Shown piece by piece: positions 1 through 64,000 of a stretch of 64,000 bases of DNA. Source of the DNA: a virus. The notes beneath the pieces are model-generated. The model was not told where the DNA came from, did not search any database, and saw nothing but the letters and a program-made list of their open reading frames with translations. The first letter of the stretch is position 1; every line of letters starts with the position of its first letter. The stretch lies in the IMG/VR virus record IMGVR_UViG_3300020166_000010; one strand, written 5' to 3'. The translations under genes were made by a program, and so were the position numbers.

Positions 1-47
1 ACATCTGAGAAAGACTTAAAAGACTTGATTTTATTCATTTCTGCCAT
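1..47 (-). CDS. 5' end of a gene running off the window (MAEMNKIKSFKSFSD...), possible capsid-targeted protein
   Basis: ATG at 47, frame open to window edge, late-type motif at 82-89; N-terminus resembles the KxKxFxxF motif of the 45-49 kb cluster. Confidence 0.6.
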   Translation of the reverse strand, partial: MAEMNKIKSFKSFSD

Positions 48-81
48 TTTATTAAATTTATTTTATTTTTTACTTGTTTAA

Positions 82-89
82 TATATATC
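82..89 (-). promoter_or_regulatory. late-type promoter motif GATATATA
   Basis: Recurrent DATATATA motif, directly after the uvsW stop. Confidence 0.6.
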
Positions 90-1589
90 TCATTCAAAAG
101 AGACTCTTTTAATATTATAATCAAACTTCTCTTGTTTGTATATTGATTGCCTTGCTTTTCCGTGCTTCCATAAATAATTATCCCACTCTTGTGTTCTAAT
201 ATTATCTACAAAATCTACTATTAATACCTTGTCTTTAGACTCATGTTGTCTTAAACCACGTCCAATTGATTGTCTTATTATTACCTCCGACTTGAACGAT
301 TCAGTAAAGAATATACTATGGATTTTTTTAATGGATATCCCTGTCGAGAACGTACCGTAACTCGCGACAATAACGACCTCGTCACCGGCTTCCATTTTTT
401 TCTTATACTCTTCTCTAATATCTTTGTCTGTTCCACCGTCAACATAAAAAACTCTTTTACTACTGTCCTGTCTAAGCTTTTCATATAATTTTTTACCATG
501 TTCAATCCTGTGGAAAAGAACAAGGGAATTCCTGGGTACTCTACTAATAACACTTGAAACAAAGTCAAGGCGAGCCTCGCTAGTAATGACAAAGTTTTGT
601 TCAAGCGAAAATACATCTTTTCTATCATATTTATTTTGTGCTAATTCTTGGAATGCAAGTCTTTGTTCATCTGTTGCATAGTTCATTTCAATTACCTTAA
701 CCACACATTTTGCAATATGCCCTTGGTTTTGTAAAAAGTTTGCCTTGACTTCGCTAATAACTGGGCCAGTTTGACTCATTAATGTTAACTTGTCTAATGT
801 CCCTTCTTTAGGAATTGTTCCAGATAAACCAAATTTATATTGTGCACTAGTACATTTCTGTAAAATTGTCTTTATTGAATTACTCTTTGCTTTATGTGTT
901 TCATCAACAAGTACTGCATCAAACTGTTCAAAGTATTCAACATTCTTTTTTACTAGTGACTGATACGTTCCAATAATAATATTTTTATTTGATTTGATTT
1001 TTTGACCTGCAAAGATTTGTTGAATCTTTAACGGTATTTTATTCATGTAATTATAATCATGAAAATCTTCATGTGCTTGTAATACTAACGAAACATTAGG
1101 TACAATCATTAAGATTTTTTCAGCCTTTCCTTTTTCTAACATATATGCTATAGTTAGAAAACTAATAAGAGTTTTACCTGCTGACGTTGCTAGCTCTGCT
1201 AAGCACTTTCTAAATTTAAGTATATTGTATGCTGTTTCAATTTGATAATCTCTAGGCGTAATCTCAGCTCCTTTAAAAAAGTCAAGTGCCCATTTTTCAA
1301 ATGTCTCTGCATTTATATTAGGATCTATTAAACGTTTGATTCCGTTCATTTCAATCTCTAGGTTATAGTCTTTACATATTTGTAAAACATGGCGCCATAA
1401 TCCAGCTGGGATCCATTTGTCATCTTTTATATAAGATACATATCCATCCCAAACTCCTCGCTTTACTAACGGGTTAAATCTCCAGCTCTCGATTCTTTTC
1501 GTGAGGGAGATTGTAATTTGTTCTAATTCAAGTTCAGTCGCATCATCAATTCTTAAGAACTGATTATCATCTGTTAATGTGAGTATCAA
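90..1589 (-). CDS. uvsW: UvsW-like SF2 DNA helicase
   Basis: PRDYQ Q-motif, Walker A ATSAGKT, DETH, GLSGT, QSIGRGLR; 499 aa; next to UvsY/primase/gp32. Confidence 0.9.
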   Translation of the reverse strand: MILTLTDDNQFLRIDDATELELEQITISLTKRIESWRFNPLVKRGVWDGYVSYIKDDKWIPAGLWRHVLQICKDYNLEIEMNGIKRLIDPNINAETFEKWALDFFKGAEITPRDYQIETAYNILKFRKCLAELATSAGKTLISFLTIAYMLEKGKAEKILMIVPNVSLVLQAHEDFHDYNYMNKIPLKIQQIFAGQKIKSNKNIIIGTYQSLVKKNVEYFEQFDAVLVDETHKAKSNSIKTILQKCTSAQYKFGLSGTIPKEGTLDKLTLMSQTGPVISEVKANFLQNQGHIAKCVVKVIEMNYATDEQRLAFQELAQNKYDRKDVFSLEQNFVITSEARLDFVSSVISRVPRNSLVLFHRIEHGKKLYEKLRQDSSKRVFYVDGGTDKDIREEYKKKMEAGDEVVIVASYGTFSTGISIKKIHSIFFTESFKSEVIIRQSIGRGLRQHESKDKVLIVDFVDNIRTQEWDNYLWKHGKARQSIYKQEKFDYNIKRVSFE

Positions 1590-1607
1590 TATTCATAATA
1601 CTATTTT

Positions 1608-2039
1608 TTATAACTTAGACATGTCTAGGCGATTCTTTATTGCAAAGCCCATATTATCTAAGGTTTTCACAGTGCCTTCAAAAAAGGCTTTCTGTGATTC
1701 TAGTAATTCTAGCAGTTGATTGTCTTCTGCTAAATCTGCTAGTAAAAACTTTTCACGCTGTTTGTCTGTTAGTTTATAATCGTAACTATAGTACTCAATC
1801 CACTTTGTTTTATATTTCTGATCAACTGTGGTTTTTTGAGAACGTATTCTAATAGACATCGACGTTAAGCTTTCAATTAATATCTGTCTGTAACTTAAAG
1901 AATAAGAGCTAACTTTTTCTAAATTATTACCTAATTTTAAATCTTCAGTTAGTGCTTTGATTTTATCTGTCCAGTCTAATCTCTGCTTTCCTAGATATTC
2001 ATCTAGTTTTAGTATTTTACTTTTTAAGTCTGTTGCCAT
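1608..2039 (-). CDS. uvsY: UvsY-like recombination mediator
   Basis: 143 aa helical protein ending in ...LDNMGFAIKNRLD, typical of the UvsY C-terminus; adjacent to uvsW. Confidence 0.7.
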   Translation of the reverse strand: MATDLKSKILKLDEYLGKQRLDWTDKIKALTEDLKLGNNLEKVSSYSLSYRQILIESLTSMSIRIRSQKTTVDQKYKTKWIEYYSYDYKLTDKQREKFLLADLAEDNQLLELLESQKAFFEGTVKTLDNMGFAIKNRLDMSKL

Positions 2040-2049
2040 TTATTGTATT

Positions 2050-2271
2050 TTAAAATAATTGGTTTTTATTAGTTTTAAAATTCTTTATATAAACCGTTGT
2101 GTTAATTTTCTTTTTTAATTTCGGATCAGATATTACCATGTTCTTTTCATTATAATTAATGATTGAACTACTAAAGCTAATTAATTCTTTAATATTTTTT
2201 CTACGGTTTTTATCTTCTTCGAATTCTAGAAATTCCTCATCGATCATATCGATTACATTATTTTTTATCAT
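2050..2271 (-). CDS. hypothetical protein
   Basis: 73 aa ORF, ATGA overlap with the primase stop. Confidence 0.55.
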   Translation of the reverse strand: MIKNNVIDMIDEEFLEFEEDKNRRKNIKELISFSSSIINYNEKNMVISDPKLKKKINTTVYIKNFKTNKNQLF

Positions 2272-3395
2272 AGGTAAAATGCATCCAGTTTTGAGTTACT
2301 AAAATACTTTGAAAGATCTTTAATACAGTTATCTTTTAAATAATATGCAACCCTAACCAGGTCATTTAAATCACCTAATTCTTTAGGATATTTATCTCTG
2401 TTATTTTTATCAACCGAGTCTAGCCATTTGTCATACCTTAAATCTAGCTTAGTGTCATCTAGAAATTTAGTCCACATAAATATTTCTTTGCCTCTTCGAA
2501 GCTTTTCCATCATTTTCTTTTTACCAGTAGGATCATTATCAAACATATAACGTATTGTAGGTATCTCATCAAACTCATCAGTAGATCTACCTGCTGTTGC
2601 TAGTCCAATACTATTTTGCATAAACATTGCATCAATAGGTCCTTCAAACATTGTTACCTGTCTTTGTAAATCAACTAATAAAACTCCGAATAGGGTTGAT
2701 ATTTTCTTTAGACTTATTAATTCATCTATAGAAACTCCCATATCCTTTTTCATTTCTTGATATATTTTTTCAATATCATAAGTCAGATATCTAGCACTTT
2801 TATGTTTTGATAGGGCTCTAGTTTGAAATCCAATAACTTTACCGTTTGGTGCTAAATTAAGAACTACCATCCTACGATCTTTAGGAGAATACATAAAGTT
2901 TTCTAACTTATGGGATAGCATCCTACCTCTTAAATAGAAATAACCAGGATCTCCTACTTCAATTTCTTTAAATCCGAAAGTAGTTTTAAGTTCATCTCTA
3001 GTTGGGGCTAAGTCATATATCTTTTTAAATACATCATGTTCTAAGACTTCAACAGTTGCTGCAGTTACCTTATGTTCTTGTATAAAATCAATAACTTTAA
3101 TCGAATCTTCTCGATCTTGAAATCCGATATGGTGATCTTTTAGTAAACTATATACATCGCCATGTTGGCTGCAATTGAAACAGTGATACTGTAAACTATC
3201 CCAATAGATACTACCTCTTTTCTTATAAGTATCAGTGTGGCTATCTCCACAATAAGGGCATGCCAGGCTCAAACGGCCTGGCATTTCCTTAAGCATCCTT
3301 TTATTAGGGTCAGTATGTTGGGTTGTAACAACCTGTTTTACTAAACTTCTAATTTTAGATTTTAATGATTCGTCTATCTTAGATGTCGAGGTCAT
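2268..3395 (-). CDS. DNA primase (T4 gp61-like)
   Basis: Zn-binding CPYCGDS...HCFNC, GFQTRAL, TOPRIM EGPIDAMF and FDND, DLND. Confidence 0.88.
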   Translation of the reverse strand: MTSTSKIDESLKSKIRSLVKQVVTTQHTDPNKRMLKEMPGRLSLACPYCGDSHTDTYKKRGSIYWDSLQYHCFNCSQHGDVYSLLKDHHIGFQDREDSIKVIDFIQEHKVTAATVEVLEHDVFKKIYDLAPTRDELKTTFGFKEIEVGDPGYFYLRGRMLSHKLENFMYSPKDRRMVVLNLAPNGKVIGFQTRALSKHKSARYLTYDIEKIYQEMKKDMGVSIDELISLKKISTLFGVLLVDLQRQVTMFEGPIDAMFMQNSIGLATAGRSTDEFDEIPTIRYMFDNDPTGKKKMMEKLRRGKEIFMWTKFLDDTKLDLRYDKWLDSVDKNNRDKYPKELGDLNDLVRVAYYLKDNCIKDLSKYFSNSKLDAFYL

Positions 3396-4293
3396 TCAAG
3401 AAAGAATCTAGATCATCTCCGTCTTCTGCGCTAGCGACAGGGGTTGGTGATGGATTAGTATTCGTTGCTTCAGTTGCGACTGCAGCAGCTACTTTAGCTT
3501 TAACTGGTGCTGCTTTCGGCTTTGAAGTAACAGTGTCCATTGAGCTACCTGGATTCAGGTATTGTCTTAGGATTCCGTTAACAAAGTCTCTTGCATCTCC
3601 GTCCCATGCTTTATATTCATAAGGCTCTAGTGATGGTGCAGCGTCTAGTTCAGCTTTAATAGTAGCCATAGACTCTTTATTTCTTTCTGCAGGCTCTCCT
3701 TCAATTGAGATTGCTGAGCGGCTTGCTGAGAATTTAGATTTATCATAGTTGTTATATTCACCCTGTCTTGTAATAATCAACTCAAAGTTTTTACCTTCAA
3801 ATAGGTCAAATACTTGTGTTGGTTCACCAAAAGCTGGCTTTAATTCCTCGTCGATCTTTTCTTTGATCTTATAACCGAACTTGTATACCATATATTGGCC
3901 TTCAAGTGCTGTGTTCTGAGGATCTTTAACTACTTTGATAAGTGCGTAGTATTGTTCACGTCTTTTAAGTTTCTCACTCATCTTACGGTCTACTGCTGAA
4001 TCACTGTTACGTAATTTGAAAAATGATTCTGCAATTGGACAACTTTCTCCAACAGAACTAGGTGAATCGATTAATCGACCGTTACCTGAGGCATCTGTTA
4101 GCCAGTGTACGTATTTTTTAACTAATGAGTTACGTGGATTTGATGGATTTGGAACGAAACGTATTAACGCTTTGTAGGTTCCATCTTTACCTTGATCAGC
4201 ACTAGGTTTGTAGATTACATCTGTCTTAGTGTTTTGTTGATCGTGTGTTTCGACGTCTGAGACGCCTAAATTGAAAATGTCAAAATCTGCCAT
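3379..4293 (-). CDS. single-stranded DNA-binding protein (T4 gp32-like)
   Basis: ALIRFVP, CPI, YKFGYKIKEKI, GKNFELII, YNNYDKSKF, acidic tail DDLDSFLNDLDI. Confidence 0.88.
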   Translation of the reverse strand: MADFDIFNLGVSDVETHDQQNTKTDVIYKPSADQGKDGTYKALIRFVPNPSNPRNSLVKKYVHWLTDASGNGRLIDSPSSVGESCPIAESFFKLRNSDSAVDRKMSEKLKRREQYYALIKVVKDPQNTALEGQYMVYKFGYKIKEKIDEELKPAFGEPTQVFDLFEGKNFELIITRQGEYNNYDKSKFSASRSAISIEGEPAERNKESMATIKAELDAAPSLEPYEYKAWDGDARDFVNGILRQYLNPGSSMDTVTSKPKAAPVKAKVAAAVATEATNTNPSPTPVASAEDGDDLDSFLNDLDI

Positions 4294-4372
4294 GTCTTTA
4301 ATTCTTTTAATTTGTTAAACTTTAAATTCTTTGATCGTTAATTCTTTCGGTACCTTTAATAAACTTTCATGT
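4294..4372 (-). promoter_or_regulatory. A/U-rich repeated leader of the gp32-like gene (possible translational operator)
   Basis: Three AAAGAATT(T)AA copies in the ~80 nt upstream of the ATG. Confidence 0.45.
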
Positions 4373-4373
4373 A

Positions 4374-4400
4374 TTATATAAGAGACTTTATAAAAGTTTC
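4374..4400 (-). promoter_or_regulatory. middle-type promoter GAAAC-N16-ATATAAT
   Basis: One of six AAAC-N16-RTATAA copies. Confidence 0.65.
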
Positions 4401-4413
4401 AAATATAATTAAA

Positions 4414-4602
4414 CTATATATCAAAATTATATAGAGCACCTTCCTCGTCAACAAAATTCTTACCATCTGCTGATATCCTAAGCCCGGCTTTCTCTAATAT
4501 CTCTAAGCTTTCTTTTTTTGTTATTCGGTCTGTTGAGACCATCATGTCTAAAGTACGTTTTAAATCCATAAGGTTGTGGGATCCTATTTTATTGTTTTGC
4601 AT
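4414..4602 (-). CDS. hypothetical protein
   Basis: 62 aa ORF with A-rich leader; a GATATATA motif overlaps its stop (4415-4422). Confidence 0.6.
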   Translation of the reverse strand: MQNNKIGSHNLMDLKRTLDMMVSTDRITKKESLEILEKAGLRISADGKNFVDEEGALYNFDI

Positions 4603-4678
4603 TATTATTAAATTATTTTTATTAGTTATGAAACTTTATTACCCGAAGACAGTATAAGTTATGTCTTTAAGCTGAAAG

Positions 4679-5329
4679 TTAAATATGGTTCAAAGTCTGA
4701 ATATAAGAGTTCAAGAAGTAGGCGTCCACCAAGTCATCAAAGGGTTTTGGAATCTTATTTGTTTCACCGATTTCATTAACACAAAAAAGAAGGAATTCAG
4801 AGTCTCGAATAATCTCATCCGTTCCTGTTCCATTTTCAATAAAGACTTTCCATAACTGAGACTTATTCATGTTACCTTTACCGGCATGCTTCTTTATTGT
4901 TGAAGGCGCGACAGTCTCGATTGTTATTGGATTAAAAGCTTCTAAAATCTTAAGTTTAAGTATTGCGGCACCAGCTGCCATGTCGATAATATTGTTAGTT
5001 CCTTGCTTTGAGCCGAAACTAGTTCCTTCAAATGCAAAAACAAATTGAGTTTCCCCCTTTGTAAGATCTTTAATAATTTTAATAATATCGTTTGCTGATG
5101 TGATATATCTGTTAATCTTACCTAACTCAACTGAAGAGTATTCTCCAACGTTAGTAAAATCAGGTTGCTCTTTTAAAATAACATCAGATAGTAATCCCAT
5201 GTCTTCTTGCAACAGTTGTTGTTTTTTAGTTCCGGATTTTGGTTTTAAATAAGAAATAAAATGATAGGTGTCTTTGAAAATACAAATACCTGGTGAATTT
5301 AATGAAAAGTCAATTGTTACGTATGTCAT
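4679..5329 (-). CDS. RuvC-like Holliday junction resolvase
   Basis: IDFSLNSPG, FAFEG, VAPSTIKKHAGKGN, DDLVDAY (RNase H-fold acidic motifs). Confidence 0.8.
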   Translation of the reverse strand: MTYVTIDFSLNSPGICIFKDTYHFISYLKPKSGTKKQQLLQEDMGLLSDVILKEQPDFTNVGEYSSVELGKINRYITSANDIIKIIKDLTKGETQFVFAFEGTSFGSKQGTNNIIDMAAGAAILKLKILEAFNPITIETVAPSTIKKHAGKGNMNKSQLWKVFIENGTGTDEIIRDSEFLLFCVNEIGETNKIPKPFDDLVDAYFLNSYIQTLNHI

Positions 5330-5698
5330 TTATAAAGCTTTACCGATAGCAGCACCTAAAGCGGCTCCAACTAATCGTGAGGTTAACATATCATAAAATA
5401 CTCCTTTTTGAATCCCTAATACTTTGGCAATAGTTTTACCAACGGTTTTACCAAGAGCAAATCCAGTTAATCCTCCAAATATAGAACCGAACATTCCTTC
5501 ATTAGTCATTTCATCATTAAAAGAGTTAATGTCGTAAGAACCGTCTTCTAGTTGGTATTCTTTCGTAAATTGCTCTAACGCTGCATCGACTTTTTCTTCA
5601 AGTTCAGTTGTCCATTCAGATTGTAAAGACTCAGTTAATACACTAAGCTCTTTTTCAGTTATGTCTTGTTCCTTAATTAATTCTAAAAATGTTTTCAT
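5330..5698 (-). CDS. putative internal virion protein: capsid-targeting N-terminus, acidic pro-region, C-terminal glycine zipper
   Basis: MKTFLELIKE start; GxxxG-rich amphipathic C-terminus; late motif 5 nt upstream. Confidence 0.6.
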   Translation of the reverse strand: MKTFLELIKEQDITEKELSVLTESLQSEWTTELEEKVDAALEQFTKEYQLEDGSYDINSFNDEMTNEGMFGSIFGGLTGFALGKTVGKTIAKVLGIQKGVFYDMLTSRLVGAALGAAIGKAL

Positions 5699-5703
5699 AT
5701 AAG

Positions 5704-5711
5704 TATATATC
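5704..5711 (-). promoter_or_regulatory. late-type promoter motif GATATATA
   Basis: Recurrent motif, 5 nt before the ATG at 5698. Confidence 0.6.
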
Positions 5712-6263
5712 TTAGTCTATTTCTAACTTTAAATTAAACTTGTTATAATAGAAGTTTATTGTGAATGTATTAAACTCTGCAATATTAGAACTCATATTTA
5801 ATTCCAGTTCGGTAATTGAGTTCATAATTGGTTTTTCAAATACAGCACTCATTACGTGTATTCCCTCTCCATCTAATATTTGTAATTTTAAATCTTCTAA
5901 AAAAGGTTTCTTAGTTTGTCTTGCATAATAATATAAAAGAGTATCTTGCATTATCCAATAGTTAATATAACCATCTAGTAATTGCATTTCAACCGTAAAT
6001 TGTCTTTCTACTGTGTTTTGGATAGGCACTGCTCCTCGATGATATGTTGTTGTTCCATCATTTGAAGATTGTTCAACTGGATCAAAAGATAAACCAGGAA
6101 TTCCAATTCCCTGTACTGAGTAATTTATAAAATCAATAGGCTCAGTTAGTAAATTACCAGGAACCCTATTCAGGTAATTTCTATACTTTTCAGCTACTTC
6201 TTCCGGTATAAACTTTCTAGGAAATTTAAAATTAAATAAATTATTTCTGCTGTTTAAAATCAT
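5712..6263 (-). CDS. tail-tube-like structural protein
   Basis: 183 aa; SVQGIGIPGLSF and C-terminal FTINFYY resemble the tube/tube-terminator fold; structural operon. Confidence 0.5.
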   Translation of the reverse strand: MILNSRNNLFNFKFPRKFIPEEVAEKYRNYLNRVPGNLLTEPIDFINYSVQGIGIPGLSFDPVEQSSNDGTTTYHRGAVPIQNTVERQFTVEMQLLDGYINYWIMQDTLLYYYARQTKKPFLEDLKLQILDGEGIHVMSAVFEKPIMNSITELELNMSSNIAEFNTFTINFYYNKFNLKLEID

Positions 6264-8323
6264 TATATGATATTTACTTTTCCGTAATATAATAAAGACT
6301 CTGTGTCTCCATTCTTTAGGTTAATATAAAATTTGTCTGGAAATATGTTCGTGTCCTTTTGATCAAATCTACTTGCAATCGCTTTAGATACTTTAAATAA
6401 AACTTCACCTTTTCCTAGATCAATATCTGGAAAATTAGGATCATGATATACTTGTTGTTCTCTCGATCCACTCTTAATAATAAGAATAATATCGTCAGCA
6501 TTTACTAAACTAATAGATTCTATATCATTTCCCTTTGGTCTTCCAATGCTAAATTTAACAAAGTTATCTGAAACCTTTGATAGAGTTATTGTTGTATCTC
6601 CTTCTGGTTGGTAATTTATTTCATTAACTGATAATGATTCGGTAGCTTCTAAGGTTACATTTGTAGAACCTGCTAAAATTCCATAAGTATCTAACGCAAC
6701 TGGTACGTATTTTGTTTCTCCGATCGCCGGTCTTATTGAATTAACAAATTGGTTTAACTCTCTATTTACTTGTGTGTTTGCTAATTTATTATAAACAACA
6801 GTCGGTGTTAGATTGTCGCTTAAATTAATTCTACTCATTCTTTTTCCATACTTCTTAGGTTTGTTATAAACTAAAGAAGCAATCTTTAATATTTGAGTGT
6901 TATCTGTTTCATTATAAATTCTCATACCAACAGTTAACAAAAAGTTACTTGACACTGCTGAGTTTAAAATTACAGGCCTATATATAATAGGTTCGTCGTA
7001 ATTTGCTATTTGAGAAAAAGATGTTCTATATGTGCTTACATAATTTAATCCTAATTGCTCGCTAACTTCTACATCGTAAAAAACTGTAATATCATCGCCA
7101 GAACTTTGAAGTCTTCCATTAATATAATTCTCAAAACCTGAAGTTGATCCGTCCTTTGTTCCGTATATCTCAAAATAATCACCAGCACTTGATTCTTGTA
7201 ATGTAACTGCAATGTCTACAAATTCATCTTCACTTGAAAGTGTTAACTCCCTAGAATCAGATATTTCAATATAGTCATATCCATTTACCGTCTTTACCGT
7301 TTCGATTAAATTTAATTTAATTTCATAGTTCGCTGCATCATCTACTGATTGTTGACCTGTTCCGAAAAAAGAATCGTTAAACTCTTTATTTTTTGCAGGG
7401 TCATTCATGTATACTAATGAAGGAACCTTTATTTCTATGTATTTTGAAAAAGAACTATCAGAAAGTGTAAATGGTTTAGGGTTTTGAATTTCAAAACTAG
7501 AAGAATTTAAATAAACTAAAGAAGTAAAATAATTATATTCTCCATCAGCCTCTTTTCTTGCCTTTACTTGAAAGTTAAAACCTTCATATCCTCTTCCACT
7601 AAAAGAATATCCTGTTCTTAAGTGAAGTCTTATAGTATCATACCATACAGCTTGTACATTATTAGTAGGGACTACTGTTAAACTACTAGATGGATCTCCT
7701 GCCCATTCGTTTGAATCTAAATAATCTAATCCATTATTTAATAAAGCTAACACGTTGTCATTGTTGGTTGGTACCGCATAATATCTACCTCCTTCTCCCG
7801 GGGCAGTCTTAATAGTATTACCTGTTTCCTGTAGAGGTCTAGCATATAAAGAATTTGCTCTATCTCCAACTACTATATTTCCTCCAACTAAAACTTCTCC
7901 TGCTAAATCAGTATATGTATATGCATATGACCCATTTGTATTAGGCGTAAAAATTACAATTCCGTTTATTGGTGATTGTTGAATTCCATTAATATAAAAT
8001 CCATTAATATTATCTATACTAGGATCATTTAGATCAAACTTGTATGTTAATCCATTTTTAACTAGTAATTCTCGTGCTGCGAAATTATTAACATAAATAT
8101 ATCCGTTTGCTACGTTAACTGTAAAATTAACAACATCAGATCCTAATTCATGAATTAACATTCTAGGTGCTGTATTGCTTCCTACTACTGTGTTTAAGTA
8201 CTTTAGCTGACTTCCGTTATCATCGTTCTCGATTTCCACTAAATCAGGTGCACTTTGATCATTGTAGATAAATTCTAATAGAATATCCTCGTCTAATCTT
8301 GCAAACTTTGATGATTGTGCCAT
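6263..8323 (-). CDS. virion structural protein
   Basis: 686 aa, beta-rich, translationally coupled within the structural operon. Confidence 0.6.
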   Translation of the reverse strand: MAQSSKFARLDEDILLEFIYNDQSAPDLVEIENDDNGSQLKYLNTVVGSNTAPRMLIHELGSDVVNFTVNVANGYIYVNNFAARELLVKNGLTYKFDLNDPSIDNINGFYINGIQQSPINGIVIFTPNTNGSYAYTYTDLAGEVLVGGNIVVGDRANSLYARPLQETGNTIKTAPGEGGRYYAVPTNNDNVLALLNNGLDYLDSNEWAGDPSSSLTVVPTNNVQAVWYDTIRLHLRTGYSFSGRGYEGFNFQVKARKEADGEYNYFTSLVYLNSSSFEIQNPKPFTLSDSSFSKYIEIKVPSLVYMNDPAKNKEFNDSFFGTGQQSVDDAANYEIKLNLIETVKTVNGYDYIEISDSRELTLSSEDEFVDIAVTLQESSAGDYFEIYGTKDGSTSGFENYINGRLQSSGDDITVFYDVEVSEQLGLNYVSTYRTSFSQIANYDEPIIYRPVILNSAVSSNFLLTVGMRIYNETDNTQILKIASLVYNKPKKYGKRMSRINLSDNLTPTVVYNKLANTQVNRELNQFVNSIRPAIGETKYVPVALDTYGILAGSTNVTLEATESLSVNEINYQPEGDTTITLSKVSDNFVKFSIGRPKGNDIESISLVNADDIILIIKSGSREQQVYHDPNFPDIDLGKGEVLFKVSKAIASRFDQKDTNIFPDKFYINLKNGDTESLLYYGKVNII

Positions 8324-8338
8324 TTTCTTTTTATTATT

Positions 8339-9136
8339 TTAAAATTTTAACCAAGCCGGTGAATAATAAACTCCAATCCCGATTGAAGGTCCTGTGCTTA
8401 TTACTTGGTTGTTATTTAAATTGATTCCATATCCGAAACCAACTCCAATTGACCAACCTGCTTTTTTATTATATGTTTGATTTAATTTATCATTAACTAT
8501 ATTAATATTTTCAATCGCAGTAAAATTTAAACCAGGATATGGGGTTGTAATTCTTAAAACTTCTCTTCCTTCTTCTGAAACTAATGCAGTTGTTAAACTA
8601 ATACCTTGATTAAAATCAAACCTAGAGGATTTAATAGTAAACATTGAATCTAACTTTGTTAGTTTCAATTCTCCAGTAAACTCTCTGTAATTATATTTAT
8701 CCCAGTTTTTATTGTCACTAAAATTAAAAGTAACAGTGTCTTTACTTTGTGAAACTGCCACGTTTGAATTTAAAATCGAATCTTTGATAGTTAAATCAGT
8801 TGAGATTAATGTGTTTATGTTTTCAAGTTTTGTTTTTTCTTTAAGTACCTTATTATATCTATTTAATAAGTTCGATTTATCAGACTCTAAAACCTCAACG
8901 TCGTATTCAAATGAAGCTATTCTAGAAACTAGTTGGCCACTTTTATTTTTCTCTATTAAGATTGAATCTTGTGCCGCTTTATAATTATTAAAATTTCTAT
9001 CTGCAATCTTTTCAGTACTCTGTAAATCTTCTTTAAGGTTTGAAATTTGATTACATTGTTTTAAAACTAACAAAACGACAATAGCGATTCCTATGAATCG
9101 CAATAATGTCTTATTATTTAATATATTTTTTATCAT
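8339..9136 (-). CDS. membrane-anchored coiled-coil protein with C-terminal Gly/aromatic beta-hairpin (spanin-like candidate)
   Basis: N-terminal hydrophobic helix ending in Cys, heptad region, C-terminal WSIGVGFGYG...IGIGVYY...KF. Confidence 0.5.
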   Translation of the reverse strand: MIKNILNNKTLLRFIGIAIVVLLVLKQCNQISNLKEDLQSTEKIADRNFNNYKAAQDSILIEKNKSGQLVSRIASFEYDVEVLESDKSNLLNRYNKVLKEKTKLENINTLISTDLTIKDSILNSNVAVSQSKDTVTFNFSDNKNWDKYNYREFTGELKLTKLDSMFTIKSSRFDFNQGISLTTALVSEEGREVLRITTPYPGLNFTAIENINIVNDKLNQTYNKKAGWSIGVGFGYGINLNNNQVISTGPSIGIGVYYSPAWLKF

Positions 9137-9137
9137 T

Positions 9138-11609
9138 TTAATTAATTTTTGCCAATAACACTAATTCGTTAGTTAATCCTGGGCTACTTCCGGTTCCGGA
9201 ATAGTACTGCAGAGATGCAACCCAACCGCTACCACTAGGTATGCTAATAAGATCCCATGTTATATCAATAGACCCTCCAGCTGGTATAGAGAATGTTGAT
9301 TGACTGTAATCCGTTGACTGTCCGCCTCCATTAAGCGAAGTTCCACCAGTGTTGGCAAACTGCGATGATGTGCCTCCTCCAGTTGTTGGGGTAGATATTT
9401 CAGCACTTAAACCAGAACCGGTACCTGCTCCCGTATATTCATCGACTTTTAACCTAATGTTAACTTGTTCCTGTGTGTCGTTCTCAATAAACCATGTTCT
9501 TTTAGGCTCATTTATAGTACCTGCGTAGTGATTACTATAATTAGTACTGTTCCACGTGTTATTACCACCAGTCCATGCTGATGAATATCTTATATATGGT
9601 TTAGTATCATACATCGATACAGCAACATTAATAGTAGTACTCTCATTTGTTCCTCCAACCTCTGCACTTGAATCTGCAAAATCGTTATCCTGTAGATTTA
9701 TTTCTAGCACCACCGCATCTATACTATCCGTAGCTACAAATCCATCGATTGTTTTATACGTGTGATTTAGCAATGTTAAATCGGCATTTCCACCAACAGT
9801 AGACCCTCTTTGGGTACCACTGCCTCTATATGTAAACGGCAAGGTCGGTGTTTGACTAATATTAAAGTGTTTACCGGAAGGTGCCGTTAATGTAAACGTT
9901 GAAAGGTTTACTGTATCTCCTGGTGTTGCAGTTTTAGTTTGTGATGCAGGACTAACTGTCCATGAATTAGGTGATGTGTTTAACTGATATGTATTTGTTC
10001 TTGTTGCGATTGTACTAATATGACCTGTAGAATTATACGTTAATGATACAGTCCCTCCCTGTGGCTGAGCACTTACAGTAACATTTATAGTAATGCTCTG
10101 TGTTGGTAGTGATCCTGAAGGATTTGAAACTGTAGCAGTTGCCGGTCCTCCTACTGCATCAGCAGTTACTGTTGGTAAACTATTCCATTCATATCCAGAA
10201 GGTGCCGCAACGTTAACTGTGAATGAGAATGATGATCCTTCAACTTCCGTCTTTATTTCATTAATTGTTGATAATCCCCCAGCTCCTTCGTTTGAATCTG
10301 TAAATCTATATGTTACCGCTACTGGTGCAGATTGATTAGTACCTTTATCATGCCAGAATAAATCTTCAGTTCCTAAATAAACTATTTGTGGTAATCTTTT
10401 TATAACGAAAGTAGTTCCTTGGCTATCAGACGTTATTGATTGAGTTGATGTTGCTATTGTCGGTGTTGTTACCGTATATGTTGGAGATGAATATGCCGCT
10501 AACATTGATATATTAGCACCTCCTATTATATTTGTTTCTGTGTTTGTAACAGATGCATCTCCCTGACTGTCAGAGTCTGTTGTCGCTGGATTCTCATCAA
10601 TACTATATGAAAAAGAATTTAAATCCTCTGTTTGATATGAAAGATATGAATGATATGCTGGATTAAGATTATTTACCCATTCTTGGCCATTACATAAATA
10701 CCAACCCGCAAAATTATTAATACCTGATCCCACTCTAATTTGAATAGGTTCATCTGATGGTGCAGTAACCGCGGACTCAGTTAATATAAAATTAGAATTA
10801 GTAAAGAAAGCAGGATCAACTGAAACAATCGTTCCAATTGGTACTACTCCTCCGATTTCATCAACAGATTTAAAATCTATTGTTCCATCAATATCTCCTG
10901 AGACTGCAATTTTACCAACATCGGGAGTTGATACAGTACCTCCTATTTTTAAACTATTATAAACATTAACTGGTTGATTAAATCTAGATTCAGTATTAAT
11001 TACTAATCCGTCAGTATGATCAAGTGACATAACAGGTGCAACAGTGCTTTCACTATGCCAAATCCATTTATCAGCATATTGATTTACTATATAATCTACA
11101 GCAGCAGACCCTGCAGGTCTAAACCCGGTTGTCATACTAAATGCTGTATCTGTACCTGATAATTTATAATAAAATGCAGGGCCTTCTCCTTCTGATCTTA
11201 ACTCTAAGTTATTTTCAACAACTGAGTCTCTATTAAGTAAAAGAGAAGAATTAGATTCCCCACTAGTGTAAAATGGATCAGTTGACCTATATCCTACTGC
11301 AAGTGTAGGTGGATTTACGTCGTTGCTAGAATCATGAACTGGCAATATTGTTTTTGAACTAGAACCCGGGTTCACTTTCCAAACATTATCCAGGCTAGTT
11401 CCCGCATCTCCTTGAAAACCCTGATCTCCTGCAATTCCAGTATCTCCCTGGTGTCCAGTTAATCCTTGATAACCAGTGCTACCAGGTGCTCCTGTATTTC
11501 CTATTGGCCCTCCGCCATTAGCAACAATTTGATCAAAGTTATAATTAACTTTGTCCAGTTTTATACTATCAGTGTCTAATAGCGATATTTCTTTTAAATT
11601 GATTGCCAT
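9138..11609 (-). CDS. tail fibre protein (short collagen segment, tail-collar-like domain, Ig-like C-terminal part)
   Basis: GXY run near N-terminus; PIGTIVSV...GWYLCNG collar motif; Ser/Thr-rich beta region. Confidence 0.7.
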   Translation of the reverse strand: MAINLKEISLLDTDSIKLDKVNYNFDQIVANGGGPIGNTGAPGSTGYQGLTGHQGDTGIAGDQGFQGDAGTSLDNVWKVNPGSSSKTILPVHDSSNDVNPPTLAVGYRSTDPFYTSGESNSSLLLNRDSVVENNLELRSEGEGPAFYYKLSGTDTAFSMTTGFRPAGSAAVDYIVNQYADKWIWHSESTVAPVMSLDHTDGLVINTESRFNQPVNVYNSLKIGGTVSTPDVGKIAVSGDIDGTIDFKSVDEIGGVVPIGTIVSVDPAFFTNSNFILTESAVTAPSDEPIQIRVGSGINNFAGWYLCNGQEWVNNLNPAYHSYLSYQTEDLNSFSYSIDENPATTDSDSQGDASVTNTETNIIGGANISMLAAYSSPTYTVTTPTIATSTQSITSDSQGTTFVIKRLPQIVYLGTEDLFWHDKGTNQSAPVAVTYRFTDSNEGAGGLSTINEIKTEVEGSSFSFTVNVAAPSGYEWNSLPTVTADAVGGPATATVSNPSGSLPTQSITINVTVSAQPQGGTVSLTYNSTGHISTIATRTNTYQLNTSPNSWTVSPASQTKTATPGDTVNLSTFTLTAPSGKHFNISQTPTLPFTYRGSGTQRGSTVGGNADLTLLNHTYKTIDGFVATDSIDAVVLEINLQDNDFADSSAEVGGTNESTTINVAVSMYDTKPYIRYSSAWTGGNNTWNSTNYSNHYAGTINEPKRTWFIENDTQEQVNIRLKVDEYTGAGTGSGLSAEISTPTTGGGTSSQFANTGGTSLNGGGQSTDYSQSTFSIPAGGSIDITWDLISIPSGSGWVASLQYYSGTGSSPGLTNELVLLAKIN

Positions 11610-11635
11610 CTTTAAATTTAATTTATTTTATATTC

Positions 11636-11643
11636 TATATATT
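11636..11643 (-). promoter_or_regulatory. late-type promoter motif AATATATA
   Basis: Recurrent motif upstream of 11609. Confidence 0.55.
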
Positions 11644-11652
11644 CTTTTTATA

Positions 11653-13827
11653 TTACAAACAATCAGTAACATTTGTTATTTTACCAGAAAATGTTATTTG
11701 ACCATGTCTATCGGAAATGTCATCATATAGCTGAGCCCAAGGACTCGTAGATCCTGGTCTATTTTGTTCACTTATAGAAACTAAATTACTTGTACCAATA
11801 TTTGAAATTGTATTAGATACCCATCCGTCATTAACTAATAAAACAGGACCGTCCTCTAAAAACTGTAATCTATTCGAAAGTGGAATAGTATTGTTTGCTG
11901 CACCATAATATATGTCGATTGCAGTATTATTACTAGAACATACACTAGGTCCGAAATATTCGTATGGACGTATTTTTCCAAGGTAGTTTACATATGGCAT
12001 TGCCGTTCGATATTGAACTACTGTACCGTTCCAATAAGCCCTATACCATCCAGTTTGACCAGGCTCTCCCGATCTATACCATCCAGCAGGTGGAGATGTT
12101 CCGTCTGTATTTTTAATTACGTAAGCAAATTTAAATTGAGAAACTGTATTATTATTAGCATCTGTAATTAGATAACCATTAGACCCTGTTGAAGGTGGTG
12201 TTGTCCAGTTTAAATCCCTAACATCTTCTTCATAAAATAATTCATATGTACTTAACTGTAAGCATACTTGAACATCGGTCCATGTCGTACCGCTCCATTG
12301 TCTAGCTGTTTGGTCTTTTTCATACCAACCCGCAGGTGCTAGTGATCCGTTTAGATATAATTCTGTTCCTGCGATTCCACTACCGCCGTTACCTGTTACC
12401 CAGTTCACGCCAATTCCTGTCCACATATAATCATCTAACAATGTGGTAGTACATGCGGCGGCTTTAGAGGTTGATGTTACTGATAGTGTAATAGCCTCTG
12501 TAGATACTTGAGTAGATGGTTCTGATTTCCAATGTAGTATTGGTTCTCCTAAATTAATTATATGCACCATTCTAGAATGCTCATATGCGCCACTCTGTTG
12601 TCTTGACGCAGGTTGATTAAATTTAATTGTTCCGTCTGATGTTACAATATTAATTGTTGATATATCATATGCTCCGTTTGAAGAGATATAATTTGCTCTA
12701 ACTTGTAAACTAGCTCCACCAATTAATATCTGCCTGTTATCCCCTCCATTAACTATAGCGGGCTGGGACGGCGTTTGGTTAATATTATTTCCACCGTTAC
12801 TATCAATATTAAAAGTAAAAGAATTTAAATTAGGAACATCATGCGATATAATTCCTTGTTCCCATACTTGACCATTACATAAGTACCATCCTTCGAACGG
12901 AGTGTCTACTCTACCTCTACCATGGTCATTTAATAATAATCCATCTGATCCTGTTACTGGATTTCCATTTAAATTAAAATTTGCATTATTGAAATGATCT
13001 TCCTGTATTGACATGATAGATCCAATCGGCAATGCACCGAAAATTTCGTATTTGCTTTTCCAAATTACATTACCACTAGTATCTGTTGACACTAAAACTT
13101 TATTGGGTCCTTCATTAGTAACAAGTCTTAAGCTGCTATCTGTTTGTGTAGGTTGGTTAAACTCTGTTTCAATATTTGATGTTACTAATTCACTTGTAAA
13201 TGTTAAGGCAGCGGGGGATTGGCTTATTGTATCTTCTTTCCCTACATGTATTTTATTAATTGATTGTATCGTACCTCCTATATTTTGTACAATATGTAAG
13301 TCTGCTGCTGAAAAATCTCCAATAGCCAACTCATTACCTGTAAGTGAGTGTGGTGCAATTGTGTTACCTGTTCCTCCGTAATCTAATGCAAAGTTAGGTC
13401 TATTGGTTGCCCCATAAAAAACAGCGGCAGTTGAGTTAGATCCATTAAATGGTAGAGCCGTATCGTAATCACTATTGCCTTGTTCGTTTTTACCTGTTAT
13501 AAGACCTACTGCTGAAAATTCAGGATCTTGCATTCTAGTAGGTAATAGCAATATACCATCGTTTACTTGTCTAATTTTCCATAATTCATCCGCAGGAGTT
13601 CCTTCAAATCCTTGAGAACCTCGAGGCCCTTGTGTTCCTTCATATCCTTGAGTTCCTTGTAATCCTGTTCCACCTGGTGTGCCTTGATGGCCTGTTGGTC
13701 CGGGCATTCCTCCTTTTTGTAGTTGGCCAAAGTTAAAATTAAGTTTATCTACTTTGTCTTTTGCCCACCAACTCAAGCTGTTAGGATCTAAATCACTCTT
13801 AAATATTTCTTTAATATTTATTGACAT
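11653..13827 (-). CDS. tail fibre protein, paralog of 9138..11609
   Basis: Shared INxKEI...KxDKxNxNFxQ..GG + GXY run; PIGSIMSI...GWYLCNG. Confidence 0.7.
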   Translation of the reverse strand: MSINIKEIFKSDLDPNSLSWWAKDKVDKLNFNFGQLQKGGMPGPTGHQGTPGGTGLQGTQGYEGTQGPRGSQGFEGTPADELWKIRQVNDGILLLPTRMQDPEFSAVGLITGKNEQGNSDYDTALPFNGSNSTAAVFYGATNRPNFALDYGGTGNTIAPHSLTGNELAIGDFSAADLHIVQNIGGTIQSINKIHVGKEDTISQSPAALTFTSELVTSNIETEFNQPTQTDSSLRLVTNEGPNKVLVSTDTSGNVIWKSKYEIFGALPIGSIMSIQEDHFNNANFNLNGNPVTGSDGLLLNDHGRGRVDTPFEGWYLCNGQVWEQGIISHDVPNLNSFTFNIDSNGGNNINQTPSQPAIVNGGDNRQILIGGASLQVRANYISSNGAYDISTINIVTSDGTIKFNQPASRQQSGAYEHSRMVHIINLGEPILHWKSEPSTQVSTEAITLSVTSTSKAAACTTTLLDDYMWTGIGVNWVTGNGGSGIAGTELYLNGSLAPAGWYEKDQTARQWSGTTWTDVQVCLQLSTYELFYEEDVRDLNWTTPPSTGSNGYLITDANNNTVSQFKFAYVIKNTDGTSPPAGWYRSGEPGQTGWYRAYWNGTVVQYRTAMPYVNYLGKIRPYEYFGPSVCSSNNTAIDIYYGAANNTIPLSNRLQFLEDGPVLLVNDGWVSNTISNIGTSNLVSISEQNRPGSTSPWAQLYDDISDRHGQITFSGKITNVTDCL

Positions 13828-13832
13828 GTTGG

Positions 13833-16800
13833 TTATGCTTGTATTTTAATATGCAGTTTTAAATGATATTTAAAACCTGGTTTTTTATTATATATTAATC
13901 TAAAACTTAAACCATCATTCTGATATCCTTGAATATCAAAATTAGTTTGTTTAGTAAATCTACCGTCTGTTAATTCTTTCGGAGAATTTACCGATTTAAA
14001 TTCGGTTGTTATGTTCTTACCTGATATTCCGTATATTTCAGTGTTTTCTATAATAAACCTTGAAACAATGTTAGAATAAACATATTTTTCTAGATCGTCT
14101 AGAATAGTTGATTTATCTCCGAATGAATTTTCAGCAGTTAAATACTTGCTAAACTTAGATTGTATTCCATCTTCTAACAGTTCGTTATATATTGTCTTAG
14201 GTAAATAAAAATCTGCAATTATTTCAGAATCATTTTCAATCCAGTGTATTGCTGTTTTATTTAATTTATTAAATCTAATATAATCTAAAGAATCTAAAGA
14301 CGTTTCATTTGTTTGTGAAAAGCTAGTTAAATCATACTGATCTTTAACTTTCATAACAGTTGATGCCATAAAAGATTTTAATTCAACAGGACTTAATGTA
14401 CCATATACATTTTCACCAGCTTGACCAGGTACGGATTTTACAAAATAATCACTAGAATATTTAGATTTAAAAATATTAAAATCTTTTTTATCTATTGCAA
14501 TCTCGCCAATCGCAGGGTATAGCGGTAATTTATCTGATGTTTCAGATAGCTTTAATAAATTTTTAGAATCTTCATCATTTACTTTGTGGTAGTGATAATT
14601 ACTAATATAACCGTAGGATTCGTTTACATTTTTATAAGATGCAAAAGCAATTCCTTGGTTTTTAAATTTATTATAAATTAATCTTTCTCTCCATTTATCA
14701 AAAATATCTTCTGATAATATTCCAATCGTTTGTGTTGTTAATTCATATTCTGCACCTGATAAGCTACCTGGGTGGTTGGTTGGATATGGAAGAATTATAG
14801 CTTCTAAATCCCCTCCAATACCTTGTGATACCCCATTGTCAGGTATTAACGCTGATTGTATTGTATAAATGTCTGTAAAATCTACAACATCCTTAAAAAG
14901 TGGATTATATTGACCATTAAATCTACGTAAAATCGTAAAATATCCACCGTCTTCTCTCTCTTTTAATATTTTACCAATCTCCTTAGAACTTAATTGATAA
15001 GATCTTGGTCTGTCTCCGTCAGCTGCTGTATCAAGCACGGATGGTTTAACAACATCAACACCATCTTCAATTTGTAAAACAAAATCGTTAATAAATTCAT
15101 CTTCCGGAAATTCAGAACTAACTCTAGTATATGCAACATCTCCGAAATCGTTAAATCTTTTCGCGAAATTATAAGAAACTACCTCTTCTAATATATTTTT
15201 CCAACCAGCGGAACCGGTTTGCCAATATTTAAAAGTAGTAGATGTTGGTATATAATATAAGAATTGACTATCCAATGCCGGCGCAGAAAAAAGAGGTCCA
15301 TCTTCTAATGTAAATGGAATAGGTAAACCTGAAACAATTATTTGATCATCGTTGATTATTGAAACAACCTGCATACATGCAAATTGTGTCACGCCGTTTA
15401 CATCATATTCAAAGTATATCCATGAATATTTTCCTTCATCATTTAAAGTTATTTCTTTAGTAAATGCAGACTGTCCACCGCTAATAGATAATTGACTGGC
15501 ATATACTATAGTTTCAACACCTGCTTCCTGTGGCCATGCAGAGCTACTTAAATCTATTTCAAAAGATAGATCAGTATCAATGATGTTTATGATAGGATCA
15601 CCATTAGCGTCCAATAGAGGATTCCCATCGACATCTTTTTTAACTTCTTCAATATCTTGCAATTCATATACCGAAGCTCTAGATAAATAATCAACTACGT
15701 TATCTTTTACGTTTATGTTGATAAAGACGCAAATAAATTTAAAAGTGTCATTCTTAATAACGTGGTATTTTACATCGCTAGACTCATTTGATTGTTTCGT
15801 GTAATTTAAAGTTACCCCAAACTTATAAGAATTTACATCGGTTGATGTTTCAAAAGCTGTAGGTGTATCTTTAAAAGACTCTTTTCTTTTCTTGTAAATA
15901 TATCGTAATCCTCTAAATACTGTACTAGATTCTAACTCTGACGTGCCTCCGTTGAATTTAGAATATAGATTTCTAGATTTGTCATCTATCCATATTCCAG
16001 TATTTTGATTAACTGCACCGTTCCATCTAAAATAAAGACTAAAATAATCTACATCCGTAGATTTAAGTTGATCAATGCTTATTCCGTCAGTTGTTGTAAA
16101 ACTAGTATATGAAGATAATCCGCTAAGCGTGTTGTTGTCATGCAGACTATCAGGTATTTTATTAAAATGGAAATGTTCCATATTTAAATTGTCGTAATTT
16201 CTACCTGATTCTAATTTAATTTCAGGAGAAATATTATTAGTACCGAGTGCCTCATTCACGTTTAAAATATAAGGTAGGTTTCTTGCGTTAGTACCGTTCT
16301 TTAAAGAATATTTCATAATAGTAGGTACTATCCTACTTTTTAATGCGGTTTCTTTTAATATATTTTCATTAAGTCTATCGTATTCTGAATTAATATCGGT
16401 TGAAACTGAATTATCATCAGATGTTTCTTGATATAAAACAGAAGATAGTCCTGTGAATTTTTCGAATGGGTTGTAATCGGTTCCAAATGATTCGTAAGCC
16501 AATTCTCCTAATTCAGAATTTTTAGTTGAATAAAAATCAAAATCAAAATCTTTTAATTGATATGCACTGAATTTACCAAAAGTAGGTGTAAACTTATTAT
16601 ACAGCTGAACTGTCCCGTCACTAGGTAACTTGTACACTGTATCTAAAATAATTCTATATGTTTCACTGTTAGTATCGTCTCTAACTATATCTATTATCTT
16701 AGAAAATTTAGTTAGCTTTGCATGTTTAACATACTGCCCTATAGATGCTTCACCTAATTCATCTTCATTTACTAAAAAGCTAGCTCCTATTTTAGAGCCT

Positions 16801-18425
16801 CCACGTGCTGTATATAAACTCCAATCAGAAAACTGAGTTCCTGTATAATTTTGTAATCCAACGTAATCTTCTCTTGCCGCTTCTATGTTTATAAAATCAG
16901 AAATGTTTAAGTCATATATACCAAAAGACATTCTATTTCTATTATCTCCATTGCCGTAGTCCTCGATAATTACAGAGGATCCTTCTGCTCTAGTATTATA
17001 ATCAGATATATTTTTAATTAAACCACTAATCGCTATTGCAATTTGTCTTAAAGTACCTTTACTTGAAAAGCTATTTTCAGAGAAAGTACCTGCTGGTATC
17101 GTATCAGTAGCAATTGCCATGAAACCATACATCTCGTAATTTTTTATTTCAATTTCAGTTTTATCACCAATATAAAACCTGTCGTTTGTTATCGGTTTGT
17201 TTGTGATTTCAAATTTAATAAAAGGCTTATTTGAAATCTCAGTTGAAATTGCCTGTAGTTTATTATTTGATATAGTGTAATTTGTATTTTTCAACAAGTT
17301 TTTAATATCAATATTAGAAGTAACTGGTATTTTTAAACCATCTACTTCTGTATTATTTTTTATATGTAAAAAAGAGTTATCACCTAGATTAATATAAGAA
17401 AGTACAGGAACCTTTAGCTCTGGAGTTCTTGGTAACATATCTTCGTGAGTTATTCCCGCTCCGATCACGTCGTAAACTGTGTGAGTACTTCCTGGTTCAA
17501 TACTTACTATGTTGTCTGAAGAGATTGAATTAATCTTAAAAGAACCTTCTTCGATGTCATCAACGTAAAGTCCAAAGTATCTGTAGATCTCGTAGTTAAC
17601 TGCAGATTCATCATCGAACATAAACTCTAGATTAATTAAGTTAGCTGAAATAACACCGTGGCGTTCAAAGCCTTTTGTTATTATTTCATTTGCATTAATC
17701 TCTAAATTGTCTTGTTGAATATAATCTTCAGCGATAAAATCTTTTTTGGAAACAAACCCTCCCTTAGTTGAATCAATTCCTCTATATAAAACCGCTCCGC
17801 TATCTGAGAAATTAAACTCAATAGCTGATTCAGGCATACCTTTGTCGTATACGTGAGAATGCAGATATTTACCGATTCTACTTTTTCTAGTTAAGTCAAA
17901 TGTTTTAACAATAGTCGCAGATTCTAATAGCTCTAAAATTCTATCATTCTGTCCGTTAGTGTCTTCAGTGTATTTATTCTTATAATCAACATCACTAACT
18001 CGATAAACTATAAACTTTTTTGGTATTCTACGATCTAACCAAATTGGCGAAAATATCTTATATTGTTCGTCGTATAATTTAGTTGAATTAAAACTAGCTC
18101 CATAGTTATAATGGTTTTCATATTGATATTCGTAGTCTGAATATGGTGTAATGTCCGAGTGTTTTTTTAATGTCTGAAACCTCTCATTGACCGGTGCTCC
18201 TTTAAAAAATCTAGCGACATCATTTGCATAAATACCAGTGTCTGATACTTCAAACTTCTGATACTCTACCTTTGAAAGGACTTTGTTAGCCTTAAAGGCG
18301 CTTAAGTATATGTGCTCCGAAGAGTCCACAACCAACTTTAAATTACTAGTTAATTTTGGGTTAGTTCTTAATAGTGCAAATGAAGATTCTTCTTCCTTAT
18401 TGTTCGTGTTAAAATTTATAGCCAT
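13833..18425 (-). CDS. large virion structural protein
   Basis: 1530 aa in structural cluster with late motif upstream. Confidence 0.6.
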   Translation of the reverse strand: MAINFNTNNKEEESSFALLRTNPKLTSNLKLVVDSSEHIYLSAFKANKVLSKVEYQKFEVSDTGIYANDVARFFKGAPVNERFQTLKKHSDITPYSDYEYQYENHYNYGASFNSTKLYDEQYKIFSPIWLDRRIPKKFIVYRVSDVDYKNKYTEDTNGQNDRILELLESATIVKTFDLTRKSRIGKYLHSHVYDKGMPESAIEFNFSDSGAVLYRGIDSTKGGFVSKKDFIAEDYIQQDNLEINANEIITKGFERHGVISANLINLEFMFDDESAVNYEIYRYFGLYVDDIEEGSFKINSISSDNIVSIEPGSTHTVYDVIGAGITHEDMLPRTPELKVPVLSYINLGDNSFLHIKNNTEVDGLKIPVTSNIDIKNLLKNTNYTISNNKLQAISTEISNKPFIKFEITNKPITNDRFYIGDKTEIEIKNYEMYGFMAIATDTIPAGTFSENSFSSKGTLRQIAIAISGLIKNISDYNTRAEGSSVIIEDYGNGDNRNRMSFGIYDLNISDFINIEAAREDYVGLQNYTGTQFSDWSLYTARGGSKIGASFLVNEDELGEASIGQYVKHAKLTKFSKIIDIVRDDTNSETYRIILDTVYKLPSDGTVQLYNKFTPTFGKFSAYQLKDFDFDFYSTKNSELGELAYESFGTDYNPFEKFTGLSSVLYQETSDDNSVSTDINSEYDRLNENILKETALKSRIVPTIMKYSLKNGTNARNLPYILNVNEALGTNNISPEIKLESGRNYDNLNMEHFHFNKIPDSLHDNNTLSGLSSYTSFTTTDGISIDQLKSTDVDYFSLYFRWNGAVNQNTGIWIDDKSRNLYSKFNGGTSELESSTVFRGLRYIYKKRKESFKDTPTAFETSTDVNSYKFGVTLNYTKQSNESSDVKYHVIKNDTFKFICVFININVKDNVVDYLSRASVYELQDIEEVKKDVDGNPLLDANGDPIINIIDTDLSFEIDLSSSAWPQEAGVETIVYASQLSISGGQSAFTKEITLNDEGKYSWIYFEYDVNGVTQFACMQVVSIINDDQIIVSGLPIPFTLEDGPLFSAPALDSQFLYYIPTSTTFKYWQTGSAGWKNILEEVVSYNFAKRFNDFGDVAYTRVSSEFPEDEFINDFVLQIEDGVDVVKPSVLDTAADGDRPRSYQLSSKEIGKILKEREDGGYFTILRRFNGQYNPLFKDVVDFTDIYTIQSALIPDNGVSQGIGGDLEAIILPYPTNHPGSLSGAEYELTTQTIGILSEDIFDKWRERLIYNKFKNQGIAFASYKNVNESYGYISNYHYHKVNDEDSKNLLKLSETSDKLPLYPAIGEIAIDKKDFNIFKSKYSSDYFVKSVPGQAGENVYGTLSPVELKSFMASTVMKVKDQYDLTSFSQTNETSLDSLDYIRFNKLNKTAIHWIENDSEIIADFYLPKTIYNELLEDGIQSKFSKYLTAENSFGDKSTILDDLEKYVYSNIVSRFIIENTEIYGISGKNITTEFKSVNSPKELTDGRFTKQTNFDIQGYQNDGLSFRLIYNKKPGFKYHLKLHIKIQA

Positions 18426-18450
18426 TCCTGATGCCTCTTTTTAGTTAAAT

Positions 18451-18458
18451 TATATATC
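18451..18458 (-). promoter_or_regulatory. late-type promoter motif GATATATA
   Basis: Recurrent motif upstream of 18425. Confidence 0.6.
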
Positions 18459-18490
18459 ATAATTTTAAGAGGAACCTGATTGGGTTATGT

Positions 18491-21400
18491 CTAAAACTCT
18501 TCTCTGATGTTAGGTAATGAAAAATCAACGCTTCTTCCTCTGAATGGCGTGTACTTTCCATTGCTTGTGTAGTTAGTTAACATTGAAGAGGTTATAGAAT
18601 TTATATTCTTTCCAGTTGCTCTATACTTAGAATACACTTCAACGTCAAACTGAAAATCAGTATTGTTTGAATCTACTATATCTATACCTATTATTTTAGA
18701 GTATGTTAAGTTTTGTAGAGAATTACTAATAATTCCTCCAACTCTACCTCTACCAGTATCCCCTGTTCCGCTATAATCTGTCATTCTATATTGAAATACC
18801 ATATCAATGTTTATTGCGTTAGAACTGCTTCCTTCGATTATCTTCTTTCCTCTTTTATTACTAGCATCAACAACTAAGGAATCTTTTCCTAGTGGAGATA
18901 CATATAAAAATGATCCACATGAATGTCCTCCTAATAGATATTGATCATTTGGTTCGAATGAATTTTTACCAGCAGTTCTAAGTCCTAGCACTGGGCCACT
19001 TCCTGCACCACTACCTACTCCGGCGGTCGCTACTATAGTATTTGTTAATCTAAATGGAGTTTGTTTTTTACCATATAAATCACTAGCTCTTCTAGGTGCG
19101 GTTTTAGGCATGCCAACAAATCCATTCTTAGCAATATCTAGCGCTACCATCCCACTTTCCGTTAATGGATGATCTTTGTGTATGAATATTGCATTATCAT
19201 ATAGAGCTGCAGTTACTGTAGAAACAGATACACTACCTGGTGTATTATTAGTACCATTATATGCTCCGTTCCATATATAATCGTTAGTACTTGCGCTATC
19301 TGACCATGTTGCAGCAGTAGCATTCACGAAAGATTTAGATTTATCTGTAGAATTAGTAGTAACACCCGATATTTGATATGCTGTGTTTATACCGTATTCA
19401 AAGGTATCATATCCTGAATCATCAGCTGCATCAATATCTCCGCCAGATCCGTCAGAACCTGTTAAATATAAACTGTTATCATTTGCAATATTCATAAACC
19501 TTGAATATAAAAATTGACCTCTTAATTGTGCAGATTGTACTGGACTATCGTTGAAATATGATTCTGTTGATTCCGTTGCATCTAAGTTTTGATAAACTAC
19601 AGGTGCTAAATCGTATTTTCCCTCTGTTGTGTAATATGTATTAGAACTTACAACAGGATCTATTGCACCAGATTGTAATCCCCATACTGTACTTGCGGTT
19701 GAGGAATATGCAGGTTGTTCAATGTCTCCTAATATCCTTGCAATTAATTCTAAATTAGTAGCTTTAGTATTAGAAAGATTTATTTTAAAGTTTTTAGTAA
19801 CGATAGACCCTTTAGCGTTTGTTGTTGGTATTTCATCAATATAATATCCTGCAAATAATTTAACTTTACTGTTATTAGTTACTGGTGTTACATTACCGTC
19901 TTCGTCGATTATCTGTACTAGTAACTCTCCAATAGTTCCGTCAATCTGGGCTCTTAAAGATTCTACTTCGTTTTGAAGTTCTAAAAGTTTATCATATACT
20001 GAAATAGGATTTTGTTCTCCAGTTAAGAAACCGGAAGCTAGTGATGATGCATTGTGTGCAAAATACTTTTCATTTACTGTGAATGAATCACCAACGTGAT
20101 CGTATACTCCAACAGATTCTAAATCTTCTTTTAAAGAAACTTTTAAGTTATCTAATTCGTTTTGTGAAATTAAACCAGCTAGTGAATCTGTTGAAAGTTC
20201 TCCTTCTGGAAATTCTACCTTAACTATGTCAGACCAATCACTTGTTACTGGGTTAGCTGGATATCCTGCTTCTGATACAGATTTAACCATAATTTCAATA
20301 ACTTCACCAGATCTAATAGGTAAATCAATTGAATTAAAATTAACAGCTTGTGCGTCTTCTTCGCTTTCCACTACCCATTTGTATATCCCCGCATCGTTTA
20401 ATTCTCTCTTTCTAACAGGACCTTGAACTTCAATCCAGTTTGAAAAGGCTGCAGTCTTTTTAGTATTGTTAGTAGTATCATTAAATTCAATCTGATCAAT
20501 TGTTGATGTTTTACCAGAAGTAGATACGTATCTATATCTAGTTTTAAATTGTACAACTTCTTGAGAAAGTTCTTCACCAACTGTTTTAGGCGAAGGTATA
20601 GGCCAGAATCCTCTAACTCTAAACTTTGGAGAAGCTGTTGAAATATCTATTGAATCTGCTGCTGCTTTTATTTCGGCAACAATTGATCCAAATAATTTAA
20701 CCTCAGACGCTTTTTCGTTTACAAGCGCTCTGAACTCATTAAGTTGCTTGTCTCTTTCAACCTTAGATTTAAATTTCTTAGTGTTTAATAAAGATTTTTT
20801 AACTTTAATAGCCTCATTAATATTCTTTAAACTTTGTTCAGCGGCTAATTTATCTGATTTAAGTTGTTTAATCTTTTTAGTAGTTGTGTTATCAGTTAAG
20901 TGTTTATTTATTTGGATAACTTTTAAATCATCTGGCGCTAATATTGGCGTGTTTGGTTTTACACCAACCGCTGCCGGTGGAATGTAATCCACACTAAGCG
21001 CTTTAATAAACTGTCCGAAATCAGATACTTCATCCTTATAATAAGATGCTAAGTTCTTAATAGTTCCGTCTTCCGTTGATATTTGTAATTCATTTGAATA
21101 AAAACCAATACCTGGAGAATATTCATTTGAAGGTATGTTTGAAATAGGATCAATTGGTTTAATAAATACTATTTGCTTTTCATCAAAACCTATTTTAATC
21201 TCTACATCTAAATCTACATCAATGTCTCTATATACTGATAATACGTTAGATCCTACTTTAATAGATTCAAATCCTTCAATTAACTCTAATTCAACTTGCG
21301 ACGTAGAACTATCAATTGATCTAACGATATATCTTGTTCTTAACTCTCCTGAATTAATCACTAGTGAATCTGAAACTTTTAAAACTTCAGTCTCTTGAAG

Positions 21401-22159
21401 TGTTTTAGAAGCATCTGAGTAACTTAACTTATCAAGCGTAAATAACTTAACTGTTTTAGTTTGAGTGACACCATCAACAATCTTTGACTTCTGTTCGTTA
21501 GATATCTTAGTGACATCAAAGTCTCCGAAGTATTGTACTGTTCTGATTGGCATTTCAATTACCTCAGAATCTAAATAATATTTTAAACCGTCTTCGGCAA
21601 TTCTGTCTTGTAGTTCTTTATATACAATCTCGCTTTCTCCTTTATATATTTCATCAAATGAATCTGATGTAGCACCGTCTTTTAAATCAAAAATAAATCT
21701 TTCAATATAAACTCTTTCCGTTTCTACTGGAATTTGACCACTAACGTCTAATCTAATAGTTAATAAAGGATTTAAAAAGTCCTCAAAGAATTCATTTAAC
21801 TTTGTATTAAATTGAGTAGGTGCCGCAAGTGATGTGATTGGTTTAGAAGGGCCTTTAAGTTTAGAAGTGTATATTTTTCTATAAGCTCCATCTTTTAATC
21901 TTACATTTGCTCCGCTACCTTCAACACCAGAAATAGATTCTAAATTCTTGTTTAGTCTTTCAATTTCTCTTTTTAAATATCCAAATGCAGGAATCTGTAC
22001 TGATTTAACTCCTTCACCAGAAGGATCCCATAAATCTACAGTAACTGTTTCTTTATCTGTTGAGATCGCCTCATTAATACGATTGAAAGTTTCTAGAGAA
22101 TTAGTGTTTAATTCTAGAAACTGTTCAAGTAATTGCGATATTGAATTTTGTGCACTCAT
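18491..22159 (-). CDS. large virion structural (baseplate-associated) protein with coiled coils
   Basis: 1222 aa in baseplate operon; two heptad segments. Confidence 0.55.
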   Translation of the reverse strand: MSAQNSISQLLEQFLELNTNSLETFNRINEAISTDKETVTVDLWDPSGEGVKSVQIPAFGYLKREIERLNKNLESISGVEGSGANVRLKDGAYRKIYTSKLKGPSKPITSLAAPTQFNTKLNEFFEDFLNPLLTIRLDVSGQIPVETERVYIERFIFDLKDGATSDSFDEIYKGESEIVYKELQDRIAEDGLKYYLDSEVIEMPIRTVQYFGDFDVTKISNEQKSKIVDGVTQTKTVKLFTLDKLSYSDASKTLQETEVLKVSDSLVINSGELRTRYIVRSIDSSTSQVELELIEGFESIKVGSNVLSVYRDIDVDLDVEIKIGFDEKQIVFIKPIDPISNIPSNEYSPGIGFYSNELQISTEDGTIKNLASYYKDEVSDFGQFIKALSVDYIPPAAVGVKPNTPILAPDDLKVIQINKHLTDNTTTKKIKQLKSDKLAAEQSLKNINEAIKVKKSLLNTKKFKSKVERDKQLNEFRALVNEKASEVKLFGSIVAEIKAAADSIDISTASPKFRVRGFWPIPSPKTVGEELSQEVVQFKTRYRYVSTSGKTSTIDQIEFNDTTNNTKKTAAFSNWIEVQGPVRKRELNDAGIYKWVVESEEDAQAVNFNSIDLPIRSGEVIEIMVKSVSEAGYPANPVTSDWSDIVKVEFPEGELSTDSLAGLISQNELDNLKVSLKEDLESVGVYDHVGDSFTVNEKYFAHNASSLASGFLTGEQNPISVYDKLLELQNEVESLRAQIDGTIGELLVQIIDEDGNVTPVTNNSKVKLFAGYYIDEIPTTNAKGSIVTKNFKINLSNTKATNLELIARILGDIEQPAYSSTASTVWGLQSGAIDPVVSSNTYYTTEGKYDLAPVVYQNLDATESTESYFNDSPVQSAQLRGQFLYSRFMNIANDNSLYLTGSDGSGGDIDAADDSGYDTFEYGINTAYQISGVTTNSTDKSKSFVNATAATWSDSASTNDYIWNGAYNGTNNTPGSVSVSTVTAALYDNAIFIHKDHPLTESGMVALDIAKNGFVGMPKTAPRRASDLYGKKQTPFRLTNTIVATAGVGSGAGSGPVLGLRTAGKNSFEPNDQYLLGGHSCGSFLYVSPLGKDSLVVDASNKRGKKIIEGSSSNAINIDMVFQYRMTDYSGTGDTGRGRVGGIISNSLQNLTYSKIIGIDIVDSNNTDFQFDVEVYSKYRATGKNINSITSSMLTNYTSNGKYTPFRGRSVDFSLPNIREEF

Positions 22160-22161
22160 AG

Positions 22162-24132
22162 TTATCTTATAATTTCAAGTTCGAATGTCTTGTTTATTTC
22201 ATCAACGCAAACTAATTCGATATATGGCTTATTGCTTAATAGATCTGTTTCGCTGATCGTATTTATTAATTTCCAGTTACCTTTTTTACCTACGAATATA
22301 TTAATTTTATTGTTATTCATATGATCAATTGAAGTTTTAAAAGTTAATTTAATAACCTGTCCTACTTTAACTGGAATAACACTATCATCTAAGTATATAT
22401 CTAAGTCTCTTACAAAGTCCTCGTCTTCAGTATATACTCTAATTAAATTATCATATCTTTTTATTCTTGTCCAAATACCAGTGATATCCGCTTCTTGTGG
22501 ATTCCATGCAAGATCTTTGTCTATTTTAACTTCAACTCCTTCGCTTACTAAATCGTAGATATGTATCTGATTAAGACTATATCCGTTGTTTACGTTTTGT
22601 ATCTTTATTTTCTGAGGATTACTTTTATCTATTAAGATTCCGTTTCCTGCAGATATAACATCTGTATTATATTGAATAGATGTTGGTATCTTACCGTTAA
22701 TAACTTGATTTAACCTGTCGTTCGTCTTAGATATAATATCTAAAATAGAACCAGCGTTTTTAAAGTTAAGTGAAGCGTCTTCTATAGATTTTTCTAATGC
22801 TATAACTTTAGCTGAAATAGAACTTTGATCAATTGAAGTCATCATTAAGTTTTCTAATTCATCAAGCCTGTCAGACATAATATTAAATCTATGACTTGCT
22901 TCTGCTAATATTTTAGCAGCGTTTTCTAAAGAACTTGTAGTATCAAAGAATAAATCCATTGAGAATGTAGTAAAGTCATTGATATTTGTTTCAATACCTA
23001 CATTATCTAAAGAAGAATTAAATTTAACGTTTAATTTTAATGCAAACGCATTACCATTTAAACCTGTTACTTCGTTCGGCTTATATTTGCTTAATTCCGG
23101 TAAGTACCATCCAGTACTATTTGGATCATTTTTAAAGTTATCTAATAATATAACTCCATATAAGTTTGTTGTTCTATTGCCAGGGTTAGATTTAGAATAT
23201 ACATCATAGTATACTAAGATCGCATTAAATCTAAAGTCTCCACCTCTTTTTGAATAATCTTGAATTGTGTTAAGCTTGGCATCACCTTCAATAGCAGCAT
23301 ATGTTATTGGGCTCCATTCAATACCGTAATTATAAGTTGAATTTGGATCAATATTTATCGTACCATCACTTGAATCCGCTAAAGACCCTAAATTTATATT
23401 AGCATCTGGATGTGCTTGTCCGTCTCTTCCGTTAATAAAAGAACCAGGTTCGTATGATGTAGCAGTCGTGTTATAGCTTGAGTTTTTAAATAAAACAGTT
23501 GGAGTATATCCAGCTGACGTTGGTACATTAATAAAGACTTCATTATAAGTATCACCATTATAATTTTTGTCATTAGTAACATCTACGTTTCCTAAATATT
23601 TAACCACTTGGCTATATTCCGATCCATTTTGTATTGAATCATTTTCTTCTACTACTCTATTATATCCTGATGCAGCTTCTTGTGAATTAGCTGGTCTTGT
23701 TCTAAATGCTCCAATTTCGTTTAACCACTTAAAAAAGATCTTTTCAGCATCAGAAGAATATATTGAATTGTCAAAATCGTCGTCTGTTAGTATAAAGTTT
23801 TCTAAGTTAAGGGCGTAGTTTTGGAACGTGGTGGCAAAATGACGGTTTGCGTTATCGTCAGGGCTGTCTCCATCATAATTTGGCGCAATACCAGGTACTC
23901 CGTTAACTGGGGCAACTGGGCCACCTTCGAATAAATTATTAAATTGTATGTAATTATTTGTTGCTCCACCAGAAGGCTCGTCAACAACTGGTAAATCTAA
24001 TAATGCGAATTTTGAATACTCAAAAACAATATCTGGATTATAATATGCACGTGTTAAATCCCTAGCGGCGCTAGAGAAAGCATACATAGTACCTCCCTGT
24101 TCTTGAGGAATTCTAATTAATGGTGTAGCCAT
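22162..24132 (-). CDS. virion structural protein
   Basis: 656 aa in baseplate operon; central coiled coil. Confidence 0.55.
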   Translation of the reverse strand: MATPLIRIPQEQGGTMYAFSSAARDLTRAYYNPDIVFEYSKFALLDLPVVDEPSGGATNNYIQFNNLFEGGPVAPVNGVPGIAPNYDGDSPDDNANRHFATTFQNYALNLENFILTDDDFDNSIYSSDAEKIFFKWLNEIGAFRTRPANSQEAASGYNRVVEENDSIQNGSEYSQVVKYLGNVDVTNDKNYNGDTYNEVFINVPTSAGYTPTVLFKNSSYNTTATSYEPGSFINGRDGQAHPDANINLGSLADSSDGTINIDPNSTYNYGIEWSPITYAAIEGDAKLNTIQDYSKRGGDFRFNAILVYYDVYSKSNPGNRTTNLYGVILLDNFKNDPNSTGWYLPELSKYKPNEVTGLNGNAFALKLNVKFNSSLDNVGIETNINDFTTFSMDLFFDTTSSLENAAKILAEASHRFNIMSDRLDELENLMMTSIDQSSISAKVIALEKSIEDASLNFKNAGSILDIISKTNDRLNQVINGKIPTSIQYNTDVISAGNGILIDKSNPQKIKIQNVNNGYSLNQIHIYDLVSEGVEVKIDKDLAWNPQEADITGIWTRIKRYDNLIRVYTEDEDFVRDLDIYLDDSVIPVKVGQVIKLTFKTSIDHMNNNKINIFVGKKGNWKLINTISETDLLSNKPYIELVCVDEINKTFELEIIR

Positions 24133-24149
24133 TTACTTATTTTATTTTT

Positions 24150-24701
24150 TTAAAAAGTTAATGTAGTGTTAGCATGTGCAATAACATACCATAAAGAATT
24201 AACTTGTCTTAATGTTAACGTTCCGTTATCTCCAACTGTAAAGTTAGCTGAAACTCCTGCAATATTAGTTGCGTCAATATCAAAGGCTCCGTCTGCGATA
24301 AAAGTTACACATTGACCTTCTACTCCTAATGCAACAACATTTACGTTTGATAAACCTGTAGCAGATCCATTTAACACGTAAGTTGATTTAGTGTAGATTG
24401 AAGGCATAACAGTTACTGATCCAGTAGACACAGAATAAATTAAACCATCTTCTAAAGTTAACGCTCCATCTACTGTCATTGGCTTTAATACCGTAACTGC
24501 AGTTGAATCCGCTGATAATACATTAGAGATATTTAACGATGATGCCGCTACCGCTCCTGTAAGGGTTAGTGTTTGTGTGTTTACATCAAGTAAATTACCG
24601 ATGCTAATTAGCTCATCGTTCATCTGTTGAAAATTGTCGTTTAATACGATTCTCGACGAAGATAGACTGTCTGTTCCGTTGATTGTTGTGATACTTGCCA
24701 T
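24150..24701 (-). CDS. small fibre/baseplate structural protein
   Basis: N-terminal DSLSSSRIVLNDNF fibre-attachment-like motif; beta-rich. Confidence 0.5.
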   Translation of the reverse strand: MASITTINGTDSLSSSRIVLNDNFQQMNDELISIGNLLDVNTQTLTLTGAVAASSLNISNVLSADSTAVTVLKPMTVDGALTLEDGLIYSVSTGSVTVMPSIYTKSTYVLNGSATGLSNVNVVALGVEGQCVTFIADGAFDIDATNIAGVSANFTVGDNGTLTLRQVNSLWYVIAHANTTLTF

Positions 24702-24702
24702 T

Positions 24703-27468
24703 TTAGATTATTTTTAATATATTTTTATTTACTGTATTTTTGTTCCCGTTAGAATCCAATAGATCTAATGATATTGTATAATATCCCCTATCGCTAAATA
24801 GGTGAGTTAATATTGGATTACTATAATATATATCTTCGATATTTAATGTATTGTTAGTTAATTTCCATTGTTGACTAATTACCCCAGGCATATTAGTTAA
24901 ATCGTAAGAAAATGTCAAATGATTTAAAAGATTTAATTCTGCCATACTATTTATTATATAGGTGTCATCAAAGCTAGGGTTATAACTTATAAAGTTTATT
25001 TTTTCACGAATTGCTGACGTATACGGCGTGTAATTTTCTATGCTACTCATCCAAACATATTTAAAATCATATGTTCTTGTAGGTTCTTTACCAACTGCTA
25101 ATATGTATAATAATTGATCTTCAGTATTCGGGAAAGATATTGAATCTCCATCGACATCAAACGGTAAGTTATCTTTAAATATTGGATTATAATTGAATTT
25201 AGAAAGTATAGGATGTTCGTTAGAATCTAAACTACTAAGTTCATCTGCAATTAACTGCCATTGCGCTGTAGCATATGATGTTGGTGGAATTGTATTTACT
25301 ATTTCATAACTATCTCTTGAGATTACACCAGTTACTGAATCTTCTTGTGTAATATTAATCCATTGATTGTTAGGTACTGCCCAGATCTGAAAAGACGAAT
25401 TAATATCTGATCCGACTCTTGTCATTTCCCAAGTTAAATTAGGGCCGTCGTTCCATAGATGCTTTTTAAGAGATGCCCATTGATATGGACCTGCTGTTTC
25501 GCTAAATCCACTTGAACTATTAGAATCTTGATATCTTCTAACAGTCGATGCAGGTATACCGTATTCATCTTCATCGTAAATATAATTAGCTCGATCCATT
25601 GATAAATAATAAGTTCCTATTACATCTTGTACCGGCAACATGTTCTCTCTTGACCAATCCCAACTAGAACCAGCTGCATCCCATGTGTGTTTATATCCTT
25701 TCCAATCTAATTTCTTTGTTGCTAACTGAGTTAATCCATAAACTTCAACGTTCTTGTTTTTAACTTCAACAGCGTCTTTTAATATTTTAGTACTCTTTAC
25801 GTTGTATAAATCATATAGGTTAGCTTCAACTGTATATGATCCAACATATGGTAATGTCATTGGGAAATTGATATATTCTTCAATAGGTCCTCTGAAAGAT
25901 CTTAGATAATTCTTTGGTCCTCTTAGTACCCATTCAATTTCATAAACTCCACGATGCCACCAGTTGTTCCAAGTTAATAAATGGTCTCCTGTGTCAGTAG
26001 CATCCATGAATGAAAATTCAGCAGCATCCCATTGATCTGCTATTCCATCAATCTGTAGGGTTATTGGAGCTCCAATTGGAATTCCATCAACCGTGTTGAA
26101 TGTATCTAAATTACTATTATAGTATTCAGTATAAAAATCTGTAATAGATTCTGATATATTTAATTTATCCGCAGAGGGAATTGTATTAAAATCTTGACCA
26201 AATCCTGTAAGTCTATAATCAACTTTACGTAAATCTTCAATAAATATGTTTCTTCCTTCTGGCTTTACAACTGGATTAAATTCTATTCCAGCCGTTTGTG
26301 TTTTTATAGATTGCTGATTATTCCATACATTTTGATTAAATTGAGAAAAGTAATCACCTTCACCCGTTATATCTACGATCTTAGCTTGTAGTGGTAGGTA
26401 ATCTTTTTGTAATTTCTTTTTTAATCCATATAGTTTAATTAAAACCTCATCTGGAGAATAGTCAATAGTCTCTTGAACTGTTGGAATATCCCATTCATCC
26501 TGAAGACCTGTTGGTGTATTTAATCGATACACTAAACTAAATCTTGAAGTTTTCTTTTGGTTTGAGTTTGGTAACTCTCCTCCTTTATTTTTGTCAGCTA
26601 AGAAACCAACAACATCTTGATTTGGAACAGCAACTGCTTTTAATTTTCCAAAATTTTCAGATTGTTCGTTAATATTTAGCCAATATTCTTTTAGTGTGAT
26701 TTTATCGTATCCAAAGAAATCAATTGCATTTAATAGAGCTTTATAAGTTCCAATAAATGGTTTGATTTGAGAAGCTTGTAAAAGCAACTCTTTACGTTTT
26801 TGGTTTAATATAATAAAATCAGGAGATTGTTCTTGTATGTTAGAGTCTTTAAATATAAAATAATCTAAGTCATCTAAGTTCATTCCCATGTTAGAAAGTA
26901 GAGTTCTTAATCTTTCATCCTCTCCTTCAACTTCACCATATACTTTAATTTGTGCAATCTCTCTAGTTTCAACTCCATTAATCAACTCTGTTACGTATAA
27001 CGTCCTGATATGAAAACCTTCAATGTCAGAATTTAATGCAATTTGTGAAGTGATTGGAGTAGCTTTTAAATTATCTGTAACTACTTTGACACCATTAGAT
27101 GTTGATACTGAAGTAGTTGCTGGAAGTAGTTGACCTACTTGTGAATCGTCTATTTGTATATATAATTCTCCAGCATCTTGTTTAGCGCTATATAAAAATA
27201 CATCCTCGCTAGTATTATAATCATCTTTAAATTTAAATTTAAAAGAGACTACGCCAGCGGACTCTGCGATTGGAGTCACATGCAATTTTTCACCAAGAGA
27301 TCCTGCAACTTCTTCTAAAACGTGTAGGGTTAGTGTTTCATATAGTCCAGTTGAAACTAATGGCAAATATGAAACCCCTTTCCATATATTTAATTCATTG
27401 TCATAAATTAAATTTAGGTCGTTAGATTCACTATCGAAAAATCTTAAATTTTGATAAATCTGCGCCAT
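24703..27468 (-). CDS. baseplate wedge-like protein (gp7-position) with PKD-like segments
   Basis: FIGTYKALLNAIDFFGY wedge-type motif; GSYTVEANLYD and GYYTISLDL PKD-like strands; follows the gp6-like gene. Confidence 0.55.
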   Translation of the reverse strand: MAQIYQNLRFFDSESNDLNLIYDNELNIWKGVSYLPLVSTGLYETLTLHVLEEVAGSLGEKLHVTPIAESAGVVSFKFKFKDDYNTSEDVFLYSAKQDAGELYIQIDDSQVGQLLPATTSVSTSNGVKVVTDNLKATPITSQIALNSDIEGFHIRTLYVTELINGVETREIAQIKVYGEVEGEDERLRTLLSNMGMNLDDLDYFIFKDSNIQEQSPDFIILNQKRKELLLQASQIKPFIGTYKALLNAIDFFGYDKITLKEYWLNINEQSENFGKLKAVAVPNQDVVGFLADKNKGGELPNSNQKKTSRFSLVYRLNTPTGLQDEWDIPTVQETIDYSPDEVLIKLYGLKKKLQKDYLPLQAKIVDITGEGDYFSQFNQNVWNNQQSIKTQTAGIEFNPVVKPEGRNIFIEDLRKVDYRLTGFGQDFNTIPSADKLNISESITDFYTEYYNSNLDTFNTVDGIPIGAPITLQIDGIADQWDAAEFSFMDATDTGDHLLTWNNWWHRGVYEIEWVLRGPKNYLRSFRGPIEEYINFPMTLPYVGSYTVEANLYDLYNVKSTKILKDAVEVKNKNVEVYGLTQLATKKLDWKGYKHTWDAAGSSWDWSRENMLPVQDVIGTYYLSMDRANYIYDEDEYGIPASTVRRYQDSNSSSGFSETAGPYQWASLKKHLWNDGPNLTWEMTRVGSDINSSFQIWAVPNNQWINITQEDSVTGVISRDSYEIVNTIPPTSYATAQWQLIADELSSLDSNEHPILSKFNYNPIFKDNLPFDVDGDSISFPNTEDQLLYILAVGKEPTRTYDFKYVWMSSIENYTPYTSAIREKINFISYNPSFDDTYIINSMAELNLLNHLTFSYDLTNMPGVISQQWKLTNNTLNIEDIYYSNPILTHLFSDRGYYTISLDLLDSNGNKNTVNKNILKII

Positions 27469-27740
27469 TATCTAAAGTTTTTATAATCTTTTTTAGTTGT
27501 AAACGATTTAAATCCTTTTAAGTATGTTACCGAACCAACAAGGTCAGCTAATACTTTCTGGATTAAAACTACAAAATCATTCATTCTATTATTTCTAACA
27601 ATATAAGGAGATATAGATTTCCTTAACATGTTGTCTTCATACGCATTCCCCTGATTCTTACGATTATCCATAACGCTCTCTCGGATAGTATAGTTTCGCT
27701 TCTGTCTGCTCTTAAATAGATTTTGTATTAATGATGCCAT
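27468..27740 (-). CDS. hypothetical protein (baseplate operon)
   Basis: 90 aa, TAATG-coupled on both sides. Confidence 0.6.
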   Translation of the reverse strand: MASLIQNLFKSRQKRNYTIRESVMDNRKNQGNAYEDNMLRKSISPYIVRNNRMNDFVVLIQKVLADLVGSVTYLKGFKSFTTKKDYKNFR

Positions 27741-29560
27741 TATAGTGCTCTTCTATTTTTAGCCTGTATTTTAGAGAATATTGTATTAGGTACCGCCGGT
27801 TCATCGAAATAAATAGATAATGCAGCTTGTTCTCCAAGTTTAGCATCATCAGGTATTACAACGCCATCGCGATCTAACCAACCTCCTCTGAATAGGGCAA
27901 CTTCTTCTTTTCCTAATAATATATCACCAAAAGAATCTAAATTAATTACATCCTCTGGTAATGCAGCGTTAGGTTCAAAACTTATTTTTCTTTCAGTAAC
28001 TGTTCTTTTAAAGAAAACATATTTTTGTTTTCCATTACCAATATCTTCTAGTACTGGAGTAGAAGGAGTAACTGTAACTTTGTTCAGGGTGTAATATCCT
28101 AATCTCCTTGCATCTTCCTCTACTTTAGATATAAATCTTACATTTACTGAATCAATCCCCTCAACGCTCTCTAAAAGGGCGATAATGTCTGACTTTGGTA
28201 AACGATCTCTTCTTGTTATATTGATTAAATAATCCGATATTCTAGAACGTATTTCAGAATAAAGTGCAGGTTTGTTATATCCTTCAAAATATCTAACTTT
28301 AACATCCATGCTAAAATATTGAACATCAGGTTCTACGATCTTAACTTCTGTCGTAACCATCTGTTGTCCGCTATTTTCAAGTAATTCTAAGAATCCATTC
28401 TTTTCGTCGCTTGAGAAAAAGAACTCATCTAATGCTAAACTAAAATAATCTTTATTTTTGCTTAATTTTTTAGCAGTATCAGGTAACATAAATAAATATA
28501 TTACATTGTCATCATCGATATAACCATCATCTGTTGTATTGTACGCATCTAAATAAGAAAACATTCCATATCTTGAAAGGAAATGTTCAAATGATTCTGG
28601 ATTTGCCAACACAAATGAATGTGACTGTAACGGTGCGATTAATTTAGTTAATTCTACCGATTCAGGATCTGCTCCCATTTTAGGCGCAGCAGTAAAAGAA
28701 GACTCTAACAATTCGTTTAAGTCATATGTTTCTCCTAATGAATCAAAACCTTCAGTTACAAATTTAAAAGTAAGATCTTTAGATCCTGATAAATTACCTT
28801 TTGTTCCGTCTGTATTTAAATATTCTACTTCAATAGAAGATCCTGCTACTGGTATTTTACCAAAAGAACCATTTCCAAAATAAATATCTAATCCTCCATT
28901 AATCCCTGTTTTAACAAGATACCCTTGAGTACCTACCTTCATATCATATAAAGAATCGTATTTAGACCATAGTGTGCTATTGACACTTACTCTAACTGAA
29001 TGATGATCTGTTGCTTTCTTAGTAACTATATTATAAGACTGTAGTTTTTCACCAGTTCCTGTTACGGTCTGTGTTTCAGTCTTTCCCTGTACAACTGGGA
29101 TACGAATATACGCAGCGTTACTTTTTTCAATTCTAAATTGATCGTTGTTTGTTTTTAAAATATACTCTAAACCGTTTGCTGTACATTTTATGATAGCATT
29201 TTGTGGTATATTAAGAGCGTCTCCTGCAATATCAGTAGATGCTGAAGTGTTTAACCTAATTTTAATTTCACCATATGCACTTGCTCCTCTAAATGCGTCG
29301 TGACCTGCTAGTCTTGCAAGTCCGTATATTGATTCAGGGTTTTGAGCAGTTAATATATTCTGTTCAACTGTTGCGTCTTCAACATAGAAGAAAATTAGTT
29401 TAGTAATTTCAGATAATACATCCAAGATTTGTGAGAATGGAGAAGCAGTCGTGAATAGTTCACTAGTCCTTCCATATAAACGAGACATATATGACCTCGT
29501 ATCCGTGATCATATCATTTGCTCTTAATCTAGTTGCATTTAAAAATTTAAATTCAGCCAT
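27740..29560 (-). CDS. baseplate wedge subunit (T4 gp6 / baseplate J-like)
   Basis: IYGLARLAG, IYFGNGSFGKIP, IEVEYLNTDG.KGN, GADPES, ESVEGIDSV. Confidence 0.8.
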   Translation of the reverse strand: MAEFKFLNATRLRANDMITDTRSYMSRLYGRTSELFTTASPFSQILDVLSEITKLIFFYVEDATVEQNILTAQNPESIYGLARLAGHDAFRGASAYGEIKIRLNTSASTDIAGDALNIPQNAIIKCTANGLEYILKTNNDQFRIEKSNAAYIRIPVVQGKTETQTVTGTGEKLQSYNIVTKKATDHHSVRVSVNSTLWSKYDSLYDMKVGTQGYLVKTGINGGLDIYFGNGSFGKIPVAGSSIEVEYLNTDGTKGNLSGSKDLTFKFVTEGFDSLGETYDLNELLESSFTAAPKMGADPESVELTKLIAPLQSHSFVLANPESFEHFLSRYGMFSYLDAYNTTDDGYIDDDNVIYLFMLPDTAKKLSKNKDYFSLALDEFFFSSDEKNGFLELLENSGQQMVTTEVKIVEPDVQYFSMDVKVRYFEGYNKPALYSEIRSRISDYLINITRRDRLPKSDIIALLESVEGIDSVNVRFISKVEEDARRLGYYTLNKVTVTPSTPVLEDIGNGKQKYVFFKRTVTERKISFEPNAALPEDVINLDSFGDILLGKEEVALFRGGWLDRDGVVIPDDAKLGEQAALSIYFDEPAVPNTIFSKIQAKNRRAL

Positions 29561-29577
29561 TGTTTATTTTTATAATT

Positions 29578-29931
29578 TTATATATAGACTCCTAATTGGA
29601 ATCTAGAATCTACTGTAATGTCTAAAAAGACTACGTGGTTTGATACGTCATCAACTACTTCGATGTCAACGCTAACACTATATTTAGAAGCAAGCGGAAT
29701 ATATTCTGCTATTTGATTATCAATAATTGTTTTTAATTGAAAATCGTTGTATCTAAATTCATAAACATAATCTTCTAAATTTGCTCCAAAATTAGGTTGC
29801 CCCAATACTTCTCCTTTTCTTGTGAAAAGCATTGTTTGTATCTGTGTTAACAACATTGACAGTTCGTTGTCTTGTTGCATCACATCAGCCTTGTAACCAG
29901 GTTCTCCTATATTTTTTACGTAAAACTCCAT
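29578..29931 (-). CDS. baseplate wedge subunit (T4 gp25-like)
   Basis: LFTRKGEVLGQPNFGANLEDYVYE is the gp25/GPW signature. Confidence 0.85.
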   Translation of the reverse strand: MEFYVKNIGEPGYKADVMQQDNELSMLLTQIQTMLFTRKGEVLGQPNFGANLEDYVYEFRYNDFQLKTIIDNQIAEYIPLASKYSVSVDIEVVDDVSNHVVFLDITVDSRFQLGVYI

Positions 29932-29936
29932 ATGAT

Positions 29937-29944
29937 TATATATA
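29937..29944 (-). promoter_or_regulatory. late-type promoter motif TATATATA
   Basis: 5 nt before the ATG at 29931; a second copy at 29579-29586 precedes the gp6-like gene. Confidence 0.55.
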
Positions 29945-29947
29945 CGT

Positions 29948-30778
29948 TTAAGAATGCATCATCCAATCCGTTCCTTCGTCTCCTTTTATTTCTTCAATTA
30001 TTGCTTCTAATTCTCCTTCTCCTAATCCCTGTATAAGATCTGCATTTACTTGAATATTTCCAGGTAATGTAAATCCGAATATTCCTAGTTTTTGACCTAA
30101 AGAAACTTTAATCTTAGCGGCACAATATCTAAAGAATGCTTCATCTCCAAAGAGAGCGCATTCTGGGATTGTTTCATATACTTCTAGTATAACATCCCTT
30201 TTAGGCGTTTCTCCGGTAAATTTAAGTTCGTGTGTTAATTGGTTATAATTAAAACTAATTGGGTTATCTATGATTTGTCTAGCAAGATCATAAAAACTTT
30301 CGTTAATTACATATGATTGTAAGTTTTCTGCAGCAGCCGCCGTGTTTGCACCGCCATATGTTCCTTGCATCATCATTCTTTCCATACTGAAATCTCCTTT
30401 TTGAAAATCAATATCGCTTGAACCTCCCCATCTTGAACCAGTTTCTGAACATCCATATACAGAGTATATTTCGTTTCCGCGAGTTGTTGGGTCCATTCCT
30501 GGTAATGTAAAAGATCTCGTTGCTTTAAATTTTTCAGACTCAAATAGAGCGTGAGGTAAAACCACAAAACTTTCTTTGACAGAATATTCATAGTTTTTAT
30601 AAAACCACTTCTTAGCTCTTTTAATTATATTGTCAACTTCCTTTCTTGGTAAATTCATTGGAATCATACATGAACCTGTTACATCATCAGCAAGCTCTAA
30701 TGCAAATGCATTAAAACAATCTCCTCCTGGTTCTATATCATCTAGCCATGATTCTTGACCTACAAAAATATTACTCAT
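29948..30778 (-). CDS. neck/head-tail adaptor protein (T4 gp13-like)
   Basis: C-terminal YCAAKIKVSLGQKLGIFGFTLPGNIQVNADLIQ...GEGEL pattern as in gp13. Confidence 0.7.
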   Translation of the reverse strand: MSNIFVGQESWLDDIEPGGDCFNAFALELADDVTGSCMIPMNLPRKEVDNIIKRAKKWFYKNYEYSVKESFVVLPHALFESEKFKATRSFTLPGMDPTTRGNEIYSVYGCSETGSRWGGSSDIDFQKGDFSMERMMMQGTYGGANTAAAAENLQSYVINESFYDLARQIIDNPISFNYNQLTHELKFTGETPKRDVILEVYETIPECALFGDEAFFRYCAAKIKVSLGQKLGIFGFTLPGNIQVNADLIQGLGEGELEAIIEEIKGDEGTDWMMHS

Positions 30779-30794
30779 TTTTTATTATTTATTT

Positions 30795-32087
30795 TTAAAC
30801 TTCGTCATATAGGATCTTTTCAGTTCCTTTAAACTTTGCTAATTTTTTATCGTATCTTCCTTCTCTAAATATACCGTCTTCCATGGAACCTTTTAAGATA
30901 CCATCACCATATATATAACCATCTTTTATTTTAACACTTTGGTGAATATAACAGCTTTTTAACTTTGAAGAAATAACTTCACTGTTATCATAAAAATTAC
31001 AATCATGAATATCAGATCCATTTACAGTGCACCTAAACAAATCACAATAAAATAGTTCACCACGAATATCACATTCAATAAAATCATATCGTTCAAGTTC
31101 AACACAATATTGTAATTCACCTTTGTTTACTTGGACTTTACCCGTATCAGAGTCATAGTTGATATGTCCTTTGATTAGTGATCCATGTGTAAACAATTTT
31201 ATTACTCTTTCTTTAATATTTTGCCAATGTAAATCTAAAATCTGTGGATCTTTTCTTAAATCGACTGTAAATTCTACGTTTTTCCATTGTTTTTCAATAT
31301 GTCTCCAATCTAACCTAGCGTCGAGTATTCTTTTATTCTCAGCCAATATCCTCTTTAACTCTATTGCATTAAGTTGTGTGAAATGTTTATCTTCAGTCGA
31401 ATTCCAAAGTTGTATTAGGAATTGATCTAACATGTATAAGATCGATGTTGTTTTCTTTTCCCAATCCTTACCTCCGACATATCTAAATTCTAAATAGTTC
31501 TTATGTCTTTTGTCGAAATTGATCCCATAGTATTTAGAATCAGGGTAGATGAAGTTTTGTGAGTGTATATGTTCTCCGTTAAAGAAACTCATACCAGTCT
31601 TAGGTAGTACAAATTTTATAGATTTAGCATAAGCTGAATCCTTTCTAGTTGGAAAAAACTTAAATACTTGATCTTCTTTAAAATCAAGTATAAATTTAAG
31701 AACATTCATTTTAGAAATCCTATTCTTATCCTCAATTTTATTTTTGTCAAAAGATATGTTTAAGTGAATTGACGATCTATCTGTAGTATATCCGTTTTCT
31801 TCAATCCATTTACACATATTAATGATCATTAATCTAGCGCTATAATATGGTATTGCGCCAGTGACAAGCTCCATTAGCTTTGCACCACCGCTCATATCTG
31901 GCTCTAGTTTAAAATGATCAGCAGTCGGTTCAAATTCACTATGTGCCTTGTCTTCTATTTGAATCTTCTTGTTTAAAAGAATTCCAATCTTTTTCGCTGT
32001 TTCTTCGATAGGGAGATTTGAATAAAATTCAAACTCGACCCCTACCAGTGCGTTTTTTAGTATTTCTGAATCATTAAATGTGTTCAT
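30795..32087 (-). CDS. putative amidoligase (COOH-NH2 ligase family) with C-terminal beta-helix-like repeats
   Basis: VGVEFEF, LEPDMS, MELVT, SSIHLNIS, KYYGINF, YLEFRY motifs. Confidence 0.75.
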   Translation of the reverse strand: MNTFNDSEILKNALVGVEFEFYSNLPIEETAKKIGILLNKKIQIEDKAHSEFEPTADHFKLEPDMSGGAKLMELVTGAIPYYSARLMIINMCKWIEENGYTTDRSSIHLNISFDKNKIEDKNRISKMNVLKFILDFKEDQVFKFFPTRKDSAYAKSIKFVLPKTGMSFFNGEHIHSQNFIYPDSKYYGINFDKRHKNYLEFRYVGGKDWEKKTTSILYMLDQFLIQLWNSTEDKHFTQLNAIELKRILAENKRILDARLDWRHIEKQWKNVEFTVDLRKDPQILDLHWQNIKERVIKLFTHGSLIKGHINYDSDTGKVQVNKGELQYCVELERYDFIECDIRGELFYCDLFRCTVNGSDIHDCNFYDNSEVISSKLKSCYIHQSVKIKDGYIYGDGILKGSMEDGIFREGRYDKKLAKFKGTEKILYDEV

Positions 32088-32117
32088 CCTCGAATATATG
32101 TTAAACTTAAGTTAGTT

Positions 32118-32125
32118 TATATATT
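32118..32125 (-). promoter_or_regulatory. late-type promoter motif AATATATA
   Basis: Recurrent motif upstream of the amidoligase. Confidence 0.55.
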
Positions 32126-32151
32126 CAAGATATATTATGATAATATTGAAA

Positions 32152-32376
32152 CTATCTTTCTAGAATTATAAAATCACCAAATGCATCATCAAAAACCCTG
32201 ATTAAATTCTCGTAATCTCCGCTTTGCATTTGCTTAAGTAACTGTTCATATGGTTTATCTAAGTCTTGTGAAAACTTTTTAGCATACGCAAGTAGTGCAA
32301 GTGCATTGCCATCGGGCCCTGTTAAATCTATAACAATTGGTAAATCTTGATGCTTATGTAGTTTCTTTCTAATCAT
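32152..32376 (-). CDS. conserved-type small phage protein
   Basis: IDLTGPDGNA...MQSGDYENLI..FD..FG; ATG at 32376 preferred over the 32400 call. Confidence 0.65.
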   Translation of the reverse strand: MIRKKLHKHQDLPIVIDLTGPDGNALALLAYAKKFSQDLDKPYEQLLKQMQSGDYENLIRVFDDAFGDFIILER

Positions 32377-32716
32377 TTTCAAGTATGTTAGATATTTCAA
32401 TAAAATCAGAAATCTCCTTTTTTGTTATATTATTTATCAATGGGAATAATTCATTAATATCGTCTCGGCCTACCCATCCGATAACATCGTCATTAATTCC
32501 TGGTTTTACCAATTTAGTAAAGAAAGGTATATTATCTTCATGCAATATTGCAATCTCAAAAGAAGAATGTTCTTTTTCAGAATTTAAATCTTCTCTTGGC
32601 GTACAGTATGCTGATTTACCAGCGGCAACACTCAATATTAATCCGTTATCGAAATGATGAGTTGCGTTTATTCCTCCCCATCCTAATTTTTTAAATTTTA
32701 ATTCTTTAAATTTCAT
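32369..32716 (-). CDS. hypothetical protein (early cassette)
   Basis: 115 aa; FDNG..LSV...FEIAIL...DDVIGW small phage protein pattern. Confidence 0.65.
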   Translation of the reverse strand: MKFKELKFKKLGWGGINATHHFDNGLILSVAAGKSAYCTPREDLNSEKEHSSFEIAILHEDNIPFFTKLVKPGINDDVIGWVGRDDINELFPLINNITKKEISDFIEISNILEND

Positions 32717-32727
32717 GTTTTTATTTT

Positions 32728-32949
32728 TTAAAGTTCAAAGTTTTCTTGAAGTTCTTTAATTAACTTTTGAATCTCTTTTTTATTAAGAGTAATGTGTGTA
32801 AAGAAATCTCCTTGATCTCTCATTGTAAATTGTACTTTCATACCTTCTTTACCTCCACTGAATCTAGTTAGTGACATTTCAGTGTTTTCCATTTCATTTG
32901 TCTTTTGATTGTGGAATTGACCTTTAAGTGATTTTAATTCGGTTGACAT
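32728..32949 (-). CDS. hypothetical protein (early cassette)
   Basis: ATG at 32949 downstream of the early-type promoter; the longer GTG start lies inside the promoter. Confidence 0.65.
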   Translation of the reverse strand: MSTELKSLKGQFHNQKTNEMENTEMSLTRFSGGKEGMKVQFTMRDQGDFFTHITLNKKEIQKLIKELQENFEL

Positions 32950-32973
32950 ATCTATTAGCTTTTTAATTATATA

Positions 32974-33022
32974 TAAATATAACACTTTTTATTGATATAA
33001 AAAAACTTTTATACATTTATTT
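32974..33022 (-). promoter_or_regulatory. early/host-type promoter repeat, copy A
   Basis: 43/49 identical to 50261-50309; T-tract...TATATTTA resembles the Bacteroidota -33/-7 (TAnnTTTG) promoter. Confidence 0.7.
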
Positions 33023-33026
33023 TGTA

Positions 33027-33045
33027 ATTTATAATGATTATAAAT
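33027..33045. promoter_or_regulatory. perfect 9-1-9 palindrome ATTTATAAT-G-ATTATAAAT (Fur/PerR-box-like)
   Basis: Perfect inverted repeat containing TTATAATNATTATAA; second copy at 50324-50342. Confidence 0.55.
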
Positions 33046-33048
33046 AAG

Positions 33049-33079
33049 AAAGGCCCAAACATAAAATGAATGGGCCTTT
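33049..33079 (-). terminator. intrinsic terminator after the bS1-like gene
   Basis: AAAGGCCCA...TGGGCCTTT stem followed by a U-rich tract on the minus strand. Confidence 0.7.
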
Positions 33080-33101
33080 AGTTTATAAAAATAAAGTAGT
33101 C

Positions 33102-34370
33102 TTAGATTTTCAAGAAAATCTTTCTAGAGTCTGCATCGATTCTAGTAACCTGTACTGTAATATTATCTCCAGGTTTAATAGTTTCTAAATCTATAACATC
33201 TTCAATTTCTGAAATATGTAATAGTCCAGCAACTCCTTTTTCGATGTCTACGAAGATACCGTAGTCTTTTACTGCTCGAACTGTTCCAACAATTTCACTT
33301 GGTGTTTTGATTCTATCAGTAATACCATCCCATAAGTCAACAACTGGTTTTGCATCTAACTGTGTTAGGATAATCTTTTCGTTCGATACAACTTCTTTAA
33401 TCTTAAATGCGATATCATCTCCAGGTTTAATTTCCCTAGCTCTATGTGCTTTTAATAATTCAGGAGTTAGATCATTAACGTGAATCATTCCAGTTAAACA
33501 TTCATCAAACTCTACAAATACTCCGTATTTTGCAGAACCTGTAACTTTACCTGTAAGATCTTGTGTTAGATTTTCCTTCAGTGCTTCGATTTTAGAAGGA
33601 ATCATTGCTTTTAAATATTCTCTGTGAGATACTACAATAGTTCCTCTTTTTTCTGAGAAACTTACAGGAACAACATACATATTGCCTCCTACAATAGATT
33701 CAAAGTCTGCTAATTTGTTAATTCCAGCTAAAGAACCTGGCATAAAACATTCAACCCCCTGTACGGTTACAATATAACCTCCTCCTGGTATCATTTGAGA
33801 AACTGTACCCATATATCCGGTTGCACCGTCTTTAATAGATTCCATTATTTCCTTAACAACCGCTGATTTAATACCTGCACTGATAGATCCTAATACGAAT
33901 CCTCGACCTCCGCCCATTTGAAGAACTTGAATCTTAACCTCAGCATCTGGAACAAATAATCCCCTAACGCTAATTTCTTCTTTTAAGACATTAACATATA
34001 CATTTTCTCGATATCCGATATCAACCGCAACCCACTCTTCGTTTATACTATAAATAGTACCCGAATAGATTTCACCAACCTCAACTTTCATCTGAGCTGG
34101 TTTAGCCTCTTCATATCCGTTAAAAAGATCTAAAAGATCTTGTGCATACGGCTCATGAGAATATACGTTATAATTACCTGTGTTTTTAAGTCCTTTGTTT
34201 ATCTTTCTAGATCTTGAAGGACATGACGCTTGGTGAGCATCCCAGTCGAATTCTTCGAGTGGAACATTAGCATTTTCTAAGTATGCTAATTTGTCATTTT
34301 TTTTTGTTTCTTGAGCGACTGGTTCTTCTTTAGTTAGTCTTACTCTTTTTGTTTTAACGTCTGTAGACAT
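33102..34370 (-). CDS. rpsA: ribosomal protein bS1-like protein (about four S1 domains)
   Basis: PLEEFDWDA N-terminal segment; S1 repeats VDIGYR, GVECFMPGS, YGVFVEFDECLTGMIHVNDL, DYGIFVDIEKGVAGLLHISEI. Confidence 0.82.
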   Translation of the reverse strand: MSTDVKTKRVRLTKEEPVAQETKKNDKLAYLENANVPLEEFDWDAHQASCPSRSRKINKGLKNTGNYNVYSHEPYAQDLLDLFNGYEEAKPAQMKVEVGEIYSGTIYSINEEWVAVDIGYRENVYVNVLKEEISVRGLFVPDAEVKIQVLQMGGGRGFVLGSISAGIKSAVVKEIMESIKDGATGYMGTVSQMIPGGGYIVTVQGVECFMPGSLAGINKLADFESIVGGNMYVVPVSFSEKRGTIVVSHREYLKAMIPSKIEALKENLTQDLTGKVTGSAKYGVFVEFDECLTGMIHVNDLTPELLKAHRAREIKPGDDIAFKIKEVVSNEKIILTQLDAKPVVDLWDGITDRIKTPSEIVGTVRAVKDYGIFVDIEKGVAGLLHISEIEDVIDLETIKPGDNITVQVTRIDADSRKIFLKI

Positions 34371-34421
34371 TCTTTTTTTAATTTAAATTGTTAATAATAG
34401 TGAATAAATAATTTTATAGGT

Positions 34422-34429
34422 TATATATA
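34422..34429 (-). promoter_or_regulatory. late-type promoter motif TATATATA
   Basis: 51 nt upstream of the bS1-like ATG. Confidence 0.55.
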
Positions 34430-34435
34430 CTTTTT

Positions 34436-36286
34436 TTAAAATGAGAGTGGCATGAATCCTACCATAGGAATTGGACCACCTGGTGTTGCTATTCCACCTA
34501 AATATAAAAACTTTAATTTTAATAAGTGCTTTGCACATGCGCATGCAACTGCGGTTGCAACTAGAGTGGCAGCAACCGGAGTAGCCGGAGGAACTTCAAA
34601 AATCTTACCGCTGTTCCATGCTCTTCTTAAATCGTTTGCAAGTGATGTCTTGCTACCATAATATATTGGAGCAAACACCCCAAGTAACGGAGCGGTTATA
34701 TTACATGGTGGAATTGGCGGCCCACTTGTAAATGGCTGAGCTGCTGCTGATTGCCAGTATTTAATAATAGCACCTGCCATTATCTCATATGGATCCTCAC
34801 CATCTTCCTCTTGATCCTGCGAGTTTATCTCTTCCATGTAGTTGGCCCACTTCCTTTGAGTTTCCCACCATCTTTCTTGCTCTTTTTCATATAGTAAATC
34901 CTTTCCGCGTTTTCGCCATAATCGACCGGCTTGGCTAGTGTATGTGGCAACCGCTCCATCAATTGACGGAACGTACGTGAAGGCTTTAATTAAGCCTTGT
35001 TTTATTTCTTCTGGTATTTCTTCTGGCCTTTGCTTATGCTCTTCTTGAAAGACATATTGATTAATCTGATAATCCGCAGTAGACAGGGGCGGTATAATAA
35101 GTGTACTTGTTAAAGAATATTTATTACCTCCATCATTTATTACTTTATTTCTTTCTTCTTTTTCGGCATTTCTCCATGCTTTTTCTAAAGATTTTATTTT
35201 ATCGTATATCTTTCTAGAAAGACCCCTGTATCTGTATGGTATCTCTGTTCCATACTTTAGAAGCTCTACCCATAGCTTATATCCTGCTGAATTATCATTC
35301 CCTGTTAGAATTCTACTAACTAGAACATCTATTTTTTCTTCTTCAGTAAGATCTGGTATAGTATTTCTAATAGGCTTAGTAATATTCTCTGGATATCCTG
35401 CAGCGTCTCCTTGTAACTTTTCATCAATGCCACTTAGTTTCTCTAATACTCCACCATCACTTATAGTAATTGATTTAGTCTTATTTATTGTTTTGATTAA
35501 AGATTTACCGGACATATCTAGTATTTCTTTAAATGTATATGTATATTTACCAGGAACTGTGGGCACGTTGATTACAGCAAAGCCAGTGTTACCCCCAGCT
35601 CCACTACCTGAGCCTGATCCGCTGCCTGAACCCGATGATATCGAGCCAGATCCTACTGAACCTACTATTAGCGGAGATTGTTCAATTTCGTTTATTGTAT
35701 ATCTTATTTTAAAAGATTGTTCTGGATTAAATTTTTTAATTATAAATCGAACAACGTAATTATGGGATGGTGTATTTATATCTGAACTTGCTTTAGTAAC
35801 TACACTAAAATCTATATCTCCATCATTTGCGGTGTCATTCGGATCCTCCTCTGGATATGGGACCGGGCATGTTGATTCATATAGAGGATAGTAATTAAAC
35901 TTCTGAAGAGTGTCTGTATTCTCTGAAGTCCATTTTTCTATCTCGCACTGTGCGTCAAATGTTAGATCGGATTCTGGAAGTATTTCCGTAATAGACTGGT
36001 ACTGTGATAAAGTTTTTCTATCTTCAAGAGAGGTTTTATAATCTTCGAAAAGCTTTTTAAATGCCTTGTCAAATCCTTCCGCTAAAACTGGCTTTACACC
36101 AGCATTACTATGTGTATTTCCGAATGGTGTTTGTGCTGTTGATACTGCGGCAACATATTCATCTGCCAGAAACGAAGCAAAGTCTCCAATACCAGGAGCA
36201 TTAGGAGGTAATCCCATACTCTCTGCACTTCTTGCTGTTAGTTTTGCAGATACGTTATTAATAAATAAAGGCCATTTTGCCGGCAT
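34436..36286 (-). CDS. hypothetical protein, probably virion-associated (follows the spike gene)
   Basis: 616 aa; internal (SG)n linker; late motif upstream. Confidence 0.55.
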   Translation of the reverse strand: MPAKWPLFINNVSAKLTARSAESMGLPPNAPGIGDFASFLADEYVAAVSTAQTPFGNTHSNAGVKPVLAEGFDKAFKKLFEDYKTSLEDRKTLSQYQSITEILPESDLTFDAQCEIEKWTSENTDTLQKFNYYPLYESTCPVPYPEEDPNDTANDGDIDFSVVTKASSDINTPSHNYVVRFIIKKFNPEQSFKIRYTINEIEQSPLIVGSVGSGSISSGSGSGSGSGSGAGGNTGFAVINVPTVPGKYTYTFKEILDMSGKSLIKTINKTKSITISDGGVLEKLSGIDEKLQGDAAGYPENITKPIRNTIPDLTEEEKIDVLVSRILTGNDNSAGYKLWVELLKYGTEIPYRYRGLSRKIYDKIKSLEKAWRNAEKEERNKVINDGGNKYSLTSTLIIPPLSTADYQINQYVFQEEHKQRPEEIPEEIKQGLIKAFTYVPSIDGAVATYTSQAGRLWRKRGKDLLYEKEQERWWETQRKWANYMEEINSQDQEEDGEDPYEIMAGAIIKYWQSAAAQPFTSGPPIPPCNITAPLLGVFAPIYYGSKTSLANDLRRAWNSGKIFEVPPATPVAATLVATAVACACAKHLLKLKFLYLGGIATPGGPIPMVGFMPLSF

Positions 36287-36306
36287 GATTGTATTGTTTT
36301 ATAGAC

Positions 36307-36314
36307 TATATATC
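36307..36314 (-). promoter_or_regulatory. late-type promoter motif GATATATA
   Basis: Directly after the spike gene stop. Confidence 0.6.
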
Positions 36315-37037
36315 CTATTTACCAGTCTGTTGATAATCTACGTGCTTCGCTCTCAACGCGTCTACAAACATTGGTGTTGGAAACGCAGGTAGACCTGATG
36401 GACCGGTCCCTGTTGGATGCCAGTGTCTTTCATATTCATCAAGAAATTCATTTAACCATTTCTCTAAACTAACTCCACGAACAGCAGGCTCTGACTCATC
36501 AGCACCTTCTTCTCCCTTGTTTGATAAAAATATATCACCAGAATCTAGAAAGATTTTTTGGTCTGTTGATATTTTGATATACCCTTCCTCGTCGATTTGT
36601 ATAAGTGGTCGTTTTTTAGCGCCGCTTCCTCTTGTAATTACCAAACCATCTTTAGTTGATGAATATATTCTTATGTCTCTTTCGGCATCATATACTAAAC
36701 TAACAACATCATGTGCATTATCAGGATCTTGTTCTAAAACTTCTGATTTAAGATCTTTATTTTGGTTAATTTGAAACCAGTATTCAGGATGATATATGTT
36801 ACCATTGTCAAATCTAACCGCAACAATATCTCCAACTCTTGGAATTGAATGTGCTCCTGCATTATCTCTGTTCATTGGAGTTGCCCATGGAATTGATTCA
36901 TTTTCTAATAAATCAAACTTACCATAAACTTTAACTCGACATCTTCCTAAAAGAGAAGGATCTACATTATCAACCACCTCGCCTAGCCAGTGAGTTTCTC
37001 TAATATTATCTTTTTCTAGTTCCTTGTCTCTTGCCAT
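36315..37037 (-). CDS. baseplate central spike (gp5/VgrG OB-fold, no lysozyme domain)
   Basis: GEVVDNVDP..LGRCRVKVYG...IPWA...IPRVGDIVAVRFDNGNI..P; C-terminal HWH metal-tip motif. Confidence 0.85.
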   Translation of the reverse strand: MARDKELEKDNIRETHWLGEVVDNVDPSLLGRCRVKVYGKFDLLENESIPWATPMNRDNAGAHSIPRVGDIVAVRFDNGNIYHPEYWFQINQNKDLKSEVLEQDPDNAHDVVSLVYDAERDIRIYSSTKDGLVITRGSGAKKRPLIQIDEEGYIKISTDQKIFLDSGDIFLSNKGEEGADESEPAVRGVSLEKWLNEFLDEYERHWHPTGTGPSGLPAFPTPMFVDALRAKHVDYQQTGK

Positions 37038-38218
37038 TATTCGTGTATATTACCTAGAGATTTTGCAGCCGCTGAGTTTAGCGCATCTCCAATAGTCTGT
37101 CCTTGATCTACTAAACCATGTACGTTATCTGCAATAACGCTTTGTATATTATTTGCGTTTGCTGCAGGATTTGCGATGTTATCAACTCCTTTTACAAAAT
37201 CCTTATATAGATTATTAACAGCTGCATTAACTCGACCTACTGTCGCATCTTTAGCTTGCTGCTTTAATTCATTAACTTTTTGGATAGCTGTGTTTTTTAA
37301 ATCTCCAACTGCTCGATCAGCAAATGCTGTTGCTTTTTGAACAGCTTGATCTTTTAGCCAATCCCCTACACTATTAAGTTCTTTATTCTCCGAATCTGGC
37401 GATGGCGATAAATCATCAGTGTTGTAAACAGATTCTACAATACCATTTAATACCCTAGCTTCCATATCATATAATGCTTCATAGGTTATTGATATTTCTC
37501 CGGTTGCTACCTCTGGCGTTGCTTTTTGTAAATCTGCAAATATAGTTGTTCCAGATTTTAAATCAAATTCACAAAATTTAAGAGCAAACATAAAATAAGG
37601 TTTTCCACTAGTTCCTGAAATTCCGGAATTTGCATTATCTATACCTATTTTCGGTTTAAAATTATCTGGAAATCCTCCTAGATCAACTCCACTTAAAGTA
37701 GGTTTAGACATGTTTTTAATAGCCCTAACTTCAGTAACGTAAATATACATTCTGAATTTTCTTAAATTGGTTGGTAAAACCCACGTCCATTTTCTTTCAT
37801 CGAAAACAGCTTTTCTATATAAGTGCATTAAACCAGATATTGTCAGGTTAATAGACTCTAAAGTTCCTATAGTTATTACAGCATCATCTCCTCCAAAATA
37901 CGGGTTTAACGGATTATACTGTTGTATTTTTTCTAAACCAGATAAACTTTGCCAAAACCAAGGCATTTCATTATTAATAAGTTTTAAAGCTTTTTTAAAG
38001 TTTTGAAGTGCTTCTAATTTTTCTTTATAATACTCCGACGTTTCTCCTTCAGATGATAGTCTCTTTAAATAATCCTCAGCAGGGTCTGCTAATAGAGGCG
38101 AATTGGCAGCATCTGCAAAATCAAACAACATAAGAAACGACATATAAGTTGGATCTTGGTATTGTTGACTTGCTCTTTTACCTTTTCTAAAATCTGATAT
38201 TTTCTTGAAATCTGACAT
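37037..38218 (-). CDS. baseplate/tail-tube-like structural protein
   Basis: Between hub and spike genes; WFWQSLSGL tube-like segment. Confidence 0.5.
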   Translation of the reverse strand: MSDFKKISDFRKGKRASQQYQDPTYMSFLMLFDFADAANSPLLADPAEDYLKRLSSEGETSEYYKEKLEALQNFKKALKLINNEMPWFWQSLSGLEKIQQYNPLNPYFGGDDAVITIGTLESINLTISGLMHLYRKAVFDERKWTWVLPTNLRKFRMYIYVTEVRAIKNMSKPTLSGVDLGGFPDNFKPKIGIDNANSGISGTSGKPYFMFALKFCEFDLKSGTTIFADLQKATPEVATGEISITYEALYDMEARVLNGIVESVYNTDDLSPSPDSENKELNSVGDWLKDQAVQKATAFADRAVGDLKNTAIQKVNELKQQAKDATVGRVNAAVNNLYKDFVKGVDNIANPAANANNIQSVIADNVHGLVDQGQTIGDALNSAAAKSLGNIHE

Positions 38219-38222
38219 ATAG

Positions 38223-38230
38223 TATATATT
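38223..38230 (-). promoter_or_regulatory. late-type promoter motif AATATATA
   Basis: 4 nt before the ATG at 38218. Confidence 0.6.
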
Positions 38231-38248
38231 CTTATTAGTTTGTAGCTA

Positions 38249-39745
38249 TTAACCTTGTAAATTATTTAATCTACTTGGCCATTCTCTTCTTAAAAGAGTT
38301 AAGTGCTGTCTGATAGCCCCTCCCTTGTATGTGTATCTAATAGATCCTATAATATAAAATCCGCTTAAGAATTCATCTACTGCTTGTGCAGATCCGTTAG
38401 TTGGTAAATCAGGATCAGATTCTGGTTGTGCTTCAAAACCAAGTTCTTCTTTTGTGGTTTTTACCTGTGTATCAACTAAAACCTGCGAGTCTGTTTCGTG
38501 AAAAATAACAACAGGTATTTTTTGATATCTATATAATGCAGGATTCCATGTAGATAGCTCAATCTCAAGAGTCATTTTATCTAGTTCCTGTAGATTTTGC
38601 TGATTATGTATACCTGCAAAGTTGTAATTTAAGTGCGTATTCGAAGTCTCAGGGTCACTGTTCCTTCTACCTACATATTTATACTTTATTTCTTGTTTGT
38701 ATCTCTCCTCATCCCTACGTCCTTTCATGGGCTCGGCAATGTCCTTCATTTCATTTGAAGATAAAGGTTCAATATCGAAGTTTACTAATCCTTCATCAGA
38801 GTCGTTTTCAAAGTATTGCAATACTCTTTTGTAGCCATTTCTTTTTGCAATAGTACCTGCATTATTTTTAAGAGAATATTTATCAATATGTAAATTAGAT
38901 CCTTCAAGTTCTGACTTTGTGCTAAGTATTAAAGTGCTTGCCATCTCATTCGTTGTATTGCTAGCGTCCGGTCCTTTGGTATCGTTCATATCATCGTTCA
39001 TTGCTGCAACAGCATCTTCAAAATCATCCTCTGCATTTATCATTATATTTAAGTCGACATATGTCAGATAATAAAAAGGATCGATACAGTATGTTTGAAA
39101 AGAATCATCATTAACATATGAGTGTTTTACTAGATTTGTAATAGTATCTATAATAGGCTCGTATGTTGTTACACAATTCATTTCATCGTCAGTTGTATCA
39201 ACGTTAGAGGCAAATCCTATTTTTAAATCAGTAGCTATTTTTTCTAAGTGATCTATTGTTGTTCCTTTACCGTAAGATTTACACTGCTCTGCATTTATCC
39301 CTGGAATTTTCATCTCGCCGGCAAATGAATACTTAGCACCACCTGACCCTCTAGATATTACACTAACAGGTGGAGATTCTACGTTTGTAATGTCAAAATC
39401 TATTCTAATATCTTTGTAATCGTCTTTCGGTCTTGCTGATAGTCTTACTGTTATTACATCTCCGTCTCTTGGAAAAGAGTCTACATTAAATCTAGCATCA
39501 TTGTCAATTACAGTAAGTTCTATTGTTGGAACAAATTCGTCTAATGAAATCTCAAAAGACTTTATATCTGCTCGATTGAATTGATACCCATTAATAATAA
39601 TTAATGGAAATTCAACCCCAAGATCTCTAGTTATGTTCGCATCACCTGGATTATCACCCTCTTGCTCGCCAAACGAGTCAAAATTATGTTCATCTAGTTT
39701 TATTGTTGGTTCTAACCTTGTTAAAATTTTACCTTCTAATGCCAT
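38249..39745 (-). CDS. baseplate hub protein (T4 gp27-like)
   Basis: C-terminal LSGFYIIGSIRY...QHLTLLRREW hub-type motif; position between LysM and spike genes. Confidence 0.65.
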   Translation of the reverse strand: MALEGKILTRLEPTIKLDEHNFDSFGEQEGDNPGDANITRDLGVEFPLIIINGYQFNRADIKSFEISLDEFVPTIELTVIDNDARFNVDSFPRDGDVITVRLSARPKDDYKDIRIDFDITNVESPPVSVISRGSGGAKYSFAGEMKIPGINAEQCKSYGKGTTIDHLEKIATDLKIGFASNVDTTDDEMNCVTTYEPIIDTITNLVKHSYVNDDSFQTYCIDPFYYLTYVDLNIMINAEDDFEDAVAAMNDDMNDTKGPDASNTTNEMASTLILSTKSELEGSNLHIDKYSLKNNAGTIAKRNGYKRVLQYFENDSDEGLVNFDIEPLSSNEMKDIAEPMKGRRDEERYKQEIKYKYVGRRNSDPETSNTHLNYNFAGIHNQQNLQELDKMTLEIELSTWNPALYRYQKIPVVIFHETDSQVLVDTQVKTTKEELGFEAQPESDPDLPTNGSAQAVDEFLSGFYIIGSIRYTYKGGAIRQHLTLLRREWPSRLNNLQG

Positions 39746-39746
39746 T

Positions 39747-40238
39747 CTATAATATTATCACGTCTCCGTTAATGTCGATATTCTTGTCTCCGTCTTTTAG
39801 TATATTTGGCGGAACTATTTGTTTTGATCCATTTTGCTTTTGCGCAGCTTTTTTCTTTAGATACTCTGCTCTCTTAGCGTCCTTAACTGTTAATCTCTTA
39901 GAGTCAACAAACTGATCCCTTATTGATTTATCTTTTTGGCTTCCTATTCCTTTAATTGTTTTCCAGGCTTTTAGTATTGCGTCTTTATCTGGTATATTTA
40001 AAACATCGCCTTCAGTTATTGAAAAAGGATTAGATATATTATTAAATTTTAAAATAAGATCAGAGTAATCTGCAAGCCCGTAATACTTGATTGATATCAT
40101 ATCAATTCGGCATGTCTCATCTGCTGAAACTTCATGAACTGCCCTGATTTCAGCATTTTTAGGAAACAATATAGTTGGTTCGGTTATTCTTAACTTACCA
40201 TCCTTTATTTTTTTATTATTTATAGATTTTAAGTTCAT
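39747..40238 (-). CDS. baseplate LysM-domain protein (T4 gp53-like)
   Basis: RIDMISIKYYG....DLILKFNNISNPFSITEGDVLNIP. Confidence 0.8.
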   Translation of the reverse strand: MNLKSINNKKIKDGKLRITEPTILFPKNAEIRAVHEVSADETCRIDMISIKYYGLADYSDLILKFNNISNPFSITEGDVLNIPDKDAILKAWKTIKGIGSQKDKSIRDQFVDSKRLTVKDAKRAEYLKKKAAQKQNGSKQIVPPNILKDGDKNIDINGDVIIL

Positions 40239-40239
40239 A

Positions 40240-41988
40240 TTATCCGTTTGAATGTTTTCTTAATTCTTTATCCTTTGGTGATTTTTGAGTTTTACCATAC
40301 GCATTAACATCAACTGTTGCGTTAATATCAATCTCATCCGCAGGTTGTATATAGAATCTACCTCTACCTGTGTTAAACATACTTTCAATTTCTGCTTTAT
40401 CTCTTGGTCTTGCTGGTTTTAATGTGATTTCAACAACCATTCTCTCTGGAAAATCTTGTAATCCCATAGGTCCTTCAAAATTAATTGAAGTATCTGTACA
40501 TGCTAAATTACCAATAACTACAATCGGGTTTAGTGGGTTACCAATGGTAACGTGCCACTGTCCAGTAGGATCACCAGATAATAGAGCAGCAACTGCTTGA
40601 CCACCTTGTGGAGAGTTAAACATTTTCATCATACTACCCGATAGTAAATTGTTAAGAGTATCACCAACCCCTTTCATTCCAAAATCTTTTATAGATTTTG
40701 TTATATCATCCATAGTAGATCCAGTATTGTTACCTGTAAAATCTGAAACTACAGATTTCATAAATCCTCCATAATCTCCATTTTTTAATAAATCGACATT
40801 ACCTAATGGTCTTGCAACAGATCCATCTCCAATATACCTAACATCTCCACCCCAGAAAGGTGCGTTATTATATGTTAAAGCTAACATGTTGGCCAATTGA
40901 TCTAACATTAATATTTTTGGATTTGCTCCTCCTAAATCTCTAAGTTCATATTCAAATTTTAGTTTAAATTCCTGATCAAACTTTAAACCTTGTTCTCTAA
41001 CTAATGTTTTCTTAATAACATTAAGCGGACCAAATACGTGATTAGGATATGTATTGCTAAATGAATCATAACCTGCACCGCCATTATCTAATCTTTCTTG
41101 TTGTGCCTGTGTTCTACCTGACGCCGCATTACTTGCAGCTTTAAGTACTTTGTTATTGTTAATTATAGCACCGACTTTACCTGAACTTGCATTGTTCTGT
41201 GACTGTACTGTTTGAACCTCTGCTTCTGCTTCTTTCCAATTAAACCCATGTGAAAATTTCATGATTTCCGCCATAGTATTTCCAGTTGTTTCGCTTAACC
41301 ATGTAACTGCTCTTGCGATATCAGGCTCTTGTGAGTTTGCTCCTGTTAATCCTAAAGGACTAATGATATCATCAGGCGCAGGGCCTGTGAATCTTCGTAG
41401 AGTTATCATCATATTGTTTGGAATTCTACCAAAGTATTTCGCCATGGCAAAATCTGAATATTGATATTTATATCCATTACTACCGCCAGCATCCGTTATT
41501 TCTATAATTCTGGAAGCGGTCGGGTTAATTAAAGTTCTTGGATCTATTTTGTTAAAAAACTTACTTTTATTTGAATCACCCTTACCTCCTTCTCCAAATA
41601 ATGGAGTACCTCTAAAATTAACTAATGAATATTTATTAAAAAGAGAATATGGTCTTTTACCTAAAGTTATGTTGGCGTTTCCTTCTCCATCTTTATGTTT
41701 ATATGAATCTACGTCTTGATTGTAAAAAACATCAACATTTCTAGAAGCTCTAGTTTCTTGTGTAATTGCATTAACGCTCGCTGCGATGTTTAAACTAGAA
41801 TCTTCTTCAATAGAAGATTTTAAAGAGTTTTCATTGTTCTTAGTTCTTAATTGAGCATTAACCCCATCAGGGTTTTCAATATCGAATAAGTCGTTAAGTT
41901 TATCTTTGAGTGTACTAACCCCTAATTCGCTCACTTGCGTGATTGCGTCACTTGAGTTATTTATACCTCCACTAATGTCTAAGCTCAT
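40240..41988 (-). CDS. baseplate/tail-tube initiator-like structural protein
   Basis: C-terminal IGNLACTDTSINF...FP..MVVEITLK tube-like fold; upstream of the gp53-like gene. Confidence 0.5.
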   Translation of the reverse strand: MSLDISGGINNSSDAITQVSELGVSTLKDKLNDLFDIENPDGVNAQLRTKNNENSLKSSIEEDSSLNIAASVNAITQETRASRNVDVFYNQDVDSYKHKDGEGNANITLGKRPYSLFNKYSLVNFRGTPLFGEGGKGDSNKSKFFNKIDPRTLINPTASRIIEITDAGGSNGYKYQYSDFAMAKYFGRIPNNMMITLRRFTGPAPDDIISPLGLTGANSQEPDIARAVTWLSETTGNTMAEIMKFSHGFNWKEAEAEVQTVQSQNNASSGKVGAIINNNKVLKAASNAASGRTQAQQERLDNGGAGYDSFSNTYPNHVFGPLNVIKKTLVREQGLKFDQEFKLKFEYELRDLGGANPKILMLDQLANMLALTYNNAPFWGGDVRYIGDGSVARPLGNVDLLKNGDYGGFMKSVVSDFTGNNTGSTMDDITKSIKDFGMKGVGDTLNNLLSGSMMKMFNSPQGGQAVAALLSGDPTGQWHVTIGNPLNPIVVIGNLACTDTSINFEGPMGLQDFPERMVVEITLKPARPRDKAEIESMFNTGRGRFYIQPADEIDINATVDVNAYGKTQKSPKDKELRKHSNG

Positions 41989-42024
41989 ATATATTATTAC
42001 TATTGTTTTTATACGTAGTAAGTA

Positions 42025-42032
42025 TATATATT
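42025..42032 (-). promoter_or_regulatory. late-type promoter motif AATATATA
   Basis: Heads the baseplate operon. Confidence 0.6.
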
Positions 42033-42044
42033 AAGATTAATCTA

Positions 42045-42635
42045 CTACCCTTTTAAGTTATCATACTCTGGGCCCATTGGTCGAAATAATAATTTGTTGA
42101 AGTATTCTGGATCTGCAGGTACGCGATCCCCTAGAAACTTTTTAAGATGTGCCTCGAAGACTCCTTTAGATTCATAATAATATTTACCCTTGGAATAAGA
42201 AACCCTTGAGGACTTTTCATATAGCTCCCTGATCTCTTTTTCAATTAAAAAATCTTGAATATTAAGATAAAGCTCCTGTACTTGGTTAAATGTTTTAGTA
42301 CACATCACAGAATCTACAGTAATCATATAGGTTTCGGAATTAGCGTCTAAATGTTTTTGAAGTTCTTTTTTATTTTTAATATTAGATCTATTAAATCCAA
42401 AAACAGTAGTTCCACCATTAAAATTCTTTTCAAACTTCATTCCAAAGAAATATCTTTTAAGAAAATTAATATCATCGTAGAACTTAACTATTCTAACATG
42501 ATACTTCGGCATTGTTTCGTCGAATTTCACATCGTATATTAATACTCTAACTGGGAAAACAATATTTGAATATCTAGAGTTTGAAATAAGAGCATGGACA
42601 TGTTCACCTTTATTAAATAAGCGATGTCTAATCAT
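42045..42635 (-). CDS. hypothetical protein
   Basis: 196 aa ORF, coupled to the upstream gene. Confidence 0.65.
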   Translation of the reverse strand: MIRHRLFNKGEHVHALISNSRYSNIVFPVRVLIYDVKFDETMPKYHVRIVKFYDDINFLKRYFFGMKFEKNFNGGTTVFGFNRSNIKNKKELQKHLDANSETYMITVDSVMCTKTFNQVQELYLNIQDFLIEKEIRELYEKSSRVSYSKGKYYYESKGVFEAHLKKFLGDRVPADPEYFNKLLFRPMGPEYDNLKG

Positions 42636-43035
42636 TGTCTACAAATTTAACGAAGTCGAATTGATTTAATATATTTTTACTTGGTACTTTATCCATGTTT
42701 AAAGAATTAAGAATAAATTCTATTTTCATGTCAGTGTAACTAGCGACCATCTTTTTAAAATTAGATATAACAGTAGGATCTAGATCTCTGAATGTATATA
42801 TTATTGTTGTGGTTTTTTTCTTTTCAGAATTTATCGTAGTTCTAAATGAATTCATAATATTTAAACCTATCACGGAATCGCTAGGTTCGTTACTATATGG
42901 ATCTGCTTTAATTAACTTGTTTTTAATAATAGAAAAGTCGATGACAGTCGAGTTCGGATCTTCAATTGCTCTTACAAACTTATTAAAATCTCTTTTTGAC
43001 TTACACCAAACACATTCTATCTTTATGTTATCCAT
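42628..43035 (-). CDS. hypothetical protein
   Basis: ORF track 42628..43050; ATG at 43035 preferred. Confidence 0.6.
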   Translation of the reverse strand: MDNIKIECVWCKSKRDFNKFVRAIEDPNSTVIDFSIIKNKLIKADPYSNEPSDSVIGLNIMNSFRTTINSEKKKTTTIIYTFRDLDPTVISNFKKMVASYTDMKIEFILNSLNMDKVPSKNILNQFDFVKFVDND

Positions 43036-43342
43036 TATTAGTTTGTTCAAGGTTCGATATACTCGCCTTGAGATTCTTTATTTTAAAGGAGATTTCCTTT
43101 TCAGTTGGTTTGTAATTACTTCCCCAATCACTGTTTATTTGTATTTGGTTTTTAGAATTTGAATTACCAAACTCTAATCCCAAATCAATACAGAGTTCTT
43201 CGATGAATTTTATTTTATTTAAAATAGAATCAAACTCATACACCGTAGTTGATTCGTATTCTTCACCTCCGCCGTTTATATTATCGTCGTAAACCGATTT
43301 TATTACGCCATTGTCTGCTAGCGTTATTTTAATTTCCTGCAT
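43028..43342 (-). CDS. hypothetical protein
   Basis: 104 aa ORF in an overlapping chain. Confidence 0.65.
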   Translation of the reverse strand: MQEIKITLADNGVIKSVYDDNINGGGEEYESTTVYEFDSILNKIKFIEELCIDLGLEFGNSNSKNQIQINSDWGSNYKPTEKEISFKIKNLKASISNLEQTNNG

Positions 43343-43712
43343 TTTTTCTACCAGCTAAAGATTGTTGAGCTTCTTTTCTTAATACGTTTGCCTGCTTTTT
43401 GTCGGCTCTGTAAGTTTCTCTATCTTTAACAGCAGTAAGCGTCCATGCTTCTTCTAATTTTGCTACTTCTTCTGCGTTATATCCAGAAGCTGTCCATGAT
43501 TCTTTTAATTTATTTAGACTTACGATCAACTGTTCTTCAATAGAATCTAATCTTCTTTTTTCATTAGCTGCTTCCATTGCTCGACCGTCTTCTGCCATTT
43601 TATTGTGCCATGCAATTCCTTGCTCTGAAAATCTTCCAAACATATTTTTTATTTTTAAAAAACCTGCTTGCTTAAACTCTCCTCTTCTTTGTCTTCTTGA
43701 TGCTGTTGCCAT
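43329..43712 (-). CDS. hypothetical basic helical protein
   Basis: 127 aa; a GATAAATA variant motif lies at 43741-43748. Confidence 0.65.
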   Translation of the reverse strand: MATASRRQRRGEFKQAGFLKIKNMFGRFSEQGIAWHNKMAEDGRAMEAANEKRRLDSIEEQLIVSLNKLKESWTASGYNAEEVAKLEEAWTLTAVKDRETYRADKKQANVLRKEAQQSLAGRKNAGN

Positions 43713-43757
43713 TATGTTCTTGTATTATGTTGTTAAATATTATTTATCTAAATTATA

Positions 43758-44267
43758 TTAGCTGTAGTATTCTAATAAAAAATCAGTAACGTTAGCTTTG
43801 ATATATTCTTGTAATTTGTTTATCTCTATCTGTGACATAGCTACTTCTGAAATTTCCTGATTAAGATCTTCTGTTTCCATACCTTCACCTAACATTGAGT
43901 AAAGTTGAGGTGTTGGAATATTAAGATTGATTTGAATAGGAACATTCACCACGTTTTTCTTGCTCATCTTTAATATCATTTTACCGAGTACTGAAGGTTC
44001 TACTTCAGCCGGGCCTTGTGATACTACAGGTGGAGTCGTAACATCTACTTTTTCTTTTTTTACCGGTGTTAGCGGGTTAGCACCTGGAAACGGTACTTCT
44101 CCGTCAATAATTGGCTCTAGAAATTCTGATAAAACACTCTTGAATATTCTTTGTCCATTTGTAAAATTTACAAATTCACCGTCGTCAGATTCAACATCGA
44201 CGATATCGCCGAAGTGTTCTCCTTTTTTCCATTGATATTGTTTTAAATCACCTTGCACTTCTGTCAT
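43758..44267 (-). CDS. hypothetical protein
   Basis: 169 aa; middle-type promoter upstream. Confidence 0.65.
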   Translation of the reverse strand: MTEVQGDLKQYQWKKGEHFGDIVDVESDDGEFVNFTNGQRIFKSVLSEFLEPIIDGEVPFPGANPLTPVKKEKVDVTTPPVVSQGPAEVEPSVLGKMILKMSKKNVVNVPIQINLNIPTPQLYSMLGEGMETEDLNQEISEVAMSQIEINKLQEYIKANVTDFLLEYYS

Positions 44268-44284
44268 TTTAAATTATTTAATAG

Positions 44285-44310
44285 TTATACTAAAAAAATC
44301 TATTTTGTTT
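44285..44310 (-). promoter_or_regulatory. middle-type promoter AAAC-N16-GTATAA
   Basis: Exact 16 nt spacer, as in five other copies. Confidence 0.65.
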
Positions 44311-44488
44311 ATTTTAAAGCTCCTATGTGATCCTCTACGAATTCTTCAAGATAGTTTATTGATTCACTAGGGCCTATCACCGCGTCAGGACTCGTTACGT
44401 ACATTTTATAAAAGAAAGCGTCACCTAACTCGATTCTTTTTCTTTTTAAATCTTCTAATTCTGGTAGATATCTTTTATTGAATCCCAT
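44309..44488 (-). CDS. small hypothetical protein missed by the ORF track (59 aa, MGFNKRYLPELEDL...)
   Basis: Manual translation; fills the gap and overlaps the dCMP deaminase stop. Confidence 0.6.
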   Translation of the reverse strand: MGFNKRYLPELEDLKRKRIELGDAFFYKMYVTSPDAVIGPSESINYLEEFVEDHIGALK

Positions 44489-44990
44489 TCCATGTATTTA
44501 CTTGTTTAACTTCAATTCCTGCGGTTTCTAAGAGCTCAACTCCGCTCATGTCTCTGTATTCTTCTGTATAATATACCATTTTAATTCCAGCTTGTATAAT
44601 TAACTTAGCACATCCAAAACATGGACATGTTGTAGTGTATAGATCAGCACCAACACAACTCATAGTCGATTTTGCAACTTTCATAATTGCATTTGATTCT
44701 GCGTGTAAAACAGCAGGTTTTGTTATTGCACCATGTTTGTGGCAAACACCATTGTTACATTCATATCCCTGTTCTGCTAAATCAACAGCGAGGTCTGGGT
44801 TTTCGTAATATCTAGTATCTGTTTCTTCACATGAATTATCAAACCCATGAGGCATTCCATTATAACCGAATGAAATTACTTGATGATCTTTTACGATGAC
44901 ACACCCTACTTTACGTCTTTCTGCGTAACTAAGTTGAGCAAACTGATATGCTGTTTGCATGTATACTAATTCTATTGGTATTCTTGGCAT
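44475..44990 (-). CDS. dCMP deaminase
   Basis: KVGCVIV, GYNGMPHG, HAESNAI, PCFGCAKLIIQAGI. Confidence 0.92.
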   Translation of the reverse strand: MPRIPIELVYMQTAYQFAQLSYAERRKVGCVIVKDHQVISFGYNGMPHGFDNSCEETDTRYYENPDLAVDLAEQGYECNNGVCHKHGAITKPAVLHAESNAIMKVAKSTMSCVGADLYTTTCPCFGCAKLIIQAGIKMVYYTEEYRDMSGVELLETAGIEVKQVNTWNGIQ

Positions 44991-45008
44991 ATTATTATAT
45001 TATAATAT

Positions 45009-45034
45009 TTATACCAATTAGTCGGGTATTGTTT
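45009..45034 (-). promoter_or_regulatory. middle-type promoter AAAC-N16-GTATAA
   Basis: Directly after a terminator and before the dCMP deaminase. Confidence 0.68.
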
Positions 45035-45036
45035 AC

Positions 45037-45065
45037 AAAAAAAGCCCGGATTTCTCCAGGCTTTT
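45037..45065 (-). terminator. intrinsic terminator
   Basis: Minus strand AAAAGCCTGGA-GAAA-TCCGGGCTTTTTTT. Confidence 0.85.
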
Positions 45066-45086
45066 AGTTTTATATTTAAGAATGAA

Positions 45087-46274
45087 TTACTCTACATCAG
45101 TAGCGTCGTCTGCTAATTCAGATTCTTTCATTTCGTTAATTTTAGTAGTATATGATTCGATCATTGAATTACAAGCTGCTTCATATGCTTCAGTTGAATA
45201 ATCTTCTTTCATTTCTTTAAGAGCTCCAGCTGCTAATGCCGCAACTAATGCTGCGTTTTCAGCCATGTAAGATTCTACAGTGTGAGAGTCATGCGCGTCT
45301 TCTTCCCATACTTTAGCTTCGTTTTTACAAGATTCATAAACTTCTTTTAACATTGCTGCTACTGCGATAGCAGCTGCAGGATTTTCGTTTACTTCTTCAG
45401 TCTCTTCAGATTCTTTAACTCCTAAAAAGTCTGCTGCTGCTGCTTTTAATTCGTCATAAGTATATTTACCAGTTAATGCGTCATCAAGAATTGTTCCTCC
45501 TTTTTTACCAATCGCGTATAATGATACGTGATCAAATCCTAACCAAGGTCCAACGAATTCGTCTGATGCTTTTAAACCTAAATCTGTAGATAATGTCCAT
45601 GATAAAGATCTTCTTCCTAAGAATTGGTCATTATAACCTAATTTACCAGCTTTAATATAACCTGATGCGTTTACAGCTTCTTCAATTGCTTCAGCTTCTT
45701 CGACTTTAAAAGTTTCTCCGTCGAATTCAAATTCATCTTCACCAGCTTCTTTAGCTTTTCTAACTGCGTCTCCGAAAGCATTACCTTCTTCAACCTCTTC
45801 AGTTTCTTCAACTTCTTCAGTTTCTTCAACCTCTTCAGATTCTTCAACTTTAAAAGTTTCTCCGTCAAATTCAAATTCAGTTTCACCAGCTTCTTTAGCT
45901 TTTCTAACTGCATCTCCGAAAGCATTACCTTCTTCAATTGCTTTAACTTTAACAGTAAATGTCTCTTCTGATTCTTCGATGTATTCTGCTAAGTCAGCAT
46001 CGTCCCATCCGTATTGAGAATCTGCTAATACTGTTTCAAGATCTTCTCTTTTACCTGTTAGTTCAACTTCTGGAAATCCTGAAGGACCGTCCTGGTCGAT
46101 AACTTCCATAGAAACTTTGTTTTTCTTAAGTAATTTTGCAAGACCTTTTGATTTTGGGTCAACTGCATCCATCACAACAGAAGCTTCCTGAACTTCTAAA
46201 TTGTTAATTTCTTCTTGATTGGCACTAGCTTGCTTTTCCGCAACGTACTGCTCAAACGATTTTAATTTAGCCAT
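45087..46274 (-). CDS. very acidic, modular head/internal protein with capsid-targeting-like N-terminus
   Basis: MAKLKSFEQYVAE start; many (I/V)xE sites; duplicated 32 aa module. Confidence 0.6.
   Translation of the reverse strand: MAKLKSFEQYVAEKQASANQEEINNLEVQEASVVMDAVDPKSKGLAKLLKKNKVSMEVIDQDGPSGFPEVELTGKREDLETVLADSQYGWDDADLAEYIEESEETFTVKVKAIEEGNAFGDAVRKAKEAGETEFEFDGETFKVEESEEVEETEEVEETEEVEEGNAFGDAVRKAKEAGEDEFEFDGETFKVEEAEAIEEAVNASGYIKAGKLGYNDQFLGRRSLSWTLSTDLGLKASDEFVGPWLGFDHVSLYAIGKKGGTILDDALTGKYTYDELKAAAADFLGVKESEETEEVNENPAAAIAVAAMLKEVYESCKNEAKVWEEDAHDSHTVESYMAENAALVAALAAGALKEMKEDYSTEAYEAACNSMIESYTTKINEMKESELADDATDVE
45696..45937. repeat. two ~98 bp direct repeats (45696-45793, 45840-45937) separated by short EEVEET-coding tandem units
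   Basis: Encode EEGNAFGDAVRKAKEAGExEFEFDGETFKVEE twice. Confidence 0.9.
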
Positions 46275-46309
46275 AATATAATTTATTTTATTGTTTTTTA
46301 TTATTAATC

Positions 46310-46317
46310 TATATATC
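46310..46317 (-). promoter_or_regulatory. late-type promoter motif GATATATA
   Basis: Upstream of 46274. Confidence 0.6.
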
Positions 46318-46323
46318 TATGAA

Positions 46324-47355
46324 TTAAATGATAGTTTCTCTACCATCAATAACGTCCTGGTAATTAACTCTACCCTTAGATCTTTTAATTTGATCTTCGT
46401 TTTCTTTTAAGTTTATTTTATAAATAGGTCTAATATATTCTTCATTTAAATACGTCTTGAATTCCTGTGGCAGCTTTTCTCCATAAAAATCCTCATATAC
46501 TGCAACATAAACTCTAGCCATTTTATCTGCTGCCATTCCTGAAGCTGAATTGATTTCTGCAACCCAACAATCGCCAGATTTATCTACCATTAAATCAATT
46601 GACCAAAGACCAAGCTTTAATTTTTCTCTAACAGTTTTGCAGATATCAGTTATTTTATCCATAAAATCTAATTTACTTGTGTCTTGATCGACATACGTAA
46701 ATTCAGTTTTTTCACCTGATTTTTTATCTTTAATTTCATTTTCAGTTGCTGATACTCTTTCATGAACTAATACCACAGTATCATTTACTAATAAAATTCT
46801 AAACTCAGTATCTAAGTCTTTAGCCTCTGAATAGTTTTGAAATTCCCCTTTACTTTTTTCTAAGTCTTCATAAGTATCAAAAATCTCAATACCCATTCCG
46901 GAGTGTCCATCATCTGGTTTTGCAATTACAGGAAATTCTAAATCCTTCGCATCTTCTTTTTTATAAACAGCCTTTGGTATAAAATCTGAATCTTGAAACA
47001 TTTTATAAAAGTCAGTTTTATTACCGCTAATCTTCATAGCTTCTGGTAAATTATACATATCATCTTCTGATATACCGTACTTCTCTAAAAAATCTAAACC
47101 TTCTTTTGAGTTTCCACCATAATAAATAAGAGGTAGTTTTGAATTAACTTCCAAGTCTTTTCCATAATCTCCTTTAGCATAAAAGGCATTATATAGTTCT
47201 TTTAAACAAATTTCGTTTACGTCGCCGTAAATACTATTGTTTGTGCCTGTAAGGCCTTTTACCTCTTCTCCTGCTAATATAAAATTAACTTTTTTTAGAT
47301 AATCTTTATTAGACTTTTCAAGTAGAAATTTCTCAAATAGTTTTACTTTTTTCAT
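46324..47355 (-). CDS. ATP-grasp (RimK-like) ligase with capsid-targeting-like N-terminus
   Basis: FPVIAKPDDGHSGMGI, EFRILLV, SIDLM...VAEINSASGM; start MKKVKLFEKFLLE; late motif at 47378-47385. Confidence 0.8.
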   Translation of the reverse strand: MKKVKLFEKFLLEKSNKDYLKKVNFILAGEEVKGLTGTNNSIYGDVNEICLKELYNAFYAKGDYGKDLEVNSKLPLIYYGGNSKEGLDFLEKYGISEDDMYNLPEAMKISGNKTDFYKMFQDSDFIPKAVYKKEDAKDLEFPVIAKPDDGHSGMGIEIFDTYEDLEKSKGEFQNYSEAKDLDTEFRILLVNDTVVLVHERVSATENEIKDKKSGEKTEFTYVDQDTSKLDFMDKITDICKTVREKLKLGLWSIDLMVDKSGDCWVAEINSASGMAADKMARVYVAVYEDFYGEKLPQEFKTYLNEEYIRPIYKINLKENEDQIKRSKGRVNYQDVIDGRETII

Positions 47356-47369
47356 GATAGCTTTTTTAT

Positions 47370-47717
47370 TTATACCCTATATATCTTGATCTTAAGATCT
47401 GATGTTCCTGGTAATATTCTATGAATAACTCCCGTTGGTATTTTTATATCTACGCCGATTATGAGTGGTGTTGGTAATTCATTGTCATATTGAAATCTCC
47501 AGTCGGAATCTTCTAATACTTCAATAACCCTATCTTCAGGGTCGCTGTGCCATTTATATAAGTGTTCTGGATAGCTTGGATCGAATGTTCTTATAATATA
47601 ACCATCATACTGCTCTTCAACGAAAGGCTTAGTTTGATCATTTATGTTAGATATCAATTCTTCCATTGACATGCTACCACATTTACAAGATTTACATTTA
47701 CAATCTTTATCTACCAT
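47370..47717 (-). CDS. small cupin-fold protein with Cys-rich N-terminus
   Basis: WHSDPEDR...WRFQYDNELP...IPTGVIHRI; ATG at 47717 overlapping the upstream stop preferred. Confidence 0.65.
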   Translation of the reverse strand: MVDKDCKCKSCKCGSMSMEELISNINDQTKPFVEEQYDGYIIRTFDPSYPEHLYKWHSDPEDRVIEVLEDSDWRFQYDNELPTPLIIGVDIKIPTGVIHRILPGTSDLKIKIYRV

Positions 47718-48250
47718 GGCTGATCTGATTTTAAACCTAATTGTTTTCCAAAAAGAGTTGGTCCATAACATGCCCAGAATCCAGCTTTCATTGGATCCAT
47801 TTTTTCTGCTTTATCGCAACCATGTCTCGCCCAGAAACTAGCAGCTTTTCCAGGATTATCATTTTTAACTGTAAGGTTTGGATCTCCCCATTCTACCTTT
47901 TTTGCTAATACATTCCCTTCTTTGTCTTTTCTACCTCCGTCTCTATATACTATAAACTTCTTACCTCCACCTCGTTCTGGCGAATCTAATTTAACTTTAA
48001 TTGTCTTTCCTCCGCGTGGAGTATAAAGAGCAGGTTTACCTACATCTAGATTTTTAGCCATCCAGCCTGACGGTCCTTTTAGAATAATGTTATTTTTATC
48101 CCAGTATTCTTTAACCTCTTCGAATAGTTTAGAATAGGCATCACTACCTAATCTAAAGAATGAATTAGTTAAATCTAAATCTTCTGCAATATGTGCCTTT
48201 AATTCTGGTGAAACCTTTTCCCAAGCTTCAAATGTTTTTATAAATTTCAT
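47711..48250 (-). CDS. conserved-type phage protein with capsid-targeting-like N-terminus
   Basis: MKFIKTFEAW start (48250); C-terminal KKVEWGDP...SFWARHGC...AGFWAC domain. Confidence 0.7.
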   Translation of the reverse strand: MKFIKTFEAWEKVSPELKAHIAEDLDLTNSFFRLGSDAYSKLFEEVKEYWDKNNIILKGPSGWMAKNLDVGKPALYTPRGGKTIKVKLDSPERGGGKKFIVYRDGGRKDKEGNVLAKKVEWGDPNLTVKNDNPGKAASFWARHGCDKAEKMDPMKAGFWACYGPTLFGKQLGLKSDQPW

Positions 48251-48254
48251 ATTT

Positions 48255-48560
48255 CTATTTTTCCATGTTATCAATTAAATCCTGTCGGTCTAATTGTTTA
48301 TAAACTTCTTTACGAACCTTTTCCATTTTATCAGCATACTTTGGGTCGTCATTACGATTAAACACAACCTGCTGGGTTAGTGAACCACTGATCTTCTTAA
48401 CATCACCCTTACGAGTCTTAATTAACCATGCTGCTAAATCTTTAATCCCTAAATCTTTAAACCTACCCTCAGCCGGAGGTGCATCTGACTTGTTAAAGTC
48501 TGGAGCTCCTGCTGGTTTTTTCTCTGTAATGAATTGTTCGAATAACTTTATAAATTTCAT
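48255..48560 (-). CDS. hypothetical protein with capsid-targeting-like N-terminus
   Basis: MKFIKLFEQFITE start at 48560, 1 nt after the upstream stop. Confidence 0.7.
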   Translation of the reverse strand: MKFIKLFEQFITEKKPAGAPDFNKSDAPPAEGRFKDLGIKDLAAWLIKTRKGDVKKISGSLTQQVVFNRNDDPKYADKMEKVRKEVYKQLDRQDLIDNMEK

Positions 48561-48561
48561 G

Positions 48562-49026
48562 TTAATCTTCTTTTGATTTGAATGGTAACTTTTTATCGTG
48601 ACCTCCGTCTCTAACTTCTTTAGCAACGTCGGAATCAGCACCGCCCCAAGTTCCTTTTCCTTTTTCTAAGAATGCATTTATTCTGGCATAGCCCCATCCT
48701 TCTTGTGTCATACCTGGATGGTGTCCACCGTTCCAAGCGTCCATTCCACGTCTCATTATGATTCTCAATAAAGGTACAGGTACTCCACTTTCTTTTGATT
48801 TGTTCTTGATTCCAGTTTCTACAGCCTTACCTTTAAGAGGTCCTCTGTCTCCTTTAGCCTTTTCTGCTTCATTAACAGATTCTCCTAAAACTGGCGTATT
48901 ATCATGACCACATTTGTGGCATATGTAAGGATCTTCACCGCCTTCGTCTAATCTCCAAGACCAGTCACACCCTTCGCAAGATACTTTATTTGCTGAAAAC
49001 TCTTCAAACAATTTAACGTATTTCAT
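48562..49026 (-). CDS. Zn-ribbon plus conserved helical domain protein with capsid-targeting-like N-terminus
   Basis: MKYVKLFEEF; CxxC...CxxC; RRGMDAW..GH.PG....WGYARINAF. Confidence 0.7.
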   Translation of the reverse strand: MKYVKLFEEFSANKVSCEGCDWSWRLDEGGEDPYICHKCGHDNTPVLGESVNEAEKAKGDRGPLKGKAVETGIKNKSKESGVPVPLLRIIMRRGMDAWNGGHHPGMTQEGWGYARINAFLEKGKGTWGGADSDVAKEVRDGGHDKKLPFKSKED

Positions 49027-49051
49027 TTTCTTTTAATCTTTGTTTATACTC

Positions 49052-49059
49052 TATATATC
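49052..49059 (-). promoter_or_regulatory. late-type promoter motif GATATATA
   Basis: Overlaps the uvsE stop; heads the capsid-targeted cluster. Confidence 0.62.
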
Positions 49060-49987
49060 AGGATAAAACTAGATCATTTAGATATTCTTTACGGTATTTG
49101 ATTAAGGCTAGCTCTTTAGCTTTGACTTCTAGTTCAATATCAATATCCATGTCATACGTTTCTATTTTTTCGTATATGTAATCAGCATGTGCTCTCAATA
49201 TAACAGATTCATCTTCATGTAGCTTTTTTGAAGAAGAGTAGTGACATAATTGGCGAATACCTTTAGGCCATGTTTTTGCACATAATTCAAGTGCATCTTT
49301 TTCTGACATTGGATCTTCATAGCACCTGTGATGGTGGTAGTCGAACGTGATAGGTATATTAGTCTTTTCGTAAATCTCATAAAGATCTTCTACGCCGTAT
49401 TGCGCAGGCTTATCGTCATTTTCTATAACCAATCGAGCCTGTGCAGATTTTGATAAACGTTTAAAGTTATCAACGAACCTTTGCTTTGCGGCATCCTTGT
49501 CGCCGTATGAGCCACCTACGTGAATGTTCATAGAATACGTATGGTTTTGTGGTAATCCCATTGAATCTAGTATAAGCGCTGATTGATCTAGTTCTCTGAT
49601 CGCAGCATCTACTGTTTTAGGAGTTGGGCTTGGTAAAACACAAAACTGACCTGGGTGGAAACCTACGCGCTGATTGTATTTTTGAACAAGAGTACCTGCG
49701 CCTTTGAGTAGATTAGATATTGTTTGCCAATTAGGTAAATCAGTTAATTCATACTCACTCATCCAAGGGAACATAGAGCTACTCATACGGTAAACATTAA
49801 TGCCTTGTTTGTGATTCCACTTTATAATCTCAATAAGATCTCGAACATTTGCTTCAGCTAATTCTCCAGCGTATTTAATACCTTTAGCGGTGAATGTTCG
49901 TTTGATCATTGATCGACCGATCTTGATGTCATGATCTTTTTGTAGTGTTAAATTAATGCAACAATATCCGTAGTTTGCTTTTCCCAT
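49058..49987 (-). CDS. uvsE: UV-damage endonuclease (UvsE/UvdE)
   Basis: GYCCIN, YRMSSSMFPW, FHPGQF, IHVGGSYG, RLVIENDD, FDYHHH, HADYI, EVKAKELA. Confidence 0.92.
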   Translation of the reverse strand: MGKANYGYCCINLTLQKDHDIKIGRSMIKRTFTAKGIKYAGELAEANVRDLIEIIKWNHKQGINVYRMSSSMFPWMSEYELTDLPNWQTISNLLKGAGTLVQKYNQRVGFHPGQFCVLPSPTPKTVDAAIRELDQSALILDSMGLPQNHTYSMNIHVGGSYGDKDAAKQRFVDNFKRLSKSAQARLVIENDDKPAQYGVEDLYEIYEKTNIPITFDYHHHRCYEDPMSEKDALELCAKTWPKGIRQLCHYSSSKKLHEDESVILRAHADYIYEKIETYDMDIDIELEVKAKELALIKYRKEYLNDLVLS

Positions 49988-49996
49988 GTTTGTTAT

Positions 49997-50233
49997 TTAT
50001 ATGTTATATAATGATTCTTTGATTTTGTTTATAAATCTTTCAGCGTCACACGCTTCGTCTAATGTAAGCACGTCAAGATCTTGAAATAATAGGCCAGTGC
50101 CTGTGTCTACAAATATGATGTCACCAATAATTTCAGCCTTAGCAACCTCATGAATTGTCATATCCTCTAGGTATATTATTTTAGAGGTGGTTAGAATTCT
50201 ATCCATTCTTTGTTGGGCATTCATCATTTGCAT
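49997..50233 (-). CDS. hypothetical protein (early cassette)
   Basis: ATG at 50233 downstream of early promoter copy B. Confidence 0.6.
   Translation of the reverse strand: MQMMNAQQRMDRILTTSKIIYLEDMTIHEVAKAEIIGDIIFVDTGTGLLFQDLDVLTLDEACDAERFINKIKESLYNI
50004..50030 (-). promoter_or_regulatory. middle-type promoter variant AAAC-N17-ATATAA upstream of uvsE
   Basis: Same motif with a 17 nt spacer. Confidence 0.45.
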
Positions 50234-50260
50234 ACGCAGTGTTTGTTCTTTATTATATAG

Positions 50261-50309
50261 TAAATATAACACTTTTTATTGGAACAAAAAAACTTTTGAG
50301 CATTTATTT
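50261..50309 (-). promoter_or_regulatory. early/host-type promoter repeat, copy B
   Basis: 43/49 identical to 32974-33022. Confidence 0.7.
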
Positions 50310-50323
50310 CCACAGAAAGTCCT

Positions 50324-50342
50324 ATTTATAATGATTCCAAAT
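50324..50342. promoter_or_regulatory. imperfect copy of the Fur/PerR-like palindrome (ATTTATAATGATTCCAAAT)
   Basis: 17/19 identical to 33027-33045, in the same context. Confidence 0.5.
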
Positions 50343-50347
50343 AAGAC

Positions 50348-50369
50348 AAAAAAAGGGACCGAAGTCCCT
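50348..50369 (-). terminator. intrinsic terminator with cUUCGg tetraloop
   Basis: Minus strand AGGGAC-TTCG-GTCCCTTTTTTT. Confidence 0.88.
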
Positions 50370-50392
50370 GATTGCTCGACTGGCAGTCAAGC

Positions 50393-50737
50393 TTATTTCC
50401 AAAATAATTGTATTCCTATAATGCAGCATGCTAATAATAAACATATTGCAGTTTTTGTTGTAATTCCCTCGTCTAATAAATAATATGTTAGAGCGGTAAA
50501 GGTTATGATTCCACAAGTAAATCCAATAAATCTACCAGGCCATATTTGTCCGTCATAATATTCTGCTATAAATTTAGTTGCAAGTATAAACATGTAGCTA
50601 ATCACAGTACCTCCAATTATCGAAATGGTTAATGGATTCTTTTTAAACCATGGCCAGACAAATTGTCCGTTAGTTTGGATCCATATCATAGATTGTCCTA
50701 GTGCAAATAATAAAACACCTGCTAATAAGCCTCTCAA
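50393..50737 (-). CDS. small four-helix membrane protein (SMR/DMT-like)
   Basis: 114 aa with four hydrophobic segments. Confidence 0.6.
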   Translation of the reverse strand: MRGLLAGVLLFALGQSMIWIQTNGQFVWPWFKKNPLTISIIGGTVISYMFILATKFIAEYYDGQIWPGRFIGFTCGIITFTALTYYLLDEGITTKTAICLLLACCIIGIQLFWK

Positions 50738-51372
50738 AACAATTCACCGGTTGTGGTTAATAAATGCGAGATAAAACTATGTCTGTGGTGCTCATTTGGT
50801 CCTGATTCTTTAATAGCGTTGATATGTTGTTTTGTTCCATATCCTTTATTTGAATTCCAGCCATACTGTATAAACTCTTCTTTTTCGCTTAATTCTTTCA
50901 TAAGAGAATCTCTGCCTGTTTTAGCTAAAATTGAAGCAGCTGCAATTGAAGTATATTTGTTATCTCCACCTATGATTGTTTCAAATGGAATTCCATGATA
51001 CCCGTGGAATTGATCGCCATCTACTAAAATAAAATTAAACTTATGAGCATGCTCATCAAGATTAGATAGACACTTATACATTCCTTGCATAGTCGCTCTG
51101 AGTATATTTGTGTTTTCAATATCCTCAACGTTGATGTGTTCAACATGAAATGCAATAGCATTACTCAATACAATATCGAGTGCGGTTTTTCTGTCTTTTT
51201 CATTTAGAAGTTTTGAGTCTTTAATTAATGGATGAGTAAATCCATGTGGCATGATACACGCTGCAACAGTGACTGGACCTGCTAGTGCTCCGCGACCTGC
51301 TTCATCTATTCCAACTTCTACAATATTTCTATCTTCGTTGAGAGATCCTTTAAGTAATATGTGTTTAGACAT
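50734..51372 (-). CDS. rnhB: ribonuclease HII
   Basis: GIDEAGRGALAGPV, DSKLL, VDG, GDNKYTSIAAASILAK, NKGYGT; ATG at 51372 preferred because the longer start spans a promoter. Confidence 0.92.
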   Translation of the reverse strand: MSKHILLKGSLNEDRNIVEVGIDEAGRGALAGPVTVAACIMPHGFTHPLIKDSKLLNEKDRKTALDIVLSNAIAFHVEHINVEDIENTNILRATMQGMYKCLSNLDEHAHKFNFILVDGDQFHGYHGIPFETIIGGDNKYTSIAAASILAKTGRDSLMKELSEKEEFIQYGWNSNKGYGTKQHINAIKESGPNEHHRHSFISHLLTTTGELF

Positions 51373-51392
51373 TTCTATTTGATATTTAAGTA

Positions 51393-51418
51393 TTATACCT
51401 AAATATTGCAAATAGTTT
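51393..51418 (-). promoter_or_regulatory. middle-type promoter AAAC-N16-GTATAAT
   Basis: Exact 16 nt spacer. Confidence 0.68.
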
Positions 51419-51420
51419 AC

Positions 51421-52137
51421 TTATTCATTGTCTAATTTCCATTTGTCATATCTTTCAACAACATCAATTAAGATCTTAGCTCTTACGATATCTTTTTGTG
51501 TAAATTGGTGGTGACCTATTCCTTTGATACCTTTCATTAGTTCGGTAAAAGGCTCAATCCCTGCTGAGTTCTTTGAAATATCATACTGGCTCACATCACC
51601 TGTTACGATCACCTTAGAGGTCTTTCCCATTCTGGTAACAAATAACATAAGTTGTTTAAACGTGGCGTTCTGTGCCTCATCAAGTATCATGAGTGAGTCA
51701 TCATAAGTATCTCCTCTCATAAACGCTAAAGGTCTAAATTGAATAATTTCAGATTGAACTAATTGTTCGGTTAATACTGGTCCAACTATTTTAGTTAAGT
51801 TAGAAATATATGATTGCATATATGGATCTATCTTTTCTCCGATATCTCCAGGAAGAAACCCTAGTTTCTCACCAGCCTCTTGAATAGGCTTACATAAAAT
51901 AATGTTTTTGATTTTGTTATCTGCAAATAATTTTAATGCAGCGTAACATGCTGTAAATGTTTTTGAAGTTCCGGCAGGTCCAGAGCAAAATGTAATTTCA
52001 TTCTCTAATATGTTTTGTAAATAAGCTTTTTGAGATTGTCTTAATTGTGCTTTTATATCTGCTGGTTTAATAATGACTTTACGTCTGTTAATTCTGTTAT
52101 TTTCGTTTCCGGTTTTATTATCAGAATTCTTCTTCAT
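51421..52137 (-). CDS. phoH: PhoH-like ATPase
   Basis: GPAGTSKT, EKLGFLPG, LAFMRGDT, ILDEAQN, TGDVSQYD, DIVR. Confidence 0.92.
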   Translation of the reverse strand: MKKNSDNKTGNENNRINRRKVIIKPADIKAQLRQSQKAYLQNILENEITFCSGPAGTSKTFTACYAALKLFADNKIKNIILCKPIQEAGEKLGFLPGDIGEKIDPYMQSYISNLTKIVGPVLTEQLVQSEIIQFRPLAFMRGDTYDDSLMILDEAQNATFKQLMLFVTRMGKTSKVIVTGDVSQYDISKNSAGIEPFTELMKGIKGIGHHQFTQKDIVRAKILIDVVERYDKWKLDNE

Positions 52138-52155
52138 ATATTTATTATGCTATGT

Positions 52156-52413
52156 TTAATCCCCTGCCATTGTAACAAGTTCTTTTAATTTCATTAATTT
52201 ATCACACTTCTCATACTCTTCTAGTCCTTCAAAATACTCTACTAAAATATTAATAAACTCACTTCTCTGGCCAATACCATGGGGTATCTCGATTATATCG
52301 TTTCCTTCTTTGAAAACAACGAATCGATTCACGGTCTTTGTGAAGTTTCTTGTAATGGTGTAGTACGAAGATCTCATTAAAGAGTCTCTGTCTTCTCCTA
52401 GAATATCTTTCAT
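52156..52413 (-). CDS. UVR-like 'EEYEKC' motif protein 1
   Basis: C-terminal YFEGLEEYEKCDKL; ATG at 52413 after a late motif at 52450-52457. Confidence 0.65.
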   Translation of the reverse strand: MKDILGEDRDSLMRSSYYTITRNFTKTVNRFVVFKEGNDIIEIPHGIGQRSEFINILVEYFEGLEEYEKCDKLMKLKELVTMAGD

Positions 52414-52522
52414 TTGATTGTATTTATTTTTATGTCTTTCAACATGTAGTATATATTTAGTAGTACCCGGAGATACTACCCATACCATGAAAAAAAATAT
52501 AATGATATTATATTATCAAATG

Positions 52523-52711
52523 TTATTCTGGATTGTTAAATTTTTGCTCGACGTATTTTGCTTTTTGTAATTTAACACGTTTTGCTGCTGAAGGTTTGGT
52601 ATAATCTTTACCTTCGCGAAGGGCCTTAGTTTGGCCTGTTTTATTTACTTTATATTTAAATGACTTTAAAGCCTTTTCTATATTTCCTTTTTCTACTTTG
52701 ATTATTAGCAT
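52523..52711 (-). CDS. rpsU: ribosomal protein bS21
   Basis: MLIIKVEKGNIEKALKSFKYK...LR...YTKPS..KR...QKAKY; Bacteroidota-type bS21. Confidence 0.88.
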   Translation of the reverse strand: MLIIKVEKGNIEKALKSFKYKVNKTGQTKALREGKDYTKPSAAKRVKLQKAKYVEQKFNNPE

Positions 52712-52959
52712 TTTATCTTGTCAATAATTTTTTTAATGTTAGAACATTTTTCGTACTCTTCTAATCCTAGAAAAAAGTTTAATATATTAGTTAGTGCATT
52801 TACTTTTTCTGTAGGATCCGTTTCGCTCTTAAGAGCTTTTTCTTCGCCATTAACAACTGCATTATAAATCATGTTCATCATTGTTTCCTTTGAATCTTCT
52901 CTAAGGATTTCAATTCTATTTGAATCATCTTTTTCGGGAGTGTCTCCTAAATCATGCAT
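52705..52959 (-). CDS. UVR-like 'EEYEKC' motif protein 2
   Basis: C-terminal FFLGLEEYEKCSNI. Confidence 0.65.
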   Translation of the reverse strand: MHDLGDTPEKDDSNRIEILREDSKETMMNMIYNAVVNGEEKALKSETDPTEKVNALTNILNFFLGLEEYEKCSNIKKIIDKIKC

Positions 52960-53743
52960 TGCTTAATTCTTTAATTTGTTGAACGTGTTCTAATTGTTTT
53001 TCACTTAACTCAATATTGGATGTTCTTAATTTAATCATTAAGTTACCATATTGATTTTTATTATATATCGGAAATCCCATGCCCACAATTCTTAAAATCT
53101 TACCATCATACGAATTCTTAGGTACCTTTATCCTAACACTGTTTACTTTTGTGATAACTTCAAATTCACCACCTAATAGAATATCAAAAAAGGGTAGATT
53201 GTAATCCATCCAAATATCTCCGTTAGTTACTATCATTTCAGAATCTGGCATGATATTCATTATTAATATAACATCTCCATTTGGCGCCGAAGAATTAGCA
53301 GGATGGGGAAGTCCCTTTCCTTTTAATTTAAGCTTGGCTCCTTCATGAATTCCTTTCGGTATATTAACGTTAAATGTTGAGTGAGTTGTATCTATTCTTT
53401 TAGTTGTTCCGTGGTAAACTTCTTCTAAAGTTAATCGGATTCTAATGGTAACATCTGATCCTCTTGCATTTTGATTAAATGCATTATCAAACATATTAGA
53501 GAAATCTCCACCAAATTGATTAAAGAAATTATCAAATCCACCTGAACTAAAAGAATTCTTGAGATCATATTCCTTTTTCTTTTGGGAATCACTCAGTGTT
53601 TCGTATGCTTGTGAAATGTTTTTAAATTTGTCTTCAGATCCTCCAATATCAGGGTGGTGGACTTTAACAAGACCTCTATATGCCTTCTTAATATCCTCCT
53701 GACTTGCAGTTGGCTCGAGCCCCAGGATCTTATAGTAATCCAT
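52952..53743 (-). CDS. dnaJ: DnaJ class B (CbpA-like) co-chaperone
   Basis: J-domain DYYKILG...HPD, G/F-rich linker, C-terminal domain; no Zn-finger repeats. Confidence 0.9.
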   Translation of the reverse strand: MDYYKILGLEPTASQEDIKKAYRGLVKVHHPDIGGSEDKFKNISQAYETLSDSQKKKEYDLKNSFSSGGFDNFFNQFGGDFSNMFDNAFNQNARGSDVTIRIRLTLEEVYHGTTKRIDTTHSTFNVNIPKGIHEGAKLKLKGKGLPHPANSSAPNGDVILIMNIMPDSEMIVTNGDIWMDYNLPFFDILLGGEFEVITKVNSVRIKVPKNSYDGKILRIVGMGFPIYNKNQYGNLMIKLRTSNIELSEKQLEHVQQIKELSNA

Positions 53744-53916
53744 TATTTGGATTCTTTAGGTGGAATCTGTCTTGTCTGTTTTTTCTTTGCAGCTTTATTA
53801 GATTCTTTAATCTCATTCTTTTTCATATTGATTTCTCTCTTTTCAGAGTTCTCCATCAATTGAGCTATTTTCTCTAAAGCCGTTGCAATTCTAGCGATAT
53901 GTATATTATCTTCCAT
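53743..53916 (-). CDS. small basic protein missed by the ORF track (57 aa, MEDNIHIARIATALEKIA...)
   Basis: Manual translation; TAATG coupling to dnaJ; late motif 4 nt upstream. Confidence 0.65.
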   Translation of the reverse strand: MEDNIHIARIATALEKIAQLMENSEKREINMKKNEIKESNKAAKKKQTRQIPPKESK

Positions 53917-53920
53917 GTAT

Positions 53921-53928
53921 TATATATC
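53921..53928 (-). promoter_or_regulatory. late-type promoter motif GATATATA heading the dnaJ-UVR-rpsU operon
   Basis: 4 nt before the ATG at 53916. Confidence 0.62.
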
Positions 53929-54198
53929 TTATTTAAAGAATTGAATCTGTTCTTTAAGATCTGCACACTTCTCGTATTCTTCAATCTCTTCAAAGTAAAA
54001 CATGGTCTCTTCTATAATGTGCCTGATCATATCGGGATCACGTGTTTTATCCGTGTCGATTCCGTGTTTAACTATAGCTTCGTAGTTCGCACGTGCAAGG
54101 CGGTCCTTGAGGTTATCCAGGTGTTCTTGATCTTCGATCAATATTCCATTGTTTTCAGATTCCTCGTTAAATTCTTGTTCAAATTCAAAATTGTCCAT
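53929..54198 (-). CDS. UVR-like 'EEYEKC' motif protein 3
   Basis: C-terminal YFEEIEEYEKCADLKEQI. Confidence 0.7.
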   Translation of the reverse strand: MDNFEFEQEFNEESENNGILIEDQEHLDNLKDRLARANYEAIVKHGIDTDKTRDPDMIRHIIEETMFYFEEIEEYEKCADLKEQIQFFK

Positions 54199-54221
54199 AT
54201 TGTTTCTTTATTTGTTATATG

Positions 54222-54253
54222 TAAATATAAACCTTTTATTTGATATAAAAAAA
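54222..54253 (-). promoter_or_regulatory. early/host-type promoter, copy C
   Basis: TTTTTTTATATCAAATAAAAGGTTTATATTTA aligns with copies A and B. Confidence 0.65.
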
Positions 54254-54280
54254 TCCTGGTGAAAAAACTTTCAATTATTT

Positions 54281-55003
54281 TTAAATAAGTTCCATGCTTG
54301 ATATTTTTAGCATAACATTCATAGTTGCTAAAACATCCTTTTCACAGTAATCCTTTATTCTTTCTAAACCACCTTCCCAATAAACTCTATTAACATCAGA
54401 TCCTGATATGTCATCTTTAGGTGTTGGAATTCCAAGAACATTACATAAAATTCCTAGTGATGCTCCATTATATCCTCCAAACTTCCAAACTTCCAAAGTG
54501 TCTAATAGACAGTTTTCCCATGGCTTTTGTTTTTGAAGGTGCAATTTAGCAGTAGGTGTAATTCCATTTATTAAACATCTTTTAATAATCCACGGAGCAT
54601 CAAACTTTTTAATATTATGCCCTGTTAATTGAACGTTTCCGTTTTTATTAAATACAGCGCCTAGGGTTTGATTAAAATCAGAAAGTATTGTATGCTCATC
54701 ATCTCCATAATATGATTTTATTTTAGAGTGCTGAGGCATGCCAATTTCATCGAACTGTATTTGACCAATTGATATTGTAACTATTTTTCCGAACTCTGGA
54801 TGTAAAGATGCGTTTGATTGATAGAAATCTTCGTCGCTTAGATCTGACTTTTGATTCTCATATGATTTAATTTGATCTGCCTTTTGAAGCCATAAATTGT
54901 GTAGTCCTTCATTAGAACTTTTTAAATCATTTAAAGTTTCATACTGCGCTGTCGTCTCTATATCGATAAACAGCATGGTTTTTAATTCGCTAGCGCTATA
55001 CAT
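54281..55003 (-). CDS. 3'-5' exonuclease (DnaQ/PolB-exo-like)
   Basis: FIDIET, GHNIKKFDAP, DTLEVWKFG, YCEKDV (DEDDy). Confidence 0.85.
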   Translation of the reverse strand: MYSASELKTMLFIDIETTAQYETLNDLKSSNEGLHNLWLQKADQIKSYENQKSDLSDEDFYQSNASLHPEFGKIVTISIGQIQFDEIGMPQHSKIKSYYGDDEHTILSDFNQTLGAVFNKNGNVQLTGHNIKKFDAPWIIKRCLINGITPTAKLHLQKQKPWENCLLDTLEVWKFGGYNGASLGILCNVLGIPTPKDDISGSDVNRVYWEGGLERIKDYCEKDVLATMNVMLKISSMELI

Positions 55004-55226
55004 TTTTTAATTCATTACGGGTTAATGCTATTTCTCTAATGCTTATAGGATATTTAGTACCTTCCGATTCCATCGTATACCATTTTTCATTATAGTGTTT
55101 AGATAAACTTTCAGATTCCTTAATGAGAGTTCCAAATAATGTAGAACCTGCAAAATTAAAGTAGTATTTCTCTCCAATTTTTGGAGACTTTACTGTGATA
55201 GCTCTTTGTAGTTTTTTCTTTGCCAT
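54996..55226 (-). CDS. hypothetical protein
   Basis: 76 aa; middle-type promoter directly upstream. Confidence 0.65.
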   Translation of the reverse strand: MAKKKLQRAITVKSPKIGEKYYFNFAGSTLFGTLIKESESLSKHYNEKWYTMESEGTKYPISIREIALTRNELKNV

Positions 55227-55233
55227 ATACTTA

Positions 55234-55259
55234 TTATATATGAAAATACAAAAAAGTTT
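55234..55259 (-). promoter_or_regulatory. middle-type promoter AAAC-N16-ATATAAT
   Basis: TATAAT ends 6 nt before the ATG. Confidence 0.65.
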
Positions 55260-55491
55260 ATAATTCCATCCAGGTTGAATGTTCCTTAGTCCCTCTTATT
55301 CGAGTATACACTTCATAATTGACATTTATCTCTAGAAATCCTCCAGATATTGTTCCAGGAAGATCTTTAGGATTAATCCAGTATTCTGGCAATCTGTCAG
55401 TTCTTTCGTTGATAAAATCAAATAAAGCATCTACTTCCATATGGTGAACATATATAGTGATGTGCATACAATTCATATTAGGATATCCCAT
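55258..55491 (-). CDS. hypothetical protein
   Basis: 77 aa ORF after the oxygenase. Confidence 0.55.
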   Translation of the reverse strand: MGYPNMNCMHITIYVHHMEVDALFDFINERTDRLPEYWINPKDLPGTISGGFLEINVNYEVYTRIRGTKEHSTWMEL

Positions 55492-55497
55492 AATTTA

Positions 55498-56088
55498 TTA
55501 TTTATAATGTCCTCCGCCTAGCCAAAGTACGAAAGATTTTCTAGTTCCTTTAGTTACTGGTTTAACAGAATGGAATAAGTAGCTAGGAAATAAAACAACA
55601 TTTCCTTTTCCTCTAGGTGCAATTAAGTTATTTTTATCTAAGGATTCTCCTCCTTGCCAAAAGCATAGGTCTCCTCCTTCATATTCTGTACTATCTGATA
55701 ATTGAACAGTTATAGATACTTTTCTAATAGATAGGGCATGGTCGCCGACGTCTTGGTGCCAATCGTATTTACCAAACTCGGTAGCTTCATATTCAGTATA
55801 CTGTATTAATTCAGGCGCAGAGTGTAAATCAAAATTCCACAATTGGTTATTTGCTTCGCTTGCCATTTGTATTAATTTCTGGTAAAGCCATTCCCATTCC
55901 TCAGTTTGTGGAATCCATTTGATATTTGATTTTCTATCTTCAGTCTTTCCGCCAGCGGTAACTGCTCTATGGTATGGAATATTAGAAACTCCATCTTCAA
56001 TCCACTTCAATTCTTGAGGTGTAAACCCCTGATCAAACCAATAGTACTGGTTTGCCTCGTTTTCTTGTATTTCAAAAAGGTTATTCAT
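55498..56088 (-). CDS. 2OG-Fe(II) oxygenase (prolyl-hydroxylase-like clade)
   Basis: YDWHQD (HxD), RKVSITVQLS, YEGGDL, FPSYLFHSVKPVTKGTRKS. Confidence 0.9.
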   Translation of the reverse strand: MNNLFEIQENEANQYYWFDQGFTPQELKWIEDGVSNIPYHRAVTAGGKTEDRKSNIKWIPQTEEWEWLYQKLIQMASEANNQLWNFDLHSAPELIQYTEYEATEFGKYDWHQDVGDHALSIRKVSITVQLSDSTEYEGGDLCFWQGGESLDKNNLIAPRGKGNVVLFPSYLFHSVKPVTKGTRKSFVLWLGGGHYK

Positions 56089-57934
56089 TATCTGTATATG
56101 TTATATTTACTGCTCCTTCTTCTTTTCCAAATCTGGATTTTGCGTTGATAGGCCAATATGGATTTTCTTCATATGCCCAGTCATGTTGTCCAAGTTCTTC
56201 AAATCTTTCTTTAATTTGTTCGTTATATCTTGCTGCGATTGTACGTGTTCTTCTTTGGATATCAGCCCTAGATAAATCATGAGTATTTCTATGACCTTGA
56301 TTACTATATAAAAATTGAATATAGCTTAACTTAGGTATCTTACACATGATAGTATTTAAGAATGTTCTAATAATTAATTCGTAATCATCAACAACTGTTA
56401 AACTTCTATTATGTCCTCCAATTTCGAAATATGTAGATCTTCTCCATGCTCTAATGTGATTAGGAACTCCAACAATATGTCTAATTGTTTTTGGATTAAT
56501 ATTTTGTTGATTTGCAGGACTTAACATTCTACCTTGATATTCTTCATCTCGATAGTTACCATATCCTAATGCAAACCCAGGACCATACTTTTGATTTTGC
56601 CATTGTTCATTTACTTCAGCAGTATCTCCATAGAAGAATCCACACTCTGGATGTTTTTGCGCAGCGTTATGTAAATCTTGTGCACATGTTACTGCAAGTA
56701 AATCATCGTGATCTAGTTCTGCAATAATATACCCTCTAGCCATTGCGTTCGCTCTCCACTTAACCTCTCCAATAACACCACCTGATTTTTCTCTAAAATC
56801 ATATAGCTTAACTCTAGGATCGTTTGCTGCAATTTGCTCTGCAATCTTAAGTGTTTTACCACCGTCAGTTGAATCGTTCATTAATACCCATTCCCAATTT
56901 TCATAAGTCTGAGCAGCTACTGAATTGTAAGTGTTTATCAGTTTTTCACCTGTGTTATATATTGGAGTTGTAAAAGATATCATGCTATGATCATCCATGT
57001 TCGTCGGATCTAACATTGCGTTTTCAGAAACATTATATGCAATATCTCCTACATTTTTTAAATCTTCATCATTATCTATATTGATCCATTTTCTTCTAAA
57101 TTGAAGAGGTAGTTTTGATAGATATTTAAAATCAGAAGAACTCTTTCCTCGAGTTACTATTGCATCTGGTTTAAAACTAGATATATTTTTTCTAATGTCA
57201 GTATCGTCCTTTACATATTGAACCTCTAAGTTATCATCCTCATAGTCGAGTATTTTAGTAGTTTTCATAACTGGTTCCCCAGGTCCTATATATAAGATCC
57301 TAGGTAATTTAGGTGTTGATACTTTTTCTAGTTCATTATAATATGAAAGAATTTCATTGATCCAAACAAATGTATCTGGGTGATTCTTATACACTTCCTC
57401 GATAAAGAATCCATCAGCTGCGTAATCTGCAGTGAAACCGTATTTTTCAAAAAGTTCAGATCTAAATAGTATTTGTGCTATGTCGGTTTTTCTAAAACCT
57501 GTAGATTCTGGAGTAGCTTCTCTGTATTTTAATCCAGTAAAATCTTTACCATCAACTGCCTGTCCAACCATTATGATTTTCTTTTCAGAATTTACAGGTA
57601 ACATTGCAAAATCTTCGACTCTTTGATAGAATTCCGGATGCATTATATTGTCGTCATCTAATAAATAAAACCAAGAATGTTCTAAGCTTCTTATTAAATC
57701 GGATGTTTCAGGGTACATCATCCCGCCAGATTGTCCTTTAATAAAATGTATTGTTGTATTTGGTTGGTCTAAAATAGATAACAGATTTGCGTCAATATCC
57801 TTTAGTGCGCCAGTGTCAAACATAATATGCCAATGTACCTCTACTCCTCTTGTTTTAGAAGTATCAAATACAGTTGGTTGTATTTTTAATAAATTAGATG
57901 TTCTCGTACATCTTGTGATTACGTTAATTTTCAT
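56081..57934 (-). CDS. two-domain GT2/GT-A glycosyltransferase
   Basis: N-terminal INVITRC...LDDDN; C-terminal ISFTTPIYN...MNDST...ELDHDD...DDYELIIR. Confidence 0.85.
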   Translation of the reverse strand: MKINVITRCTRTSNLLKIQPTVFDTSKTRGVEVHWHIMFDTGALKDIDANLLSILDQPNTTIHFIKGQSGGMMYPETSDLIRSLEHSWFYLLDDDNIMHPEFYQRVEDFAMLPVNSEKKIIMVGQAVDGKDFTGLKYREATPESTGFRKTDIAQILFRSELFEKYGFTADYAADGFFIEEVYKNHPDTFVWINEILSYYNELEKVSTPKLPRILYIGPGEPVMKTTKILDYEDDNLEVQYVKDDTDIRKNISSFKPDAIVTRGKSSSDFKYLSKLPLQFRRKWINIDNDEDLKNVGDIAYNVSENAMLDPTNMDDHSMISFTTPIYNTGEKLINTYNSVAAQTYENWEWVLMNDSTDGGKTLKIAEQIAANDPRVKLYDFREKSGGVIGEVKWRANAMARGYIIAELDHDDLLAVTCAQDLHNAAQKHPECGFFYGDTAEVNEQWQNQKYGPGFALGYGNYRDEEYQGRMLSPANQQNINPKTIRHIVGVPNHIRAWRRSTYFEIGGHNRSLTVVDDYELIIRTFLNTIMCKIPKLSYIQFLYSNQGHRNTHDLSRADIQRRTRTIAARYNEQIKERFEELGQHDWAYEENPYWPINAKSRFGKEEGAVNITYTDNE

Positions 57935-57945
57935 TTAATGTGGTT

Positions 57946-58878
57946 TTATTGTTCAATGTCAAAGAAGAACATGTGGAAAAATCTTGCATTATCAATTGCA
58001 TCTCCAAAGTATTCAGTCGCTGCGTGTAATTGTGATGAGTTAAATATTACTAGTCTATTATATACATTTCCAATATCATCAATCTTTTCAAATTGAGTTC
58101 CATCGTAGAAATTCATTTCTTTATTAGTACCTCTAAATGTGTCTACGTATTCGTCTCCCATTCTAGATTCTTGACCTGGGAATGATGAAATTCCTGTAAC
58201 TTTACTTCGATACATTGCGGTTCCTGTCTGTGGAGGAGCATCTGGCGTTAAGTAAACCATTGCAGCGTACATTTGACTATCTACATGATATACTATAGGT
58301 TGATCTGCCGTACAGAATTGAAATACGCCATTAGCATATCCACCATTATTCCAGTTTGTTATTTTTTTACCTAATACGGTTTCAAGTTTTTCTTTAGTTC
58401 CATCAATAATATATCTAGACTGAGATCTCTGTCCTTTGTGGTATTTAGAAGGTAAAAACTCTAAATTGTTCATAGCATATTCCCTGATTAAATCTGGATC
58501 TGCGTAAAAATTATCAACAACAATAACATCTTTATCTATTCTGTTAAACCCGGATGCAGAAGCTGCCCATTTAGCTAAAGAAATAAGCTCAACTGGTTCT
58601 GCGTCGTTTAAGCTAACCCATAATTTTTTATTAATATCAGCATGTAGGATCATTATATTAAATCCTGTTTTTTCTGGAATTACTCCTTTATAAAAAGAAG
58701 AAACATCTGATCTTTTTTCCCATGAAATATTCAAGGATTTTCCATCTAATAAAACATCAGTTACTATAGTATCTTTATTTATTGAACCTACCCATCCTCT
58801 TGCATACCAATATCCATCGGTGCCTTTAGTAATAGAATCAATGTTTAATTTTACATTGTTTAAATTAGTTTCGTGCAT
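57946..58878 (-). CDS. 2OG-Fe(II) oxygenase with N-terminal beta domain
   Basis: VVDNFYADPD, YHVD (HxD), AAMVYLTPDAP, YNRLVIF...LHAA...RFF. Confidence 0.8.
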   Translation of the reverse strand: MHETNLNNVKLNIDSITKGTDGYWYARGWVGSINKDTIVTDVLLDGKSLNISWEKRSDVSSFYKGVIPEKTGFNIMILHADINKKLWVSLNDAEPVELISLAKWAASASGFNRIDKDVIVVDNFYADPDLIREYAMNNLEFLPSKYHKGQRSQSRYIIDGTKEKLETVLGKKITNWNNGGYANGVFQFCTADQPIVYHVDSQMYAAMVYLTPDAPPQTGTAMYRSKVTGISSFPGQESRMGDEYVDTFRGTNKEMNFYDGTQFEKIDDIGNVYNRLVIFNSSQLHAATEYFGDAIDNARFFHMFFFDIEQ

Positions 58879-58896
58879 TGCTTTAAATTTTAATAA

Positions 58897-58929
58897 TTAT
58901 ACATTAAATGTTTGATTTGTTTATATATT
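58897..58929 (-). promoter_or_regulatory. tandem late (AATATATA, 58922-58929) and middle (AAAC-N16-GTATAAT, 58897-58922) promoter motifs
   Basis: Both motifs abut between the terminator and the oxygenase ATG. Confidence 0.6.
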
Positions 58930-58931
58930 AC

Positions 58932-58962
58932 AAAAAAAAAGGATCCCATTGGGATCCTTTTT
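58932..58962. terminator. bidirectional intrinsic terminator
   Basis: A9-GGATCCC-ATT-GGGATCC-T5. Confidence 0.85.
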
Positions 58963-58995
58963 AATAATAAGTATGTTAGGTTAATATGTAGATAC

Positions 58996-61470
58996 TTATA
59001 TTTGACCTTTAAGACCTCCGCCACCGCCTCCGGTTGCTGTTACTAATCCATTATAGAATGTAACATTGTGTCCCGTACCGAAGAAAATCGTTTCAGACAT
59101 GTAAGAAATAGTTCCGTTAGTTCCTTGATATCCTCTTGGTCCCTTTGGCCCTGTTGGCCCTAATGGTCCTGTTGGTCCTGTAAGTCCTTTATAACCTTGT
59201 GCTCCATCAGCTCCTTTAATTCCTGTAAATCCTTTAGCTCCTTGAGATCCGTTAGTACCTTTAAGACCGTGTGGTCCTCTTGGTCCATTGCTTCCAGTAA
59301 GTCCTTTATAACCCTGTGGTCCTTGTGGATTTGCTCCCTGTGGTCCTCTATATCCATTTCCTGTACTACTACCAGTAGCTCCTTGGAAACCTCTAACTGT
59401 TCCTGTAGGTCCTTTGTAACCTGTAAGTCCTTTGAAACCTGTATAACCTGTAATAGTAGATCCCGTAGTTCCTTTCAGACCCTGTGGTCCGGTATATCCT
59501 TGAACTCCTCTTGGTTCTGATCCTTCGTTACCCTGTGCTCCTTGAGGTCCAATAAATCCTTTAGCTCCTCCAGGTTGTGCTCCTTTATAACCTTGATCTC
59601 CTTTAGCTCCAGTTATACCCTGATATCCCTTAGGCATTGCTCCTTTAGAACCCTGTGATCCCTGTGCTCCTTGTGGTCCTCTATATCCAGTTGGAGAATC
59701 TCCAACTGGGCCGCCGTTACCATTTAACCCTTTATAACCTGTAAGTCCTTTATATGATGTTGGACGTGAACCTTGAACACCTTGTGGTCCTTTTGGTCCA
59801 GTGTTTCCGGTTGGCTGCGCTCCTTTATCTCCTTGAGCACCCTGTGCTCCTTGTGGTCCTCTTGATCCTCCAGGTTGTGCTCCTTTATTTCCTTGGAATC
59901 CTCTTGGCCCTGTTGGTCCAATAAATCCTTTTGGTTGAGCTCCTTTATATCCCTGAGGTCCTTGAGCTCCTTGAACTCCTCTATAACCAGTTGGATTTGC
60001 TCCTTGAAATCCTCTTTCTCCGTTTGCTCCTTTATAACCTGTTGCTCCTGTTGGTGAAGATCCTTGAACTCCTCTATAACCAGTATCTCCAATAAATCCA
60101 GTATACCCCTTTGGCATTGCTCCTTTTAATCCTTGGAAACCTCTTGGTCCTGTAGGTCCAGTTGGTGAAGTTGGTCTAGCTCCTTGGAAACCTCTTGGTC
60201 CCGTATTTCCAGTATCACCTGGAAGAGCGTTATACGCAGGGCCTGTTGGTCCTGTATATCCTGTTGGTCCGTTTGGTCCAATAAATCCTTTTGGACTTGC
60301 TCCGATATTACCCTGTGCTCCTTGGCTACCCTTAACTCCAGTATATCCTGTTGGATTTACTCCTGTATATCCTGTTGGTCCGTCTGATCCTTTATTTCCT
60401 TGGAAACCTCTGTTAGTACTTCCTTGAGTTCCTCTAATACCAGTTGCTCCTTGATAACCCTTTGGCCCGGTTGGTGAATTACCAACCATTCCTTGGAAAC
60501 CTCTTGGTCCAGTATCTCCTGTTTGTGCAGCCGGTGTACTTCCGGTATTTCCTTGGAAACCTCTTTCTCCAGTTGCTCCTTTAGATCCGACTGGATTTGA
60601 TCCCTGTGCTCCTTTGAAACCAGGATAACCTTCAGCTCCTTGAAAACCTTTTGGACTATTTCCAACGTCTCCTTGGAAACCTCTGTCTCCAGTTTGTCCT
60701 ACTTGTGCAGTTTGAGTTGAACCCTGAGCTCCTTTTAATCCAGTTGCTCCTTGTGAACCTTTATGTCCTTTTTGATTTGTACCTGCAGAACCTTGAAATC
60801 CTACATGTCCAACGAAACCAGTAGGTCCAACTGGGTTTAAACCCGTAGTACCTTGATCTCCTTGAAAACCTCTGAAACCTGTTGCTCCTGTTAATTGATC
60901 TCCCTGAAATCCTCTTGGTCCATCAGGTCCAATATCACCAACGTAAGCTGTAATTACATTACCCTGTGTTCCAGTTGATCCTTGATCTCCTTTTAATCCT
61001 TTAAGACCGTTAGTTACTTTACCTGGATCTCCAACTGTTCCTTGATTTCCTCTAAAACCTTCTGGTCCTTCTGGTGAATCTCCGACTATTCCTTGGAATC
61101 CTCTAAAACCTTGATCAGCAGTACCTTTATTTCCTTGAAAACCTCTATCTCCTTGAAAACCTATATTACCTTCGTAACCTTGATGTCCCTTTGGGCTGTC
61201 TCCTTGAAAACCTCTAAAACCAGTATCTCCACCCGGCTCTAACCCTGCAGAACCTTGAACTCCTTTATCTCCTTGAAACCCTCTATCTCCTTGAGAACCT
61301 TGAGAACCTTCAATACCTTGAAAACCTTGATCTCCTTGAAAACCTTTAGCTCCAACAGAACCTTGGTTTCCCTGGTCTCCCTTTAATTCAGGATAGTTGT
61401 TAGCATCAAAGTTACCAGCATGTAGGGGAGTTTCTCCCCCTACAAGTGATCCTGTATTTAATTTTGCCAT
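58996..61470 (-). CDS. collagen-like fibre protein with periodic interruptions
   Basis: ~760 aa of GXY broken regularly by GxxPxG; short non-collagen ends. Confidence 0.9.
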   Translation of the reverse strand: MAKLNTGSLVGGETPLHAGNFDANNYPELKGDQGNQGSVGAKGFQGDQGFQGIEGSQGSQGDRGFQGDKGVQGSAGLEPGGDTGFRGFQGDSPKGHQGYEGNIGFQGDRGFQGNKGTADQGFRGFQGIVGDSPEGPEGFRGNQGTVGDPGKVTNGLKGLKGDQGSTGTQGNVITAYVGDIGPDGPRGFQGDQLTGATGFRGFQGDQGTTGLNPVGPTGFVGHVGFQGSAGTNQKGHKGSQGATGLKGAQGSTQTAQVGQTGDRGFQGDVGNSPKGFQGAEGYPGFKGAQGSNPVGSKGATGERGFQGNTGSTPAAQTGDTGPRGFQGMVGNSPTGPKGYQGATGIRGTQGSTNRGFQGNKGSDGPTGYTGVNPTGYTGVKGSQGAQGNIGASPKGFIGPNGPTGYTGPTGPAYNALPGDTGNTGPRGFQGARPTSPTGPTGPRGFQGLKGAMPKGYTGFIGDTGYRGVQGSSPTGATGYKGANGERGFQGANPTGYRGVQGAQGPQGYKGAQPKGFIGPTGPRGFQGNKGAQPGGSRGPQGAQGAQGDKGAQPTGNTGPKGPQGVQGSRPTSYKGLTGYKGLNGNGGPVGDSPTGYRGPQGAQGSQGSKGAMPKGYQGITGAKGDQGYKGAQPGGAKGFIGPQGAQGNEGSEPRGVQGYTGPQGLKGTTGSTITGYTGFKGLTGYKGPTGTVRGFQGATGSSTGNGYRGPQGANPQGPQGYKGLTGSNGPRGPHGLKGTNGSQGAKGFTGIKGADGAQGYKGLTGPTGPLGPTGPKGPRGYQGTNGTISYMSETIFFGTGHNVTFYNGLVTATGGGGGGLKGQI

Positions 61471-61508
61471 GTTATTTTTATTCTTTTTTTATATAATTAA
61501 CTTATTGA

Positions 61509-63998
61509 TTATTGTATAAATCCGTCTGATACAATAAAGGCTGTTCCGTTATCATCCACGAAAGATCCGTTGAAACCATTACCAAGGGGTCCTGATCCGG
61601 CATAACCTTTTGGTCCTGCGAGACCTTGTGGTCCAAATCCAGTAGGTCCATTATTTCCTTGAGGTCCTCTTGGTCCAATAAATCCAGTTCCACCACCAGA
61701 TCCTTGAGGTCCTCTTGGTCCTGCATCACCAGCAGATCCTTGGAAACCTCTTAGAATTCCTCCAGTGTTTCCTTGGAATCCTCTTGCTCCTTGAGCTCCT
61801 ACTGCTTGGTTGTAACCAGTAGCTCCTTGTACACCTTGTACACCTTGAGCCCCTACAGCTCCTTGTGGTCCATTATTACCCTGTGGTCCTCTTGAACCTG
61901 TCGGTCCGACTGAACCGGTTGCTCCTTGTGGTCCCTTATTTCCTTGTGATCCTTGTGGACCGGTTGGTCCTTTATATCCTCCAAGTCCAGTTCCTCCAGT
62001 AACTCCTTGATTACCTCTTGGTCCTATATTACCTTGTGCTCCTTGAGCTCCTTGGAATCCTGATATCCCTCTGTCTCCAGTTGCTCCTTGAGGTCCTCTG
62101 TCTCCTACTGCTGAAGTAGTTCCGGTAAGTCCTTTGAAACCAATAAATCCTTTATAACCTTTTGGTCCAGTTGCACCCTGTGCTCCTGTTGCTCCTTGAG
62201 AACCTTGATTTCCTTTAGCTCCAGTATTTCCCTGTGATCCTGTTAATCCAGTTGCTCCTTTAAAACCAGTATAACCTTTTGCACCCTGTGCTCCTTGATT
62301 TCCTTGTGATCCGTTAGCTCCTGTTTTACCGATAAATCCAGTATAACCTGTTGCTCCGGTAGATCCTTGAGAACCTGTAACTCCAGTATAACCTGTTGCT
62401 CCGGTTGGTCCTTGATTTCCAACGGCTCCAGTTCCTCCAGTTGCTCCTTTAGCTCCAACAAGTCCAGTATATCCTTTAGCTCCAGTTGCACCTTGTGCTC
62501 CAGTAAAACCAGTAGGTCCTGTTGAACCTTTAGCTCCTTGTGCTCCTTGTGCTCCTTTTACATTAGTAAATCCTTGAGGTCCAGTTGGTCCTTGAGAACC
62601 TGTGTTACCTACTGCAGCTGTTGTTCCTGTTAATCCTTTATAACCTGTAGCTCCTTTTGCTCCTTGAGCTCCTTGAGTTCCTGTTAATCCTTTATAACCT
62701 GTAGCTCCTTTTGCTCCTTGTGCTCCTTGTGCTCCTTTAGGTTGTTGAGATCCTTGAGGTCCTTGTGCTCCTTTTGCTCCTTGAGAACCTTTAGTACCAG
62801 TTGCTCCTTTTAGTCCAGTTGCTCCTTGGAATCCTCTTTCACCACCTTGACCTTGGCTTCCGATAGCTCCCTGTGGTCCAGTTGATCCTTTTGCTCCTTG
62901 ATTTCCTTTTATTCCTTCAAATCCTGTTGAACCAACAACTCCTGTATAACCAATAGATCCTTGAAAACCTTGAAAACCAGTAGATCCTTTAGCACCCTGT
63001 ACTCCAGTAGCTCCTTGGAATCCCTTTGGTCCAGTAGACCCTTGTGGTCCTCTTCCACCAGCTCCTCCAGTTAATCCTTGGAAACCAGTTGCTCCACCGT
63101 TTCCTTGAGAACCTTGATTTCCTTTAGCTCCAGTATCTCCTTTAAGACCGTTAATTCCTGTAATACCGTTATATCCTGTAGAACCCTTAGCTCCTGTTAC
63201 TCCTTGAAAACCTTTAGCTCCAGTAGATCCCTGTGCTCCTTGTGATCCAGTAAATCCTTTATCTCCTTTAAGACCTTGAAATCCTCTTTCACCAGGATCT
63301 CCAGGTAAAGAATCTGAAGCAGTTGCTCCTTTAAATCCTTTAGCTCCTGTCGAGCCTTTAGCGCCCTGAGCTCCTTTAACTCCGTTAGTTCCAGGTAATC
63401 CTTCAAAACCAGTAGATCCTTTAGATCCCTGTGCTCCATCAACTCCGGTAAATCCTTTTAAACCAGTAGAACCCTGAGGCCCTCTAATTCCTTTAACTGA
63501 TGTTGCTCCTTTTGCTCCTTGAAATCCTCTTTCTCCAGTATCTCCTTGTGTTCCTTGGAAGCCTTTAATACCAACAGAACCTTGTGCTCCCTGGAAACCT
63601 CTTTCTCCATTAGTTCCTTTTATTCCCTGTGCTCCAGTAGAACCTTGAAATCCTTGAAGTCCAGTAGAACCTTGATCACCAACTTGTCCTTGATATCCAT
63701 TAGAACCTTTAGGACCTAATATACCTGTTATTCCTTTTTCTCCTCTAATTCCAGTCGCTCCGGTAAAACCTTGAAGACCTGTTGATCCTTGGTTACCTTT
63801 ATTACCGGCAGATCCTTGATCACCTTGACTACCTTGATAACCATTGGTTCCAACGAAACCTTGATTACCAGTAGTACCTTGATGGCCGACGTCACCGTCA
63901 GATCCAACGGATCCTTGAGATCCCTGAGATCCCAATTCACCGTTTGGTCCAATAAACTGAGGAAAATTCGTGCTATTAAGGTTACCAGTGTGTAGTAC
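61509..63998 (-). CDS. collagen-like fibre protein, 5' end outside the window
   Basis: ~790 aa nearly continuous GXY; frame stays open upstream of 63935 (VLHTGNLNSTNFPQFIG), matching LHAGNFDANNYPELKG of the paralog. Confidence 0.9.
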   Translation of the reverse strand, partial: VLHTGNLNSTNFPQFIGPNGELGSQGSQGSVGSDGDVGHQGTTGNQGFVGTNGYQGSQGDQGSAGNKGNQGSTGLQGFTGATGIRGEKGITGILGPKGSNGYQGQVGDQGSTGLQGFQGSTGAQGIKGTNGERGFQGAQGSVGIKGFQGTQGDTGERGFQGAKGATSVKGIRGPQGSTGLKGFTGVDGAQGSKGSTGFEGLPGTNGVKGAQGAKGSTGAKGFKGATASDSLPGDPGERGFQGLKGDKGFTGSQGAQGSTGAKGFQGVTGAKGSTGYNGITGINGLKGDTGAKGNQGSQGNGGATGFQGLTGGAGGRGPQGSTGPKGFQGATGVQGAKGSTGFQGFQGSIGYTGVVGSTGFEGIKGNQGAKGSTGPQGAIGSQGQGGERGFQGATGLKGATGTKGSQGAKGAQGPQGSQQPKGAQGAQGAKGATGYKGLTGTQGAQGAKGATGYKGLTGTTAAVGNTGSQGPTGPQGFTNVKGAQGAQGAKGSTGPTGFTGAQGATGAKGYTGLVGAKGATGGTGAVGNQGPTGATGYTGVTGSQGSTGATGYTGFIGKTGANGSQGNQGAQGAKGYTGFKGATGLTGSQGNTGAKGNQGSQGATGAQGATGPKGYKGFIGFKGLTGTTSAVGDRGPQGATGDRGISGFQGAQGAQGNIGPRGNQGVTGGTGLGGYKGPTGPQGSQGNKGPQGATGSVGPTGSRGPQGNNGPQGAVGAQGVQGVQGATGYNQAVGAQGARGFQGNTGGILRGFQGSAGDAGPRGPQGSGGGTGFIGPRGPQGNNGPTGFGPQGLAGPKGYAGSGPLGNGFNGSFVDDNGTAFIVSDGFIQ

Positions 63999-64000
63999 AA

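Follow-up and report, generated by a model that had tools for sequence, protein, structure and literature searches.

Candidate translation supplements and a putatively head-packaged ATP-grasp ligase in a marine ~300-kb phage

The window that we analyzed, a stretch of 64,000 nucleotides, comes from a marine phage of ~300 kb with a predicted Bacteroidota host. An open reading frame check placed genes for an S1-like protein, a bS21 protein and an ATP-grasp protein on the minus strand, at the coordinates listed below. A preliminary description of this DNA had read the three as parts of one possible kit acting on the platform of the 30S ribosomal subunit. The window also encodes collagen-like genes with oxygenases and glycosyltransferases.

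The S1-like and bS21 genes

The S1-like gene is flanked by the following signals.

34413..34430, minus strand: late-type motif GTATATATAACCTATAAA, 42-50 nt before the S1 start; its ATATATA core is kept before S1 in relatives down to ~46-60% identity
33102..34370, minus strand: bS1-like gene, 422 aa; the product opens with ~75 disordered residues, an N-extension bearing an invariant FxW motif, then has a helix at 76-89 and carries four OB (S1) domains collinear with bS1 D1-D4
33051..33077, minus strand: terminator-like hairpin after S1, followed by UUUCUUAUUU (-16.6 kcal/mol, z-score -4.4)

The identification of a bS1-like gene here was borne out. The protein matches the bS1 profile NF004952 (positions 30-371 of 580, E 5.9e-46) across four domains, D1-D4, at a score below the equivalog cut-off; indeed, it lies below every bS1 equivalog cut-off, with a best score of 156.9 bits against a cut-off of 524. 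It aligns to residues 14-344 of E. coli S1 (E 2.7e-36) and to F. johnsoniae bS1 (E 1.2e-25), with D1-D4 covering residues 47-369 of the latter. The structure model contains the four OB domains and a helix before D1. This helix, predicted at 76-89, has a conserved Y-A-Q, with little or no variation at A76 and Q77. In bS1, docking on uS2 is the part played by the N-terminal helix and D1. E. coli and Bacteroidia bS1 have six domains, whereas the phage protein ends at D4 without D5-D6, and its N-extension is longer than that of F. johnsoniae bS1. HMMER did not align the FDWDAH motif of the phage S1 with the FNWHNF helix of the F. johnsoniae host protein. The neighbors of the gene are baseplate genes, and its flanking signals suggest that it forms a late unit of its own within the baseplate module. 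Homologues at 30-34% identity occur in LR756500-LR756504, LR745206 and Lak phages.

The late-type motif has the core (A/G)ATATATA(A/G), frequently followed by TATAAA, and ATATATANNNTATAAA occurs in five exact copies on the minus strand (1.1 expected). The motif precedes the starts of both the S1 and the ATP-grasp genes and is kept there in relatives. It also stands ahead of ~20 gene starts in the window, and therefore sharing it does not single out S1, bS21 and ATP-grasp. Only 1 of 58 starts in the window is preceded by a Shine-Dalgarno (SD)-like 4-mer, and the A content upstream is 45-74%, compared with a background of 38%. A-rich, SD-less leaders are thus how nearly all genes in the window begin.

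The bS21 gene lies in a different kind of unit, listed here from its upstream end.

54222..54229, minus strand: early-type TATATTTA box before an 89-aa open reading frame, farther upstream in the bS21 unit
53920..53927, minus strand: nearest late-type motif upstream of bS21, AAGATATATAATAC, 1.2 kb away; 3 nt before the ATG of a 57-aa open reading frame, which is followed by DnaJ
52952..53743, minus strand: gene for a DnaJ-like co-chaperone, sharing the unit with bS21
52523..52711, minus strand: bS21 gene of Bacteroidia type, 62 aa; its start codon overlaps the stop of an upstream 84-aa open reading frame, and Tyr53 of the product is the aligned counterpart of F. johnsoniae Tyr54
50354..50369, minus strand: intrinsic-terminator-like hairpin and T run, which would close the bS21-containing unit

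The bS21 call was also confirmed, because the protein exceeds the curated cut-offs of both PF01165 (39.6 bits; cut-off 27) and TIGR00030 (40.2; cut-off 28.95). Its closest solved structures are 9i5v and that of F. johnsoniae, 7jil. Bacteroidia-type bS21 is marked by Tyr54 and a weakly basic C-terminus (PMC7797042), and the signature tyrosine stacks on A1534 in the anti-SD tail (PMC7797042, PMC13000457). The phage protein resembles F. johnsoniae bS21 (7JIL, 9ZCD; PMC7797042, PMC13000457) in both respects: over an alignment of residues 1-56, its Tyr53 and Val54 correspond to Tyr54 and Ile55, and its C-terminus, KAKYVEQKFNNPE, is weakly basic. The tyrosine is present in all 24 phage bS21 copies that we read.

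All three genes had been thought to sit behind late motifs. This holds for S1 and ATP-grasp, but not for bS21: directly before it the motif is absent, and the upstream sequence varies among relatives as coding sequence does. The motif at 53920..53927 would serve the unit of DnaJ, the 84-aa open reading frame and bS21 at the operon level only. The order DnaJ, small open reading frame, bS21, small open reading frame, PhoH and RNase HII is kept in marine relatives. The unit, with DnaJ, PhoH and RNase HII, appears to be one of chaperone and housekeeping functions, carrying both early-type and late-type signals.

The pairing of bS21 with an S1-like gene in a large phage with a predicted Bacteroidota host is shared with previously described huge phages (Mizuno et al. 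2019, PMC6375957; Al-Shayeb et al. 2020, PMC7162821; Chen et al. 2022, PMC9723584). So are genes without an SD, which were reported there for the S1-carrying huge phages. The present lineage differs in being marine and ~300 kb in size. Its bS21 has no N-terminal extension and is encoded in a DnaJ-PhoH unit, whereas Chen et al. (PMC9723584) described a location in the capsid region.

We propose that the phage would make its own truncated bS1 (D1-D4) together with its own Bacteroidia-type bS21. The latter retains the tyrosine that holds the anti-SD tail in its pocket, and therefore the host 30S would stay replete and 'SD-blind'. The additional S1 would provide a loading factor for A-rich, SD-less leaders. 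We infer both the ribosome binding and the timing of expression; the outcome would be a greater initiation capacity for phage messages, above all late structural ones.

It is also conceivable, although we think it unlikely, that the S1-like protein does not take the place of bS1 on the 30S and instead acts away from the ribosome, serving as an RNA chaperone or assisting a phage enzyme as its cofactor. Host S1 is used in such ways by Q-beta replicase and T4 RegB. Because the protein lacks D5-D6 and is below all bS1 equivalog cut-offs, action away from the ribosome is possible. The long disordered N-extension also fits, as does the fact that the protein is no nearer to F. johnsoniae bS1 than to E. 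coli S1. However, D1-D2 bind the ribosome and D3-D4 bind mRNA in E. coli S1, so that the phage protein retains just the domains that ribosomal function minimally requires. The conserved helix ahead of D1 and the co-occurrence with bS21 point the same way. Al-Shayeb et al. (PMC7162821) did not decide between action 'on or off the ribosome'.

A tagged ATP-grasp ligase and its neighbors

About 5 kb from bS21, both here and in marine relatives, lies the ATP-grasp gene, within a cluster of similarly tagged genes.

48562..49026, minus strand: DUF5824 protein, 154 aa; tag MKYVKLFEEFSANK, behind a late-type motif
48255..48560, minus strand: 101-aa protein, from an internal ATG; tag MKFIKLFEQFITEK; a homologue is fused ahead of ATP-grasp in relatives
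47711..48250, minus strand: 179-aa protein, from an internal ATG; tag MKFIKTFEAWEK
47369..47384, minus strand: late-type motif ATATATAGGGTATAAA, 13-21 nt before the ATP-grasp start; GATATATA is kept before homologues in relatives
46324..47355, minus strand: ATP-grasp ligase gene of a virus-only family, 343 aa; a T4-like capsid-targeting-type tag occupies residues 1-14 (MKKVKLFEKFLLEK), and the catalytic core begins at about residue 21
45087..46274, minus strand: acidic 395-aa protein with an internal repeat; same tag type at the N-terminus (MAKLKSFEQYVAEK) and its own late-type motif

The gene had been called a RimK-like ATP-grasp. The ATP-grasp assignment stands, with profile matches to Dala_Dala_lig_C (1.3e-6), ATP-grasp_3 (2.3e-5) and RimK (3.3e-5), but 'RimK-like' is merely generic. 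Identity with RimK is ruled out by sequence: the protein scores 21.3 bits on the RimK family TIGR00768, for which the cut-off is 143.4 and true Bacteroidia RimK proteins score 241-279. Profile-profile comparison with hhalign placed the family no closer to RimK (E 4.4e-9) than to Ddl (7.6e-11), and RimK itself matches Ddl at 2.7e-11. The distance between the protein and RimK is therefore comparable to that between RimK and D-Ala-D-Ala ligase, and, as far as its sequence goes, the protein groups with non-RimK ligases. No single Pfam family claims the group. Among 58 family members, matches were to Ddl_C (42), YheCD (33), ATPgrasp_ST (32), R2K_2 (25), RimK (16) and R2K_3 (9). At 50% identity the family falls into 221 clusters, and every one of its nearest clusters in the Atlas is viral. 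Conservation extends to the catalytic Lys, Arg, Asp and Glu-x-Asn positions.

The structure model (pLDDT 93) has the three-domain ATP-grasp fold of RimK, the poly-alpha-glutamate ligase of bS6 (5ZCT, 4IWX, 5ZK6), matching it at Z 16.7 with an rmsd of 3.3 over 245 residues. ArgX/LysX follow at 16.6-16.1, PurK at 15.6, and ITPK and Ddl at 15.2; Z differences below ~1 are ties, and the lead over the last three, at ~1, is read as one too. Since RimK and LysX/ArgX head this list, the C-terminus of a protein remains a reasonable acceptor. The phage enzyme differs from RimK in its low identity (14%), its N-terminal tag and a ~50-aa C-terminal helical extension. The RimK and LysX matches begin at residue 21.

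The tag is common to five adjacent genes, encoding the ATP-grasp protein and four unrelated ones. In the first 30 aa of 58 family representatives, the strict tag motif was found in 25, compared with ~1.4% expected. In the fused forms P0033, P0035 and P0059, it is the fused partner that carries the tag, and the ATP-grasp protein's own tag is gone. The homologue in the 462-kb phage LR756500 begins MKFIKPYEEF. In T4 the tag sequence is MKTYQEFIAE, and prohead protease sites follow the rule L/I/V-x-E. Three of the five tags end in LLE, VAE and ITE; the other two, with AWE-K and SAN-K, have no clean site of this form. A T4 gp21-type prohead protease (PF03420) was found above cut-off in the related contigs G005 and G006 (~50% S1 identity); the window contains none.

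In T4, a 10-aa capsid-targeting sequence loads internal proteins and the packaged enzyme Alt, and is trimmed by the prohead protease gp21 (PMC3012670, PMC10229621). The likeness extends to a short tag (Met-Lys...Phe-Glu-x-Phe...Glu) on unrelated clustered proteins, the gp21-type protease of related contigs, and genes behind late-type promoters. The cargo differs, being an ATP-grasp ligase instead of an ADP-ribosyltransferase or nuclease inhibitor; the host is from Bacteroidota, and packaging here is predicted from sequence. On these grounds, the ATP-grasp protein is most likely a head-packaged, ejected enzyme. It belongs to a phage-specific family of putative carboxylate-amine ligases and would be made late, with the four similarly tagged proteins. 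Its tag would end in a protease-type L-x-E site. The enzyme probably enters the prohead, undergoes trimming and is ejected with the DNA when the next host cell is infected; inside that cell it would join an amino acid to some target. We infer the packaging, the ejection and the ligase chemistry alike. It is possible, if doubtful, that the whole family (221 clusters, from 300-kb marine to 462-kb huge phages) is capsid-delivered by a T4-like tag, with a target that could be a component of translation.

A further comparison is with ATP-grasp peptide ligases of phages, those of the R2K clade among them, for which modification of host proteins has been predicted (Burroughs et al. 2015, PMC4431377; Iyer et al. 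2021, PMC7824862). Like our family, they are sporadic among phages, with a predicted protein-modifying role in phage-host conflict, and the R2K_2 and R2K_3 matches (25 and 9 of 58) connect our family to them, although it is distinct in being claimed by no single Pfam family. The passages of these two papers on 'capsid' and 'ATP-grasp' make no mention of a head-loading tag.

A substrate other than protein has a low probability in our view. The enzyme might act on a small molecule or glycan, for example, by joining an amino acid to a sugar acid or nucleotide derivative in phage glycosylation or nucleotide metabolism. In marine relatives the gene directly follows GT4 and GT25/OGFOD2-like genes, and distant homologues adjoin CTP_transf_like (three of five contexts), AlaDh_PNT, Pribosyltran or PGA_cap genes. 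The 32 members that match ATPgrasp_ST fall in a 'sugar-transfer associated' family, and the window has its collagen-like genes, oxygenases and glycosyltransferases. Yet neighbors change between contexts and none is a conserved partner, and in this window the gene has relocated into the tagged cluster. A head-loading tag is more in keeping with ejection than with work in a cytoplasmic pathway, and the glycosyltransferase neighbors on contig L001 do not carry it.

Two translation genes and a probably separate enzyme

Co-occurrence of the three genes across related jumbo phages had been suggested as a check, and it did not hold throughout. All three are present in the clade of the window and on contig G072. 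However, S1 and ATP-grasp occur without bS21 in LR756500 and G068-G070, and S1 and bS21 without a full-length ATP-grasp member in LR756502, LR756504, LR756501 and LR745206. S1 accompanies S21 in four of five related fragments and four of five complete huge-phage genomes; across both sets it is found with S21, with ATP-grasp, or with both. The ATP-grasp gene is thus inherited independently of bS21 across related phages.

The proposed connection to bS6 fared no better. The acceptor of E. coli RimK is a bS6 C-terminus ending in Glu-Glu. Among 20 bS6 proteins, taken from 20 Bacteroidia genomes, the last residue is Ala, Ser, Lys or Asn in most; a single protein has a terminal Glu, and no protein has a terminal Glu-Glu. 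A true RimK-family gene is already present in 32 of 61 Bacteroidia genomes. RimK extends the C-terminus of RpsF (PMC10092738). In F. johnsoniae, truncation of the C-terminal helix of bS6 releases the anti-SD (PMC13000457), and therefore modification of bS6 could matter. The top structural matches (RimK and LysX/ArgX) and a match to PHROG 2599 (8.9e-12), which is named for S6 modification, agree with this idea. Nevertheless, we regard it as very improbable that the enzyme acts like RimK on host bS6 and, with phage S1 and S21, remodels the 30S platform into phage-specialized ribosomes: TIGR00768, the Pfam and profile comparisons, the bS6 termini and the patchy distribution all speak against it, and the head-loading tag implies delivery at injection, not alongside late S1.

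The three-gene ribosome kit fails because its ATP-grasp member is not RimK and resembles an enzyme loaded into the phage head. On balance, we lean toward reading the window as holding two unrelated things, translation supplements and a packaged enzyme.

S1 and S21 genes were recognized in phages in 2019-2020, and thus their presence here is not new. This case adds a clean Bacteroidia-type pair, in which the signature tyrosine is kept and S1 is cut to D1-D4 behind a conserved late motif. Recent work shows that bS1 of F. johnsoniae requires bS21 for loading SD-less messages. The phage pair agrees with this dependence and yields a specific hypothesis, one within reach of in vitro work. Separating the ATP-grasp protein from the 'kit' stops a RimK/bS6 annotation from spreading through name alone. 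The head-loading tag across the ATP-grasp family suggests that these ligases may constitute a new class of enzymes that phages eject. If family-wide delivery were true, this would be the first ejected 'amino-acid-ligase effector' of phages, with a loose tie to phage S1 and S21 should its target be a translation component.

Distribution of the S1-like, bS21 and ATP-grasp genes

The window is AT-rich (GC about 33%), with almost all genes on the minus strand and no tRNA genes found within it. The three genes considered here are present at exactly the coordinates claimed in the preliminary description:

33102-34370, minus strand, S1-like gene (422 aa)
46324-47355, minus strand, ATP-grasp gene (343 aa)
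52523-52711, minus strand, bS21 gene (62 aa)

They had been proposed to form a kit that jointly remodels the 30S platform, with the ATP-grasp as a RimK-like enzyme acting on bS6. We find the observation partly confirmed; the interpretation stands for S1 and S21 and falls for the RimK/bS6 leg. Related phages do not consistently carry all three genes: S1 is accompanied by bS21, by the ATP-grasp or by the two together. Four related contigs (G002-G004 and G006) carry S1 and bS21 without the ATP-grasp, and two of these (G002 and G003) include the whole S1-to-S21 interval. Another four (G068-G070, 77-87% complete, and G005) carry S1 and an ATP-grasp homologue without bS21; all three genes are present on G072. 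Among complete huge-phage genomes, LR756502, LR756504, LR756501 and LR745206 encode S1 and bS21 with no full-length ATP-grasp family member, and LR756500 encodes S1 and the ATP-grasp with no bS21. These genome-wide counts are based on related fragments and five complete huge-phage records. S1 plus S21 is an already known kind of phage gene pair; Chen et al. 2022 (PMC9723584) make no mention of S1, ATP-grasp, RimK, bS6 or DnaJ. The Glu-Glu end on which RimK acts is absent from the sampled bS6 proteins: none of 20 Bacteroidia bS6 proteins ends in Glu-Glu (one ends in Glu). A true RimK-family protein is already encoded in 32 of 61 Bacteroidia genomes.

Contigs of 63-176 kb from IMG/VR and from marine (TARA) data are the close relatives; CheckV rates them 23-61% complete, which implies a genome of about 300 kb. 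The huge phages described by Al-Shayeb et al. (462-735 kb) and the Lak phages carry more distant relatives of the S1 gene. A bS21 scan of species genomes for the host returned a single match, in one Bacteroidetes MAG (48% identity), which fixes the phylum of the host, not the host itself. Elsewhere in the window, two collagen-repeat proteins (824 and 808 aa) are encoded at 55498-63935 beside a 2OG-Fe(II) oxygenase, a GT2 and a DUF6445 protein, a neighborhood that suggests hydroxylation and glycosylation of a collagen-like fiber; marine relatives add a GT25/OGFOD2-like gene to it.

The S1-like and bS21 genes and their expression

The S1-like protein matches bS1 profiles over D1-D4 only, the first four S1/OB domains of bS1 (NF004952, positions 30-371 of 580, E 5.9e-46), with all such matches under equivalog cut-offs. 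It aligns with E. coli S1 over residues 14-344 (E 2.7e-36) and with Flavobacterium johnsoniae bS1 over residues 47-369 (E 1.2e-25). In an AlphaFold model built with 20 phage homologues, residues 1-75 are a disordered N-terminal extension, which is followed by a helix (76-89) and by four OB domains. Within the phage family F41, W43 and A76 are invariant and Q77 nearly so, and the N-terminal 110 aa have no match in the PDB. When HMMER is run with the S1 family profile, residues 12-40 of F. johnsoniae bS1 align immediately ahead of D1 and miss the FDWDAH motif; retention of the host's uS8-contacting helix in the phage protein is therefore not claimed. For residues 60-170 of the phage S1 paired with uS2 of F. 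johnsoniae, complex prediction gave a score of 0.60 (best control, 0.01), in a range (0.60 or below) where such predictions are wrong more often than right unless likely beforehand. At least 82% of contacts agreed between runs, with partner pLDDT of at least 73; the tool rates this as weak support, and we leave it out of the evidence, as the score may reflect mere likeness to S1-uS2 complexes already solved.

The S1 gene lies among baseplate genes:

27740-29560, gp6-like wedge
36315-37037, gp5-like hub
39747-40238, gp25-like wedge

It has its own upstream late-type motif, GTATATATAACCTATAAA, and a strong hairpin with a U-rich tail 3' of its stop codon (-16.6 kcal/mol, z -4.4), and is therefore a self-contained unit. 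Relatives whose protein identity falls to about 46-60% still have the ATATATA core and an A-rich leader before S1. About 1 kb downstream, and also behind its own late-type motif, is an Amidoligase_2 gene (PF12224, 430 aa, 30795-32087), the second carboxylate-amine ligase of the region besides the ATP-grasp.

The bS21 protein passes both curated family cut-offs; among solved structures it is closest to 9i5v and the F. johnsoniae ribosome 7jil. Its Tyr53 and Val54 align to Tyr54 and Ile55 of F. johnsoniae. Tyr54 is Bacteroidia-specific, stacks on A1534 and steers the anti-Shine-Dalgarno (SD) tail into the bS21/bS18/bS6 pocket (PMC7797042; PMC13000457); this signature Tyr is kept in all 24 phage bS21 copies read. 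The bS21 ATG and the stop codon of an upstream 84-aa ORF overlap, and the order DnaJ, small ORF, bS21, small ORF, PhoH, RNase HII is kept in marine relatives. Three small proteins around bS21 and DnaJ (52156-52488, 52705-52959 and 53929-54198) have in common a helix that bears the motif (G)LEEYEKC and lies close to the C-terminus. Auxiliary genes for dCMP deaminase, the UV endonuclease UvdE, RNase HII and PhoH are interspersed at 44475-44990, 49058-49987 and 50734-52137. The signals of the bS21 unit are as follows:

54222-54229, early-type TATATTTA box
53920-53927, late-type motif
50354-50369, terminator

Each of the three genes had been placed behind a late motif. This is true of S1 and the ATP-grasp; directly upstream of bS21 there is none, and the same stretch shows synonymous-site variation in relatives, leaving only the unit-level motif. 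The motif (A/G)ATATATA(A/G), often followed by TATAAA, precedes about 20 gene starts in the window by at most 60 nt, including those of tail and baseplate genes, a collagen-like gene, UvdE and an amidoligase. It could plausibly serve a T4-like phage as its late promoter. It is so common that sharing it gives no link among S1, bS21 and the ATP-grasp. A sigma-70 promoter scan was uninformative, because it returned 81 sites against 87.5 expected. A repeat of about 75 nt (32986-33050 and 50273-50350; 72% identity overall, with long identical runs) directly follows a terminator hairpin at both sites. It ends in GTGTTATATTTA and thus carries the early-type box; the GTG-start ORFs called in it, of 85 and 91 aa, are unlikely to be genes.

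An SD-like 4-mer (-18 to -4) precedes only 1 of 58 gene starts in the window, and A content upstream of gene starts is 45-74% (background, 38%). Such SD-less, A-rich leaders match Bacteroidia initiation and agree with the reported lack of SD sequences in S1-carrying huge phages (PMC7162821). The gap between late motif and ATG is only 3-8 nt in several cases (53916, 29931 and 55226), so some mRNAs may have nearly no leader. By supplying S1 and S21, the phage would keep 30S subunits replete and could raise their capacity for SD-less phage messages.

An ATP-grasp family with a capsid-targeting-type tag

Sequence matches of the ATP-grasp are weak and scattered across many ATP-grasp families. Against the PDB, nothing fell below E 0.1, and RimK was absent among the 20 matches listed. 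An exhaustive search gave 221 family clusters at 50% identity; Pfam matches among 58 aligned members were Ddl_C (42), YheCD (33), ATPgrasp_ST (32), R2K_2 (25), RimK (16) and TTL (14). With RimK and Ddl sets drawn from Bacteroidia genomes, profile-profile E values were 4.4e-9 (this family with RimK), 7.6e-11 (this family with Ddl) and 2.7e-11 (RimK with Ddl), so this family and RimK are as distant as RimK and Ddl. Confidence in the structure model is high (pLDDT 93), and its structural ranking puts RimK and ArgX/LysX first (Z 16.7-16.1), with PurK (15.6) and ITPK and Ddl (15.2) within about 1 unit. The proposed RimK identity is unsupported by profiles, and its structural lead, about 1 Z unit, counts as a tie. 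All of the closest clusters in the ESM Atlas come from viruses. The predicted protein P0112 (236 aa, on a 1.1-kb ENA contig) matches the first third of the ATP-grasp at 98% identity yet has precomputed SecA Pfam matches, and is probably a chimeric call.

The gene changes position between phages. In marine relatives it directly follows GT4 and GT25/OGFOD2-like genes, and distant homologues adjoin CTP_transf_like, AlaDh_PNT, Pribosyltran or PGA_cap genes. The search for a conserved partner turned up none: the 395-aa neighbor is unlike the 422-aa and AlaDh_PNT proteins that follow distant homologues. That neighbor (45087-46274) is very acidic, contains EEVEET runs and includes two copies of FGDAVRKAKEAGE-x-EFEFDGETFKVEE as a direct repeat. 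It matches no family; it could be a DNA mimic or an internal protein that is co-packaged.

The informative feature of the ATP-grasp is its N-terminus, MKKVKLFEKFLLEK. We take this to resemble the capsid-targeting sequence of T4, MKTYQEFIAE, which is cleaved off at L/I-x-E. Five consecutive, otherwise unrelated genes begin with a tag of this type, two of them visible only if translation is taken to start at an internal ATG (48250 and 48560):

45087-49026, five tagged genes: MAKLKSFEQYVAEK, MKKVKLFEKFLLEK, MKFIKTFEAWEK, MKFIKLFEQFITEK, MKYVKLFEEFSANK

The strict motif occurs in the first 30 residues of 25 of 58 family representatives (about 1.4% expected), structural alignments to RimK start at residue 21, and the LR756500 homologue starts MKFIKPYEEF. 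Fused or tandem forms occur in P0033, P0035, P0059 and P0114. In fused relatives the ATP-grasp lies behind a homologue of the 101-aa tagged protein, with 0, about 50 or about 130 aa inserted between the two, and its own tag is then absent; one 680-aa relative has two ATP-grasps in tandem, with a tag-like sequence before each. A T4 gp21-type prohead protease scores above cut-off in related contigs, and the capsid-targeting concept is documented (PMC3012670; PMC10229621).

The best reading of the ATP-grasp is as an enzyme that is made late, would be loaded into the head and would be ejected into the next cell. Phage R2K-type ligases are predicted, in two papers (PMC4431377; PMC7824862), to modify host proteins, and reading the ATP-grasp as an ejected enzyme would extend those predictions.

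Follow-up and report, generated by a model that had tools for sequence, protein, structure and literature searches.

Why should neighbouring genes whose products have little else in common begin with the same dozen residues? This question is raised by the region 45087-49059 of the window (the whole stretch of 64,000 nucleotides of viral DNA analysed here), for which an initial annotation had proposed a locus of packaged, probably injected proteins marked by a portable N-terminal tag similar to the capsid-targeting sequence (CTS) of bacteriophage T4. All seven N-termini quoted in that annotation are present at the positions it gave, and the core K-x-[FY]-E-x-[FYW], located 4-5 residues past the Met, was found in five of six consecutive genes on the minus strand (starts at 49026, 48560, 48250, 47355 and 46274), which share the longer pattern M-K-x-[IV]-K-[LTS]-F-E-x-[FYW]. 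The window's own amino-acid composition predicts 0.85 matches to the core anywhere and 0.012 at the ~75 gene starts, compared with 7 observed in total, 5 of them at gene starts. Past residue 13 the tagged proteins of the block are unrelated to each other, as had been claimed (all-against-all BLASTP, every pair with E of at least 0.5). The terminal triplet [ILV]-x-E is present in three of the five tags and missing from those starting at 49026 and 48250.

The first tagged gene (48562..49026, minus strand; 154 aa) has a truncated tag (residues 1-10, no E13) and encodes a CxxC...CxxC zinc ribbon and a C-terminal DUF5824 domain (PF19141, E 2.5e-10). The second (48255..48560, minus strand; 101 aa, basic) has the full 13-residue tag ending with I-T-E, starts with an ATG within a longer GTG ORF and belongs to the largest cargo group (19 members from 16 sources). 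The third (47711..48250, minus strand; 179 aa, basic) exhibits the truncated tag K-T-F-E-A-W. The true starts at 48560 and 48250 are masked by over-long GTG/TTG ORFs, just as the initial annotation had pointed out, and each is positioned 1-4 bases after the preceding stop codon. The untagged sixth gene (47370..47717, minus strand; 115 aa, with a Cys-rich start), whose ATG overlaps the stop codon of the third tagged gene, is a conserved neighbour of the homologue of that gene in phages pT24 and immuto. The fourth tagged gene (46324..47355, minus strand; 343 aa) combines a full tag ending with L-L-E with an ATP-grasp domain, and the fifth (45087..46274, minus strand; 395 aa) encodes a protein of pI 4.2 with internal repeats and 18 [LIV]-x-E sites; its tag variant, ending with F-E-Q-Y-V-A-E, is of all variants the closest to the scaffold repeat discussed below.

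The product of the fourth tagged gene scores above the family cut-offs for Pfam Dala_Dala_lig_C, ATP-grasp_3 and RimK, and its AlphaFold model (pLDDT 79, pTM 0.81) has Ddl, ArgX/LysX, PsnB and RimK as the best Foldseek matches (E ~1e-11). Judged by these profiles and the predicted structure, it has the Ddl/RimK/LysX fold of the ATP-grasp carboxylate-amine ligases; no subfamily stands out, with 12-19% identity to all solved relatives. Its orthologues, 27-93% identical, all retain the tag. Residues 1-14 of the model, which correspond to the tag, are flexible (pLDDT <50), and the tag is best described as a short, flexible, moderately amphipathic helix.

A late-type promoter box, GATATATA, is found on the minus strand at 49052..49059, 25 nt upstream of the ATG at 49026, and again at 47378..47385, where it is followed by TATAAATA and precedes the ATP-grasp gene, and at 46310..46317, preceding the fifth tagged gene. 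The same box is located upstream of the baseplate genes at 11643, 18458, 29586, 36314, 38230 and 41995. The block thus contains one box per transcription unit, and it ends with one intrinsic terminator (45037..45064, minus strand; 10-bp stem, GAAA loop, U7; -17.9 kcal/mol, z -5.6) that a consensus scan did not pick up. The claim that every tagged gene is preceded by a late motif is correct for 49026, 47355 and 46274, which have the box directly upstream, but not for 48560 and 48250, which are internal to the operon of 49026. Among the relatives, late boxes precede 28% of tagged genes vs 19-24% of all ORFs, a small per-gene excess because most tagged genes are operon-internal. The boxes would fit late co-expression of the tagged genes with the structural proteins.

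The two genes outside the block that had been listed as further carriers are poorly supported. One of them (5330..5698, minus strand; 122 aa, acidic, its C-terminus hydrophobic and rich in Gly; preceded by a late box at a distance of 6 nt) begins with a T4-type sequence shorter than the motif of the block, M-K-T followed by the heptad F-L-E-L-I-K-E. This start recurs in the gene's own orthologues only and, restricted to a single protein family, is therefore no portable tag; we ruled the gene out as a carrier of the block's motif. A nearly identical start is found in T4 gp61.1, encoded next to the primase gene and still uncharacterised; as gp61.1 is not known to be packaged, such a CTS-like start alone is no proof of packaging. 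The other gene (1..47, minus strand) is represented by the first 15 codons of what is a 746-aa protein in relative G002; with K in place of the invariant E it is a weak match and a doubtful carrier. It adjoins a second cluster of tagged genes, located in G002 just past the left edge of the window.

The source of the window is an uncultured marine T4-type jumbo phage. The relatives that we retrieved encode 274 distinct proteins with the tag, whose bodies form 169 unrelated groups; the consensus of the tag is M-K-H-I-K-L-F-E-Q-F-I-N-E, and its conservation ends sharply at residue 13 (F-[ILV]-N-E). Residues 6-8 are L-F-E in most of the tags, and [ILVMF]-x-E occupies residues 11-13 in 163 of the 274, which leaves ~40% without the terminal triplet. 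Complete relatives have 6 to 48 tagged genes each, compared with 0-1 matches for reversed-pattern controls. Of the 31 copies of the core in relative G003, 25 are at gene starts; the remaining seemingly internal tag-like matches are located at likely GTG/TTG starts. The known folds among the cargo include lysozyme, CHAP, methyltransferase, PolX-like, PAP2, cytidylyltransferase and ATP-grasp, while the majority of the proteins belong to no known family. A search of IMG/VR with the DNA pattern of the tag returned at least 164 matches (among the matches listed, 159 are start-like and 101 have [ILVM]-x-E at residues 11-13), whereas 596 Gb of prokaryote genomes returned 102 matches, 28 of them start-like, which argues that the tag is specific to viruses. 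We looked for a cultured tag-bearing relative and found none.

The portability of the tag stands, as it is attached to unrelated bodies of at least 169 groups and absent from homologues outside the clade. The tag is missing from the homologues of the third tagged gene in phages pT24, immuto and Melnitz, and domains fused in one protein of phage Melnitz are encoded here by separate genes, each with a tag of its own. That homologues from outside the clade, found in cultured phages, are untagged suggests that the tag was added onto the bodies rather than inherited with them. Because the pieces of split multidomain proteins each gain a tag, which is retained in orthologues at 27% identity, the tag appears to be needed on each polypeptide. 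Synonymous codons at its conserved positions match the usage in the bodies (F is encoded by TTT/TTC at 76/24 in both; L by TTA in 51% and CTA in 37%), and this comparison of codons shows selection on the tag acting at the level of the peptide. The sets of cargo change fast between relatives, and the internal proteins of T-even phages likewise turn over quickly (PMC3012670).

Several mutually independent, though indirect, observations associate the tag with head assembly of the T4 type. Head modules of the T4 type, comprising a gp23-type capsid protein and a fusion of S77 protease and scaffold, occur in relatives that match the baseplate protein of the window at 54-76% identity; the protease, the scaffold and the capsid protein are present in G003, G022 and G016 (baseplate protein 68-76% identical). 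Of 21 large contigs with the tag, 12-16 have head genes of these types; in some, possibly fragments, a search for S77 or gp23 gave no match. The head module was not found in G002, the record nearest to the window, and the head link of the tag therefore rests on the other relatives. In 8 relatives a small acidic tagged protein is encoded between the portal and the protease, in the slot of T4 gp67/gp68. Furthermore, the last seven residues of the tag fit a pattern, [FYW]-x-[EQ]-[FYWH]-[ILV]-x-E, that is common to the T4 CTS and to a 14-residue repeat of the scaffold: each of 12 scaffold proteins has 3-11 copies with a 14-residue period (P ~5e-8 for 4 copies), compared with 6 internal occurrences in 116,707 residues. 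The likeness exists at the level of the pattern only, as the scaffold gave no match of at least 8 bits to a strict tag profile. Finally, [LI]-x-E, the triplet of the protease site, is under-represented in 263 tagged bodies when set against 1,368 neighbours without the tag (ratio 0.81, CI 0.75-0.88), a modest effect measured on heuristic ORF calls, while the controls (D or Q, shifted spacing, reversed order) show no depletion. We regard this depletion, confined to tagged bodies, as a probable sign of exposure to the head protease.

In T4, the CTS (MKTYQEFIAE) is present on the internal proteins IPII and IPIII and is removed by the prohead protease gp21 (10.1101/2021.01.19.427310, PMC3012670, PMC5694885). 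Like the CTS, the tag is a short N-terminal peptide on unrelated proteins; in relatives, as in T4, it occurs together with a gp23-type capsid protein and an S77 protease, in its full form it ends with [ILV]-x-E, and its genes reside in variable loci. The last heptads (Y-Q-E-F-I-A-E in T4, F-E-Q-F-I-N-E here) have 3 identical and 3 conservative positions out of 7, which is too short for homology statistics. Unlike the CTS, the tag is three residues longer, with M-K-H-I-K-L ahead of the heptad, and it is carried by 6-48 genes per complete genome rather than by the two exact carriers (IPII and IPIII) and the near-match gp61.1. Its cargo comprises mainly enzymes and domains of uncharacterised function instead of small basic DNA-binding proteins, a head-core gene is itself tagged in the relatives, and the protease and scaffold form one fused protein with the tag-like 14-residue repeat, known here from sequence alone. 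A likeness is also apparent to the cargo-loading peptides of encapsulins, in which a short portable terminal peptide sends unrelated enzymes inside an HK97-fold shell; those peptides are, however, C-terminal, bind the shell protein directly with no scaffold or protease involved, and are not removed. In phiKZ-like giant phages (SPN3US, phiKZ), a prohead protease related to that of T4 processes ~50 head-internal proteins per head, and the long N-terminal propeptides of the ejection proteins are believed to direct them into the prohead (PMC5694885). Those propeptides comprise 80-130 residues, lack a common short tag and are cut at A/S/G-x-E, whereas here one 13-residue tag is reused. The window (bS21-like gene at 52523-52711) shares a phage-encoded bS21 with the uncultured Bacteroidetes jumbo phages of Chen et al. 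2022 (PMC9723584), which reach 331 kb, with Flavobacteriia and relatives as predicted hosts and with T4-type head genes; a term search of that paper found no description of a shared N-terminal tag.

We consider it probable that the shared start is a capsid-loading tag that mimics the scaffold and is clipped by the head protease. The 13-residue peptide would imitate one unit of the scaffold's 14-residue repeat; the tagged proteins would be produced late, alongside the structural proteins, and would join the scaffold core of the prohead during assembly; the scaffold-fused T4-type (S77) protease would then cut after the Glu of [ILV]-x-E, and the mature cargo, having lost the tag, would be retained in the head. 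For the window the predicted cargo comprises the ATP-grasp ligase, the zinc-ribbon/DUF5824 protein, two small basic proteins and the long acidic repeat protein. Scaffold binding, cleavage, residence in the virion and delivery to the host are steps that we infer from sequence patterns. The initial reading of a cargo locus gains from portability, from the late-type boxes and from the link to head assembly (gp67/gp68 slot, likeness to the scaffold repeat and CTS, [LI]-x-E depletion), and loses the universal late motif and the two extra genes.

The tag could instead load proteins that act only in the prohead, as accessory core, scaffold or filler, and later, in the manner of the scaffold, are broken down or expelled, with no payload delivered. 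The clearest tagged gene indeed encodes a small acidic protein in the gp67/gp68 slot, T4 gp67/gp68 are cut to fragments (PMC5694885), and the protein encoded at 45087-46274 is very acidic, repetitive and full of potential cleavage sites (18 [LIV]-x-E). However, most cargo bodies are poor, not rich, in [LI]-x-E, many cargoes are enzymes with intact folds (lysozyme, CHAP, ATP-grasp, methyltransferase) that would be useless inside a prohead, and the fast turnover resembles that of T-even internal proteins (PMC3012670); we consider this explanation unlikely. It is quite improbable that something other than the scaffold reads the tag as a docking label, for example a phage ClpC-ClpP (for timed degradation) or a chaperone, and that the tagged proteins are not packaged. 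This would agree with the presence of ClpP in 14 of 23 tag-bearing records, a co-occurrence with the tag about equal to that of the head genes, and many degrons are also short, flexible, moderately amphipathic helices; yet it leaves unexplained the tagged gene within the head module of 8 genomes, the scaffold-repeat pattern and the Glu-specific [LI]-x-E depletion, and ClpP itself is without the tag (a loose pattern had falsely matched one ClpP).

Selection might also act on the mRNA, with an A/U-rich initiation region favoured, for late translation, by ribosomes that the phage's bS21 and bS1-like proteins have altered and the peptide as a by-product. Bacteroidota start translation with no need of a Shine-Dalgarno sequence, and K2, K5, V4 and L6 show some enrichment of codons ending in A. 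The phage encodes bS21, and related phages are proposed to favour late mRNAs by means of bS21 (PMC9723584). On the other hand, synonymous positions are free to vary while amino-acid replacements are conservative (F/Y/W, I/V/L, E/Q), the window's main late structural genes start differently, and the conserved stretch closes with a protease-type triplet, which is no RNA feature; this makes the mRNA a very improbable target. At 32% G+C the genome is AT-rich, as are the codons for K, F, I, N and E, which could suggest chance, low-complexity bias or diverged paralogy as the origin of the shared start. We reject this, given five starts against 0.012 expected, 6-48 matches against 0-1 for reversed patterns, and bodies that span unrelated known folds.

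Returning to the scaffold-mimicking tag, we speculate, with slightly less than even confidence, that it is literally one unit of the scaffold repeat reused as an address label. Mimicry of the scaffold would then be a general rule of cargo loading in T4-type phages, T4 included, and the packaged set could be read from sequence: for this clade of Bacteroidota jumbo phages a packaged, probably injected set of 6-48 proteins per complete genome, with hundreds of uncharacterised families and likely anti-defence enzymes among them. The literature that we searched does not state how the T4 tag is recognised, and imitation of the scaffold repeat, if true, would provide a mechanistic account of how capsid-targeting sequences work. 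If the tag acts as proposed, it would also offer a ready short peptide for loading foreign proteins into large capsids, and a 13-residue string would predict which proteins the virions carry in a large group of uncultured phages, ecologically abundant and with marine and freshwater Bacteroidota as hosts, marking hundreds of protein families of uncharacterised function as first-minute effectors and candidates for roles in anti-defence or host takeover.

The six neighbouring genes on the minus strand between 45087 and 49026 form a block flanked by a UvdE endonuclease gene (49058-49987) and a dCMP deaminase gene (44475-44990). Five of the six share the start M-K-x-[IV]-K-[LTS]-F-E-x-[FYW], as the initial annotation had claimed, with the variant M-A-K-L-K-S-F-E-Q-Y at 46274; 0.012 such starts would be expected from the composition of the window. 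Two of the starts, 48560 and 48250, are indeed hidden by over-long ORFs (beginning with GTG/TTG) and come 1-4 bases after the preceding stop. The remainder of each of the five tagged proteins is unrelated to the others: gene 1 (48562-49026) encodes a zinc ribbon and DUF5824, gene 2 (48255-48560) a basic protein of 101 aa, gene 3 (47711-48250) a basic protein of 179 aa, gene 4 (46324-47355) an ATP-grasp ligase, and gene 5 (45087-46274) an acidic, repeat-containing protein of 395 aa. The ATP-grasp protein groups with the Ddl, LysX/ArgX, RimK, and PsnB ligases according to Pfam profiles and fold, with no clear subfamily; a sequence search against solved structures returned nothing below E = 0.1, and a fold search was needed. 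Its structure model is confident for the body but not for residues 1-14 (pLDDT below 50).

The proposal that all these genes lie behind a late motif stands for three of the starts: the box GATATATA is found upstream of 49026, 47355, and 46274, as it is upstream of many baseplate genes, but not upstream of 48560 and 48250. The block thus corresponds to three late-type transcription units rather than five. Folding revealed a strong terminator after 45087, which a scan for consensus terminators did not detect. The box is confined to the leading genes of clusters, and its enrichment per gene is weak (28% for tagged genes versus 19-24%). An untagged Cys-rich protein (47370-47717) is translationally coupled to the tagged gene 3 via an ATGGTAG overlap, and its position next to the gene 3 homologue is conserved in phages pT24 and immuto; perhaps it is an untagged partner carried along with gene 3.

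Relatives of the ATP-grasp gene yielded loci with many more genes that start alike. A degenerate DNA pattern covering tag residues 1-10, with residues 11-13 left unspecified, gave at least 164 matches in at least 120 stretches of IMG/VR; among the 164 matches listed, 159 coincide with ORF starts, and in 101 residues 11-13 read [ILVM]-x-E. The same pattern matched 596 Gb of prokaryote genomes 102 times, with only 28 start-like cases, and the convincing ones sit in Bacteroidota bins resembling phage contigs. When all loci are pooled, 274 distinct tagged proteins fall into 169 body groups (136 with a single member) with the consensus M1 K2 [HYK]3 [IV]4 K5 L6 F7 E8 [QE]9 F10 [IVL]11 N12 E13, and conservation ends past residue 13. 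The codon choice at the conserved positions is the same as in the bodies, which shows that selection is at the level of the peptide. Its amphipathic moment is moderate, the consensus being in the top 3% of shuffles; for the window's own variants no significant difference from shuffles was found.

The window (G+C 32%, nearly all genes on the minus strand) encodes a gp41-type helicase, a primase, and a gp32-type SSB as well as baseplate proteins of the gp6, gp25, and gp5 type, all identified with PHROG profiles. Its nearest records include G001 (24 kb, 98% identical across the tagged block) and G002 (175 kb, with a 99% identical baseplate protein), while its baseplate wedge protein is 76%, 75%, and 68% identical to those of the virus records G003 (234 kb), G022, and G016 (256 kb, complete, with terminal repeats), respectively. 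The closest GenBank phage for the G003 capsid protein is the uncultured 462-kb huge phage LR756500.1, followed by the Prevotella Lak phages, Sphingomonas phage PAU, and Tenacibaculum phage PTm1. MAG bins with real-looking tags point to Bacteroidota as hosts. The 254-kb contig CAIWBA010000291.1, which has three real-looking tagged genes (loci L213, L240, L265), was assigned to a Bacteroidetes MAG but is probably the genome of a phage. The window also carries a gene for a 62-aa bS21-like ribosomal protein (52523-52711), a feature shared with the bS21-encoding Bacteroidetes phages described in PMC9723584, which look like the same broad group.

There are about 12 tagged genes in G002 and about 22 in G003. 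Counts with a loose pattern reached 15 in both G016 and G022, 48 in G007 (482 kb), 8 in G017, 6 in G020, and about 10 in LR756500.1, versus 0-1 for reversed-pattern controls; PTm1, pT24, immuto, and Melnitz gave no match to the loose pattern. About eight of the G002 genes form a second cluster (23.7-36.3 kb, locus L039) just beyond the left edge of the window, so that the window's phage has two cargo loci. This cluster is interleaved with genes for an untagged 629-aa cytidylyltransferase-domain protein, a UPF0227-type hydrolase, and a 1008-aa protein. LR756500.1 (L169-L179) has a genome-wide variant with Tyr at position 7 and Glu, Gly, Ser, or Pro at position 6, M-K-Y-I-K-E-Y-E-E-F occurring five times; tag form and head lineage may vary together.

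That the motif is a portable tag, as initially suggested, is borne out by the unrelated body groups and by the gene 3 homologues of Tenacibaculum phage pT24 and Flavobacterium phage immuto, which start differently. Orthologues of the ATP-grasp protein (27-93% identity) all retain the tag while the residues just after it diverge, and the LR756500.1 orthologue starts with that genome's variant, M-K-F-I-K-P-Y-E-E-F. DUF5824 and the gene 3 domain are separate genes in the window, with one tag each; they lie about 170 bp apart in Pelagibacter phage HTVC008M (annotated differently in two records) and belong to one 651-aa cytidylyltransferase protein in Methylophilales phage Melnitz (L182:558-2510, record Melnitz-3, MZ577098.1). 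Another relative has a single tag ahead of the gene 2 domain fused to DUF5824, and one with 80% identity contains the same cassettes in a different order and with different cut points. The Melnitz-3 protein starts with M-K-K-F-S-E-I-I-E, similar to the capsid targeting sequence (CTS) of T4, a hint that Kyanoviridae-type phages, too, may target this cargo to the capsid. In a search for cultured tagged relatives, tblastn of the head-module tagged protein and of gene 2 against GenBank phages gave no hit.

Known domains are few among the 116 body groups of the strict-tag set. They comprise lysozyme, CHAP, two endolysin families, an "internal virion lysozyme motif" family, methyltransferase, PAP2, PolX-type nucleotidyltransferase, cytidylyltransferase, RNA ligase, a glutamine-amidotransferase-like fold, and a weak 2H/Acb1-like match. 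A "tagged ClpP" was rejected as a false match of the loose pattern (M-N-H-G-K-E-F-E-R-Y), after which the survey was rerun with strict tags. Co-occurrence with ClpP was uninformative for discriminating between rival explanations, ClpP being as frequent as head genes.

Among 21 large tag-bearing contigs, 16 have a capsid protein and 12 a protease, the latter always as a 600-750-aa fusion adjoining the capsid gene. In G003 the capsid protein is of the gp23 type, and a 640-aa protein has the S77 protease as its N-terminal portion. The gene order portal, small acidic tagged protein, protease-scaffold, capsid protein is common to G003 and seven other genomes; the tagged protein thus occupies the slot of gp67/gp68 in T4 (order 20-67-68-21-22-23). 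A tag-like start, shifted by six residues, is also frequent in the gene that follows the capsid gene (L189, L191, L193; for example M-K-L-K-S-K-L-K-L-Y-E-Q-F-V-N-E), and in G019 the scaffold and capsid genes are separated by an additional gene (192 aa) with the full tag. The capsid protein start M-A-N-L-I-N-E, followed by A-E-I, was at first read as a short propeptide cut like L-T-E/A-E-I of T4; this reading was dropped, as alignment with T4 gp23 matches it to the beginning of the T4 propeptide and not to the cleavage site.

The middle part of the fusion in 12 relatives (L189-L200; 600-750 aa) is a strict 14-residue repeat with up to 11 copies of Y-S-E-Y-[LI]-A-E, after which the eight closer relatives inspected (among them G003, G014, G019, G022, G016, and G006) have an acidic stretch of low complexity. 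Outside N-termini, the window, G002, and G003 together contain only six copies of the heptad [FYW]-x-[EQ]-[FYWH]-[ILV]-x-E in 116,707 residues, versus 3-11 copies per protein, at 14-residue spacing, in all 12 protease-scaffold proteins; for 640 residues, four copies have a probability of about 5e-8. Hydrophobic positions 1, 5, 7, 10, and 11 and Glu 13 of the scaffold unit L-D-K-N-I-x-Y-S-E-Y-L-A-E-N align with M1, I4, F7, F10, I11, and E13 of the tag. It is only this degenerate pattern that links the two: a strict profile of tag residues 7-13 gave no match of at least 8 bits in the scaffold, so the likeness is one of pattern and not of sequence. The T4 CTS heptad Y-Q-E-F-I-A-E fits the pattern too, and the start of the T4 scaffold gp22 (NC_000866: 104117-104926), M-L-K-E-Q-L-I-A-E-A, resembles the CTS end Q-E-F-I-A-E-A.

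Cargo exposed to a protease with cleavage after [LI]-x-E would be expected to avoid this triplet in its body. The observed to shuffled-expected ratio of [LI]-x-E was 0.97 in 263 tagged bodies versus 1.19 in 1,368 untagged ORFs of the same contigs, a ratio between the two of 0.81 (bootstrap 95% interval 0.75-0.88), which is a modest effect obtained with heuristic ORF calls. None of the controls was depleted ([LI]-x-D 0.96, [LI]-x-Q 1.03, [LI]-x-x-E 0.99, E-x-[LI] 0.95, [LI]-x-K 1.10), and the depletion thus depends on both Glu and the spacing.

Two further genes had been assigned to the tagged set, and both are doubtful members. The product of 5330-5698 starts with M-K-T and the heptad F-L-E-L-I-K-E, 6 nt downstream of a late box, yet this start is found only in its own orthologues, as expected of a single protein family rather than of a portable tag. 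T4 gp61.1 (NC_000866: 18966-19130; a hypothetical 54-aa protein encoded beside the primase gene) has an almost identical start, M-K-T-F-K-E-F-I-K-E, which is nearly that of the CTS; such a start alone is therefore no proof of packaging. The C-terminal 50 residues of the 5330-5698 product are Gly/Ala-rich, hydrophobic, and glycine-zipper-like, which suggests a small membrane-active protein; its gene lies upstream of a RuvC-like gene. The 746-aa protein starting at 47 has Lys in place of the invariant Glu, and a search for its family gave no match.

The shared start is real and far larger in extent than is visible from the window alone. The known system of this kind is the T4 CTS (PMC3012670, PMC5694885, 10.1101/2021.01.19.427310). 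The tag strings were not found in the literature searched, nor were the form and scale of the tag, its presence on a head-core gene, and its likeness to the repeat of a fused protease-scaffold, which in this respect appear new; a comparative review of jumbo phages does not mention capsid targeting. We consider capsid loading the best-supported reading of the tag, and a fairly probable one. The tag would imitate the scaffold repeat and would be removed at the same cutting triplet, and we infer that the tagged proteins reside in the virion, have their tags cleaved, and are delivered to the host.
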